A stretch of 64,000 bases of DNA. It comes from Lepidodermella squamata. Lineage: Eukaryota; Animalia; Gastrotricha. Each line of letters starts with the position of its first letter. Position 1 is the stretch's first letter. The notes below the pieces were generated by a model. The model saw nothing but the letters and a program-made list of their open reading frames with translations, was not told the origin of the DNA and ran no database searches. Below, piece after piece: positions 1 through 64,000 of the stretch. Location of the stretch: contig JBLDXI010000003.1 in NCBI GenBank assembly GCA_047495785.1, positions 248,001 to 312,000 on the forward strand. Reading direction: 5' to 3'. The position numbers were made by a program, and so were the translations under genes.

Positions 1-199
1 TACACGGAACGCTAAATACCTGCTTCAATTTCGATTCCGCAAGTGGCGTTAATTCATTTTATTTCCAATCGCAAAATCATTTTTCTTTGATTTTAGTGGT
101 CCAGATTGAGTTAAAGATCATGAAAAAATAACCAGCGTGTTCGTTGTGATGTCACCTATCTGGAACCATCAACAAACATAGGGAAATTTTTAAACTTTG

Positions 200-840
200 A
201 TCGGAACCAACAAATAAAAAATCGAATGTTTTGTTTACTTGGCCTCCAAGCCTCTGATGAATCATCTGACCATCTGGCGCCCATGGCGTACACCCTTTTT
301 CACGCTAGTGGGCGATCTATACTGAACTAATATATCTATGCAGTTTACGCTAACAGGAGGTGATAAATAACTATTTGCCATGATGCCATTATCGATGGCT
401 GAAAGAATTTTCTCAATGTAAACCGGAAAAGTGTGAATTAAATTGAAAGATGGCATAAACGGAATCACTGAACAGACTCCTTGAAATAGGCTGATGAGTC
501 ATAAGCTGAAATGATTTCGCGCCTTGATCAACCAATTTTATTCTCAATGCCCTAGTATTCATTCCAAAGCCCTGATCAGTATTGAATGAATTGCCTATAG
601 CTGCTTTATTGATAAGAAGGTGCGGAGTGGCGGACTGGTTTGATAGCGAATTCTTCCGTACGTCAGCGGCGCCATCCGAACCACGAATGCGAAACACAGG
701 GCGCACACAATGCGCGAAGACATTGAAATCCGGTGCCTGGTTCTCGGTGACGAAATCCTCGTCATCAACGATTCCGGAGTCTTCATAAGCGGGTTAAAAA
801 AATAGACCGGCTTCTACTTCTGCCTCATCTTCTGAGGCGT
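200..840 (-). mobile_element. Possible highly degenerate piggyBac-like transposase remnant
   Basis: Broken minus-strand frames give an acidic patch (SEDEAEVEAG, DEDFVTEN), then PISRSLFSD..HFS and YLSPPVSVNCIDILVQYR, loosely like piggyBac MSR.RF...LHF and Y.P...L.IDE motifs. Many stops and frameshifts; weak. Confidence 0.25.
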
Positions 841-1269
841 AATATCGCAAAAATTCCATTATGTTATCAATAAAGCAATCTTGAAACATGACCACTAAAC
901 CTATAGAACCCCTTTTCCGATTATTCAACCGCGTGTTCCGATGTAATAGCGCATGTTTACGATTCCGACATAGTGACGCCGAAATTGCGTCGCAAGATAA
1001 AATCTAACAATAGAGCAGCCTGCAGGAATAGGTCTTACAAGCTGATTTTTCGTATTCGAGGTTGGTTTGTTAAATGAGGACAGTAGGCGAAAAAGGAGCC
1101 GGTTTCGCTGGAGAAACGAGAAGTTCTGATTTTCAGATGTTTCTTGTAACTTCGGCGTCACCATGGATGATTTAATGCGAAATTTTCTGAAAAATTGGTT
1201 TAATGAAAAGTTTAGTTACCTTATTTCTTATAATCCATGCTAACGAAATTTCCCTTTGCAGTAGGCTCT

Positions 1270-2035
1270 GCATAAATGACAGCGATAAGGATGGCTAATG
1301 GACTGGTCTTCAGCCATTTGAACAACGGCGACATCACCTTGGGCCAGGCAGCACCGAAAAATCTGGCTAAGTTTTAGTCCACACAAGATTTAGCTGTTCG
1401 GATAATCTGTGGTGCCTACTCTCTCGCAGATGCAGAGCCTCTTCGTCATCGCCTCGGATGGGTCGATTCTCACCAGAAACACGCCATTCACTTGGCTACA
1501 TTCGTCTGGAATTTTCTTCACGAAAAAGCGCCCGTCACAAGTCAATCGCTCTTTAGGCTGAACGATGAACGACATCCACAGCTACTCAACCACGCGCAAC
1601 ACCGAACCGATGTTCAAACATACTTATATGCCTCAGTTCGCGGCACACTGAGTCTGCGCTGCCGCGCGGTCCCGATCTTTGGAACAGCCTACCTGTCAAT
1701 GCCCGACTAGCTGAATCGGCTGAGGCTTGCCGTTCTTGTTTCGCTTAGTTTTACGAAAAAATGGCTCTGTTCTATTTCTCAGAAAAATAAAACAAATACT
1801 ATTCTTATACTGCTGTGATGATGTTTACTGTTTAACTTTTGCGATTTTTGTTGTTCGATTGACCGAGTCTGAGCTATAACTTTGTTTACTCCTAACTACA
1901 CCTTTCCGCGCTAAATCTGAACTTTTCCTGCAATTATATGTCTTACCATTAACATGTCTTAACATTGTCAAGCTGCCCTCTGCTGGGCGTATGAGCTTTC
2001 CAATAAAAAAATAAATAATACAAAATAAATAAATG
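1270..2035 (+). mobile_element. 5'-truncated degenerate LINE (CR1/L2-group-like) 3' end
   Basis: Decayed frame MANGLVFSHLNNGDITLGQAAP matches ORF 27815-28567. The 3' end caagctgccctctgctgggcgt followed by an (AATA)-rich tail matches the reverse complement of 27560-27615. Confidence 0.8.
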
Positions 2036-2427
2036 AGACTTGAATGCTGCTAGTTAGCAAGTGCCTATGAGCCTCCCGGTGGTTAATCCGGGTCATTCGC
2101 CATTAGTAGGCTGGGTCAATATTGCGAGGGCAATAATTGCAAAATCTAAATCCATATTCAAAACTCTCTCGAGCCCCGGCGTTTTCCCGTAGGCTTCCTA
2201 TATTGTAATTTATAACCAGATCCTACCACAATCCCATTAAAATTCGAGTGATACATCAGTTACTGGGCTGTAAGAAGTAACGATTATTTACTCAGCTATT
2301 TTTTTACGTACAAAATGTATGATTATTTGCTTACTTGAGCGTTGAGTGGTTAAGAACCATGGTTATGACACCACGTTATTTACCATAGGATGAGCTGAGT
2401 GAAAGAAGAGGCGTAATTGCTGCACGC

Positions 2428-2436
2428 TATATATAG
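2428..2436 (+). promoter_or_regulatory. Putative TATA box of the amidase gene
   Basis: tatatatag about 40 nt upstream of the ATG at 2473, which has an A-rich context (aataaaATG). Confidence 0.4.
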
Positions 2437-2472
2437 GTCGCGATTAGCATCCTGATTCCTCATGACAATAAA

Positions 2473-4230
2473 ATGTTGCGAGTCCTAATTTTTCTCGGAT
2501 TTCTAGCTGGTCTATCCAGCCAGCAAGCACCTTCTGTTCCCCCAGCTAATTTCGACTATACGATTGCGAAGATCTCCGACATTCAAGCTGCGATCAAACA
2601 GCGATATGTAACCTGCGCCGGCATTGTAGCTGGCTACCTACAACGTATCGATAGATATGGCTTTCAAAACGACACTGGAGCTATTGTTGCGACCAACCCG
2701 AAAGCCATCGAAGAAGCCCTGGCCCTGGACTCGTACTTCAACTCAACTGGAAAGTTCAAAGGCCCTCTTCACTGCGCTCCTCTAGTTGCTAAGGACAATA
2801 TCGATGTAGCTGGAATTGCGACGACGAACGGTCTTTCGGCATTCAAGAATCAAGTCCCCAATAAAGATGCAACCGTTGTGAAGAATTGCAAAGATCAAGG
2901 CGCGATTTTCATTGCCAAGGCCAACATGTCACCGATGGCTGACAAGGAAGCCTGGGGAAACTCTGAGACTGGTGGCCAAATTCGAAATCCTTACGCCAAG
3001 GAATACACTACCTACGGATCAAGTGGCGGCAACTCAGCAGCGGCGAATGCCATGCTAGCAGTTGGAGGAATCGCGACTGAAACTGGGGTTTCTATCAATT
3101 TGCCATCCTCGACTGGCAATTTGGTCGGAATCCGTCCGCCTCTTGATTTGATCAAGGCCATCAACGGCCAGGACGGAGTCATGCCAAATAGTTTGTTGCA
3201 AGACGTAACTGGGCCGATAGCTCGCAACATTGACGATGCGTTGTTGATCCTGGATGGAATGCTTGGGGGACATGAGTTCTATGGGTCTGTCTCGAGCCTT
3301 GAAGGCGCTGAAGGGCTGAAATTCGGAATTTTCGATCTCTTTACCTACGTTACATTCCCACTTCCTGGATTGGGGACATATTCAGTCGACCCGAAGATTC
3401 AGGCGCTGTTCACGGAGGCGACTCAGAAAATGACTTTAGCTGGGGCGGTGGTGAAAAATCAAACCATCGACTTCAATTCGGCTGCAACTCCGATCTTCAC
3501 CTTGCTTCAAACTGGAACATCTAGCTGCGTCGCAGCTTGGAGAGATGCGTACCTTGGAGACAAAGCTCGCTTCAATTCCAGCCAATTCCAATCTGTTGAA
3601 CAAGTTGTTAAAGCCAATAAGCTGCCTACGTATTACCAGAAGAACTGGCAAAGTGTCTACGACGCAGGAAAGGTCGCTGGGCAGTGCGATAAAGAAACAA
3701 AGTTCTTCAACGAGCAGGTTGCTTCGCTGATTAAAAACGCGATAAACCCTTTGCTGGGCGATAATGATATCATTATTTGGCCGACTGTTCCCAGCTTCCC
3801 CGCTAAATTGGGCTCGGATGCTGCGGGCAGAGACTGGGGATCTGCGACTACAGCACCTATCAATCTGGTTTTGTTAGCATCATGGACTGGCTATCCGTCA
3901 ATAACAGTCCCACTTGGCTTTAGCGATCCTACTCCTGATGCTCCGCAGGGCCTTCCAATCGGAATGTTCATGATGACTAAACCTGACAAGGTTGATATGC
4001 TTTTCAGGGCGGCTTACGGTTACACTGCGAATTTCGGAGCTTCGAAACTGCCGGTCAACTATCCTCGGATCGATAACGAAAGAATGCCGCCGAGAGATCC
4101 GCCTACGACGACATCGCCTCCTCCGGCCCCCGCACCTGCGCCGATTTGGCCGGCTAGAATTCCTCCGATGCCAGCCCTCCCGCCTCTTCAAGCCGTTACT
4201 AATTTTTTCAACAATCTATTCGGTCGGTGA
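2473..4230 (+). CDS. Secreted amidase-signature (AS) family enzyme, 585 aa, intronless, Pro-rich C-terminal tail
   Basis: Hydrophobic N-terminus MLRVLIFLGFLAGLSS. AS motifs GPLHCAPLVAKDNID (Lys), YGSSGG (cis-Ser), ATETGVSI (nucleophile Ser), GPIARNIDD, GYPSITVPLG, GLPIGM. Confidence 0.93.
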   Translation: MLRVLIFLGFLAGLSSQQAPSVPPANFDYTIAKISDIQAAIKQRYVTCAGIVAGYLQRIDRYGFQNDTGAIVATNPKAIEEALALDSYFNSTGKFKGPLHCAPLVAKDNIDVAGIATTNGLSAFKNQVPNKDATVVKNCKDQGAIFIAKANMSPMADKEAWGNSETGGQIRNPYAKEYTTYGSSGGNSAAANAMLAVGGIATETGVSINLPSSTGNLVGIRPPLDLIKAINGQDGVMPNSLLQDVTGPIARNIDDALLILDGMLGGHEFYGSVSSLEGAEGLKFGIFDLFTYVTFPLPGLGTYSVDPKIQALFTEATQKMTLAGAVVKNQTIDFNSAATPIFTLLQTGTSSCVAAWRDAYLGDKARFNSSQFQSVEQVVKANKLPTYYQKNWQSVYDAGKVAGQCDKETKFFNEQVASLIKNAINPLLGDNDIIIWPTVPSFPAKLGSDAAGRDWGSATTAPINLVLLASWTGYPSITVPLGFSDPTPDAPQGLPIGMFMMTKPDKVDMLFRAAYGYTANFGASKLPVNYPRIDNERMPPRDPPTTTSPPPAPAPAPIWPARIPPMPALPPLQAVTNFFNNLFGR

Positions 4231-4630
4231 AAAGGATGATGCGGAAAGCTTATTTACGGGTATACCGGTGAGAAAAAACAATGCTTGCTAAGTATTGATG
4301 ACTCTTCTTCTGTTCTTGGGGTTTTGGTGTGCATACCGTAAATTCCCAAATACAAGCCTAGGCGGCATTACAAAGAACATTAAAGTGTCGTTGTATTTTG
4401 AGAATTTATTTCTTAGTCTGAAATAAAATGGAAACAACTTTTTTATTTGTCTTCGATGCCACGACAGTGAGAAAAGAATAAAGAAAATTAAAGGCTTGAC
4501 CTGTCAGGTTACTGGCTCTTGCATGAAGCAGCGCTGTAAGTACACGGCAAAGGGGCCATCGCTGAGCTTATCAAGCCAGGTAGAAGCTGTTGCTCGCAGA
4601 AGCAAAACGAGGCGAACTAACCGACAACAT

Positions 4631-4781
4631 TTGAGACCCGTAAAGCGATTTCGGCCCTATCTCACCTTCATAGTCATTTGAAATGGGGTGTTGCGCAATA
4701 ATGATAATAAGCATGCGTCAGCTGTGGCCTTTCAAGTGACTGTGACGATGAGATCGGGCCGAAATCGCTTGACGGGTCTCA
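4631..4781. mobile_element. Short MITE / inverted-repeat element
   Basis: tgagacccgtaaagcgatttcggccc ... gggccgaaatcgcttgacgggtctca terminal inverted arms. Confidence 0.6.
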
Positions 4782-5149
4782 TTTATCCCTAGCTCTCTTT
4801 TATTACTATAGAAGTCTATAATTGGCCGATATCGCTTTGTGGACATGGCGGAATCACCACTTGCCGACACAACGAATCGGTTTTCGTAATTCTAATGAGA
4901 CACCAAGGATTATTTTATATACCGATCTGTGTTGTAGACAGAGTAGTTGAAATTGACGAGTGAAATTAACTTCGTGGCATGATCAGATACTTACAGGAAC
5001 AAATCAAATATCGAAGTCGCATGATAATGGACGCAAACAGCTGAAAATAAATTGGCCAAGTCATGAGCGCGTGCTGGACAATAGTTCAAAGCAGGCAGAG
5101 TCAACCTTTCTGAGAATCAGGTTTGACTGTAAAACAAAATACGAATAGC

Positions 5150-6035
5150 GTTTGGATTTGGCCAAGCTAGTATTCCTACCCCCGAACACTACTAGCGTTT
5201 TGCAGCCTTGTGATCAGGGGATTATCTTTGATCTGAAAAAACGATACAGATCAGCTCTCCTCTCTCGGCAAATTGCATTTCTGGAAGACAATCCGACGAA
5301 AAAGCTGGATGAAATGCCCCCAATCTCGCTGGTCGAAGCCGTTCACGGTATCAAAGCTGCGTATATCAGCATACCTAAGACAACCTTCCGCAACTGCTGG
5401 CGAATTGCGATGGGTCAGAGTAACCAAACGATTGAACCAACCGCCCTATTGCTCTCCAGCTTGCAGCCAAAATTTGACAGACTTAAATCTTTGCTGGGAA
5501 ATATCGATTTCGAATTTGGCGACTACATTAAGGCGGACGAGGAAGTTCGCACGGCTGCTCCAAGCTCCGAAGAACCCGGTGATGACAGCGCTGACGAAGA
5601 AGCAGACGCCCCCGAGGAAGTTGTTCAAGAATCGACCTTGTCAGCTGCTTTCCAAGCGCTCAGTGTGTTGCGAAGCTATGCGGGGTTAGACCAGGCCCTA
5701 CTAGATCGCATCGATGAGCGACTCGTCAGCTGCACTTTTGAAGCTAAAACTAAACAGGCTGACATCCGCAATTTTCTAATTTAATTGTGATTTGATCGTG
5801 ATGCTAAGTTTTATGAAGCAGTTCTTGAATTGCGGATGTCGCTACTAGCAGAGTAAAATTGCATGCTAAATACCCCTGATCTTGTTATTCTAGATTTATT
5901 ATATGATTGGTGAAACAGGGCTCTATCAGAGGTATGATTTGTACATGTTATTGCCGGTTTAAAATAATCCGGACTTTCTCTAAACCGGACCATTTTGCCT
6001 GGCAGACCCGAGTCCGGTTTATACAACTTTCACTG
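5150..6035 (+). mobile_element. 5'-truncated pogo/Tigger-type (DDE_1) transposase fragment with 3' TIR
   Basis: ORF 5152-5784 has FLPPNTTSVLQPCDQGII..LKKRYR and NCW, and ends KQADIRNF (typical pogo/Tigger). Element ends ...ccggtttatacaactttcactg followed by TA. Confidence 0.88.
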
Positions 6036-6856
6036 TATTTATTCGACTAACTTTGCACGCAATTTCAGCGCGAACCAAGTATTTATTAAAGAGTTTGAAA
6101 GTTTGAAAGAGTAACACGATGGTAACACGTTTCGGCTTCACCTCGGGTTTCCACGAGGCATTTTAGAGTCTATTCAAGAGCTTCCAAAGCACTAACTTCT
6201 TACCTAAACCTTTCAATTATAAACAAAATCGAAAATGACTGCTCAGATCTTGGGACGCTAGCCGCGTGACCATAATGTTGACTTTCGGGCACCTTCGGGC
6301 GTCATTCCATGCATGCGTCGGATTCGGACGAATTAATAACGATGCTCGCTGTTAACAGCCCTCACAATTAATTCATAATTGTTGCTGAACAATGGGAACT
6401 ATCAACGAAATCTGCAATAATAGATGCAGTCAGTCATCGGTTAGCTGAACAAACAGGATTGATGTTGGTTATTGATGGTCTAAAAGTCAATCAAACGGCT
6501 TATCACTTGTTGTTTATTTTGACGTTATCACTTCCGGAGTTGAATTAGGCGTCAAACCACGAATTTGTGATTGAAAACTCTAACTCTGCTAACTCAGAAA
6601 GCATAAGAAAGTTAGTTTCCAAGAGCCAACGAAATAATGTCGAGAAAACTGATAACTCTCAAATTGAGACGAGACCAACAGCATTTGTCACTTTGCTCCT
6701 TCCGAAGGATGAGGCGCTTGAGGACCATTGGGTTATGACGCACAAGGCGAAACCACTGAGCAATAGTGCTGGGTCATGGTAGTCATCTTCGTTCGGCATT
6801 TTTATATACTAAACGAACGCTACACTTAAGCATTTTTTGCCGGTTGTAGATAGAAA

Positions 6857-6930
6857 GCCTCCTATTGTATAGTGGCTCAAATCCATGGTTCTGATCCTTA
6901 AGGTTCCGGGTTCGAATCCTCCTTTTTCCC
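6857..6930 (+). pseudogene. tRNA-derived / tRNA-like relic
   Basis: A-box-like tgtatagtgg and B-box ggttcgaatcc followed by T-runs; no complete acceptor stem. Confidence 0.35.
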
Positions 6931-7049
6931 CATTTTTTTTTCTTTCGTCAGTTTTTTTGTAAAAGATGACGAAGTGACGAAACGACGAAACGACGAAGCA
7001 ACGAAAAAAATAACGCCTCAGAACTAGCTATTCATACCACGTGACAACG

Positions 7050-7600
7050 TGGACTTTGATCCTGCAATACGGAAGCATAATGGTTGCACCACGTGATTTC
7101 AGGAAATCAATGACAGCTTGGTGAATATTATGGATTGCTTCGTCTAACGGTCCCGTAAGGAGATTCGCTTTCGCGTTGACATTAGCACCACGATTGACAA
7201 GCAGCTAGACGAGTTCTAGGCGGCCCCAAAAGGACGCATCCATCAATGGCGTTTCGCCGAAATCCGATCTTATGTCCACGTCTGCTCCTCGGTCGAGAAG
7301 CAGCCTCACTACAGCCGTGTGGTTGTTTCTTGTAGCCTATTGAAGAGCAGTATAGCTCTGTCCACGTGCCTCATCCCGGTTGACGACCGCGCCGTGGCGC
7401 CGTGAGTAGCAGCATAGTAGTAATCTCGAGATGTCCCCCTCCGGCAGCAACCCCCAGCGGCGTAACGCCGTAACGTTGCCTCTTGCGTCAACAGCTGCTT
7501 CACGATCGAGGAGCAACCGAACTATGTCCGTTAGGTTTTTCGCGGCAGCAATGTACAAACTCGTGAGCTGCATCTCGCCCTCCTGGCTGTTGACGTCTGG
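7050..7600 (-). pseudogene. Degenerate ankyrin exon of a fourth EGF-ankyrin paralog
   Basis: DVNSQEGEMQLTSLYIAAAKNLTDIVRLLLDR...ETPLMDAS...ELV*LLVNRGANVNAKANLLTG...AVIDFLKSRGAT, closest to 19245-20033. Frameshifts and stops; no upstream EGF exons seen. Confidence 0.85.
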
Positions 7601-7936
7601 CAGGCAGTACAAAAGAGGCAGAAAATTATTACAAGAAATAAAGTCTTCTTCTCCCATCTGCGTTTCCTCAAAATGGTATGAGAAAGATCGCGATAAGATG
7701 AAGAAAATCATCCTACTCCATAGGCTTAATTTTTATCGCTATATCAACGTCAATTACTGAACACTGAAAGAGAAATGCTATTATTTTATTGCTAGAAACG
7801 ATTCCTCACAATCCCTGCCCGCCAGCCCGTATAGGCTAAGTGAAGGTGGCAAAAAAGCGAGTTAGCAACAAGAAACTGAAGATTGAAGTGATAAATCTCA
7901 GATTGGGACAATCACCAGCCCGCTACTGCGAATTCC

Positions 7937-10900
7937 TTACTTCGCTCCTTCCAAAATATAAGGTGCTTTAGTAGCACCCCGTGATGCCAGGAAATCAATG
8001 ACAGCTTGGTGTTTGTTATGGTCCGCTTCATCCATAGCTCCTGAGCAGTCAAGCAACTTTGCGTTGACATTAGCGCCGCGATCGACAAGCAGCTTGACGA
8101 CGTCGAGGTAACCCATACTAGACGCTTGCATCATTGGCGTCTAGCCGAAATCCGCTGCTTTGTTTACCTCTGCTCCTCGGTCGAGAAGCAATCTCACAAC
8201 GGCCGTCTGGTTGTTTGCTGCAGCTAATTGAAGGGCAGTATTACTAAGTCCCCTTACTTCACCGTTGACGACTGCACCGTGATCAAGAAGCAACCTAACA
8301 ACGTCGATGTATCCCTTTTCCGCAGCTAACGCCAGTGGTGTAATGTCGTTAAAATTTCTTTTGTCAACATCTGCTCCTCGGTCAATAAGCAACCGCACCA
8401 TGGCGGTGAAGTTGCTCCCGGCCGCAATGAACAAACTCGTGAGCTGAAGTGAGTCGCTCTCCTGGCTGTTGACGTCTGCGCCGCGATCGAGCAATAGACG
8501 GGCAATTTCAAGTCGCTCGTCAAGCCTGCTATTGCAGTTGACGACGCGATGTAGTAACGTGGTGTTCCTTATCTGGAATGAGCAGTTGGTGTAAGTGTTC
8601 GGATCGCGTCGATTCGGATCGAACTTGATGCCAGTCGCCGTATCGATCTCACCAATCAGACGCCGCACGGCTGCGACGTCGGCCTCCTCACATGCTCTTC
8701 CAAGCCGCCTGTGAAGTTCGAGGTTTTCGTCAAACTGGGATTGGTAGAAAATTAAAAGCATAGACATAACAATCATTATGTAATAGAAATAACTAATAGA
8801 AACTAATGACTACTTTATCGATCAATCGCCTTCGAAGAAAAAGGTTTTTTGAAACTCCAATATCGATGGTCAAGGCACGTCGTGGCAAGGTACCATTATA
8901 CCAGCCCGCTTCTATCTTCCATTACTTAACTTCATTATACAGTGCTCCCTCGTTAGTGGCACCCTCCTTAAAAGAACTCCCTAGTTTGTAGACCGTAATT
9001 TTGGACCCTGCTAAATAAATTAGTTGTAAATTTTTAATGAAAGAAAAAATAATTATTTGATAGATTTAAATAATTAAGCGTGAACATATAAAATAATAAA
9101 GCGTTCCTAGAAACCTAGCGGCGCGTTGTCGTGGTTTTGAGAGATCCAGTTATTTCAAGTTTATTCCAAACGAGTTGAAAGATCAGCAGTGCATTAAGCT
9201 GTTCTTGTGGCTTTGAAATGACTTTGATTATGCAACAGAGTGTGTGGATTAGCTGCCACTCCAGTCGTCTTGTTTTTTTGTTAAACTTTTCCATCAGAAA
9301 TTACGCCAGTTTATCAGACAAAATCAGCAATTCATTTCAATAACTATAAAAATGCCCGTCAATCTTCTATCTCCTTGTTTTGCAGATTTTTCCTCACGTC
9401 AATTGCTGATCAACTAAAAGGCTCATCTGAATTGCCCTGATTTTTCATTTTTTAGCTTTCTCCCGGCCAGAAAATCTCTTGTCATTTACCAGCATTATTA
9501 GCATGATCAAATTGGGATATAAATCGTGTTTTTAAGGAAACTGAAACATCCTAATTTTGTTCCCAGCGGTGTTACGTAATCATGAAGAATCATGTCCTTG
9601 TTTTAAGATTTACTTTAATTTCGATACATGGATTCATTCTCATAAAATTAGACCGATTTCATTCGTTCCAGTTGTCCTGAGTTATTGGAATTATTAGCCG
9701 ATTTTCGATAGTCGATAGGCCTGATCTAACATGAAAATGGCTGCCACTACTCTACGATTTCATTGCTCAACGTCTTGGCAGTTTTACGGATTTTTTTCAC
9801 AACTTTTAATCATTCAATTTTGACTTTGAAAATCGCAACATCCCGAGGAGGGGCGGCGGGAGCTTCTGCCCGATTTTTTACCTTGTTCTGATCTTAATAG
9901 GCCAGTTGAATGAAAACGAGATCACGCCTGAGAAGATACAAATTTATTCTATTCAATCTAAACATCCTCTTGTTCCCTCTTCCCTCTTCACGGAACCACA
10001 CGCCTTATGCCTTGAAATCGGCCCGTGATTGCTCAATGCCATTAATTCGATGAATTTAAAAAAGAAAAATTCAGGTTAACCGCGAAAAAATTGTCGAAAA
10101 TACAATATTCATCCAAATTGTTTCAAATTTCATTTTTTAACTAATTCTACGAATTTTAGGCGAATTGAGTTCTGGATTGAACACTTGGAAAGAATGTTTG
10201 GCTAAATTTGTTGGTGATTTATTCAGAAGTATTCTGGTCAATCTTGACCGAGGTGATTGATTTTTTAAGCTGTGATTTCCAATGAATATTTGTTTGCGAA
10301 ATCGGACGAGCTTGGCATTTTTGAAGTAAATTGAAATGATGAGATTCCTGGTTTTTTTATTCTGAGTTCGTTATTAACCCCAGGCAGGACTTGAAATCAG
10401 AGTAAAAAACAAGGCCAACCAGTCAAATCAAAGCCGCCCTGGCAAATAAGAATTAAAACTTGGCGACGAACTTACAATTCATAGTGTTACTGTTTCACAG
10501 CCTTCAGCGAGCGAAATTTGTAATGACACGTAATCCGTGTCCGTCTCTTTCTGCGCGTTGGCATGCCAACTGTCTTAAGTCGTAGAAACGGTCTATTTTT
10601 AGCTTCTGCATTCAATTACAGCCCTCGTTATAGCTTTCCCTTGTTTAAAGACCGGGTCTGGCTCCCGACCCAGTGCTTTTATCGAGGGAGCACTGTATTT
10701 CGGGAGTTTCCTCTCGCGGAATGTAATTTAACGAAAATGTGAAGTAATTTCCCCAGGGTATTTGGTGAGTAAACTCTCGTGATTGTTTGAGCAACTGTAG
10801 CAAAATATCTATATTAGGTAAATAGAGCTTCATATTGTTAGAGAAATGAGCCTTTACACCAAAACATGACATTACGAAGCTCAACAAAATAAATAAACGT

Positions 10901-12851
10901 CTTCCAAAACTTACCAAGGCGCAGTTCGCTCCAAACCAGCCTCCCACACAAGTACAGGTATTTGGACCCGTACAAGAACCTTCATTTGAGCACCACTGCT
11001 CGCAAGAAGCTTTGAAGAAAAATGATAGTTAAACCAGGTGAGATAATAAATGTGTATTAGCGTGAACTCACGTTTGCTACAAATTGAATCACCCCTCCAG
11101 CCATTAGGACAAATGCAAGCGTTAGGTCCGTCGTAAGAACCTTTTTCGACAGTAAATATATTTTTCAGCGTTACTGTTCATATATTTTACTCGGTTTCTT
11201 GCTGAAAAATTGCATCAAGTCACATTGTTACGACGCTACAACCGTGCCCTGACTCACTTCACGCGCGCGAGCCGGATCCCTACTTCGAGCCTTCTCTTTG
11301 ATTTCTTTTTTTATTCGTCCAACTACCTCGTACTTCCTTCGTTTAACGTTTAACCGATAAACACAGTCACGCTCCATGCTCTCGCGCGCAAAGTGAGCCT
11401 GATTTTGGCGGGAAAAAACTAGCAATTGAAATAGTATTATGCTGTCAAAAAATTAATTTACTGTCGAACAAGGATTCGTGAGGTTCACCGCAGTATCCTC
11501 CATTTTCGCATGGTATATCGCAAAGTGCTGAAAAAGATCATAGTTAATATTGATCGCGGTCTCAATGTGATATAATGCGAGAATTGCCTGGATATGGAGT
11601 TCAAAGCGAAAAAACGAAACAGACCCCAATAGCTTTCTCAGTGGCAAAGAATTTGCTTAAAATTTGCTATTTTCTCTTGACAGGAGTAAAAAGTAATAGG
11701 TAAGCCCGTGACAAGCCCGTGACAAGCCCGTGACAGGACTTAGCATTTGAGGCCACGCAAAACGACAGACCTTTTTATACTTTTGAGTTATACGATGATA
11801 TATTGTGCTGACTCGAAGCTAAGTTGATGAAAGGTAATCGGCCCCAGATGGCGAGAAATAAGTCGCTGTTGTAGGAGATAGGCTCCACTGATGGTACAAT
11901 TCGTACAATTGCACATATCGCTCGCTAAAAAAATTCGTGCAACAAATTGTACACAATTTTTGACGTGAGCATATTTAGAAGCGGTCCAAAGACGACCATA
12001 ACTTCAATACTCTGTAATTGACGCTTTAATGCGGTAACTTTAACTCTAACTCTCTTTAACGCTTTAACTCTAAACTAAGGTGACATCGTAATATGATTTG
12101 AAGCTAATTTGTCCACCCGGTCAATACTTCAATTATTAGGATCGAATTTTCGAAAAAAAGAGCTACTACTGGATTTCGTATATACTTCTCAGAAAACCTT
12201 CTCATTTCCTTCTCAAACTAGGCCGAGTGGGGGAATGAGCCAAAATGGTACACTGCTTATGGGCAGGAAATGAGAAAATGGCGGAAACATACCTTCGCCA
12301 CAGTAGACTCCTGTCCATCTTCTCGGGCATTCACAATGATTGGGACCCACGCACGTTCCATTGTTTTGGCACGGGAGGTAGCAAGTAACTATAGCAGAAG
12401 AATTACAGATAGTTGAATATACTCAATGACATTGTTCGTGGCGCGATTTTTGTCTAGAACTTTACAGCGGAGTAAAGTTCGATAGGGCTGTACTCAGTGT
12501 TATTGCTGGGCTTCATGACTTACAGTCGCTGCAGTTAGAGCCCGTCCATCCAAATGAACACGTGCAGGCATTCGGGGCTTCGCAAAGCCCGCCATTTAGG
12601 CACTCCGGATGGCATATAGCTGTGCAAGAAATAGAGTTGATCAATGCATTGAAACAACATGCCACGTGCGTCCCCCGGACAGAGTGAAACTCACGAGTGC
12701 TACAGTCGGAACCAGACCATCCTTTCGTGCAAATGCAATAATTTGGACCAGAACAGTAGCCTCCGTTTAGACATGGCAGCGTGCAGATTCCGTCTACAGT
12801 ACCGTTCACAGTAGCCGAAGCCATGGCTGCAACCAGTAGAACGGAAAGCAT
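7937..12851 (-). CDS. EGF-ankyrin gene C: signal peptide + 5 EGF + ankyrin repeats; premature TAG at 8141-8143 (truncated allele or young pseudogene)
   Basis: Hand-spliced exons 12851-12695, 12619-12524, 12388-12293, 11527-11462, 11140-11072, 11009-10915, 8734-7937, all GT-AG and phase-compatible (total 1377 nt). Starts MLSVLLVAAMASA. The frame continues past the TAG into ORF 7937-8134. Confidence 0.8.
8940..10695. mobile_element. Non-autonomous Tc1/mariner-pogo superfamily DNA transposon (~1.76 kb) in the EGF5-ANK intron of gene C
   Basis: TA|cagtgctccctcg ... cgagggagcactg|TA. An inverted, diverged second copy lies at 48425-50203. Confidence 0.9.
11134..11480. mobile_element. MITE inserted inside the fourth EGF exon of gene C
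   Basis: Imperfect ~24-bp TIRs (gaacctttttcgacagtaaat / atttactgtcgaacaaggattc) and a degenerate ~10-bp target duplication (cggtgaacct / cgacggacct on the minus strand). Confidence 0.65.
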
Positions 12852-13300
12852 TTTCAAGGCTGCTTTTCCTCAGAATTTGAGCTGCTATGAGTATGAGTGT
12901 TCGGCAATGGTTAACAAAACGATGTGTGTTCTAGGCATTGGCACATCTCAGGCGAGTAAAAAAGTTGAGATCTGGAGCTACCGGGGATTTCATATACAGT
13001 GAAAATCAAATGTTCCGCACGGTCAGGAATTTGTTGAGTTGAAGCTAAAAATATCTCACACGCGCCCGAACTATTTTTAGCTCCAAGCTTGGGTTAAACT
13101 CAGCTCAAAATAAAAAGTGTAACTCGGACAGACCAAGAAGTTTTAATAGTTATAAAAATATGAATATTCATAAGGTGCTAATTAATATTCCGAAGCCCTC
13201 TAAGTTGATAATTATGTCAAAAAAATTCCGGAAAAATTGTTTTTGATTTGCTGTAACCCTATTCTAAGTGTTCAAATTGTTCTGAATTTTTTGGCACATA

Positions 13301-14346
13301 CCGTCATTTGGGGCAAAATGAACCTTTGGGGCTAATTGGCCAAAAATTGAGGTTTTCACATTTTTATCGATAGCTCAAAAACTACAAGATATAACTTCAC
13401 AAAAATTTACGGGGACAATTATCAACAAGCCTTTTACAAGCCTGTAAATTTTCAGCCAGGTATGTCCCGGAATGAGGTCACAGCATGTTGTTGTTTAAAG
13501 GTGAGTTTGGGGAGGTAAAAACGACTCCTCTAAATTGAATTACCTGGAGCCAATCACGAGGTTTGATGTTCAGATGAAATTTTTTCCTTCGACCATTTTC
13601 GTCGTAGATGACAGCAAAAAAAACCGCGACCCCAGGCGATGCACAGGTATGGCTAGGTGATTGTGGCCAAATTACCCCATGGAAAACTCAATGATGGGGG
13701 CTAATTGGCCACCCTCATCCTTATAATGGGTTTTTAATATTTGATGATTGTGAGGGTTGAATGGTCGAGTGGTTGTGATGCGTCATCAGAGCTTGCGAGT
13801 GATCTGATGGGCGACGGTTCGAATCCTCATAAAGTAGCATTTTTTTTGCTACGCATTTAATTTTTTAATTTTTTCTGTTAATTTTCCATTTTAATTATTC
13901 TACTAACACCACGTATCCCGGGCATTTCTTTTGTTCGGGAGGCGTTTAAAAGTTGCTCAGCAGTAAAACTATCAGAAAAAACGGAGAAACTAATTAAAAA
14001 TTATTAGTAAAATGGACAATTGAAACCGAAAAATTAAAAATTAAATGCGTAGCAAAAAAAATGCTACTTTATGAGGATTCGAACCGTCGCTCATCAGATC
14101 ACTCGCAAGCTCTGATGACGCATCACAACCACTCGACCATTCAACCCTCACAATCATCAAATATTAAAAACCCATTATAAGGATAAGGGTGGCCAATTAG
14201 CCCCAAAACACCTGTCCAATTTGCCCCAAACCTGGGGCAAAATGAGCTTCCTATAAAATCGGAATCAGGACCCTCTGAAACGTGTAAAAATGCGAAAAAA
14301 ACAGGGGGTCATTTTTTTCCCGCGGCCATTTTGCCCCAATTTACGG
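13301..14346. mobile_element. TA-flanked MITE containing an internal ~175-bp inverted repeat with tRNA-like A/B boxes
   Basis: TA|ccgtcatttggggcaaaatg ... cattttgccccaatttacgg|TA. Internal arms at 13697-13872 and 14030-14204. Confidence 0.8.
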
Positions 14347-15348
14347 TAACTAATAATGTCCTCGTTTCATGACATCTCATGAATATATTCATATTTTCAA
14401 AACTATCCCCCTTTCCTTGGAGCTATGTTTGGAGCTAGTGCATAAGGCGTCATTTTGGTCCGTTTTGCAGGAGATAAACAGCCTCAACTCGCGCGTGCGA
14501 AAAACTTCAACTAGCGTCGCCTCAATTCCACCGTGCGGATCTTTTGATTGTCACTGTATTTCAAGTGTAATTTCAACCATAACAATATCCTTTTTTTTAA
14601 AGATCATGAATTTTGGATACCCCTGGGCGCTGAGCGCTGAATTCATGGGCCTGAAGTTTGAAACTGGTCATAAGCCGAAATTGTCACATGAACCCATGTC
14701 ACATGTGATTATTTTCCCGGCTATATGGATTAACGCATCAGGGTCGGTTAAAAAAATAAAGTCGGATCTACGCTCCAATTTCCACTGAGAGCTGCTACAA
14801 GCAACATTTTCTGAAAATTAACAAATCACGAGTGGTATGCACGTATGCATCATATTTGTTTTTTCTCAAGTAATAATAAGCGTGTCGCTTTTGCAGTAAT
14901 TTCACATCAAAACATTTACGTGTTAGCACACGCATCGCTGAAATATGTGATGAAAGAGGGTGTTATTCACGTAAAAGGCTTACCATCCATAGTTAAGAAA
15001 GAAAGATAATGCATCATTGCCTCAGAGTCGTATGTCAAGTTCCCGGATATACAAAATTAGGAGATAAGAAGATCGGGAGCTTTTTGGAGTTCATCTCATT
15101 ATCGCATAGAATCGGGAAAGAAGTGACCATTTTGGCGTTTGATGTACGTTATCCACCTGGGACCTGGGGTGATTGAATCTGCGACTGAATGCTGAAGTTC
15201 TAAAAATATAACTAAAACACGCGCTATTACTGAAAACCTTCCCGGCATGTAGCGCCAATAAATTCTTGAAAAAGCTAAACGGAAACTACGAATTAACACT
15301 TTAACGGCCATATACTCATATATAATTTGTTTTCGTCGCTTGCACATA

Positions 15349-15835
15349 ATCATACGGGCGCCGTCGTTCACAAATTCAAAAAACTGAGAAATGTTCAACA
15401 CAATGGTTGCCCCCTTGCAAATTGCGATTTTGCAATAAATAACACAACCCAGTAGGTAATCGATGACGCTCTGCACACTGGTTACCGTTTTATCTCTCAA
15501 TTAGCTAACCGTAACCGGCAATTAGCAAAAAATGAAAATTTTCGAATCGAAGTGTTTTTCAACTCATTTCTAGGGTTAAAAAAATCGCTGATTCCGAAAA
15601 TCACATTTTCAACTCAAAATTCGGCGATTTAAATTTTTCTAAGTCATTTAGGTCCAGTTTTCGACCAGTTAGACTTCAAATAAAAATCTGGAAAATTCAC
15701 CAAAATGTGCGGCTCAAAAATTTACTATGCAGACCTGTTTTCAGCGTTCTAGAATAATTTTTAAGGGGGGTGACCATTGTCTCAAATGACAAAAATTTTG
15801 TAAAAATAATTTGTGAACGACGGCGCCCGTATGAT
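15349..15835. mobile_element. MITE
   Basis: TIRs atcatacgggcgccgtcgttcacaaatt / aatttgtgaacgacggcgcccgtatgat. Confidence 0.75.
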
Positions 15836-16124
15836 ATTAAAACCCCGAAACGTTCCCTGATAAGGCAAAAGGAGCGGTATCCTGAACAGTTACCGTAGTT
15901 ACCGAAATATAAGCCCTCCCTCGTTTAGAAGCCTAGGTAAAGTGAAATTCGTCGTTGCATAGTCCCATCTCGAATAGAAGCCTAGGCTACTACGGCACGT
16001 GCGAAACGCGTACTGAACGGTATTTAAAAACGGAAAACGCCTGAATAAATTTGACAATCTGCAATTTACGGTGATTTTTGTTGTAGCGTCCTAATGTTTC
16101 TTAATTTTCAGCTATTAGTCGACC

Positions 16125-16375
16125 TACACCAGAAAAAATAACACCCTAATTCATCTACCGAAAGCATGAATTTAGTTTCGGTATCTGAATTCATGCTTTT
16201 CGTAGATAAAGAACTGAATTTTTCTACACGAATTAGGGTGATTTTGGGCATGAATTCAGATAAATGTTGAAAATCCGTGAATTAGGATACTCACAGGGCC
16301 CTAATTGAGGGGTTTTCACAAGCTAAAAGTCCGATTTCTTATCACCCAAATTAGGGTGATTTTTGTTCTGGTGTA
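16125..16375. mobile_element. MITE
   Basis: tacaccagaaaaaataacaccctaatt / aattagggtgatttttgttctggtgta. Confidence 0.7.
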
Positions 16376-16485
16376 GCTAATATGTAGCTAACAATAAAAG
16401 ATTTGATGAGTTTTGAGATTGATATACGGAAAATAAAGACAGCCGAAAAGAAATGGGTTGGAAAGATATGTTTCAATCCCGAGAC

Positions 16486-16628
16486 TTTGATTTGATTTGA
16501 TTTGATTGTGATTTGATTTGATTTAGGCCATTTTTCGATGATTTGGTTGACTGATGATTTGATTTATAAAATTTCAGAATGATTTGATTTGATTTTGATT
16601 TAGCCCACTTGATTTACTGCTGATTTAG
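16486..16628. repeat. Degenerate (GATTT)n microsatellite
   Basis: Repeated gatttgattt units. Confidence 0.8.
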
Positions 16629-17544
16629 AGTACTCAAAACTCTCGGGATTCCCCCTGTTACTAAACATGAGAATCCTCATTTGCCTCGAAAACACCTATT
16701 TTTCAAACTCTGGAGCAATTCAACCCCTTTTATACTCATTCTCCCAAAACCTACCTTAAAGTGTGAAAGAATCCTTAGAAACGGTCCTTAATACCCATGT
16801 TTCTATATGCGAAAGATTTGATTTGATTATTTTTCAGTTGTGAAGCATCACGGGATCAATGAAGCGGCAATTCCTGAAAATTGACATTGACAGTGTTGAC
16901 TAGGCTGGAGATGTTCTTTCGAGGATCGAAGATCCTTGCTCGTTCAGTCTCATGTTCTCTCGTGTTCAATTGAATATTGAATTTGGCTCCTAAAGCCTGA
17001 TATCAGACTCGATCCAGCTCTAAAGGCGATGATGTTTCTTCGAAGGACAAACTTTGATACTGCGTATAGGTATTCGAATTCGAATTTATTTTTGTTCTGG
17101 AAGGAATTAGCTTTTGGTTATCTAGCTCGCTGAAACGGGCGGCTTTTGACGTAGAACCTACTCTTTTTCATAGAATAATTGAGAATAACCTGTGTTTATA
17201 CGTTAATGCTATGTGCTGTTATATTAATAAATATTACAGCAAAAGCTATGCAGTAATGATTGCTTAAGAACAAAAACATCTCATGTATCTGTTATACGTG
17301 CACATATCGCTTAATTTGTGCATGTTATTACTTCTGAAACCCTGAAATATGCGCCTAGTTACATTGTCTAGCAAAGAATTTATAGCAGCTCCTAATGATG
17401 CCAAATTTCAAATTCCAGTGAGTTTGTAATATCTTTGAAGTCGGAATTTAGGAGCGCGCTGAACATGAATACTCGTACACCTCTACTTTACTATTTTCTA
17501 GAAAACTTGAACTCTTGTTGAACATTGAAAACGCTTAAAATCAG

Positions 17545-20033
17545 ATGGCCCAGACGCTGCTATCCGTTCTAATAGTGCTAACCATAGCTGCTGCAACAAC
17601 AGCGAACAATAACAATACCCCAAACTGGAGTTGCGAGCAGCCATGTCGGAACGGTGGCTCATGCTCAGGTCCAAACTCATGCACTTGCCTGAATGGATGG
17701 ACTGGATCCGACTGCAACACTCGTTCGTTTTACTTGAACCAATTAGTTAGTAGTAACCCAATGTTTTCACAACTTTATTTATAATAAGAAATAACAAATA
17801 GTTATTTGATGATATTTTCTTATCAGAATATCTTTTAGCGGAACCAAATTTGACTGTAGCGGAACCAAATCCACATGTTGCGGAACCTAATTTTAGATAA
17901 GAAAAACGTCGATTTTCGAATATTTCCACGAAATTGAGGCAATTTATGAATTCTATAGTCAAGAATGCGTCTTATACAGAATTCAAAGATAATTTAATTT
18001 AAATTATGCCGAGCGATCATGACATCCTTAAAAGCTTCGAAAATGGGGTTTAGGCCCATTGAAAATTCCAAAATTTGGTTCCGCTAACCGGCAAATTTGG
18101 TTCCGCAACAGTCAAATTTGGTTCCGCTAAAAGTAAGACCCTTTTCTTATAGCAACATGCGACCCACCTTGTGAAAACGACGGTGTTTGCTCTGCACCCA
18201 ACACCTGCAACTGCACCGCCGGATGGACCAGAAACTCGAGTTGCAGCATAGGTGAGTTGGGCGCCGCATTTTACGTTGTTTGATCGACTATTTTCTTGCA
18301 CAGCTATCTGCATTCAGGAGTGCCTGAATGGTGGGTATTGCGAAGCTCCGAATACGTGCGAGTGCGAGAATGGGTGGACGGGACGTGATTGCAGCACCCG
18401 TAAGCCATAAAGGATTTTGAGATCTAAAATAGTTTGACCGATAATGACAACTTTTCCCAGCAACGTGCAATGGCTTACGTAGTTGCTCTAATGGAGGCAC
18501 CTGCGTAGCACCTGACACCTGTCGTTGTCCTGACGGCTGGAATGGTGACTCATTTTGTACAACACGTGAGCTTATACTAATGCATACAATATATCTATTG
18601 AATCGCTTGGTTTTATTTCACGCTTCTTGCTCTTCAAAGCTTCTTGCTCGCAGCCGTGTTTGAATGGAGGTTCTTGTACGGGTCCTAATTTCTGCGCCTG
18701 TGTTGGACGCTGGCATGGGCCAAGATGTGGCTTGGTGAGTTTTTGAAATCGCTTGCGCTTAAGTTTCGAGCGTAGCATCCAGCATCCAACGACGAAACAC
18801 CCATTGTAGATTTTAGTAACGGGTCAACTCAGCAGTCATGCTGTCATGCTGTCAAGCAGTCAGCAGTCGGCAGAATATGATTTTTCTTCGGATACTAGGC
18901 TCTTTAACAGGGTGCGATCTTGGATCTCGGAGCTGCCAGGGATGGACAATTTTTTGCTGTTTTTGCAAAAATGACTGGTCATTTCAATTTAAAAGCGAGC
19001 AAATCTAGAAAATTTGAAAGATTTTAAACACGCTTCCAAATCTCTTAAAATTTACGGAACAGTGGGATTAATTCTCATATTTTGTTGTCTGGCCAGGCCG
19101 AGCTGGGGGGACGATATTGCTCTTGAACATGAAGAGGAATTTTGTCCGCCCTAACAATTACCGATTGATCGCCTGCTTTTAATCCTTGTTGTTATCAAAT
19201 TTTAGTTCAATTCTATCTGAGCTCATTTTTCTTATAATTTGCAGGTTAATCCATACTTTGAACAATACCTGCGGCTCGGTCAAGCCTGTGTGGACGCCGA
19301 CGTCGGAGAAGTCCGGCGTCTAGTCGGTGAGATCGATACGGCGACAGGAGGCAAATTCGACCCGAATTGGCGCGATACGAACAGATACGCTAGCTGCTCA
19401 CACCAGATAAGGAACGCCACGTTACTGCATCGCGTCGTCAACTGCAAGAACAGGACCGATGAGCGACTCGAAATCGTCCGCCTGCTGCTCGATCGAGGCG
19501 CAGACGCCAACAGCCAGGAGGGCGACTATCAGCTCACGAGTTTGTACATTGCGACTGCGAACAACCTCACGGATATAGTTCGGTTGCTTCTCGAACGTGG
19601 AGCAGCTGCTGACAAAAGGGAGGATTTCGGCGCTACGCCGCTTGTAGTTGCTGCTGAAGAGGGATACCTCGAGATTGCTGCTATGTTGCTTGATCACGGC
19701 GCGGCCGTCAACGCTAAGACAGGTGGAAAGACTGCCCTTCATTGGGCTGCAGAAAACAACCACATGGATGTAGTGAGGCTGCTTCTCGACCGAGGAGCAA
19801 ACGTGGAAGCGAAAACGGATACCGGTAAGACGCCATTGATGAATGCGTCCAGCAGGGGGCGCCTCGAACTCGTTAAGCTGCTTGTCGATCGTGGAGCCAA
19901 TGTAAACGCGAAAGCGAATCTCCTTACGGGAGCTCTGGACGACGCTATCTATGCCAATCAGCAAGCTGTCGTTGATTTCCTGAAATCACGGGGTGCAACT
20001 AAAGCGCCTTATACTTATGATGGAGCAAAGTGA
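17545..20033 (+). CDS. EGF-ankyrin gene A: signal peptide + 5 EGF + ~6 ankyrin repeats, 453 aa, no TM segment
   Basis: Exons 17545-17722, 18153-18251, 18304-18399, 18461-18565, 18640-18734, 19245-20033. All GT-AG; intron phases 1,1,1,1,0; total 1362 nt, open. Signal MAQTLLSVLIVLTIAAA; EGF pattern C..PC.NGG.C..PN.C.C..GW.G..C. Confidence 0.9.
17831..18133. mobile_element. MITE in intron 1 of gene A
   Basis: Arms made of repeated gcggaaccaaattt / aaatttggttccgc. Confidence 0.75.
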
Positions 20034-20828
20034 GAACTGCTGTTGATCGTCTCAATTTGACAGTTATCCGTTTTGCCCACAGTTCTCGGTGACTCGTGTT
20101 AATAAGTAACAAAAATTATAGATTTCTGACAGTTGATCTTATATCCTCCCGATACGTAGAAAGGATGTCGAACGCTGGATAAGAGTTTTTACGAATTAAT
20201 ACGCATACAGTAGACATAGACGACGAATAAAAGTATACAGAGCTAAATTTCATCCCTGTTTATAATTATTTATATTTGCATTTTCCTTGCTAAAACTACC
20301 ATTTCATCATTATTGTCATTTTGGGTAATTTGGGTCATTGGGGCTAATTAGACGAATGTTCATGCAAACAGGAGAATCAGCATTACTCAAAAACTACACG
20401 GCCGATGGCTATGAAATTTTGCAGGGAGTTGGGTGGATAGACGTGGATAGATGGATAGATGGATAGACCCACATACCGTACAAATTTCATGACGGGTAAT
20501 TCCAGGTCAATTCGACCGACGACCAAACCCATGTTTTCAAAACCGCTTGTATTTATTTTTCTCTGATAGAGCATCAAAAACTAAGAAACTTTAGTTCTTG
20601 TGATTTTTTCCTACGACGCAATGGCGAGGCTATAAAATTCAAAAACTAAACCCACGCCAAATCATAGAAACGGTAGTCAGGGGGTTGGTTCTCGTTACCT
20701 GTAACGTATCCTGGCGAGATATTTTTACTGAAGGTACATCTCAATGGTCCCATTATGTAGGCAAAGTCTCGGCGTAGAATCGTCGAATTTCGATTTTTAA
20801 GAATTCGGATACCCCCCAAAAGTAGGTA

Positions 20829-21285
20829 CCGTATTTAGTCGTATAAAGGCCGCGGCTACTAATTTTCCTGTTTTTCGGAAACGGGGTAAAAATGCGGCGA
20901 TTATTCGAATGCGGCGTTTATTTGAGTGCGGCCTTTATTTCTCCCATTTACCCGTTCTTACATTGTTAGGTAGCCGTTGGGGGTGTCGACACAGATGGAG
21001 TGACCGTGAGGTAGCTGTTGTAGAGGTACTTATCTCGGATTAAGCCTTCACTTTCATGCGCTCACACCAAATTCTGATAGATTACATGTCACCTGGGCGT
21101 CTCGGGGTACTTAAGGGCCTTCGGCGTCGCGGTAGGAGTGCTAGAGACAAGGGTGTTGTTACTCGCGCGGCGATTATTCGAGTGCGGCCTGTATTGCGCG
21201 TATTTTTTTGAAAATTCATTTTTTTGCGGCGTTTAATCGAGTGCGGCCTTTATTCGGGGTGCGGCCTTTATACGACTAAATACGG
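20829..21285. mobile_element. pogo-like MITE
   Basis: TA|ccgtatttagtcgtataaaggccgc ... gcggcctttatacgactaaatacgg|TA, with internal tgcggc subrepeats. Confidence 0.85.
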
Positions 21286-22140
21286 TATTTTCAGACAGGT
21301 CAAACATGCATTCTACTCAATTTTTTCTCCAAATGCTTTGCACCATCGTATTCAGCGCGAAAAGTTGTATAACATATGTCAGAATCAAGGTGGTTCGAAA
21401 AAAATCATTTCGCGTCGTGGACTGGAACCCTGCTTCCGTTGGGCTATTCGGAATCCTTGTGCCATTGGAATCAGGACTTTCTGAAACGTGTGAAAATGCA
21501 AAAAAATTAGGGGGTATTTTTTTCGCCGTCCGAATAGCCCAACTGACGGTATCATACAATCAAAAACGCCTGATTCATCCCCGGAAGTGATAACTTCATA
21601 ATAACACGAATATCTGTTATACCTTTGTAATGCGATGCATGCCAAGCTTAATAAGTATGTAAGGTTTTTATAATTTCCACAAAAATTTTAAATGCTACTG
21701 ATAATTTGCTCAGTGAAGAGTTGGAATGCTGATTGTTAATGGAATTAATTTAAAGACACGGCATGGTTGGATTTTAACATGGAAACTGCCTTCATTGGCA
21801 GCATTACGCTTGCAATTTGCCTCAAAACCCCCAGGAAACGCATTTTCTCGAGAATCTTATGAAATTCACTACAACCGCGAAAAACTCATTTTTATTTAGT
21901 GGAGATGAGTAAATCGAGTACGCCGAGTTCAGATATAAACGATTTACGAATGTTATACTGTAAAATATCGAATTGTCAAAGCTACTCGACCTATATTTCT
22001 GGGGACAATTCTATATTTCTCCATAGAGTATTCCTTTGTCCGTTTTTACTCACTTTTTAATGTTCTAGAACAGATAACTCGTTTCTTTAAATTTATTTAC
22101 TTTAGCCGAAGACTCGAAGCAGCCCTAATTCTAAGGTTAA

Positions 22141-25100
22141 ATGGCCTGGATGCTTCTTTCTGTTATGTTGGTCGTACCCATAGTCCCGGCTGCAACTGTG
22201 AACAATACTCAGAGCTGGAACTGCACGATACAATGCCTGAATGGAGGCAACTGCTCCGACTCGAATATCTGTACTTGCCCGGAAGGATGGACTGGTTACG
22301 ACTGTAGCACTCGTGCGTTTTACCGAAATCAAACTCATTTTCTCAGCAATCGATTATGCATATACATGTTCAAAACCACTGAGCTTAAGCTCTCTCTTTT
22401 TTTAATATCCCTTCTGGAGTTTTTTATATAGTTTTATATTGCTTTCTTTTAGCATTTTGCTACACTTGTCAAAACGGCGGTGTCTGCGTTGCGCCCAACA
22501 TCTGCAACTGCACCGTTGGCTGGGACACCGGTACGGGTTGCGATCCGTGCCCGAGTGGGTGGACGGGATATAACTGCACCACCTGTAAGTCTCGAAGCTG
22601 ATTTTCCTGAAATACTTTTGTGGCGCGATAGAAATAGTTTATTTGTGACTTGTTGCCCTGCGAGCTGTACTCTCACCGGGCCTACCTCAAGGGATCGGCA
22701 GCGAAGCCCAATTCCGGGCCCCCTTAGGCGGCCCCCAACAATGATGCGCACTCAGAGGGTAAAAATGGACTTGAGCTCAAACGCCTAGTCGAAGTTATTG
22801 TAAATTAAATTTTTGAAAGGCCTGATGTCGAAAGGCTAGTTTTGACTTTCCAAATTCCCGATTCCGCGAAGGTCAGACGATTCCCTATCGATTGGATATG
22901 TTGCTATCGCGCCGATTTTTTCCGTAGTCTGACCGTAGTAATTTCAGTAGTTTTTCCGTAGTTTTTCCGTAGCGCTAATTTCTACTGTAGAAGCAGCAAA
23001 TACGGTTAAAAATATCAAAAAATACATAAAAAATGCAGTGAGGGGGCGCAGTGAATCGAACCACCAATACTGACTTGTATATTAAATCAACCATGCCCCC
23101 CAATCAATTATGCCACACACTACTTTACAGAGTAGAATGCGTTTAACGGGCTGATCTCCTTGAGGATATATGAAATACATACCTATTAGAATCAAGGTAA
23201 GCATCGGAAAATGGGAGGATGTAAGGTGAAAAGATTAGAGCGCGCCACTGTTATGACACTGTTTAACGGTTGTGACGCGTCAAAAACGCCAATTTGGCTC
23301 AACGGCTCAAAAAGTACTGTATTTTCAGGGGTGTTTTGCGGCCAATTTTCAATGCCAGGGAATCTTTCCTTCGGGTTCTAACCATGACAATCGCATAGAG
23401 CGCCCTCAGTTCCATGATCCCCAGAGATTTCAAGCCCCCGGGCGCCACTGTTTAGCAGTTGTGACGCGTCAAAAACGCCAAATTTTCGCAAGTGATCGCA
23501 TTTTGGGGTGACTTTGCGGCCAATTTTCAATGCCAGGGAATCTTTCCTTCGGGTTCTAACCATGACAGTCGAATAGAGCGCCATCAGTTCCATGATCCCC
23601 AGAGATTTCAAGCCCCCGGGCGCCACTGTTTAGCGGTTGTGACGCGTCAAAATCGCCAAAACCGCGCTCCCCGACTTTATCCGGGAAATTTTACCTCAAA
23701 CTGCCCCCGCCACTTCAGTGTAGTTTTCGACGTTCATTCCCGACGAGACAATGACGTCTTCAATTGAAAATAGTTTGATAAATTCATTTTCAAAGTATCT
23801 GGCACATATTTTGTTTAAGTTTTCTTACCGTAGTACTTGCCGTAGTTTTTCCGTAGTTTTACCGTAGTGCTACGGAAAAACTACGGTAGAAATCGTATAT
23901 AGTGAAAAAATTAAGGGAAAAATTTCTACGCACCTCTCAGGTTTCGAGAAGCGAATGCGCGCTCACCCGGCGCCCAAAATCTAAGTTGCGCATAGGGTAA
24001 ACATTTTTTCATTCATTTTTTTCCCGCGATGACACCGAATTCAATCGATAGAGAATTGTCTGAATTGTTATTTGCTTGAATAAAAACCGAAGTGATGTTT
24101 GAAAGTATTTCTTTAACATCTTCGCGCGCAGTATCAAGTGGGTTAAAAATCATGACTTGACCAGCGCGTATTAGTCGCATTAAGGTTAAATTTGCGAAGA
24201 ATTCTTTCGCGCCACAACCGATTTCGATTCATAAAAACGTTGCATATGACGTTGCATATTTTCCGAATATAGATACGTGTGATGGAGGTTGCTGGAATGG
24301 AGGTACATGCAAAGGTCCTAATATTTGCGTATGCAAGAGCGGATGGACGGGTGAATCTTGTTTTTTTGGTAGGTTCTCTTTTAGTTTTTACTGCAGGGCC
24401 GTCGCTCCGGTTTTCAGAGACGCTTCTGATGGCTTCGTCCAGGACAGTTACCAGCTGCCCCTTTATTTTCATACTTTGTATCTGAATTCAATTAGGGTTG
24501 AAGATACTTTGATTCCCTTACTTCCTTACAATGCTGGAAAAATTGTATAATCTATGCCATTCGATCCTTCTTGTTTGTCACTTGTAATCAGTGCTTCTCA
24601 ACCTTTCCCCGTATTGGGCAATTTTCTAACTCATTTTCCATGCCTGCGGGCCGCATGACTTGGGCCCTCGCCGGCGGGCCGCATTTTTATAATGTAAGCA
24701 AACAACAAATATTATTGCTGTTTAGTTGCCATGAAATTTGAAACACAAAAAATTCAACAAAAATTGGGCATTCATGGGTAGGTGTTGAGTATGTACTAGG
24801 AATTATCAAATAAGTATCATGAGAAAGTTTGATGAGCTAGCAATGCCGTTTCATCTCATCGCAAATACAGGGAGTCCGTAAAGTCATAGAGGCAATATAA
24901 ATATATAGCATAGTACATTATATAGCAAGGGAAAAATCGATAATCTAGCATTTTTTCTGGATCGTATAATAATAATAATGTACGAACCAGGCGAACACCA
25001 TGAAAAACCAGGTTGCTTTTACCGAATTCTCACCGGAAAACAGCGATATCATTCTAGTCATGACAGTAGATTCCTTCTTTTTTGTAGCCAAAGTGATTTT

Positions 25101-28100
25101 GTTAATAAGCTTAACATTTTCACCGAAGGAAATTTTAAAAGTTGATTAAAGAAGACATCTAATGTCGGATGGAATGAGTTTTTGTCCCAAATACCACTTG
25201 GTTCCAAGCGTTCCACTTTGAATTAATTAATTGTACACGGTCAACTCATTTGTTGCATCTCATCTTCGTGGATGGCCAAGTTTAAACGCTTTTTACCGTG
25301 GACACATCTGATGATCACAGAAATACTTTCAAACCTAATGGAAATAGCTGGTGAAGTCATGAAAATTGGTTTCGTCCGTTACTTTCACCGTGTATTTTCA
25401 GATTTCCTTCGGTGAAAGTATAAGAATTACTACAAAGAACATTAATCTCCTAACATAATAATTAAATGCACGGTGAAACGGGTTGAAAATTCTCAGAAAG
25501 ATTACTCGCGGAGTAATCTGACCGAGTACCGTAGGATTTCAAAATCCCGCCGGTGGGTTTTCATTTATTAAGCGTATTCGACCTTGAAACCACCAATTTG
25601 TATGAATTGTTCGTTCGCTCCGTCGTGTTAGACTCGTCCAATTACTCTTGCAGCAGGAATAATCGTATGCGATACGCGTGACGAGCTTTGGAATTTATCT
25701 TCCAAAGCGGATTTACTGAGGTAAAAAGGTTGCTTCCTTCAACCTGAGAGCGAAGTAGGACAGCAGAAGTGGCTAAGATAATGTTGAAAATCATTGGTCT
25801 TCGACTTTGCGAACCGATTGAACTGGTATGAATGACTCCTACCATCCCTGGTGGTACCTCGCTCTCTGCTAAAACTGCTGAAGTCCTATTTCCGCCCTAT
25901 TCCTATTCCCCACGGGTCACAACTTGGATTCACGTAAAAATGTTGTTCTTTTTATTTTCTCATTAGCCAATAATTAGAAAAAATCGCTCAAGCATTTCAC
26001 ATTAGACTCCAGAAAGCGTGAGTTTAGCTACACCTGTGACCGAAGCGAGCAGCGAGCTTTAGCTAACGGTATTTTACCGTAATTTTGGATGAAAATATCC
26101 TAAAATATGCTGATTCTCGCGCCATGACCCTGAATCCCTCCCCGCGGGGCACCCAACCTGCCGGAGATGCGTCCTAACTCTCACTGTCCTTGCGTCCTTG
26201 AACTTGATACTTTCAGCGATAGAGATCAAACTGGTTAGGGAGTCAGAGCAAGCTGCAAGTTTTCGAATCATGACTGTATTCATCTTCGGTTCCTGCGGAA
26301 CCTCGATTCATACAGTCATTCGTACAAGAAAAGTGTTTCTGTATTCTGAGCCATCCAAGATTGCTTTTCTCCTCTGTATCTGCTAAAAACTCGGAGAAAC
26401 GTAGCTAGAAAGTGCGGGAAAAAGTGATCTTGTATCTTGTATAGGAAAATGCGATAATAAAAAGTCCATCTTAATAAAAGTGTTTCTGTATTGTACAGGA
26501 ATACAGAAACACTATTTCTGTATCGTTTTTTAGCCTCAATCATAGGAGAAAACGTCTTTTTGGTCCCTTCATTTTCTGCTTCTGTTGTATTCAGAGCAGT
26601 ACGTTCCTCTGTGACAGTGGATTCTCTGATCGGCCATGCAGTGCTCAGTGCCTCTGTCTTTCTCACAGTCATATTATTATTATTATATCACGATCGATGA
26701 AAAAAAACAAGATTATCGATTTTTCCCTTGCTATGTAATGTACTATGCTACATATTTATATTGCCTCGACTTTACGGACTCCCTGTAGAAACTAGAAAAT
26801 CATAACTGGAATTTATTTACGCAACATGTTTGCAAGGCATTTAAGGCATTTTAAAAATTCATTAGCGTGAATGAACGAATAAGGGAATGATTGGCTTTAT
26901 TAATGGTATAAGCTGCGTTAACCTCAGTGGGGTAGCCATGATTTTGTTTGGGGGTGATAATTTTTCACCCTCGGCCTCGAAAAACTCGCGAGCGCGAGCT
27001 TTAGCTGACGCTTTTTTGGGCATTTTTACCCGAAAATGGGCTAAAAATGCATTAAAATATGGATGATCCATAGGAACCCTGTAAGTTGGACTTTCGGGCA
27101 TCGCTTGAACCTTAAAGCTATTCGAAAATGATTGATAACAAGCTTGCGGGCCGCAACCAAAACAAGTTACCTAGTTGTGTACAGTGCTGCACAAAATCGG
27201 GCTGCGAAAAGTGAAGGTTGAGAAGCACCGCCTGTAATTATTGCTTCATTTGCTTACTCAGTGAACGCGCAAACTCGGTTTTTTTCGGGCCGCTTGCGGA
27301 AATATTTTATACCACATAAAAATAGATCACTCGTTCTGTATGCGCTTAGGATCACTTAGAACTTCGGAAGTAACGTTGAAGGAATCGCTTCTTTTGAAAG
27401 TTGTGGGGAAGCAGTCGGCTTAGGTAGTAGAATAAGTTTGTTTTTAAAGTCAGGGGAATTAACCTCCTTTTGAAGGCCAATTTTAATTAGCCGCCTCTGC
27501 TAAACGCAATCGGACTCTTTGCTTGATGAAAGAAGCCTATGTTTGTGCGGTCGAAGAAAGGTTTATTTATTTATTTATTTATAAGCTTTAACGCCCAGAA
27601 GAGGGCAGCTTGACAAGAGGTAGTTTGAAAGTGAAACATGTAATTGCAGGACAGTTTACAGATGAATAGGACATTGGCAAATGATAACAAAAATTGCTTT
27701 TTACGAGTGCAGATAGTGTAGTAGTGATGTAACAACAATTTTTAGGCAACAACAATTCTTGACAAGCTGGATAGCTTTATAAAAATATAAGATACATACA
27801 AGACAAAATCAAGGCTAATTTATATTCAATTTCAATTTGCCGGCATTATTGGAATAACAATACTGATAAACAGCTTCACGACATTCCTGCGCTGATTCTG
27901 CTTGATGTGCTGCCGTCGGAAGCTGGTTCCACCAATCAGGCCCGCGGCAGCCTAAACTGAGTGCACCGCGCTCTTTGCGCTCTGTTGGCTTGATCATTGG
28001 CTCAAAGTGACGAAAGCCGTACGCGCTGGCTTCGTTCAATTGGAATAGTGTTTGCAACATTGATGGCGCTTGTTGATGTAGACAGTTCCAGATGAATGTA

Positions 28101-31100
28101 GCAAGGTGGATCGCGTGTTTTTGATTCACATCGACCCAACCTAGACGGCGTCTTAATGGTTCGGGATCAGCCAAGGGATGTGCACCGCAAATGACACGAA
28201 TGGTCCGATCTTGAGTTGATTGCAATTTGGCTAGCGAACTCGGCGCTGCCTGACCCAGCGTGATGTCACCGTAATTCAAATGACTAAACACAAGCCCGTT
28301 GGCCATCATAATCGCCGTCTTTCTATCGACAAACTTGACGGCCAAGCGAAGGGCGTAGAGCCCTCTTCTCGCCTTGCTCTTGGCACTCCTTATTTGTTTC
28401 TTGAAGGTGAGTTTGTCGTCGATGATAAATCCGAGAGTTATCATTTCATTTGACGGTTGGACAACCGCATCGCCGATAGTGATAGCGAAGTTTGGAGCCG
28501 AAGGAACGGCGCACTTGAGTATCATTGTATCTTGAGTAGGTCTGATTGTATCTGCGACCAAAGCCAAGGCTTTTCGGCCGCCAAAAATGCCGGCGAAGGA
28601 TAAAGTTTGCGGAGCACTGCCCGGACAAAAAAGTTTGAGTAAATTAACATTGTAAATTCCTGTATTCTTGTGTAAATTGCAGTTTATTTTGGTATTTTCA
28701 TGTAAGCAGATCAGGAACCAGCTCAGCGATCCGGAATTCAGCGTTGTAAAACAGGGTGTTTCGATTTTCGGCCGAGAAACTTCATGGAAATTCGGGTAAT
28801 CCCTGAAATTCGGTCATGTAAACTCATGGATTTTCGTCCTTAAGTTATTTCTTCGATGTATTTCAATGGAAGCTGAACGAGTTTTCGACTGGAATATCCT
28901 CACATGATTTTACATCCGGAAAAAGACGTTGTATTCTCATGTAGGAAGATCGATTGAATAAAAAATGGGTGTTGCTATTGGCACATAATTATGTGCCTCT
29001 TATTGGCTATTGGCACATACATTATGTGCCTCTTAATGGCTATTGGCACATAACGCTAATTTCAATTTTCGATGTTTTAGAAAGTCACGCATCGAAATGT
29101 TCAACGAGTATTGATATTAGGGTTTTCGTCAACGGGGAATCGAATGGCGATATCGAAATTGCAGTCATGGGCCCGCAAATCGGGGTATCCGTCATCTAAT
29201 GGGTAGCCCAAGTAGAGTATCTGAAGTCTATCGCACAGTTACGTGAAATCCGACGATTCCAGTGAATTCGCCGCCCTTAGATTGCTAATGCAACGTTGAA
29301 ATGCTGTTATCTGGGAATTAAACTCCCGAAAAAAGCAGTTGAATGAAAAATGTTATGTGCCAATAGCCATTAAGGGGCACATAATGTATGTGCCAATAGC
29401 CAATAAGAGGCACATAATTATGTGCCAATAGCCACACCGATAAAAAATAAATAAATTTTGAAAATGCAGCCGATAATACCCTCATTTTACTGCTCGAATT
29501 TTCAAGTCTGAGCCGCAATTGACTTTACATGAAATTACACGATCGGAAATTTCACGGAATTTCAAGGGAACTTCGGTTCATTGTATTTCTGGAGAAATCA
29601 GAGTGGTTACACGAAAATACACGGAGTAAAAAAATGAGAAATACTGGCAATTTTTAGCTCAAAAATCACCGTGTAAATTCACGTAGACTGGTTGTGTAAA
29701 TAACGATTCGATAAGTAGCAAATTTTTGACAAATTGCAGGTAAGCTTCGGAGGAAAACAGAATTTAGGTGAGTTTCAATTACGCCAAAATGTTAAAAATT
29801 CGGGCGTGTGGAATTTTGTTGAGTGTTAAGGCGGCTCAAAATCGTAGTCAATTATTGGGACGATTTTCGAAAAATGACATAGACGAGTGCGCCGATTTTT
29901 ATATGATTTTTATATTTCAGGTGAAATCCCCGTAAATTCAGTAAATTTGGTTACAAATTCAGCTGGTTTTCAAACCTGACTGAAAAACCTGAATTTTCTC
30001 TGATTTTGCTGTTCCGCGTTTAAAATTTTTTCAAAATCCGATCATAGTTCGGCAATATTACTCTGAAATGTTGTGTTTTCAATCTCGCGCCCCCGAGCTA
30101 CTCTGCCTTATTCAAGTTTTTCAGCGACTAATAATTGCAATAAAACCTACCAAAAAAAATCACCCATTTGGATAGAAAAAACACGTTAAATGTGAGGAAA
30201 TTTGGATGAGAGAATAAACAAGCTATCGCTAAAATTTGATAATTAGTTGTTTAATTACCGTATTTTACGAATTATTACGCAGGACCCAATTATAGGGCAG
30301 AACCGGAATAAAGGGCAGAGGGTAATGGTCATTTGAAACAATAAAGGGCAGAACCGTATTAATAGGCAGGGCCTTGTATGAAGTGACTTCAATGAGCGCC
30401 TGCTGACTTTGGATAGGTTGCGATTTTTCGTAATTTTTCGGTAAGTGCACTAATGGTCCTTTATCCATCTTAATCCACTTGAACAAATACTTCACGCGTG
30501 TATAGTCACAGGTGGACGGCAGTAGCTATAGTGGTTATTCGGCGGTTGTAACTGTTCACCTAGGTACTCTTCAGGTGACTGATTAAGTTCGAAAAATTAG
30601 AGTGCAGAGCCGAAATACAGGGCAGAACCTGAATACAGGGCAGGACTTGAACCTCGTTTGAAAAAATGCAGGGCAGGGTCTTATAATTCGTAAAATACGG
30701 TATTTCAATTCTGGGTCAATTCGTCCGCGGTTAAGTCGTCCAAAATGGCCCCAAATTTACTAACAAATGTTTATTTCGAATTGGAAAAATAAAACAATGA
30801 AAATTTTGAATAAATTTAGAATACATTTTTCTCGAAAATGTCTAAATTTGCAGGTAAAAGTGCCAAATTCAAAATAATTTTTATAACGTCCTGGCAGGCA
30901 AAATCGCTATCATAATTGTCATCAAACATTTTATTTATCTGTTAAAAATTGAAATGAAACATTTTTCGATGAGCAATTTCACACAATTCGAATGCGCTTA
31001 AACCTTGAGGTAGAATTTAAATTTAAATTTTTATTATAATTTACATTAAATTTCGCGAATTACATAAAATTTAAGGGCTAGCTATTCATCGATTGCGGAC

Positions 31101-34100
31101 AGAAATGAGCAAGCCCCTACAAAATGTACATGCTGTCTTAAAAAAATCCTTCTAAATTCGTAGTGAGAGAAATAGGACCGAAGAAAAATGTAAAAAAATT
31201 GAAAATAAAAACAATTTTAAATAACGCGCTGACCATTGTTACGTGACATCTGGCACGTGCGCCTTAGGACAAACTAAGTGGAGTGAGAGCCACACAGTTA
31301 ATCGCGATTTTTTTCGTCGTTTCAAATCAGGTCAATTTGTTATTTCATGCAGCTCGCTTTTTGATTGAACAAACAGGCCGGCCGACCTCGTTTCGATTGC
31401 GTGGTGCGAAGTCAAAGGTGAGCAGGTAAAGCAATTTATTCTCGAGATTTATTTACTGTCCGCTTTGGTCGTTCTTTAGCTATATTGGCCGCGCCAGATC
31501 AAGCCCGGGACTTTCAGCAATTCGATAATATCAATTTCACGAGAACTATTCCGCGGCTATTCAAGCCGCCAGTCGATGCCATCTTAACCATTCTACCTGA
31601 GTAAGTAATAATTTTGCCAGGTAAATGACTAAAACTAAATGCAACGTAGATAACATCTTCTACGATATAGAATTAAACAGGCCATCCCTGTCATTAGCAG
31701 TTTTTTTCTCGAAACCTTGGGTTTTATTTTGAAAATTTGTCATCGTCATCGTAACTACTTGGACCGTGGATTAAAAATTATTTTCAGGATTTTAATTTAT
31801 AAATTTCAATGTAATTTTCAATTTATTAATTTCAATTTAATTTTAAATTTCGAAGCTATTTTAGCTAGAAAATGTTATCTCCGCTAAATTATGTTTATCG
31901 ATAAAATTAAGAGGGCTGTGATCGAAAGAGTAATAAATTTGTTATAAATTTATTTTTTGCTTATAACGCTAATATAAATCGCTCGCGCTAAGTTTTATGT
32001 GCAGCAAAAAAATACTGTGATTTTTTGCTGCTGTTTGAGTTCTAATATTCTCTTACGTTATTCACGTCATTTGGGTCATTTCCTTCATTCATAAATTTTG
32101 ACATTGCGCGCAGAGGTGAAACACTGCCCTCGCGGTCTGCATAGCCAATGGCCTCAAGACGACGTTCCAATTCTTTTGTTGAATCTGGAAAGCTAGTTTT
32201 TACCATTTTTCTCAAGAAAATAATCGTGATACAAAAACTACCAAAAGCTAACTCGATTTTCAATCCGCCAATAGCCGCATTTTTCGTGTCACAAACTACA
32301 TGTATGCTGATGCCTTTCTTTTGTGATTTTAATCACAAACGAGTTTTCCCCAGCTTGAAAAATTTACCCTCTCACGCCTTATTTGGCATAATATTGAAGT
32401 GCCTCGTAAAAAGCTGCCATTTCGAATGATGCAATAGCTAGATTTCAAGTCATCGAATGATTGTGGAATTTGCCAAAGGAGAAAAATATTTCTCAGGGGT
32501 AATGCCAGCTACTATAGCTTCTTAATCTGCTAAGAAAGCTGTTAGATACCAGTTAAAAGGTAACAGGTGTGCGATGAAATTGAATGATAACACTCAATCT
32601 ATCATATATTTTGAAACTCGTGATTCGATTTACCGGTTTATCGAAAACGATCTGCTGAAACTAGTGATAATGACTGTAGTAAAGAATGCAATTGAAGCAG
32701 CAGAATAGGCAGAATAGGCAATAATATAGCACCAACAATAAAAAGTTTACGATAGATTTTTTTTCTGTGTCACACTATAACGTCATTATAATGTTGTTAT
32801 AAATCTTATTTATGTACGATCACAGCCCTCTAATTTAAATAAAAAAATTAGAGATGAATGACTATGCACACAAATGCTGCAAAACATGCAGAAATTAAAA
32901 AAAAATAGCCCAAAATTTAAAGCACTTCCCAAAATTCTTAAAAATTATTTCCAAATTTAAAAAAAATGTTATAATTTGGATTTAAAAATAAAAAATGTGT
33001 GTTTGCATGTAACAAGATCCTTTCTGATTTTTCAGACTATTACTGATTTTTCCCAGCAAAATTTGCCATTTCTTCAACCATAATTCGTTTTCAAGTTTTT
33101 CTATTTAAAAAATGGAAACCTCTCAAAATTCCTTCTGCGTAATAATTGAATATTAGATGAAAATATCATTCTATAGCGGTATTTTTCATATTTTTTCCAA
33201 TAAAAAATCAATTTATTCGAGGAGGGCAAAAATCTGAAAAACTTGTTTCATTTTTGCATAATTTTCATTTAATTTTGACTTTAAATTCCTTCAGTTTGTA
33301 AGCAATGGCCTCAATTTCCGCGATCTTCTCGAATATCCTGAAACGTGGTCAGTTGAATCCACCATAAATTTATTTTATTCAAGTTTTTACTTTGTCCGCA
33401 TTTTATGTCACGTCGTTGATCAAACCCGAAAACAATCAGCAATATGAAAGTAAGAAGACTCCGACAATTTTAGAGAAAATTAAAACACTTTGAGACAGCG
33501 TTTTACCCAAAATTAACAACAATTTAAAAATAATTGCATTTAAATTTTGTTGCTTGAGGCTTGAGGAATCATTTTGGCGGATTTTGTCATTCCATTCAGT
33601 TGAACTTTCAATTTTCAGAGATTTCGCACAAGATCGGCGAAGTAAATGTCCTGATGCTGCTGCTGATTTTGAAATTCAGGTGATCAAACGTCGATGTCAT
33701 ATTGCTACTACGACTACATTTTCGGTTACTTTCAGCTGAATCCTGTTGCAACCATGAGCAGAAGCTGTTCATTTTAGGCTGAATTCCTGGCTGTTCTGGA
33801 AACGCCTCATGGTTCGCATGTTAGGGCAAAAGATGCGCCAAAGAGATGACAATAAAATAACGATTTTTCTCCATTTTTGTGCTTTTCGCGAAATCTCTGA
33901 AATTTGATATTTTCATGAAAAATGCCGTTGATGTGAAAATCGTCATTTCTGTGGAAATTGGTATTTTCATGATCTTTTCATGCTGCCATTTTTGCGCTTA
34001 TCGCACCAGTTTTCACGATTTTTCTCCCATTTTATCGAATTATGTGTGAAAAATGTGTTTTCCTACATTTTGCTGTGCCTGTGGTTACACGGAATTACAC

Positions 34101-36630
34101 GATGTTCCTCGAGTTTTTGTGCCATTTTCGCGCAGTCTGTGTGAAAAATGCTATATTTTTGAGCCATCTCCCTGCGCTTCCACGGAATTACACGGAGTTG
34201 TGAGTCTGGCTGATTTCGCCGGAAACGCTGGAAAAACTTGTCTTGACTTGCTTTTCTCGGCTGAATCTTCTTACATGAGTTACAACGGCGAAATGTCGTT
34301 GGAAACTTAAGTTTGACGATTCAGCTGGGAGAAGCAAGTCAAGACAGGTTTTTCCAGCGTTTCCGGCGAAATCAGCCAGACTCACAACTCCGTGTAATTC
34401 CGTGGAAGCGCAGGGCGAACGGCGGCCAATTATGGTCTAAATGTAAATTCGTGTGAGCTGAATCAATAAAATGATCATGTAAATTCATAGGACTCGTTAC
34501 CATTTCTCCCTCATTTTACAGCAAAATACACGGACGTGTTTTCACCCCATTTACACGAGTTTACAACATGAAACTTTTTAGTCCGGGTGGTTTACTGTAT
34601 TCTATATCAAAAGTTTAAATATGTTTTTTGCAGCAATTTGCGATCCAGCCTGCGATAACGGATACTGCAGAGCGCCTAACACCTGCAGTTGCCATGATGG
34701 TTGGAAGGGCAATTCAGTTTGCAGCAAACGTAAGCTCGCAAATGTTACTATTGGCTCACTTTTTTCCCATCGCTATTCTTTCAAGCGACCTGCGCGCAGC
34801 CGTGTTTAAATGGAGGCTCCTGCACATGGGCACATACCTGCACTTGTATGGGAGGCTGGTTTGGAGAAAGCTGCGACTCAGTAGGTTTTATGACATCGTT
34901 TCCGGGGATTTCCTAAAATTCGTGTCCTATCAGTAACATACAGGCAGACGGGAGTCTCACTTCAAATTCTCAGGAGGATGAAATATGAGAATATAAATAT
35001 TTTTTAACAATTTTACTGCCGAAAATAAACTGCGAGATCCCCTGGCGTTCGAAAATTTCTGAAAAACGCAAGGGTCCCCCCCTGTTGATTTTCAAATTTT
35101 GGTCTTAAAATGCTCGATTTACCCCCTCAGAGCTGGATCTAGTCGGAACCCTGTGTAGATCCAAATACTGGGTCTGTCAAAATGTCCTTTTTCGGGTCAA
35201 AGATGCGTCGCAGGGCAAAATGCCTGACGGCAAAGTGTAGGCCGTGACCCGGCGGTTCTTTTGACACCAAAATTGGAGACACAAGGTCTGGGCAGGTTTT
35301 TGAAGATGAATGTGAAATAACGAAAGTTTGGATTAGAGCCAAAAATCAGACCCAAGAATTGGACCTAATTATTAGACCCAGATTATGGCGCAACAATCAA
35401 AATTGCCGGAAAATGTGTAAATTTTACTATTTTTACAAGTTGTTTTCTGTGCGTTCCTTGAAGTATTTAGCCCCAAGTTTGGTGTCAAAAGAACCGCCGA
35501 CCGTGGCCTACACTTTGCCGTCAGGCATTTTGCCCTGCGACGCATCTTTGACCCGAAAAAGGACATTTTGACAGACCCAGGATTTGGATCTAAATATCGA
35601 ATCTCGCAGTCTATTTTCGGCAGTACACATGTTAATGGGGTTAAGCCAATCCGGAGATATTTGGCCAAGCCGTGTAAAATACCGAAAATGACCGAGCCAG
35701 CCACTATCGGGTTTTTCTTAAATTTTCGGTATATTTGGGGTGAAGAATGGAAATTTCTCCCGCTAGGCTTCGAAAAATATCTACTTTAGTACAAAAAGTA
35801 AATTCTTTATGTCTAAACTTTCCCGTCGATTTCAGTTCGATGAAAAGCTCGAAATGTACAGGTGGCTTGGACAAGCATGTGAGGACGCCAACGTCGAAGC
35901 TGTGCGTCGAATGATCACCGAGATCGACACGGCGAGTGGAGGAAAATTCGACCCGAACTGGATCGACCCTAACCTATACACCAACTGTACATTCAAGATT
36001 AGGAACGCCACGTTACTGCATCGCGTCGTCAATTGCAAGAACGCGTCCGATGATCGGCTTGAAATCGTCCGGCTGTTGCTCGATCGCGGCGCAGACATCG
36101 ACACTAAGGAGGGCGACTCGAAGCGCACGATTTTGTACATTGCGGCCGGGAACAACTTAACGGCCATAGTTCGGTTGCTTCTCGACCGTGGAGCGAATTT
36201 AAGTCTCTGGAGTTTTCAAAACCTTTCGCCAATGGGGATAGCAGCGGAAAGAGGATCCACAGGCGTTGTTGCTTTGCTGCTCGATTACGGCGTGGATATA
36301 AACGGTGAAGTAGGCGAGCTCGAGAATACAGCGCTTCATATAGCGGCTATGAACAACCAAACGGCTGTTGCGAGGTTGCTGCTCGACCGAGGAGCAGACG
36401 TGAACAAGGAAGCGTTTTTCGGCTACACGCCACTTCATTCGGCATCTATGGATGGGCACCTCGACGTCATCAAGCTGCTTATCGATCGCGGTGCTAATAT
36501 CAACGCAGCGTCAGCCGACAATTCAGGACCTCTGGATTGGGCGAACTTTAAAAAGCATCCAGCTGTATCCGAATTCCTCAAATCGCGTGGTGCAACTTTG
36601 GCACCCTTCATTGCTACAGGAGCTAAGTGA
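22141..36630 (+). CDS. EGF-ankyrin gene B: signal peptide + 5 EGF + ~6 ankyrin repeats, 461 aa, with a ~10.3-kb TE-filled third intron
   Basis: Exons 22141-22312, 22453-22584, 24273-24368, 34634-34729, 34786-34880, 35836-36630. All GT-AG; phases 1,1,1,1,0; total 1386 nt, open. Same layout as gene A. Confidence 0.8.
23260..23660. repeat. Tandem ~178-bp repeat (~2.2 copies) inside a ccgtagt-rich element (~22910-23890)
   Basis: gttgtgacgcgtcaaaa...gccaattttcaatgccagggaatctttccttcgggttctaaccatgaca...agagatttcaagcccccgggcgccactgtttagc repeated. Confidence 0.8.
24589..27230. mobile_element. Non-autonomous hAT element
   Basis: TIRs cagtgcttctcaacct / aggttgagaagcaccg; 8-bp TSD cttgtaat / cctgtaat; gcgggccgc subterminal motifs. 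Confidence 0.85.
24868..26785. mobile_element. TA-flanked Tc1/mariner-type non-autonomous element nested in the hAT
   Basis: ~80-bp TIRs: TA|cagggagtccgtaaagtc...aaaatcgataatct / agattatcgattttt...gactttacggactccctg|TA. Confidence 0.85.
27560..28570 (-). mobile_element. 5'-truncated LINE (CR1/L2-group-like): C-terminal end of RT ORF2, 3' UTR and (TAAA)n tail
   Basis: ORF 27815-28567 has LGFIIDDKLTFKKQI...SHLNYG...KLQSTQDRTIRVI...WWNQLP; (ttta)n tail at 27562-27581. Confidence 0.88.
28968..29437. mobile_element. Nested MITE with repeated tattggcacata arms
   Basis: ~85-bp inverted arms at 28968-29054 and 29352-29437. Confidence 0.8.
30258..30700. mobile_element. Nested pogo-like MITE
   Basis: TA|ccgtattttacgaattat ... 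ataattcgtaaaatacgg|TA. Confidence 0.8.
31903..32836. mobile_element. Nested MITE
   Basis: gagggctgtgatcg / cgatcacagccctc termini. Confidence 0.65.
34170..34415. repeat. Near-perfect foldback (~100-bp arms, ~50-nt spacer)
   Basis: ccctgcgcttccacggaattacacggagttgtgagtctggctgatttcgccggaaacgctggaaaaac... is mirrored at 34318-34415. Confidence 0.85.
35156..35592. mobile_element. Foldback MITE in the EGF5-ANK intron of gene B
   Basis: ~115-bp inverted arms gatccaaat.ctgggtctgtcaaaatgtcctttttcgggtcaaagatgcgtcgcagggcaaaatgcctgacggcaaagtgtaggcc; TA flanks. Confidence 0.85.
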
Positions 36631-38299
36631 GAAATGCTGCGAATGCAGGCTCCATTTTTACACGTTACAACTCAGCCGCTATAAGCAACCGTCGGTTTAG
36701 CTGAAAGAAATGTGTATGGTACCACAAAGAAAATATTAGAACGCGTGAAATTCATTTTTTTAACTAAATACGGTTGAAATTATCGCTCGGTCCTCAACGC
36801 TTTTTCATGCGAAAACTCAATGTATGACTCGATTTTAATAGGTTTGGAGATTCAGTTTCAGTTTAGGAAAAGTTTCAGTTTAGATTTGTTTGGATTTGTA
36901 TAATGTCGAATCGAAGTATCCTCCGACGTACCCTGAGGAGCAAGTCCACGTTTTTTGCGAAATGCTGCTAAGTTCCAGTGAGAATCGCAGGAAACTGCCT
37001 GAAAACGCCGTTTACTGTCATTTTTCATTTTTTTCAAAAATTACTGTAGTTTTTGAGAAAAAACTGGGAGTTAAAGCTGGGAACCAGTCACTTCGCGAAA
37101 TTCACACAGTTTTTTCATGAAACTTGGGAAATTCGGCATTTCGCGACCCGAAGTTAACTGTCAGGTGAAATATTTCTTCGTCGCCACTAAAAAACTCGCG
37201 ATTTTTCTATATTTTCACTGCGAAGTGAGAAGTAGTGAACGAAAGTGAACGAAATTCGATGCCCCGACCTCTAGTTTTTATTGCGGAAAATTCCCTGCCT
37301 CCAAAAACTGCCATCTACCTATCCGGATCAAACTTTTTTATTTATCATGAAATTTCTCGTATTTTCCCGATTCTCCCTAATTTTTCCTAATTATTTACCT
37401 GGATCCTAAAAAAGCCGAATTGTTATCTTTTTCAGCCTGAACCATTAAGAATATAAGAATGTAAGAATGGCAGCAGAATGGCAGAATGTAAGAATGGCGA
37501 CGAGCAAGTGACTGCGCAGTAGAAACCATCTCTCACCAGGAAAACTCTCACTGCGATACCGCTGTCCAGCTCGGCAATAAACTAGACTTAGATAGCACAA
37601 TGTTTCGAAATCAATACAGATTTCATCATCAGGTGAATTGAGTTTGAAAGTAAACAGAGTTTTTCAGAAAAGATAAGTGGCCATTTTAAGATGGAAATTT
37701 TCAAAAGGTGAAATCAGCAACGACCAGGAAGTTCGTCATTGAAATCAAGGTACGAGCTCGTTGTGTGAATTCTCGGTGTAAGATAAGGTGCTAGTAGAAC
37801 CAGCATAACCGGCATAGCGCCAGTCACATAAAAAATCAACGCCTTGAATAGACACTTGAGTGACTCGAGTGACTGAGTGACTCGTTCGCAGCCATATTTG
37901 ACTCCATTGATTGAAAATGGTTTTTCCGAAAGTTTGCCGTTAACCCCAACTGCACTACAACCATACCAAAAAACATCTGAAGATCCTAAGATAATAAGTT
38001 TCACGCAGTTCTTCTGAAGACGAGGATTCTCGAAATCGCGCTTTCTTCGGCATCGGGAACAGTGCCAGTCAAAAAGACCGACATAACCAGCATCGCGACA
38101 GTCACATTGGAGTTCGATGTTTCGGAGAGACACGAGACACAATATCAGAAAAGCTGGAATTGCTTTTGATCCTCCTTCATTTGTTTTCTGCTTCTCCAAA
38201 TTTGTCTTTACTTCGTTTCAATTATTTAGTCTCTTAAATTTCTGCCCTGTTCATCTGTAGGAATATTTTGAAATATGTCTAAGCTAATGCTCGATGACG

Positions 38300-38494
38300 C
38301 ATGAGACGTACCAGGACGCCGGAGCTTGATAGAAAAGCGTAGTTTTTTGTGTTATCTTTCAATGAGCAAAAAAACCTATTTTCTGCCGAACTAGTGCATC
38401 AAATCAATGCGATCAGCTCATGAATAGTCCTGTACGTGACGCAGAGATTTTTGTTTAGGAGAATGCAAGCCCCGGCGTCCTGGTACGTCTCATG
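38300..38494. mobile_element. hAT-type MITE
   Basis: TIRs catgagacgtaccaggacgccgg / ccggcgtcctggtacgtctcatg with a perfect 8-bp TSD cgatgacg. Confidence 0.85.
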
Positions 38495-39289
38495 CGATGA
38501 CGATATTGAACAGGGCTGCAAGCACCAGAAATGGCGCATGGTATGCGCAGGAAATTGTCGGCGAAATTAGGCAATTTTTTCTGGGAAACTCATTTTAAAA
38601 CGATAGGAATTCGCTTGGAAATGAGTGCCAGGAAAACTAGAAAACTGCTAGGAAAACGTTAGAAAAACGAAGTGAAATGAGTTTATAATACAATAAATAA
38701 TCGATGCCAATAATCGATAATACCAATAATCGATATTTGAAAACCAATAATCAATAATTCACATTACATTTTCTGAAGACCGATACATGAAAACCGAGGC
38801 CACCAATAAATTCCTCGTGAAAAAAATACCCTAAGACATGTATCGTACTGCTAGAAAATTTGCATTTTTGAACAGGGTAATAAAAATGCGATAATTGCTT
38901 TATGGCCCCTAATTATCACCGCAGCCGTGTTAGAAAAAAAAATTCTGCAAAAGCCATTCAATTCGGGATAGGAAATTTAAGGGGGACATCGACATCAAAA
39001 ATACCGATTTACCGCAATTTTTTGATATTTTCAATTTCAAGTTTTCAAATTATCGTTGCCGACAAAAACCTCACAGCACATCGCAAGCATCCGGCCGCGG
39101 CGTCACCATAACAGCCTCATGAGTGTCGCCTCGGAAATCGACGCGAGCCCGCGACGATGACGCGCATCACCGCGGCGCAGCGACGTGTTACGTGACGCAG
39201 TCAGTCGCGGGTTACTGCTACCCGTTCGCCTTGCTGTCGAAGTGTCTCAGTGGGCGCACTCGCGCGTGACGACCGCGGCGTGTCGCGAT

Positions 39290-41354
39290 GCGTCGCGGCC
39301 GCTGTTGCCCGGCTCGCTCATCGCCACCGAGTGTCTGCGCACGCTGGCCGAGCACTGGGTAAAACCGCGGCCGGGCGATTACGACGACGCGTTCGATGAT
39401 GCGAATCTCGACGAGCCCATCGAACACGGCTCCAGTCGTATCGATTCGCAAAACCAGTCGAAGAAAAATCGGGCAAAAATCGAGAAAAATCAATCACCGT
39501 AGAAGTTACTGAATTTTGATTAAAATTGTATAATTAAAGTTTTAAGGAATTTTGGTTCAGAAAGAAGATCCAAGTTGGGCGGTTTGGAATTTTTTAAATT
39601 TCAAATGAAAAAAATCAACATGGCTTCAATTGAAATTCAAATAAATTTTTCAAAAATATTGAATTTTTATATTTCTTTCTCCGGTCGAAGAAATTCATTT
39701 TACTAAAAAATGTTGGGGCCTAAAAACTGCTTACAAAAAAATGACTCGAGAGCGAAGCTGACGCTTTTTTTGGGAATTTCCAAGTTGAAAATGGGCTTAA
39801 AATGCATAAAAAGTTTTTGGATTTATGGCAAACGCCCCTGGTTTTGTCGCTTTTCTTATCCGAATTGAAGCTGAGAAGTCACTCGTTGAATTGTTACTGA
39901 GCCAATTGGGATACAAACGAAATGTCTGAATGAAAAGTCACGGCTGGTTAGTTGAGTGCTTGATTGACGTCACAAAAAATATTCGTTATTTTTCCAATGT
40001 TTAAGCTTTCAATAATTATTTAGGAAATCAGGAGATGGGTATTCATTCTGCCATTATTCTGTTAACAAATACCTAAAGATGCACCGCTCGTTGTGTCGCA
40101 AGTTCGCGTCTCGACGTACCAGCAGTTTCTATTCATCCTCGAACAGCTATGTAATATGTAGGTAATAGATACACGCCAAATTTAGCCTACATTTTTAAAT
40201 TGTCACTAAATTTGAAATTTGCCTGATTTTTTATTGTTGATGAATAATATAAAAATTCAAAAATCAATCGGAGATTAATTTTATTATTTGAACTCTGAAC
40301 TATTATTTGATTTTATTATTTGAACTATTATTTATTTGAAAAAATTTGAAAATTGAACTTTAGCATTTTTTTAAATTCATTCACAATTTCAATTATTTGT
40401 TGATGGATGTTTTTTATTTAGTTTTTCTCTAGATTGCGAGTAGTAATTCCAGTGCCAATAACGAGCCTCGGATATTCAAGTTGTCCGACAACCCGGCCGA
40501 CGCGTGCCTCGCCGACGTCCTGCCCCCGCACTACCGCAGCTTCATCGAAGCCCTTCCGCTCGCCGACCTGTGTGCGCCCGGCGGCCAGCACGTGCCCGAA
40601 AGCTTCCTGCGACCCGACATGGTCACGGACTACTACTTCGCCTATCGCCTACGGCACCGGCGATTTGCAAATCGAGCAACAACGCACCCACACCTAGTAA
40701 GTTCGACATTTTTTTACTTCGACAAAACATCCAACTAAAAAAGATGAACTGGAAATATTTCATTGCAGACAAACTTCAAATTTCTCATAAAAATTCAAAT
40801 TTCAATTTGTTTACATTTTGAAAATTCAAATCGATTGAATAGTTTGAAATTGGCATTTGAATTTTTTTTAATTTGAAATTTGTGTTCCGTTTTTTCGACC
40901 CACTTGTTTTTTGAATATTTTTCAAAAGTTTTTTCAATCTCCAGGACGTGTCTGACGCGGTGCTTGTGGAGCCGCTGGAGGGCGACCTGAGCGCGGTGCA
41001 GGCGACGGCGATCCGCGACTACATCGTGACGTGCCCGCTGGTGGCCGGCGAGGTAAAGGACCGCGCCGTGCTGGGCCAGGAACTCGGAATTGCTCGGAAT
41101 TTCCAAGCTCCAAAATATGCGAACCTTAAGTATTTCATTATCAAGTGGCTAAATCAAAACTTGAAGCTAGAAAAAACAAATTTCACGTTTTTTTTTACGT
41201 AGATTTTGTGAATTCGTTACGGTTGGGCGCCCTCGACCGTGAGTTCCGCGCCCTGCCGCCGACGCTGCTGAAGAACATCATCTGCCACGCCGAGAAGCAC
41301 TTCGTCAGCCAGATGCCATCCTCATCACCGCCGCCGTCGTCATCTTATTCTTGA
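39290..41354 (+). pseudogene. KDM3/JMJD1-like JmjC histone demethylase fragments (duplication copy 1)
   Basis: Exon-like pieces 40433-40696 and 40945-41052 splice in phase 0 to IFKLSDNP...EALPL...SFLRPD...YFAY...ATTHPHL|DVSDAV (KDM3: LKLKDWP...PLPEY...FVRPDL...YNAY...GTTNLHLDVSDA). 41203-41354 gives DFV...EFRAL...LKNIICHAEK (KDM3 C-terminus). Upstream LLPGSLIATECL. Phase breaks and missing exons. Confidence 0.75.
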
Positions 41355-42192
41355 TTGTTGGCTTGAAACCAAACCTGAAACGCAGCTCAATCCGCGCCGG
41401 CGTATAAATGCTTGGAATGCAGAGCAAGACAGCGAGTATAATTATTCCGGAAACAACAAAACTGTGCATTTTATTAACAAATCATTATTTATGAAAAATT
41501 TATGATTTAAATTATTCGATAATCACACGATGATGGCGCGACATTGTCAATCATATTTCAATCAGTCGATTTTAATTTGCAACAAACAATTAAAGGTTTT
41601 ATTTTGACCTATTTATTAGTGAATCGAATCATTTATCTTTCATGGCTAACTTTCAGTTTGTCGAATTTTATGAGGATTAAAATTCAACAACTGACAATCG
41701 ATCGATCCATCATGGATCCTGCTCGATTCAAATTCAAATCGATCCTCTCACTTTTCAAATTTAAATTCGTAAATTTTCCCCACAAATATTTCTCGCAATA
41801 TTTTTTAACAAGCAGCAGCCAAATTAATTATCGAATCGGCCTCGAAACGAATTTGGGCTGCGCTGACGAGCGCTGTCAGCTAATTAATTATCTGCAATAA
41901 TTTATGCTAATAATTTCAGATTTGTTTCCACGTGCTCGATACGGTCGGCTATACGCCCTGGCTGAAAGTGGCGTTCTCGCAATCTTGATGGCTTCAAACT
42001 TAGTTCCGCTGTTTAGAACTACGTAAATAACTTGCTATTATCAACTATAAAATTCGGTCGAACAGCCGGTGTCGATCACAGATTCAGTGATAAATTCAAC
42101 ATCATCCTCAAAATAACAGCAATTTATTTTCTCTGCCAAAACTCGTTTCTGTGACTGTAAAATACAAGAATTGAATGCAAGCTAATTCAGTT

Positions 42193-45100
42193 TCACTCAG
42201 TTATCGCCTTCGTCAGGATTTCGATAATTTGTCGTTGTTCATTAGAATTCGTCTTAGATTCAAAATAAGGGTTTTTAGCCAAATCCAATGCAGTTTGTCC
42301 CTTCTTGTTCTTCAGGTTTGCTTTGGCTTTGAATTTATTCACAAGAAGATCAACAACAGCAGGTTGTGTCCAATAGGCAGCTCTCATCAGTGGTGCATTG
42401 CCATCCTCAGCTGCCGCGTTGACGTCGGCTTTGAACTTGCCCGCCAGCAGTTCCACGACGTCAGCTTTGCCATTCAAGGCGGCCGAGTGCAATGGCGTCT
42501 CGCCATTCGTAGCTGCCGCGTTGACGTCGGCTTTGAACTTGCCCGCCAGCAGTTCCACGACGTCAGCTTTGCCATTCGAGGCGGCCACGTGCAATGGCGT
42601 CTCGCCATTCGTAGCTGCCGCGTTGACGTCGGCTTTGAACTTGCCCGCCAGCAGTTCCACGACGTCAGCTTTGCCATTCAAGGCGGCCACGTGCAATGGC
42701 GTCCTGCCATACGTAGCTGCCGCGTTGACGTCGGCTTTGAACTTGCCCGCCAGCAGTTCCACGACGTCAGCTTTGCCATAACGGGCGGCCATGTGCAATG
42801 GCGTCCTGCCATCATTAGCTGCCGCGTTGACGTCGGCTTTGAACTTGCCCGCCAGCAGTTCCACGACGTCAGCTTTGCCATTACAGGCAGCCCAGTGCAA
42901 TGGCGTCCAGCCATACGTAGCTGCCGCGTTGACGTCGGCTTTGAACTTGCCCACCAGCAGTTCAACAATATCAACATGGCCATTTTCTGCTGCAGCGTGA
43001 AGTGCAGTTGCTTCTTTGCCATCCTCCCAACCGAATAACTTGGTTTCATAATATTTGCCGTTGACATCCAGTCCCAATCTGTCCTTGTATTGCAATAATT
43101 GAGACATTCTGGCTGCATCATTTTCAACTGCACATCGCACAAATTCCTGTATCAGCAATCACACCGGAAAAAAATCAATATAATTATCAATGTTTTGTTT
43201 AGAAAAAAGAGCAACCTTGATAGCTTCCTCTTGGTTTTTCGGGAGATCGACCGCCTAAATTATTTGGAAATAATTCAAAAAGGAATAACTCAACAGCCTA
43301 TGAAAACTCTACCGGGCTCGCAGCCTTCTGCTCGACTTTCTCCTGCGGTTTTGACGTCGACAACTCCTCTGTCCCTTTGTTCGGCTTGTCTGATTGAGGA
43401 GTGACCGGCTGTTTCGGTTGTTCTGGTTGCCTTTCGACTGCGATATCGCGGCGTAGAAATGCGTGACTCAGCGCTTGATCGATGGTCGGCCGGCTGCTGC
43501 TCTCCTTTTGCAACAGCGACATGATGAAGTCGCGGCACTCGGCCGAGTAGCCTCGAGAATTGTCAAATGGCCGCGGCGGTTTTCTGGTAGGAAAAACGGC
43601 ATAGCGTAATGAAAATGAGCTTTGAAATAGCTTCAAATTGAAACCTTCATTCGAAATGATATATTTTTTGCAATGCCCCAGAGCAATTTGCCAATCTATT
43701 TTTAGCATAAACTTGTTAATAACTGAATGATGGTCATTATTTTTTGCGTCTTCTTCAGCGTCGTATTCCACTTCTATGGCAATGATGGTAATGAATGAAT
43801 TTTATTGCTTTTGTAGCAAAAAATACGGCACGCGCCAAAACTTTGAGCCGATGTCGCAAAAAATGTGGTTTAGCACTGAATTATTTCGATTTTCAGAGTC
43901 GAGAAGTCGAGAATTTTCACTGCCACCGCGAAAACGCGTTAGTTCGGATTTTTTTGTAAAAATTTGATGCCTTGAAAATGCGATTTAATGGCGATTTGAG
44001 ACGATTTTTAAAATTCCCAAAATACTACAAGATCAACGTTTTGAGAATCAGCCTTGAAATAATGCCCTTTCAAGCTATTGGAGCAATTACACTTTTTTAC
44101 GTTTTCTTATTCATTCGAGGCGGAAAAAGACGAAGAATTGATTTTTTATTTTTTATGCCATTTATTCTATTTTAATTTTTTTATTATATTTCTATGCCGT
44201 ATTTGTTTTGCTACAAAAGCAATAAAATCCATTCATTATTATCATTACCTAAGGAGTGGAATACGACGACGTGGAAAAAATAATGACCACGTCAACAGGT
44301 TCATGCTATAAATAGGTTGGCTAACGCCTGTGGCAAATTGCTCTGAGAAAAGATGAATATAAAATGATTTTTATGACATCATCAGCCTCACAACCTAAAA
44401 CCCTTTCACTCCGGAATTTTTTTCAGTCGAGCAGAAAAATTTAAACATTTTGAATTTCCTGTAAATTAAGGAAGGAATCGGAAAATCGGCAACCACATGC
44501 TATTCCAAGGCGTGATGCGCTTTTTTCCAACGGTTACTGATTTCACTGAAATTTTCAATCCCGCTATTTTTTTTTAATATTATAGATTCATCCGAATGAA
44601 TTCATAGAAATCGTCAGGTGTCAGTTTTTCATGGAATTTCGAAAAAATGGAATGGGTAGTCAATTGGACCAAGCCGGACACGCCTGTAGTGTCATATGGA
44701 CCAGGAAAAATACCCAAGACATCGTTTTCCTCGATTGAAAAAAAATAAGAAAAAAGTGCATCGGTTTGAAATTTCAAAATTACTTAGTATTTCAAGAGGG
44801 GAAGAGATAGCTAAATTTGTCTATCGGACTCTTGTAATCAACATCCGAAGGTAGTATTTTGCCAATTATGATGGAAAAATTCGTTAAATTGATAGAACTG
44901 TAAAGTAGCTAAGTCGAAATTCCGAAACCGTCTTTCCCGCCGTGAAAGGGTTAAGATTTTTTATCGAAAATCAGCGAATTTCTTCTTATCAGCAACTTCT
45001 CAGCAACTCAGATAGATTTTCAACACTTTCTAATTTGCTATTTACTATGAATTTAATTGGAAAATTATCAACAATTTTTCACTTGCGAAAAGCTGCTAAC

Positions 45101-46741
45101 TGAAAGTGAAATGGTCGAAAACAACTCGGTGGCTAGTCAAAATGGATCCGCGAACTGTCTTAGACAATCGCGTGTCCTCTATGTGCCGGTGCCTGGTCTG
45201 ACATGTATTTTTATTGATATTATTTTCTGCCTTTAATTTAATTTGTATGTCAACTGAGGACAAATAAAAAAGATGTTCGTTCGATTTTCGTTCGGTACCA
45301 AATTAGACTGTTACCGGAACCAAATTTTGAAATGTTCAATGGGCACTTTTTGAAACCTCCAAGGATTTTGTGATTGATACCTAAGCTACATTTAGAATAC
45401 CGTATTAGGAAAACAGTGAAATCACGCAATTATTTCAGGCGGCTTTTCGAGAGAGGCAATTACTAACTCCGAAACATCACATCATCACTTGAATCATGCC
45501 AATACGTTGATAGGAGCAGCTTCTAAACGGCTTGCCAGGTTGAGCTGCCTACAACTTTTTATGCAGAAGTGACTGCGCAGTCGAAAAAGCTATTTCTAAT
45601 CATTTCAGGCCATATGATTTTCCAGGCTTCAGCTTATTAGAGGCGGGCTAGGTATCATTAACCTGGACCAGGAATTTATGTGAATTTTAAAGACTTTGCC
45701 AATGTTGGCTAACTCGACGAGTTAATTTCCCTCGGGCATTGTAACTAGCAAACGGGAAACTCAAATGCACTTACGATTGAATGTTTCCAATGACAACCAT
45801 CTGCGTTTTTCCGACGAACTAATAAAAAATCCATCATGCACAGTGGAAATGACGGTAGGTGGCTTTTTTACCGGTTTCACAAAATTTGCCAGTTCATATA
45901 GAGTCACGCCAAACGACCACACGTCACAGGGGCGCTGATAGTCGTTAGTCTCGATGTAGTCCGGAGCTGCGTAGTCCCAAGAAGCTACACTCAGCGTGTA
46001 CTTCGTCGTTGCAGCCCTGCGCGAAAGTAATAAGGTTTAATTCATCGAAATAATGAAGCCAGCGGCAATAATAGCTGAAAAGAGCTAACTTACTCGTCCA
46101 AATTTTTGGCTATGCCAAAATCGCCGAGTTTGGCCGCTCGCCCTTCATGGCTTAGGAAAATGTTTTTCGGCTTGATATCCCGGTGAACGATGCCGTTCTC
46201 GTGCAAGAACTTCAACGCCGACGCTAATTGTCTAGCCCAGGATTGCAGTTGCATCTCGCTGATCTTTTCGCGCCCTGTTCCGATTCGACTGTCCAGGTCT
46301 CCGCCCTCGCAGTGCTCCATGACCAGGTAGTACATCTGGCATTCTTTTTTGAAGCTGTCCTCGCCTGAGTATTGCTCTGAATTGAACCCAAATAATGTGA
46401 TGAGTTTGCTAACGCAAAAAAAGCTTTCCTACCTTTGAATGCACAAAATATCTGCACAATGTTGGGGTGACGCAGTTTTTCCAACTTGGAGTGCTGCAAA
46501 GCGAGAAAACTCCAAGTTTTTCATGTGCCTCCATGTATGTATCACTTACCTCGTCGCAGCTGATTTTAACAAGTTTCCTAGCTTGGTTTTCATCGCTGCA
46601 AGTCCGTTCCAACTGAGTGAGGTTAACTTCCTTGACAACATAATTCTCATAGGTCGTTGCCTTTCGGCACAAGTAGACCGTGGCAAAGCCGCCACGGCCT
46701 AAGACTGTCCACGTATTGAACTCGCGTGCTGATTTGAACAT
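42193..46741 (-). CDS. NEK-like Ser/Thr kinase fused to C-terminal ankyrin array (copy 1, 649 aa, 5 near-identical internal repeats)
   Basis: Exons 46741-46550, 46493-46433, 46376-46094, 46016-45872, 45818-45775, 43583-43313, 43146-42193; phases 0,1,2,0,2,0 consistent; total 1950 nt. Motifs LGRGGFATV, VVKE, HPNIV, HRDIKPKNIFL, KLGDFGIAK, YAAPD, DVWSFG, RPT. Confidence 0.87.
43680..44345. mobile_element. Foldback MITE in kinase intron 5 (also in copy 2, ~58580-59207)
   Basis: ~150-bp imperfect inverted arms gagcaatttgcca...ttttgtagcaaaa / ttttgctacaaaag...tggcaaattgctc. Confidence 0.7.
44401..44950. mobile_element. piggyBac-like MITE (internally deleted version at 59264-59530 in copy 2)
   Basis: ccctttcac ... 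gtgaaaggg|ttaa termini. Confidence 0.65.
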
Positions 46742-47374
46742 TTCTCCTACTTCTCGAAGCTAACAAAAATTGTACTTGTGTTAATAAGTCGAAAATTGCC
46801 AGAGTGAAAGTTGACTTTGTTTATGATAAGTTGCCGTTTTGTGGGCAGGTTCCTGTCACTTTTTCATAGTCAAGAATGTCGAGGCGCAGAGATAACAATA
46901 AATGCGAGAAGGAAAGAACTATTTCCAGCAGCCATTGAACCTGGTCGCCGTGTGCCCACGCTTCGGTGGCTGCCGGTGATACACCCCGTGGTTGTTGCTG
47001 ATAAATCTCCATTCCTCGGAAATTATTTCTCTTATCTGAACGCAAACAGCGGACGAATGCCGCGCTTATTCTCGAGATAAATTTCCTAAATATTTATGCG
47101 CAGACCGGTACAAGGTTGGCGTGCAGTCTTTAGGCTTCTAAGACAGCATTTATTTGACGAAAAAGAGCTGATGCACTGAATAGAAGGAAACGAGTGGAAT
47201 ATTCGACTATCTTTCCGTTGGCATCCAATAATTAGCACATAATATACAGGGATCTAAATCTTGTAAGTATCGTTGTATGCGCTATTCCGAGTTATTTATA
47301 TTAGTCTAAAATCCAAAACCAACCAATTGAAATTTCGAAGTCAAAATTAAATTCCTTGCCTCTATAAGTCAATG

Positions 47375-48194
47375 TCACTCTTCAGTTAGCACAGCTTTAT
47401 GGCTAGCGATTAATTTCTTGTGAAGCTGCTGCAAATCAACCTCCGTGCTATCCGCTAGATCGGCCATGTCACGGCTGAACGAGCAAACTCGGCCCATGGA
47501 TTTGATGATTTCAATTGCACCAGCTGCATCGTAAATCTTCTGAGCCTTGTCTACGAATTGAACGATTTTCGGCAGCTGACTTTCCGCGTCCTTGACTATG
47601 GCTTCGACTGGCGTGTTGTTAAGGTGCTTTTCAATATCCGCCGTGAAATCGGCCAGCTGCCTTGCTAGAAATATCGATCTCTTCAACTTCTCTATATCAA
47701 TGGCAATGCATTCACATTTTCAGTGGAATTTAAATGAGAATTTAAAGTCAACCTTTCCAGACTAATCTTATTTCGATATTCAACCTTTTCGCAGAGGTTT
47801 TAAATTAAATTAAAAAACAATTAAAATAAATCAATATAAATTTGAATCGATCAAAATCAAATCAAATCAAATCAAAATCAAAATCAAAAATAAATTTGAA
47901 TCGAGAAAAGTTCCGAAAGCAAACCTAAAAGCTAGGTATTTACACAATTTTGATGTTGGTTGAAATTACCGCGGTGAGATTCGAAATTAATTCGTCGATT
48001 TTCGTGCACTTGGTAATTTGCGGCAGCGTTTTGGCCTTATTTTTGGCCAAGTTTTGCCGAGCCAATCCGTAATCCGTCAGCGGGTCAATGACGTGATTTT
48101 CAACAGGTTTTTGCATTAATTTTGAGGCATTAATTAGGCCGCATAAAAACAAGGTGAAACAAAATATGGCAAAGATTTCCACTCGCGATCGCAT
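47375..48194 (-). CDS. Orphan secreted helical protein, family member 1 (copy 1, ~199 aa)
   Basis: Signal MRSRVEIFAIFCFTLFLCGLINA. Exons 48194-47944, 47784-47753, 47691-47375 give an open 600-nt frame; the structure is conserved in copy 2. Confidence 0.65.
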
Positions 48195-48424
48195 TTTAAA
48201 ATACTGAAAACAGGATAAAAATTAAAAAAATTCCGAAAAAATTGGATTTTATATTTTCCATGCGAAGCTGGGCTGATGATACTGGCACCATTATGTCGTT
48301 TTTTACAACGTCTATCGCTGTTGTGTGCAATCAGGCGCCGGAAGTTATGATTCTAACACGACTTGGATTCACGAATTTTTCCGCTTTTGAAAAAGTTTCC
48401 CATCAAATTTGTTGATTGGAAATA

Positions 48425-50203
48425 CAGTGCTCCCTCGATAAAAGCACTGGGTCGGGAGCCAGACGCGGTCTTTAAACAAGGGAAAGCTATAACGAGGGCT
48501 GTAATTGAATGCAGGAGCTAAAAATAGACCGTTTCTAAGTCTTAAGACAGTTGCCATAGCAAAGCGCTAAAAGAGACGGACACAGATTATGTGTAATTGC
48601 AAAATTTGCTCGCTGAAGGCTGTTAAACAATAACGCGATGAGTCATAAATTCGTCGACAATTTTTCCTTTCCTTAGTTAAGGCGTGATTTGACTGGTTAG
48701 CCATTGTTTTAACTCTGATTTTCAGTCCTGCCTGGGATTAACGAACTCACTATAAAAACAGAAGCTGGAATCGCATTATTTCAATGTACTTCAATTCGCC
48801 AGCTAGTCTGATTAAAATCGCAAAAAAATTCATTCAAAATCACAGCTTAAACAATTAATCACCTTGGTCAAGATTGACCAGAATACTTCTGAATAAATCA
48901 CCAGCAAATTCAGCCTAACCTTCTCAAGACAATGCAGCGTTCAATTCAGAACTCATGCTTCGCCTAAAATTCGTAGAATTATTTAAAAAAAAATACTAAT
49001 TAATATGAAATTTGAAAAAATTATGATGAAATATGTATTTTCGATAATTTTTTCGCGGTTAACCTGACTTTTTCTTTTTTAAATTCATGGCATTGAGCAA
49101 TCACGGACCAATTTCAAGGCATAAGACGTGCGTTTCCGTCAAGAGGGTACGATTCGATAGGTGTTTAGTTTGAATGGAATAAATTTGTATCTTCTCAGGC
49201 GTGATCTGATTTGCATTCGACTGGCCTATTAGGATCAGAGCAAGGTACAAAATCGGGCAGAAGCTCCCGCCGCCCCTCCTCGGGATGTTGCGATTTTCAA
49301 AGTCAAAATCGAATGATTAACAGTTGTGAAAAAAAAACCCGGAAAATTGCCAGGGCGTTGAGCAATGAAATTGTAGAGTAGTGGCAGCCAGTTTCGTGGT
49401 AGATCAGGCCTATAGACTATCGAAAATCGGCTAATAATTCCGATAACTTAGGACAACTGGAACGAATGAAAACGATCTAATTTTATGAGAATAAATCCAC
49501 GTATCGGAATTAAAATAAATCTTAAAACAAGGACGTGATTCTTCATGATTACGCAACACAGCCGGGAACAAAATAGGGGAAAACTTTCTTAAAAAACACG
49601 ATTTATATCCTAATTTGATCATGCTAATAATGCCGGTAAATTTCAAGAGATTTTCTGGCCGGGAAAAAGCTAAAAAAATGAAAAATAAGGGCAATCCAGA
49701 TGAGCCTTTTAGTTTTGATCAGCAATTGACCTGAGGAAAAATCTGCAAATCAAGAAGATAGAAGATTGACGGGCATTCTTATAGTTGGTGAAATGAATTG
49801 CTGATTTTGTCTGATAAACTGGCGTAATTTCTGATGGAAAAGTTTAACGAAAAAGCAAGACGACTCGCAGCACGACTTGAGTGGCAGCTAATCCACGCAC
49901 TCTGTTGCATAATCACAGTCATTTCAAAGCCACAAGAACAGCTTAATGAACTGCTTATCTTTCAACTCGTTTGAACTAACCTTGAAATAACTGGATCTCT
50001 CAAAACCACGACACCGCGCCGCTATTAGGTTTCCAGGAACGCTTTATTATTTTAATTTTTCACGCTTAATTCTTTTAATTTATCGAATAATTATTTTTTG
50101 TTTAATTAAAAATTTACAAATAATTTATTTAGCAGGGTCCAAAATTACGGTCTATAAACGAGGGAGTTCTTTTAAGGAGGGTGCCACTAACGAGGGAGCA
50201 CTG
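48425..50203. mobile_element. Second copy of the 1.76-kb TA-flanked DNA transposon (absent from duplication copy 2)
   Basis: TA|cagtgctccctcg...cgagggagcactg|TA; the empty site gattggaaaTAgtgagatg is at ~63002. Confidence 0.92.
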
Positions 50204-50575
50204 TAGTGAGATGAAAGTTATCACTAAAATCAATTAAAATAATTGCTATAATCTCGAGAAAGTTCGCGATAGAAATTAGATAAGGTAATAATAGGGCCAA
50301 AACCTATATTGAAACATTTTTAATTTTTCACCAGCCAACAATTTGTCCTGAACTGACTGGAAATGCTTCAATTTCAAACATTTGAGGCTTTGTATAATTT
50401 CTTTCTGGCCTAATGAAACGCTTGAATTTCAAAAATATTTCGCTTACTCTTTTTTCTCGTTTTTACTACAACAGTGTTTTACTCAGTGATGAAAATGATG
50501 TGAAAACAGAGCCTGTAACAATATGAAAAGGTGTTCAATGCTTGTAATAATGTAAAAAATCATGTCATTCATCGA

Positions 50576-51257
50576 TTATGACCGCTTATATTCGTCTCGA
50601 AAGTCGCGTTCCGCTCGGCCTTCGAAGAGAACTTTCTGGCTCTCCTTCAAATTGTCTCGCCGCTTCTCAATATCAGCCGCTACGCTGTCGGCCTTGCGGA
50701 TTTTCGCCTGTTCATCGGTCACGGTCGACGTAGCCCGCCCGGCTGCCACGTCGTCATACGCCTGTCTCGCGCCGCTGAATAGCGACTCCAGCTTGCCATG
50801 CTGATTCTTAGCATCCCGGGCGATCGACTCAGCTAAGATGTTCTTCAGGTAGGCGACGACGCGGTTGCCGAACTCAACCAGCTTGTCCAGCGATTCGCGC
50901 GAAAAAGTTGGAAACAGCTTTAAAATTTTTCAAAATTTTGTTATTTCAATTTTAATATCGATAACTAAAATTTAGCGCGCCTCGTCCGACATATGCGCCG
51001 CCGACTTTTCCTTGTTGGCGTGCCACTTGGCGGCGATCCACGCTCGCACCGGGTTGATGACCTTTTCCTTGAGCGGCTCCTCGATGTTGCGCGAGAGCCA
51101 CGAGTCCAGCGACGCCAGGAATCCGCGGCGTTGGCGCATCAGCACCGAGCACGGCCGCATTGTCGCCGTAGTCTTCAACGGCGGCTGATGCTGATCCGAA
51201 TGCCGCCAGCATCACGGTGGAGCCAACGAGGCAAATCGCCAATTTTTCGAAATGCAT
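50576..51257 (-). pseudogene. Orphan secreted helical protein, family member 2 (frameshifted; probable pseudogene)
   Basis: Signal MHFEKLAICLVGSTVMLAAFGSASA. A 1-nt frame change near 51147 leads into GC3-rich RQRRGFLASLDSW...DE. Only a GC donor at 50980. Exon 50917-50576 is open (LFPTFSRESLDKLVEF...EYKRS*). Confidence 0.6.
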
Positions 51258-51516
51258 CGTTTTCGTGGGTAAAAATTGCGATTTTTTGAACGCTGATTGT
51301 AACAGGTACCTCCTGTTTTGCGTGATTTCTTGGCCATTAACAAATTGCACGATAGGCTATCGATGGAAATTTCTTCCCAGAAACAGCGACTTTTCCTTCA
51401 AATTTGACGAGGTTTTCAAATTGTTTCATTTCATGAGAAGTTACAAGAAAAATTTGCCCTCAGCAATGGAAATTTGTCATTCTTACGTTTATATCAGATG
51501 AGAAAAAGAATAACTA

Positions 51517-52836
51517 GGTACGTTTCTTTATCTCCAACAGAGATGAAATTATTAACAAAACAAGCCATAAACAGACCATTTCTTTATTTTTGTTGAAATT
51601 ATTAGTTCAACAAGAACGCATTTCTTTACTCGGTTTATTGTTAAAGCTACTAACAAAATCAAGTGGCGTTTCATTCATTAAACATGTTTTTTGCCCGAAA
51701 TTACCAACCACTCGTCGAGTCGTTTTTGGAGCGATTTTTTTTAAGTCCTACGCATCAAGACCTAGCCCAGCGAAGGCAAAAAAAGAAAAAGACCTAATTT
51801 TTCCAAGTTATGCTTGATGATTCATTATACCAAGCATCAAACCTATTAATTCATGGGCGTGCGACATTTCAGCAGGAGACAAAACCGCAGGCAATTTTTT
51901 GATATGGATGCGATTTTGTGACAATTTGAGAATATTGCGAGTGCAAAATAGTGCGAAATCGTTATTCGGCGACATTTGCGCTGGCGACAGTCCAGCAAGG
52001 GACATATAGGTCTTAATTGACAGACAAAATGCGAGCTCAGTTTAAATACAAGTTCGGATCAAAATTATCAAATTCTGATGACATTTCGGCCAATTTGCCT
52101 TATAGTCGTCAGCTGAAGTGTCGTCAAATAATCAAATTTTTTTTAAATTATTAATTAGTTTTACTTTTAATTCAAAGCATAATGCGAGCGTGGCCCTCAG
52201 TGATTACATTATAATATAAGTGAGGCTACATTGCTTATTTGTCACCTGCGAAAATGTCGCCAAAAAGAGAATCGTCTTATTGCAAGAGAGCTGAGAGCTG
52301 TCTCCACCTTCGAGTCTGAAAAGTTGCATTTCGTCTTGATTTGGCCAAGCGCTTCACATCGGGCTGATTTGACCCGGCTGAAATGTCGGCACTAATTATA
52401 TTAGGCTATAAGCGCTGATTTTCAATATTTCCTGCTGATTTCCTGCTGCTATTGAAAATTTGACAAATTAACCGATTGAAACATGATGACCCTTAATATC
52501 GACTGAAATTTTAGTTGGCCCAAGGCCAAATTATACAACCTGTCTAAATATTACCTATTCTATTGAATTCTCAGGTCGCCATGGCAGCTACATAGCTAAC
52601 CATTTCTTTATCGATTTAATCTAATAACAAAATCAGAGTGTTTCATTTGATAAGCGAGATTTTGTTAATGCAAAAAATCGAATAAAGAAATGCCTCTGAT
52701 TATTGTTTTTGCTACTAACAAAATCAGAATAAAGAAATACTCACTGTCGGTTGTTTTTAGCATAAATGGATAAAGAAATGGTCTTTGTTTTTTGCCTTGT
52801 TTTCAACAAAATCTGTTGATAATAAAGAAACGTACC
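51517..52836. mobile_element. TIR element (~1.3 kb)
   Basis: ggtacgtttctttat...agaccatttctttat / ataaagaaatggtct...ataaagaaacgtacc. Confidence 0.7.
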
Positions 52837-53488
52837 CACCGATTGCAATGTTACGTCTCAAAAATGTTACCGGCTAAAGCTGATCGACGGCTTCGAAGAT
52901 TCTGCAGGCTCCGAGGAGTTTCTAAAATCAACGACTCTAATGACCGCGTCAATGCACGGTCTGAATTTGGCGACTGCCCTGGGCGAAATCCAATAATTTT
53001 GGCAAATTTGAAGGATACTGAGGTCGTTTTCGACAAAACAACCGCCATGCTGAAGCCAGTTGTTCTTCGCAAGAAGAAGTGGAATGCGGAGAAAGATGAG
53101 TACGAGTTTGTTGACGAAAATGAGATGAAAAGTCAGTCCGGCGAGTCTTACTGATGCTATCTAATTGCGCTAAACGCCGTTGTGGCGATTTTGGAAAAAT
53201 GCGGTTTCCGATATGTACTGATGCATCAGTGCGAGCTGATCTGCATGCTGATACTGATACTGTTTTATTTTGCAATTCGTCTTTCAACATTTAGCGATGA
53301 GGAATTAACAATACGTTAAATCATTTTTCGAACCTTTCGAACCTACCTTTCGAACTGGTAGGCATACTCAACTAACAAAAAATTCGTTAGCTCGCTTCAG
53401 TTCATACCACTTAGTCCCATCATTAACAAACTCGTTTACCAATTTGGATTTTAGCGTCATCAGTGTCCAGTTTTGTGATCTAGCGCCT

Positions 53489-53760
53489 CTACAGGTCTTG
53501 AGCCACGATGTCACATATTTCTATTTCGCGACATTGAAGTTCTCGGGCTCTGGGCCATTGATCCGGATTATCAGAAAAGCTGAAATAAAAAACACCGCTG
53601 ATTTTAACAAATTTGAAATATCCTACTGCAGTCGACATTTCGAAACAGGCGCTTCTTTCGTTCCAAATCAGATTAATTACGGAAAATCCTCGCTCGCATT
53701 CTGCATTGTCAATGGGTATTATTGCCAACTTTTCGAACAGCATCGACAACGTTGGGCCGA
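53489..53760 (-). mobile_element. hAT transposase C-terminal dimerisation-domain fragment
   Basis: LAIIPIDNAECERGFSVINLIWNERS matches the hAT P.S.A.CER.FS motif. Confidence 0.7.
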
Positions 53761-54199
53761 CTTTAGCTGCTGCACTGTGACCACTTTATCTCTCAGCCAA
53801 ATCGTTCCAAAGGCAAAAGGCTGAGCTTAACTATGAATTATTGCTTTAAAACAGTGTTACTCGTTTGGAAAATTCGAGCAAATTCGCCGATATCGGAGCT
53901 TCCGTAAATCGCCAAACTATCAATTTTCGGCCAGCTTTCAGGTCTTTTGCAGCAAATCCCGGGCCTCCGCGGGTGAAACAATCATTAAAACCGATGAGCA
54001 GCTCGTTCATGAATTTATCACTACACAAGAAAAAAATGTTCCTCTCTTGTCGCACCTACCTCTTTGAGATTGGGCAGAAATTCACCCAATTCCGCACCGG
54101 TCGGTGTTATTCTTTTTCTCATCTGATAAAAACGTAACAATAAGAAATTTCCATTGCTGAGGGCAAATTTTTCTTCAGACTTTTCAATTCCTGAATTTT

Positions 54200-56150
54200 T
54201 TTTGAATTCCGGCGTCGGAGCAGTCCGCCTCGCTGTCGGAGTGCCTCGCCTGCGCGAGTCGCAGCGAGGACGACGACTACGAGATCAACGAGTGCCGCTT
54301 CTTCAACTTCCGCAAACTGACGACCCGGGCGAGCGCGCGCATGGCGGCCGTCGCCTCGCCCTGTGGCAGTGCGCCGGCTTCACGGACCAGGGCGACGTGA
54401 CGCCGCTGGACGCTGGACTGAGGCGAGAGGGCGACGTCGCTCGACTCGTCGTTGTCCGCCGCCCAGGGCAAGGACGAAGACAGCATCGTCCTGCGCGTGC
54501 TCGAGCGCATGCGCGGTCCGTTCCTCGAGATTTCGAAATCGGAGATGGGCTGCGGGGCATCGAGGCGAGCGGGGCGCAGCTGGCATGGCGGCGGCGCGAG
54601 CACGGCGTCAAGGAGCAGTGCGACACTTCAACGCACTTGTTGCCCGGCTCGCTCATCGCCACCGAGTGTCTGCGCACGCTGGTCGAGCGTGTGGCGAGGC
54701 TGGCCAAACCGCGGCTGGGCGACGAGTTCGATGATGTGAACCTCGAGCTTATGAAACACGGCTCAAGGTGGTCGTATCGATTCGCCAAACCGGGAAGGAA
54801 CACATCGAAGAAAAATCGTGGAAAAATCGAGAAAAAAATCAATGTTAACCCTGCATGGATGTTAACGAATTTTTATTTTAAAATGTAAAAAATGTAAGTT
54901 TTGATTAATTTTGGTTCAGAAAGAAATGTAAAGAGAAGATCCAGGGGCGGTTTGGAATCTTTAAAATTTCAAATGAAAAAATCAACATGGCTTCAATTGA
55001 AATTAAATTAAATTTTTAATTGTTGGTAAATAATTCAAACATTCAAAAATGAATCGGAGGTCATCGTCGGAAGAATTTGAAAATTAAACTGAAAATTGAT
55101 TTTTTGCGAATTCATTCAAAATTTCAAATAAATTCAATTTGTTATTGGATGTTTTTATTGGGTCCCCCACAGAGTAGCAGGCTTCAAATAAAGCACAGAG
55201 CAACAAATGGTGCAAACACCAGATTAAATGGCAACAAATCACAGAAGCATTAAAGTGAAATAAAAAACGTGTTTACTCGATTTTTTTGAGTGCGCGCGGA
55301 CACACGTGTTACGCAATGCGTTGCAAGTCATGCTCGTGTGTGCATGTCTTTAAAATAGCGCATGAACATGATGATTGCTCATTCGTTTTATTTGATTTAT
55401 TTGACTATTTGATGGCATTTCAAAACTTCATTCTTTAAACTGCTTACTGCTATTATTTTGATGGCTAAAATCGTCGCCAACCTGAAAATGCTGCTAGCGA
55501 TGCTCCTCCGGCCAATCTAGGCCGGGGTCGGCCACCGAAGAATGCTGGTGCAGTTTCAGAGCAACCAATGAAACGTGGCCGCGGTCGCCGCCGTGAAACC
55601 CAACGCAGCTGTTACGAGCAGTCTGAAAAAGCGGCGCGCGCAGAATAAGACTATGACGTCCGATTGTGAAATTGTGAAAAACTTTGCTGAAATGCCATGT
55701 AATTTTGTTACATACCTGGATAGCTTGATCGCTTAAATCTTAAATCTCAATCTCAATATTAAATCTCAATAAAATAAATAAAATCGCAAGCAAATAAAAA
55801 ATGTTTCACCCGGTTGCGCACCTCAAAAAGTGGTCCTAATTGCTTCGCAAAAATCACTACTTGCATGCCACCAACATTAAGCAGCTTTGGTTTAACACGG
55901 TGTTAATCTAATTAATAACGTTTATTTTACTTTGAAGCCTTTTTTAATTTACATGGAAGCCATACTGCTTTGAAGCGTTTAATTCGAAGCCTGCTATTAA
56001 ATTTTCCCTACTTTGTAGGGGACCCGTTTTTATTTGGTTTTGCTCTAGATGACGACGCCAATCCACGACCAGACGTGGTACCTGGACGACGCGATGCTCG
56101 CCGAGCTTGCGCAACCGCCTTTCAACGTCGCCTTTGACTCCCGCTTCAAG
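54200..56150 (+). pseudogene. KDM3/JMJD1-like fragments (duplication copy 2)
   Basis: SECLAC...ECRFFNFRKL (KDM3 CRECRL...CRFFHFRRL), LAWRRREHGVKEQCD (VAWKRAVKGVREMCD), LLPGSLIATECL, and exon ~56049-56150 TTPIHDQTWYLD (KDM3 DPIHDQSWYLD). Frameshifted. Confidence 0.72.
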
Positions 56151-57305
56151 GTGAAAAAATGAGAAAATAATCGTGCGCAGAAAATTGAATAGAATATAGT
56201 TTTTTATTTCTGGAAAAATAAACAACATTCGCTTTGCCAAATCTCGCAAAAGTGAACAAGAGAAAATTGAAATTTTGTTTAATTTTCAACTTCGCAAATC
56301 TAAGTAAGTCGATGCTTGGTAATCAAGTACGCCAGTTGTTAAAAGAATTAAAAACGTCCGGAGACATTTTGTCCAACGGGGTAAAATACCGAAAATTACC
56401 GAACCAGTTACTTTTGGGATTTTCCCGGTTTTCTCCGGTAAATTTTTATTTCTTCGGTTGAATCGCATATTAAAGTCGGACTATACTCTCGGTAGCGTGA
56501 ATTTGAATAAATTATTTGAATTTCCTAATAAAAAATTCCCAAATGAATAAATAGTCGCGCAATTTTTGGGACACGCTGTATTTATGACAATTTTATGATT
56601 TAAATTGGATAATCCGCACGATGATGGCGCTTGTTTTATCAGTCAATTTTATCAGTCGATTTTAATTTGCTGCAAACAATTAAAGGTTTTAATGTTACCT
56701 ATTAATTTATGAACTGAATCATTTCTGTTTCATCCTGCTATGGCTATAACTTTCAGTCTGTCGAGTTTTATTTCCTATATGAAAATCGAAATGAAAATCG
56801 ATCATCTCACTTTTCAAATTTGAATTCGTAAATCCTCCCCACAAATATTTCTCGCAATAACAATCCGCTTGATGTGAATGTTTTTGTTTAACGAGCAGCA
56901 GCCGAATTAATTATCGAATCGGCCTCGAAACTGAAGAGCGCGGTCAGCTAATTCAACAATTATCTGCAATAATTTGTGCAAATAATTTCCGATTTGTTTC
57001 CACGTGCTCGAAGTGGCTGAAAGTGGCGTTCTCGCAATCTTGATGGCTTCCAGCCTAGTTCAGCCGTTTAGAACTACGTAAATAACTTGCTATTATCAAC
57101 TATAAAATACGGTAAGATGCAAAAATTCGAACGAAGAAATTATTTAGGCGCTGTTTGGAATTGAGCGAACAGCCGGTGTCGATCGCAGATGTTTTGATAA
57201 ATTCAAACTCAACGTTATTTAATAAATAACAGCGATTTATTTTCGCTGCGGTAACTTATTTCTGTGACTGTGAAATGCGAGAATTCAATGCAAGCTAATT
57301 CAGTT

Positions 57306-60300
57306 TCACTTAGTCATCGCCTTCGTCAGGACTTCGATAATTTGTCGTTGTTCATTAGAATTCGTCTTAGATGGAAAAGGGTTTTTAGCCTGATCCAGTG
57401 CAGTTTTTCCCGCCTTGTTCTTCAGGTTTGCTTTGGCTTTGAATTTATTCACAAGAAGATCGACAACAGCAGGATATGTCCAACTGGCAGCTCTCATCAG
57501 CGGTGTATCGCCATCCTTATCTGCCGCGTTGACGTCGGCTTTGAACTTGCCCGCCAGCAGTTCCACGACGTCAGCTTTGTCATTCAAGGCGGCCCTGTGC
57601 AATGGCGTCCTGCCATCCGTAGCTGCCGCGTTGACGTCGGCTTTGAACTTGCCCGCCAGCAGTTCCACGACGTCAGCAGAGCCATTCATGGCGGCCACGT
57701 GCAATGGCGTCTCGCCATCCTTAGCTGCCGCGTTGACGTCGGCTTTGAACTTGCCCGCCAGCAGTTCCACGACGTCAGCATAGCCATTACGGGCGGCCCA
57801 GTGCAATGGCGTCTCGCCATCCTTAGCTGCCGCGTTGACGTCGGCTTTGAACTTGCCCGCCAGCAGTTCAACAATTTCAACATGGCCTTTTTCTGCTGCA
57901 GCTAAAAGTGCAGTTGCTTCTCTGACATCCATCCAACCGAATAACTTAGTTTCATAATATTTGCCGTTGACATCCAGTCCCAATCTGTCCTTGTATTGCA
58001 ATAATTGAGACATTCTGGCTGCATCATTTCCAACTGCACATCGCACAAATTCCTTTTCAGTAATCCGAAAAATTAATATCAATATCAATGTTTTGATTGG
58101 AAAAGGAGCAACCTTGATAGCTTCCTCTTTGTTTTTCGGGAGATCGACCGCCTAAATTATTTGGAAATAATTCCAAAATGAACAACTTAACAGCCTATGA
58201 AAACTCTACCGGGCTCGCAGCCGTCTGCTCGACTTTCTCTTGCGGTTTTGACGCCCACAATTCCTCCGCCCTTTTGTTCGGCTTGTCTGGTTGAGGAGTG
58301 ACCGGCTGTTTCGGTTGTTGTTGTTGCCTTTCGACTGCGATATCGCGGCGCAGAAAAGCGTGACTCAGTGCTTGATCAATGGTCGGCCGGCTGCTGCTCT
58401 CCTTCTCCAACAGCGACATGATGAAGTCGCGGCACTCGGCCGAGTAGCCTCGAGAATCGTCGAATGGCCGCGGCGGTTTTCTGGTGGGAAAAACGGCATA
58501 ACGTAACGAAAATGAGCTTTGAAATGGCTTCAAATTGAAACCTTCATTCGAAATGATATATTTTATGCAATGCCCCAGGGCAATTTGCCAATCTATTTTT
58601 AGCATAAACTTATTAAAAATTGAATGATGGTCATTATTTTTTTGCGTCTTCCTCGGCGTCGTATTCCACTTCTTTGGTAATGATAATAATGAATGAATTT
58701 TATTGCTTTTGTAGCAAAAAATACGGCACGCGCCAAAACTTTGGGCCGATGTCGCAAACAACGTGGCTAAGCACTGAATTATTTCGATTTTCAGAGTCGA
58801 GAAGTCGAGAATTTACGCGTTAGCTCGGATTTTTGTAAAAATTTGATGCCTCGAAAATGCGATTTGATGGCGATTTGAGGCAATTTTTCCCAAAATTCCC
58901 AAAATACTACGTTTTGAGTTTAAGTTTAACGTTTTGAGAATCAGCCTTGAAATAATGCCCTTTCAAGCTATTGGAGCAATTACACTTTTTTACGTTTTCT
59001 TATTCATTCGAGGCGGAAAAAGACGAAGAAGATTTTAATTTTTTTATTATATTTCTATGCCTTATTATTTTTGCTACAAAAGCAATAAAATCCATTCATT
59101 ATTATCATTACCAAAGAAGTGGACTACGACGACGTGGAAAAAATAATGACCACGTCAACAGGTTCATGCTATAAATAGGTTGGCTAACGCCTGTGGCAAA
59201 TTGCTCTGAGAAAAGATGAATATAAAATGATTTTTATGACATCATCAGCCTCACAACCTAAAACCCTTTCACTCCGGAATTTATTTCAGTCGAGCAGAAA
59301 AATTTAAACATTTTGAATTTCCTGTAAATTAAGGAAGGAATCGGAAAATCGGCAACCACATGCTATTCCAAGGCCTGATGCGCATATTTCCGACAAGTTA
59401 CTGATTGCACTGAAATTTTCAATCCCGCTATTTTTTTAAATATTACAGACTACTCATTCATCCGAATGAATTCATTGAAATCGAAATTCGAAGTCGAAAT
59501 TCCGAAATCGTCTTTCCCGTCGTGAAAGGGTTAGAGCACCCAGACTAGATCGATGCACTTCGATTGGTTCAAAAATATTGAGATTTTTTATCGAAAATCA
59601 GCAAATTTCTTCTTAACAGCAACATTTTCAACATTTTTCTAATTTGCTATTTCCTATTAATTTAATTGGAAAATTATCAACGATTTTTCAATCAAGTGAA
59701 ATCGTCGGAAAAAAGCTAGTCAAATAGATCCGCGAACTGTCTTAGACAATCGCGTGTCCTCTATGTGCCGGTGCCTGGTCTGACATGTATTTTTATTGTT
59801 ATTATTTTCTGCCTTTAATTTAATTATTATGTCAACTGAGGACAAATAAAAAATATTTTCGTTCGATTTTCGTTCGGTACCAAATTTGACTGTTACTGTT
59901 TGACTGTTGTTTGAAATTTTCAATGGGCATTTTTCGAAACCTCCAAGGATTTTGTGATTGATACCTAAGCTTCATTTAAAATACCGTATTGTGTTCTGAA
60001 ACACAGTGAAAAACGCTCGAAAAACAGTGAAAGAAATCAGGCAATATTTGAGGCGGCTTTTCGAGAGAGGCAATTATTAACTCCGAAACATCACATCATC
60101 ACTTGAATAATGCCAATACGTTGATAGGAGCAGCTTCTAAACGGCTTGCCAGGTTGAGCTGCCTACAACGTTTTATGCAGAAATGACTGCGCAGTCGAAA
60201 AAGATATTTCTAATCATTTCCAAGCTTCAGCCCGCTTTTCAACCGCCTGGCTATTAATAACCTGGACCAGAAATTTTTGTTGATTTTAAAGGCTTTGTCA

Positions 60301-61341
60301 ATGTAGGCTAACTCGAAGAGTTAATTTCCCACGGGCATTGTAACTATCAAATGGGAAACTCGAATGCACTTACGATTGAATGCTTCCAATGACAGCCATC
60401 TGCGTTTTTCCGACGAACTAATAAATAATCCATCATGCAAAGTGGAAATGACGATAGGTGGCTTTTTTTACCGGTTTCACAAAATTTGCCAGTTCATATA
60501 GAGTCACGCCAAACGACCACACGTCACAAGGGCGCTGATAGTCGTTAGTCTCGATGTAGTCCGGAGCTGCGTAGTCCCAAGAAGCTACACTCAGCGTGTA
60601 CTTCGTCGTTGCCGCCCTGCGCGAAAGTAACAAGGTTCAATCCATCGAAATTATGAAGCCAGCGGCAATAATAGCTGAAAAGAGCTAACTTACTCGTCCA
60701 AATTTTTGGCTATGCCAAAATCGCCGAGTTTGGCCGTTCGCCCATCATGGTTTAGGAAAATGTTTTTCGGCTTGATATCCCGGTGAACGATGCCGTTCTC
60801 GTGCAAGAACTTCAACGCCGACGCTAGTTGTCTAGCCCAAGATTGCAGTTGCATCTCGCTGATCTTTTCGCGCCCTGTTCCGATTCGACTGTCCAGGTCT
60901 CCGCCCTCGCAGTGCTCCATGACCAGGTAGTACATCTGGCAGTCTTTTTTGAAGCTATCCTCGCCTGAGTATTGCTCTGAATCGAACCCAAATAATGTGA
61001 CAAGTTTGCTAACGCAAAAAAAGCTTTCCTACCTTTGAATGCACCAAATATCTGCACGATGTTGGGGTGACGCAGTTTTTCCAACTTGGAGTGCTGCAAA
61101 GCGAGAAAACTCCAAGTTTTTCATTTGCCTCCATGTATGTATCACTTACCTCGTCGCAGCTGATTTTAACGAGTTTCCTAGCTTGGTTATCATCGCTGCA
61201 AGTCCGTTCCAACTGAGTGAGGTTAACTTCTTTGACAACATAATTCTCATAGGTTGTTGCCTTTCGGCACAAGTAGACCGTGGCAAAGCCGCCACGGCCC
61301 AAGACCTTCCACGTATTGAACTCGCGGGCTGATTTGAACAT
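57306..61341 (-). CDS. NEK-like kinase-ankyrin fusion (copy 2, 580 aa, 3 internal repeats)
   Basis: Exons 61341-61150, 61093-61033, 60976-60694, 60616-60472, 60417-60374, 58480-58210, 58052-57306; total 1743 nt, open; same motifs as copy 1. Confidence 0.85.
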
Positions 61342-61987
61342 TTCTCCTACTTCTCGGAGCTAAAATAAATTGTACTTGTGTTAATAAGTCGAAAATTGCC
61401 AGAGTGAAAGTTGACTTTGTTGTATGATAAGTTGCCGTGTTGTAGACGGGTTTCTATCACTTTTTCATGGTCAAGAATGTCGAGGCGCAGAGATAACAAT
61501 AAATGCGAGAAGGAAAGAACTATTTCCAGCAGCCATTGAACCTGGTCGCCGTGTGCCCACGCTTCGGTGGCTGCCGGTGATACACCCATTGCGACCCCGT
61601 GGTTGTTGCTGATAAATCTCTATTCCTCGGAAATTATTTCTCTTATCTGAACGCAAACAGCGGACGAATGCCTCACCTATTCTCGAGATAAATTTCCCAA
61701 ATATTTATGCGCAGACCGGTACAAGGTTGGCGTGCAGTCTTTAGGCTTCTATGGCAGCATTTATTTGACGAAAAAGAGCTGATGCACTGAATAGAAGGAA
61801 ACGAGTGGAATATTCGACTATCTTTCCGTTGGCATCCAATAATTAGCACATAATATACAGGGATCTAAATCTTGTAAGTATCGTTGTATGCGCTATTCCG
61901 AGTTTTATTTATATTAGTCTAAAATCCAAAACCAACAAATTGAAATTTCGAACTCAAAATTAAATTCTCTGCCTCTATAAGTCAATG

Positions 61988-62774
61988 TCACTCTTCAGTT
62001 AGCACAGCTTTACGGCTAGCTATTAATTTCTTGCGAAGTTGCTGCAAATCAGCCTCGGTGCAATCCATGTCACGGCTGAACGAGCAAACTCGGCCCATGG
62101 ATTCGAGGATCTCAATCGCACCAGCTGCATCGTAAATCTTCTGACCCTTGTATACGAATTGAACGATTTTCGGCAGCTGATTTTCCGCGTCCTTGACTAT
62201 GGCTTCGACTGGCGTGTTGTTAAGGTGCTTTTCAATATCCGCCGTGAAATCGGCCAGCTGCCTTGCTAGAAATATCGATCTCTTCAACTTCTCTATATCA
62301 ATGGCAATGCATTCACATTTTCAGTGGAATTTAACTGAGAATTTAAAGTCAACCTTTCCAGACTAATCTTATTTCGATATTCAACCTTTTCGCAGAGGTT
62401 TTAAATTAAATTAAAAAACAATTAAAATAAATCAATATAAATTTGAATCGATCAAAATCAAAATCAAAAATAAATTTGAATCGAGAAAAGTTCCGAAAGC
62501 AAACCTAAAAGCTAGGTATTTACACAATTTTGATGTTGGTTGAAATTACCGCGGTGAGTTTCGAAATTAATTCGTCGATTTTCGTGCACTTGGTAATTTG
62601 CGGCGGCGTTTTGGCCTTCTTTTCTGCCAAGTTTTGCCGAGCCAATCCGTAATCCGTCAGCGGGTCAATGACGTGATTTTCAACAGGTTTTTGCATTAAT
62701 TTTGAGGCATTAATTAGGCCGCATAAAAACAAGGTGAAACAAAATATGGCAAAGATTTCCACTCGCGATCGCAT
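61988..62774 (-). CDS. Orphan secreted helical protein, family member 1 (copy 2, ~195 aa)
   Basis: Exons 62774-62524, 62385-62354, 62292-61988; 12-nt in-frame deletion relative to copy 1. Confidence 0.62.
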
Positions 62775-63385
62775 TTTAAAATACTGAAAACAGGATAAAA
62801 ATTAAAAAATTCTGAAAAAATTGGATTTTATATTTTCCATGCGAAGCTGGGCTGATGATACTGGCACCATTATGTCGTTTTCTACAACGTCTATCGCTGT
62901 TGTGTGGAATCAGGCGACGGAAGCTATGATTCTAACACGACTTGGATTCACGAATTTTTCCGCTTTTGAAAACGTTGCCCATCAAATTTGTTGATTGGAA
63001 ATAGTGAGATGAAAATTATCACTAAAATCAATTGAAATAATTGCTAGAATCTCGAGAAAGTTCGCGATAGAAATTAGATAAGGTAATAATAGGGCCAAAA
63101 CCTACCTGTATATTGAAACATTTTTAATTTTTCAACAGTCAACAATTTGTCCTGAAATGACTGGAAATGCTCCAATTTGAAACATTCGAGGCAAATTTTT
63201 TTGAAGATGACTATCTGGCCTAACGAAACGCTTGAATTTCAAAAATACTTCGCTTACTCTTTGTTCTCGTTTTTACTACAATAGGGTTTTACTCAGTGAT
63301 GAAAATTATGTGAAAACAGAGCCTGTAACAATATGAAAAGGTGTTCAATGGTTGTAATAATGTAAACAATCTTGTCATTCATCGA

Positions 63386-64000
63386 TTATGACCACTTATA
63401 TTCGTATCGAAAGTCGCGTTCTGCTCGGCCTTCGAAGAAAACTTTCTGGCTCTCCTTCAAATTGTCTCGCCGCTTCTCAATATCAGCCGCTACGCTGTCG
63501 GCCTTGCGGATTTTCGCCTGTTCATCGGTCACGGTCGACGTAGCCCGCCCGGCTGCCACGTCGTCGTACGCCTGTCTCGCGCCGCTGAATAGCGACTCCA
63601 GCTTGCCATGCTGATTCTTAGCGTCCTGGGCGATCGACTCAGCTGAGATGTTCTTCAGGTAGGCTCCGACGCGGTTGCCGAACTCAACCAGCTTGTCCAG
63701 CGATTCGCGCGAAAAAGTTGGAAACAGCTTTAAAATTTTTCAAAATTTTTTGATTTCAATTTTCATATCGAGAACTAAAATTTAGCGCGCCTCGTCCGAC
63801 ATTTGCGCCGCCGACTTTTCCTTGTTGGCGTGCTACTTGGCGGCGATCCACGCCCGCACCGGGTTGATGACCTTTTCCTTGAGCGGCTCCTCGATGTTGC
63901 GCGAGAGCCACGAGTCCAGCGACGCCAGGAAGCCGCGGCGTTGGCGCACCAGCACCGAGAACCGCCGCATTGTCGCCGTGGTCCTCAACGGCGGCTGATG
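63386..64000 (-). pseudogene. Orphan secreted protein member 2 (copy 2, runs off the window)
   Basis: Same frameshift and GC donor as copy 1, plus TGG>TAG at 63833-63835. Confidence 0.6.

What the first reader, a model, noticed from the sequence alone, without database searches (positions are those of the whole stretch)
7050..36630. Clustered family of predicted secreted EGF(5)-ankyrin(6) proteins: Notch-like domain pairing without a membrane anchor
Seen in sequence: three genes (A 17545-20033 +, B 22141-36630 +, C 12851-7937 -) share one design. A signal-peptide exon leads into five EGF modules joined by phase-1 introns, then a phase-0 intron into a single ~790-bp ankyrin exon. The fifth EGF exon is 95 nt in all three and meets the ANK acceptor in frame each time. 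No hydrophobic TM segment, LNR or RAM lies between EGF5 and ANK (A: ...GPRCGL|VNPYFEQY...). A fourth ANK relic sits at 7050-7600. Established: ankyrin repeats are overwhelmingly intracellular, and the classic animal EGF+ANK protein, Notch, separates the two with a membrane. Inference: a lineage-specific exon-shuffled family placing an ankyrin binding scaffold outside the cell (secreted effector, immune binder or Notch/Wnt decoy). I do not recognise it as a described family.
Basis: partly seen in the sequence, partly recalled or inferred. Interest (0 to 1): 0.9.

Follow-up and report, generated by a model that had tools for sequence, protein, structure and literature searches.

The report
Secreted EGF-ankyrin gene cluster
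An unidentified small animal carries a tandem cluster of genes, at least one of them transcribed and spliced, that put an export signal and five EGF modules directly in front of an ankyrin-repeat domain with no membrane span, so a binding module that normally works inside cells is most likely sent outside the cell.

Summary
Genes A (17545-20033 +) and B (22141-36630 +) splice into intact 453- and 461-residue reading frames. Each has an N-terminal signal-like segment, five EGF modules on phase-1 exons, a 95-nt last EGF exon, a phase-0 intron and one ankyrin exon. Gene C (12851-7937 -) has the same plan but carries an in-frame stop in its ankyrin exon. The piece at 7067-7597 is a dead relic.

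Transcript-like contigs of a public run begin and end exactly at A's exon borders and stop 16 nt after an AATAAA. The EGF5-to-ankyrin joint itself was not displayed.

The same two-exon cassette, with the same acceptor positions and phases, recurs at eight or more other loci on six or more contigs. Two of those have introns of about 155 nt, too short to hide a membrane-span exon.

The ankyrin exon carries a family-specific N-cap found at 150 or more places in this 121-Mb genome. The cluster is therefore one branch of a genome-wide set of ankyrin mosaics joined to extracellular modules. This scan has already noted that set on other DNA of the same genome.

There is no specific link to Notch. Export rests on sequence rules only, and the function is unknown. 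I found no published description.

The parts
17545..17722 (+). Gene A exon 1: start codon, signal-like hydrophobic segment, EGF1; ends in phase 1
   Evidence: A transcript-like contig lies on 17544-17686 and carries 30 unlike letters upstream. The AG just before the ATG is therefore used as an acceptor.
18153..18251 (+). Gene A exon 2: EGF2 (99 nt, phase 1-1)
   Evidence: An X1 contig piece lies on 18153-18249, with 66 and 30 further letters that do not lie on the flanking introns. Pfam EGF_2/EGF hits.
18304..18399 (+). Gene A exon 3: EGF3 (96 nt, phase 1-1)
   Evidence: Pfam EGF_2 scores 28.8 bits, above its 22.1 cutoff; EGF_PEAR1L scores 34.8.
18461..18565 (+). Gene A exon 4: EGF4 (105 nt, phase 1-1)
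   Evidence: Pfam EGF scores 28.1 bits, above its 21.5 cutoff.
18640..18734 (+). Gene A exon 5: EGF5 (95 nt, phase 1 to 0), the ANK-proximal EGF of the conserved cassette
   Evidence: The acceptor position is the same (5 nt before the first Cys codon) in all 10 loci compared.
19245..20033 (+). Gene A exon 6: ankyrin domain (N-cap, five internal repeats, C-cap) and stop codon
   Evidence: Pfam Ank_2 E 2.8e-63. An X1 contig lies on 19244-19753 with 54 letters ahead of it that are not intron. Depth in bin 19110-19290 equals that contig alone.
20034..20247 (+). Gene A 3' UTR, with AATAAA at 20226-20231
   Evidence: An X1 contig piece ends at 20247, 16 nt after the hexamer.
22141..22312 (+). Gene B exon 1: start codon (in-frame TAA just upstream), signal-like segment, EGF1
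22453..22584 (+). Gene B exon 2: EGF2 fused to a partial EGF (132 nt, phase 1-1)
24273..24368 (+). Gene B exon 3: EGF (96 nt), followed by a 10.3-kb intron with repeats
34634..34729 (+). Gene B exon 4: EGF (96 nt)
34786..34880 (+). Gene B exon 5: last EGF (95 nt, phase 1 to 0)
35836..36630 (+). Gene B exon 6: ankyrin domain and stop
12695..12851 (-). Gene C exon 1: start codon, signal-like segment, EGF1
12524..12619 (-). Gene C exon 2: EGF2 (96 nt)
12293..12388 (-). Gene C exon 3: EGF3 (96 nt)
11072..11527 (-). Gene C EGF4, split into 11527-11489 and 11140-11072 by a 348-nt insert with GT..AG ends; the frame is kept if the insert is spliced out
   Evidence: Whether it is spliced is not known.
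10915..11009 (-). Gene C exon 5: last EGF (95 nt, phase 1 to 0)
7937..8734 (-). Gene C ankyrin exon, with a premature in-frame stop at 8141-8143; the frame is otherwise open to the normal stop at 7937-7939
7067..7597 (-). Dead partial copy of the ankyrin exon (no N-cap, stops and frame breaks)

Best explanation
A, B and C are local tandem duplicates of one gene type. It encodes a cleavable signal peptide, a short rod of five non-calcium-binding EGF modules and, joined directly to the last EGF, a roughly seven-repeat ankyrin solenoid.

Shown:
- the exon design
- intact frames in A and B
- use of several of A's exon borders and of its poly(A) site in RNA
- conservation of the EGF-to-ANK splice cassette at many dispersed paralogs
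- purifying selection on both halves

Inferred:
- The protein enters the secretory pathway, so the ankyrin domain folds in the ER lumen and ends up outside the cell or in a secretory compartment.
- There the ANK groove acts as a protein-binding module held on an EGF stalk, making the product a soluble adaptor or recognition protein.
- The family-specific N-cap, with a near-invariant N-x-T sequon and a conserved Cys pair, looks like an adaptation to that compartment.

Status of the copies: A is the working copy. B is intact but was not seen in RNA. C is probably a recent pseudogene or a truncated allele.
For: Gene models: A and B have intact, all-GT-AG frames.

Phases: exon lengths fit EGF exons with phase 1-1 and a last EGF exon with phase 1-0.

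RNA: X1 contigs lie on 17544-17686, 18153-18249, 19244-19753 and 19839-20247, each with unlike letters beyond the exon borders. Depth in bin 19110-19290 (4.53) equals 17.5 x 47/181, so the last 134 nt of intron 5 have no RNA cover. AATAAA sits 16 nt before the contig end.

Cassette elsewhere: 11 of the 30 closest N-cap ANK exons (12 counting L007, whose EGF exons lie 7.3 kb upstream) have an EGF exon upstream. The acceptor position is the same, the exon is 95 or 98 nt in most copies and always ends in phase 0, and the ANK acceptor is phase 0. One copy inserts a 41-nt Thr/Pro-rich linker exon that keeps the frame. Two copies have introns of about 155 nt, full of stops.

Extracellular neighbours: another paralog reads ANK-CCPx3-EGFx3-ANK.

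Hydrophobicity: only residues 1-20 are hydrophobic. B has an in-frame TAA just before its ATG.

Selection: dN/dS is 0.25-0.33 for the EGF part and 0.38-0.50 for the ANK part.

Sequons and Cys: the ANK exons of A, B and C carry 15 sequons against about 5 expected from composition. N-cap ANK exons have about 7 times the sequon density and 3 times the Cys density of the kinase-linked ANK arrays in the same window. The N-cap alignment shows a near-invariant T59 and C67.
Against: - The EGF5-to-ANK joint (18734 to 19245) was not among the joints listed; only the acceptor's use and 54 unplaced letters were seen.
- X1 is only guessed to be RNA by the tool. I infer it from the exon-limited pieces.
- No signal-peptide or topology predictor was available, so export rests on hydropathy and the -3/-1 rule read by eye.
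- A's exon 1 is spliced to something upstream, so a longer N-terminus is not strictly excluded for A.
- The three Cys in the ANK domain are an odd number.
- No positive selection was found on the canonical binding face (0.47-0.84 against 0.34-0.47), so a recognition role has no direct support.
- B exons 1-2 have no X1 cover, and C carries a stop.
- The sequon comparison uses only two cytoplasmic arrays.
Confidence: 0.65

Rival explanations
1. The protein is exported from the producing cell but does not act in the animal's own extracellular space. Either it is stored in a secretory organelle, or it is delivered into the cells of another organism (prey, host or symbiont). In the second case the ankyrin domain would work in a foreign cytosol, as bacterial ANK effectors do.
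For: - ANK repeats work almost entirely in cytosol. Papers that use the phrase 'secreted ankyrin' concern pathogen effectors.
- Latrotoxins, which are ANK-rich venom proteins, are among the best solved-structure matches.
- The family is large, clustered and turning over, with a relic and a stop-bearing copy.
Against: - Disulfide-rich EGF and CCP modules, a mucin-like linker exon, conserved sequons and a conserved Cys pair fit a protein that stays in an oxidising compartment.
- The organism and its way of life are unknown here, and no delivery domain was seen.
Confidence: 0.15
2. The N-terminal hydrophobic segment is an uncleaved signal anchor. The protein would then be a type II surface protein displaying EGF and ANK on the cell surface rather than a soluble one.
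For: The hydrophobic core is the only membrane-compatible segment, with a KD19 maximum of 1.8-2.1. The n-region has no charge. Earlier notes on this genome describe surface-tethered ANK proteins (not tested here).
Against: The h-region is only about 13-15 residues and is followed by small residues (A/T-x-A) and a polar stretch, which fits a cleaved signal peptide. This is a reading by eye; no predictor was run.
Confidence: 0.1
3. The architecture is an artefact of reading. The EGF exons and the ankyrin exon would belong to different transcripts, as the MisPred rule assumes when extracellular and cytoplasmic domains occur together without a membrane span.
For: MisPred rule 2 treats this combination as a sign of misprediction (PMC3927609). 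The joint itself was not displayed. B and C have an in-frame ATG a few codons upstream of the ANK acceptor.
Against: - A's ANK exon has no in-frame ATG for about 150 codons, and its acceptor is used in RNA.
- Phase compatibility is kept at all 11 loci, which are only about 50% identical.
- The A exon 5 bin has RNA depth of the size expected if the 54 unplaced letters lie on its last 54 nt.
- Two paralogs have introns of about 155 nt with no other exon.
Confidence: 0.07
4. The cluster is decaying, non-functional DNA, and the transcript of A is noise.
For: One relic, one copy with a stop and a split EGF, a 10-kb repeat-filled intron in B, and B not seen in RNA.
Against: A and B keep 453- and 461-codon frames and all twelve splice-site pairs at dS 0.5-1.2, with dN/dS well below 1. 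A is spliced and polyadenylated.
Confidence: 0.03

Closest known systems
Notch receptors (diagnostic domains LNR/EGF/ANK, PMC2770060)
   Same: EGF repeats and ankyrin repeats in one polypeptide, N-terminal signal peptide, modules on shuffled exons.
   Different: No LNR, no membrane span and no RAM, so ANK is on the same side of the membrane as EGF. The EGFs are EGF_2/PEAR1L/teneurin-type rather than calcium-binding Notch-type. The ANK is consensus-type, and no Notch chain appears among the 60 best solved-structure matches.
Other ankyrin mosaics of the same genome that share the N-cap ANK exon (ANK-CCP-EGF-ANK, coiled-coil-EGF-ANK; earlier scan notes on Sushi-ANK, protease-ANK and lectin-ANK)
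   Same: Same N-cap motif, same phase-0 acceptor, same ANK-proximal EGF exon of 95/98 nt, and no membrane span between the extracellular modules and ANK.
   Different: A, B and C form their own well-supported clade (96/93). Their N-terminal half is simple (signal peptide plus EGFx5) and their ANK array short (about 7 repeats), whereas other members have up to about 550-residue arrays, CCP modules or mini-exon repeats.
Latrotoxins (spider venom proteins with long ANK arrays)
   Same: Ankyrin repeats in a protein that acts outside the producing cell; they are among the best solved-structure matches (7ptx, 9goa).
   Different: To my knowledge latrotoxins have no signal peptide and no EGF modules, and they carry N-terminal pore-forming domains. 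No such domains occur here.
EGF-rod proteins of the tenascin/teneurin/PEAR1-MEGF type
   Same: Runs of short six-Cys EGF modules with the pattern C-x3-C-x-N-G-G-x-C-x2-P-N-x-C-x-C-x2-G-W-x-G-x2-C, each on its own phase-1 exon.
   Different: Those proteins end in fibrinogen, YD-repeat or transmembrane parts, never in ankyrin repeats.
DARPins (designed ankyrin binders)
   Same: Consensus-like ANK repeats with N- and C-caps, used as binders outside cells; many appear among the top solved-structure matches.
   Different: DARPins are man-made. Here the scaffold would be a natural, glycosylated and possibly disulfide-stabilised version. Binding has not been shown.

Membership tests
Notch receptor | LNR (Notch) repeats between the EGF region and the membrane | tested here: not met
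   The whole coding sequence of A and B is accounted for by signal segment, EGF exons and ANK exon. Pfam scans of the exons give only EGF-type and Ank families. There are no extra family exons in the introns.
Notch receptor | Single membrane span separating EGF (outside) from ANK (inside) | tested here: not met
   No 19-residue hydrophobic window outside residues 1-20. Hydrophobic stretches in the last introns lie in pyrimidine tracts or a high-copy repeat and are not shared between copies. Two paralogs have introns of about 155 nt.
Notch receptor | ANK domain specifically related to Notch ANK | tested here: not met
   The 60 best solved-structure matches are ankyrin-1/2, NOMPC, DARPins, latrotoxins, TRPA1 and others; none is Notch.
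Ankyrin repeat superfamily | Tandem 33-residue repeats matching the Ank profiles | tested here: met
   Ank_2 E 2.8e-63 (A), Ank E 6.4e-35 (B), Ank_2 E 4.7e-27 (C up to its stop).
EGF-like domain (EGF_2 / EGF) | Six-cysteine pattern and a profile score above the curated cutoff | tested here: met
   The six-Cys pattern occurs in all modules. A exon 3 scores EGF_2 28.8 against 22.1, and A exon 4 scores EGF 28.1 against 21.5. The other single exons score just under the cutoffs.
This genome's N-cap ankyrin mosaic superfamily | ANK exon opening with the motif Y-x-x-L-x-x-A-C ... E-I-D-x-A-T-G-G-K-F-D-P-N-W-R-D-P ... N-x-T-L-L-H-R ... C, entered by a phase-0 acceptor | tested here: met
   150 or more matches in the genome. 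Alignment of 23 copies. Acceptors are phase 0 in all 11 copies checked.
This genome's N-cap ankyrin mosaic superfamily | Extracellular-type modules and an export signal upstream, with no membrane span | tested here: met
   EGF upstream at 11-12 of 30 loci. CCP modules in L040. A Thr/Pro linker exon in L006. A signal-like N-terminus in A, B and C. The signal was judged by hydropathy only.
Secreted protein (classical pathway) | Cleavable N-terminal signal peptide and actual export | not testable with these tools
   No SignalP or DeepTMHMM and no proteome data were available. There is only the hydropathy maximum at residues 1-20 and small residues before a polar stretch.

The most novel reading that the evidence does not exclude
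This animal has turned the ankyrin repeat into a general extracellular binding scaffold. It would be adapted by a special N-cap with a glycan site and a disulfide, and shuffled onto EGF, CCP, lectin and protease modules. The EGF-ANK genes would then be soluble recognition or adaptor proteins of that system, a natural counterpart of DARPins and a parallel to LRR-based recognition families.
Probability: 0.3. Interest if true: 0.85.

Novelty: new variant of a known kind. Interest (0 to 1): 0.62.

Why it matters
Ankyrin repeats are treated as an intracellular module. Quality-control rules for gene models even flag ANK next to extracellular domains without a membrane span as an error (MisPred rule 2, PMC3927609). 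A transcribed, conserved gene family that breaks this rule has three consequences:

- The rule is not universal.
- It offers a natural test of whether ANK solenoids can fold, be glycosylated and bind in an oxidising compartment.
- It points to an unexplored set of extracellular binding proteins in one animal lineage.

It also bears on how domain pairs such as the EGF+ANK of Notch can arise by exon shuffling. It does not imply any kinship with Notch.

Tried and rejected
Protein searches:
- The A ankyrin exon returned only generic ANK proteins at 50% identity or less, none with EGF.
- The same search limited to the N-cap found 89 candidates and two weak hits. The species and close kin are apparently not in that collection.
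- A profile of 23 N-caps against 1.84 billion representatives was swamped by long ANK arrays matching only profile positions 50-95. It says nothing about relatives in other organisms.
- The Atlas look-up returned generic ANK clusters.

The count of EGF-ANK loci therefore rests on the 30 best matches plus twenty 10-kb stretches.

Spliced leader: the nematode SL1 pattern is absent from the genome, so the 30 letters spliced in front of A's ATG remain unidentified (5' UTR exon or another leader).

Reads: the single read-laying run listed only the 15 best-supported joints, all in repeats. The exon joints of A, including those that contig 2 must contain, were cut from the list.

Selection: the test for diversifying selection at DARPin-type binding positions was negative or inconclusive.

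Hidden membrane-span exon: rejected.

Notch kinship: rejected.

Literature: searches for 'extracellular ankyrin', 'secreted ankyrin' and domain-combination terms found no description of such animal proteins.

Not done:
- Structure prediction of the full spliced protein, because a spliced sequence has no reference and I did not type it.
- Identification of the organism.
Full report
**What is in the sequence**

The window is eukaryotic DNA of about 41% G+C. Three open ankyrin exons lie at 19245-20033 (+), 35836-36630 (+) and 8734-7937 (-). Their Pfam Ank hits range from E 1e-27 to 1e-63. A six-cysteine EGF pattern search finds five modules ahead of each of the two plus-strand exons and four ahead of the minus-strand one. 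C's fifth module is split and was found by eye.

Reading the DNA and assembling the exons gives two intact frames:
- Gene A: 17545-17722, 18153-18251, 18304-18399, 18461-18565, 18640-18734, 19245-20033. This is 453 aa.
- Gene B: 22141-22312, 22453-22584, 24273-24368, 34634-34729, 34786-34880, 35836-36630. This is 461 aa.

All splice sites are GT-AG. The internal EGF exons are 96-132 nt and phase 1-1. The last EGF exon is 95 nt (phase 1 to 0) in A, B and C, and the ANK exon is entered in phase 0.

**Corrections to the observation**

- B's second exon is an EGF fused to a partial EGF.
- C's fourth EGF is interrupted by 348 nt. The insert has GT..AG ends, and removing it keeps the frame and the six cysteines.
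- C's ankyrin exon has an in-frame stop at 8141-8143, where B has a tyrosine codon. The frame then runs open for 67 more codons to the normal stop. C is therefore a recent pseudogene, a truncated allele or a sequencing-level variant.
- The fourth copy, at 7067-7597 (-), lacks the N-terminal third and has stops and frame breaks.
- tblastn of protein A against the window finds no further family exons in B's 10.3-kb intron or between the genes.

**Is the EGF-to-ANK join real?**

Four lines of evidence bear on this.

*(1) RNA.* One public run (X1) gave contigs that lie only on A's exons with no mismatches. A second run (X2) gave contigs colinear with the genome, introns included.
- The X1 pieces are 17544-17686 (30 unlike letters upstream), 18153-18249 (66 and 30 further letters), 19244-19753 (54 further letters upstream) and 19839-20247.
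- These ends coincide with the predicted borders of exons 1, 2 and 6.
- The depth in bin 19110-19290 (4.53) equals 17.5 x 47/181. That is the ANK contig alone, so the last 134 nt of intron 5 have no RNA cover.
- The remaining intron cover coincides with a repeat that has thousands-fold depth in the DNA run.
- The last piece ends 16 nt after an AATAAA at 20226-20231.
- A is therefore a spliced, polyadenylated transcript.
- The table of joints was cut to the 15 best supported, all in repeats, so the joint 18734-to-19245 was not displayed.
- The exon 5 bin has the depth expected if the 54 unplaced letters lie on its last 54 nt. That reading is consistent, not unique.

*(2) Coding logic.* A's ANK exon has no in-frame ATG for about 150 codons, so it needs upstream coding exons.

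*(3) Comparison within the genome.* The first 100 residues of the ANK exon match 150 or more places in the 121-Mb assembly.
- Of the 30 best matches, 11 have an EGF exon just upstream on the same strand. These include A, B and C, and they lie on contigs C3, C43, C85, C60, C66 and C32.
- A twelfth (L007, on C42) has its EGF exons 7.3 kb upstream.
- In ten of the 11 copies compared, the EGF exon starts 5 nt before the first Cys codon, is 95 or 98 nt long in most and ends in phase 0 in all, and the ANK acceptor is phase 0.
- In the eleventh (L006, just upstream of the window), the last EGF exon ends in phase 1. A 41-nt exon coding a Thr/Pro-rich linker restores phase 0.
- These copies are only about 50% identical in protein, so the frame compatibility has been maintained for a long time.
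- In L011 and L021 the intron is about 155 nt and full of stops, which leaves no room for a membrane-span exon.

*(4) Selection.* Pairwise dN/dS among A, B and C is 0.25-0.33 for the EGF half and 0.38-0.50 for the ANK half, at dS 0.5-1.25.

**No membrane span**

The only 19-residue hydrophobic window in A and B is at residues 1-20. Hydrophobic stretches in the last introns sit in pyrimidine tracts or in the high-copy repeat, and none is shared between copies. The C-terminus is polar (…G-A-K), so a GPI signal is unlikely.

**Export**

- The N-termini of A, B and C differ in sequence but all have a 13-15 residue hydrophobic core. It is followed by small residues and a polar, sequon-bearing stretch before the first EGF cysteine.
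- B has an in-frame TAA directly before its ATG, so the methionine is the start there.
- In A, an upstream exon or leader is spliced immediately before the ATG.
- I could not run a signal-peptide predictor.

Indirect signs that the ANK domain lives in the secretory pathway:
- The ANK exons of A, B and C carry 15 N-x-S/T sequons against about 5 expected from composition.
- Across 20 N-cap ANK exons, sequon density is about 7-fold and Cys density about 3-fold that of the two kinase-linked, presumably cytoplasmic, ANK arrays in the same window (small control sample).
- The N-cap alignment shows an N-x-T before L-L-H-R with its Thr near-invariant, and a Cys pair of which the second is 90% or more conserved. 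One copy has lost both cysteines together.
- Other paralogs place the same ANK exon behind CCP modules and a mucin-like linker.

**What it is related to**

- The EGF exons score best with EGF_2, EGF, EGF_PEAR1L and teneurin-type models.
- The ANK domain matches consensus-type repeats (ankyrin-1/2, NOMPC, DARPins, latrotoxins). No Notch chain is among the 60 best solved-structure matches.
- Notch is defined by LNR/EGF/ANK with a membrane span (PMC2770060), and LNR and the span are absent here. The Notch likeness is only a shared pair of domain types.
- A tree of 23 N-caps puts A, B and C in one clade (96/93), with B and C as sisters, so they arose by local duplication. EGF-linked copies occur in both halves of the tree, interspersed with copies that lack a nearby EGF.

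**Relation to the rest of the scan**

Earlier notes on this genome, which are AI notes and leads only, list many apparently secreted ANK mosaics. They include signal peptide + EGFx4 + ANK, ANK-CCP-EGF-ANK next to this window, and Sushi-, lectin- and protease-ANK genes. My own checks confirm the neighbouring EGFx6-linker-ANK gene, an ANK-CCP-EGF-ANK gene and the mini-exon-EGF-ANK type. The present cluster is therefore one branch of a genome-wide phenomenon that the scan has already met on other DNA.

**Function**

The function is unknown. My best guess is a soluble protein that binds a partner through the ANK groove and is spaced or oligomerised by the EGF rod. I found no excess of replacement changes at DARPin-type binding positions (0.47-0.84 against 0.34-0.47 for the framework). 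An immune-type arms race is therefore not supported by these three genes.

**Novelty**

Large protein searches found no relative with the N-cap or with EGF+ANK, but they were dominated by generic ANK, and the species seems absent from the collections. Full-text searches found no description of extracellular or secreted ankyrin proteins in animals beyond latrotoxin reviews and pathogen effectors. The combination violates MisPred rule 2, which treats it as a prediction error (PMC3927609). I rate it a new variant of a known kind: a mosaic secreted protein built by exon shuffling, unusual in what it exports.

Noticed in passing
window 2473-4230 (+): Intronless 585-aa amidase ORF (Pfam Amidase, E 2e-57). 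The nearest named relatives are bacterial (Bacilli, Ruminococcus, Myxococcaceae) at about 30% identity. Two unnamed proteins from public run assemblies are 45-47% identical. It may be a gene acquired from bacteria.
   Followed up: partly
window 5152-5784 (+): Fragment of a DDE_1 (pogo/Tigger-type) transposase ORF.
   Followed up: no
window 17824-18130 and 18748-19109: High-copy repeats inside introns 1 and 5 of gene A, with DNA-run depth of about 1,700-9,000 against about 45 for single-copy sequence. The first has 21-bp subrepeats in inverted orientation, like a MITE.
   Followed up: partly
window 27815-28567 (-): A 250-aa ORF inside B's 10.3-kb intron. By eye it looks like the C-terminal part of a LINE reverse transcriptase, but it gave no Pfam hit at E 0.001.
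   Followed up: partly
window 35150-35580: A long inverted repeat (MITE-like) in B's last intron, seen by eye in the sequence.
   Followed up: no
window 19291-19466: In the DNA run, one contig at depth 65-78 (single-copy depth is about 45) differs from the window at 12 clustered positions in the N-cap of gene A. It could be a close paralog missing from the assembly, a divergent allele or a gene-conversion tract.
   Followed up: no
L040:1900-4200 (-), genome C85:117600-127599: A gene reading ANK, three CCP/Sushi modules, three EGF modules, then the N-cap ANK exon. L034 (C42) has near-identical EGF exons 7.3 kb from its ANK exon.
   Followed up: partly
L038:7900-8330 (+) and L047:2900-3300 (-): Upstream of the single EGF exon lie several mini-exons of about 45 nt, each coding a variant of E-L-A-K-L-(R/N/S)-S. 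They look like a coiled-coil or stalk built from repeated exons.
   Followed up: no
window 42193-43158 (-) and 57306-58088 (-): Kinase-linked ANK arrays with near-identical 34-residue repeats, almost free of sequons and Cys. I used them here as a cytoplasmic comparison. They are the subject of other notes of the scan.
   Followed up: partly
window 17544/17545, 22133-22141, 12851-12864: In A an acceptor lies directly before the start codon, and RNA carries 30 foreign letters there. B and C have an AG 5-9 nt before their ATG. This could be a short 5' UTR exon or a spliced leader. The nematode SL1 is absent from the genome.
   Followed up: partly
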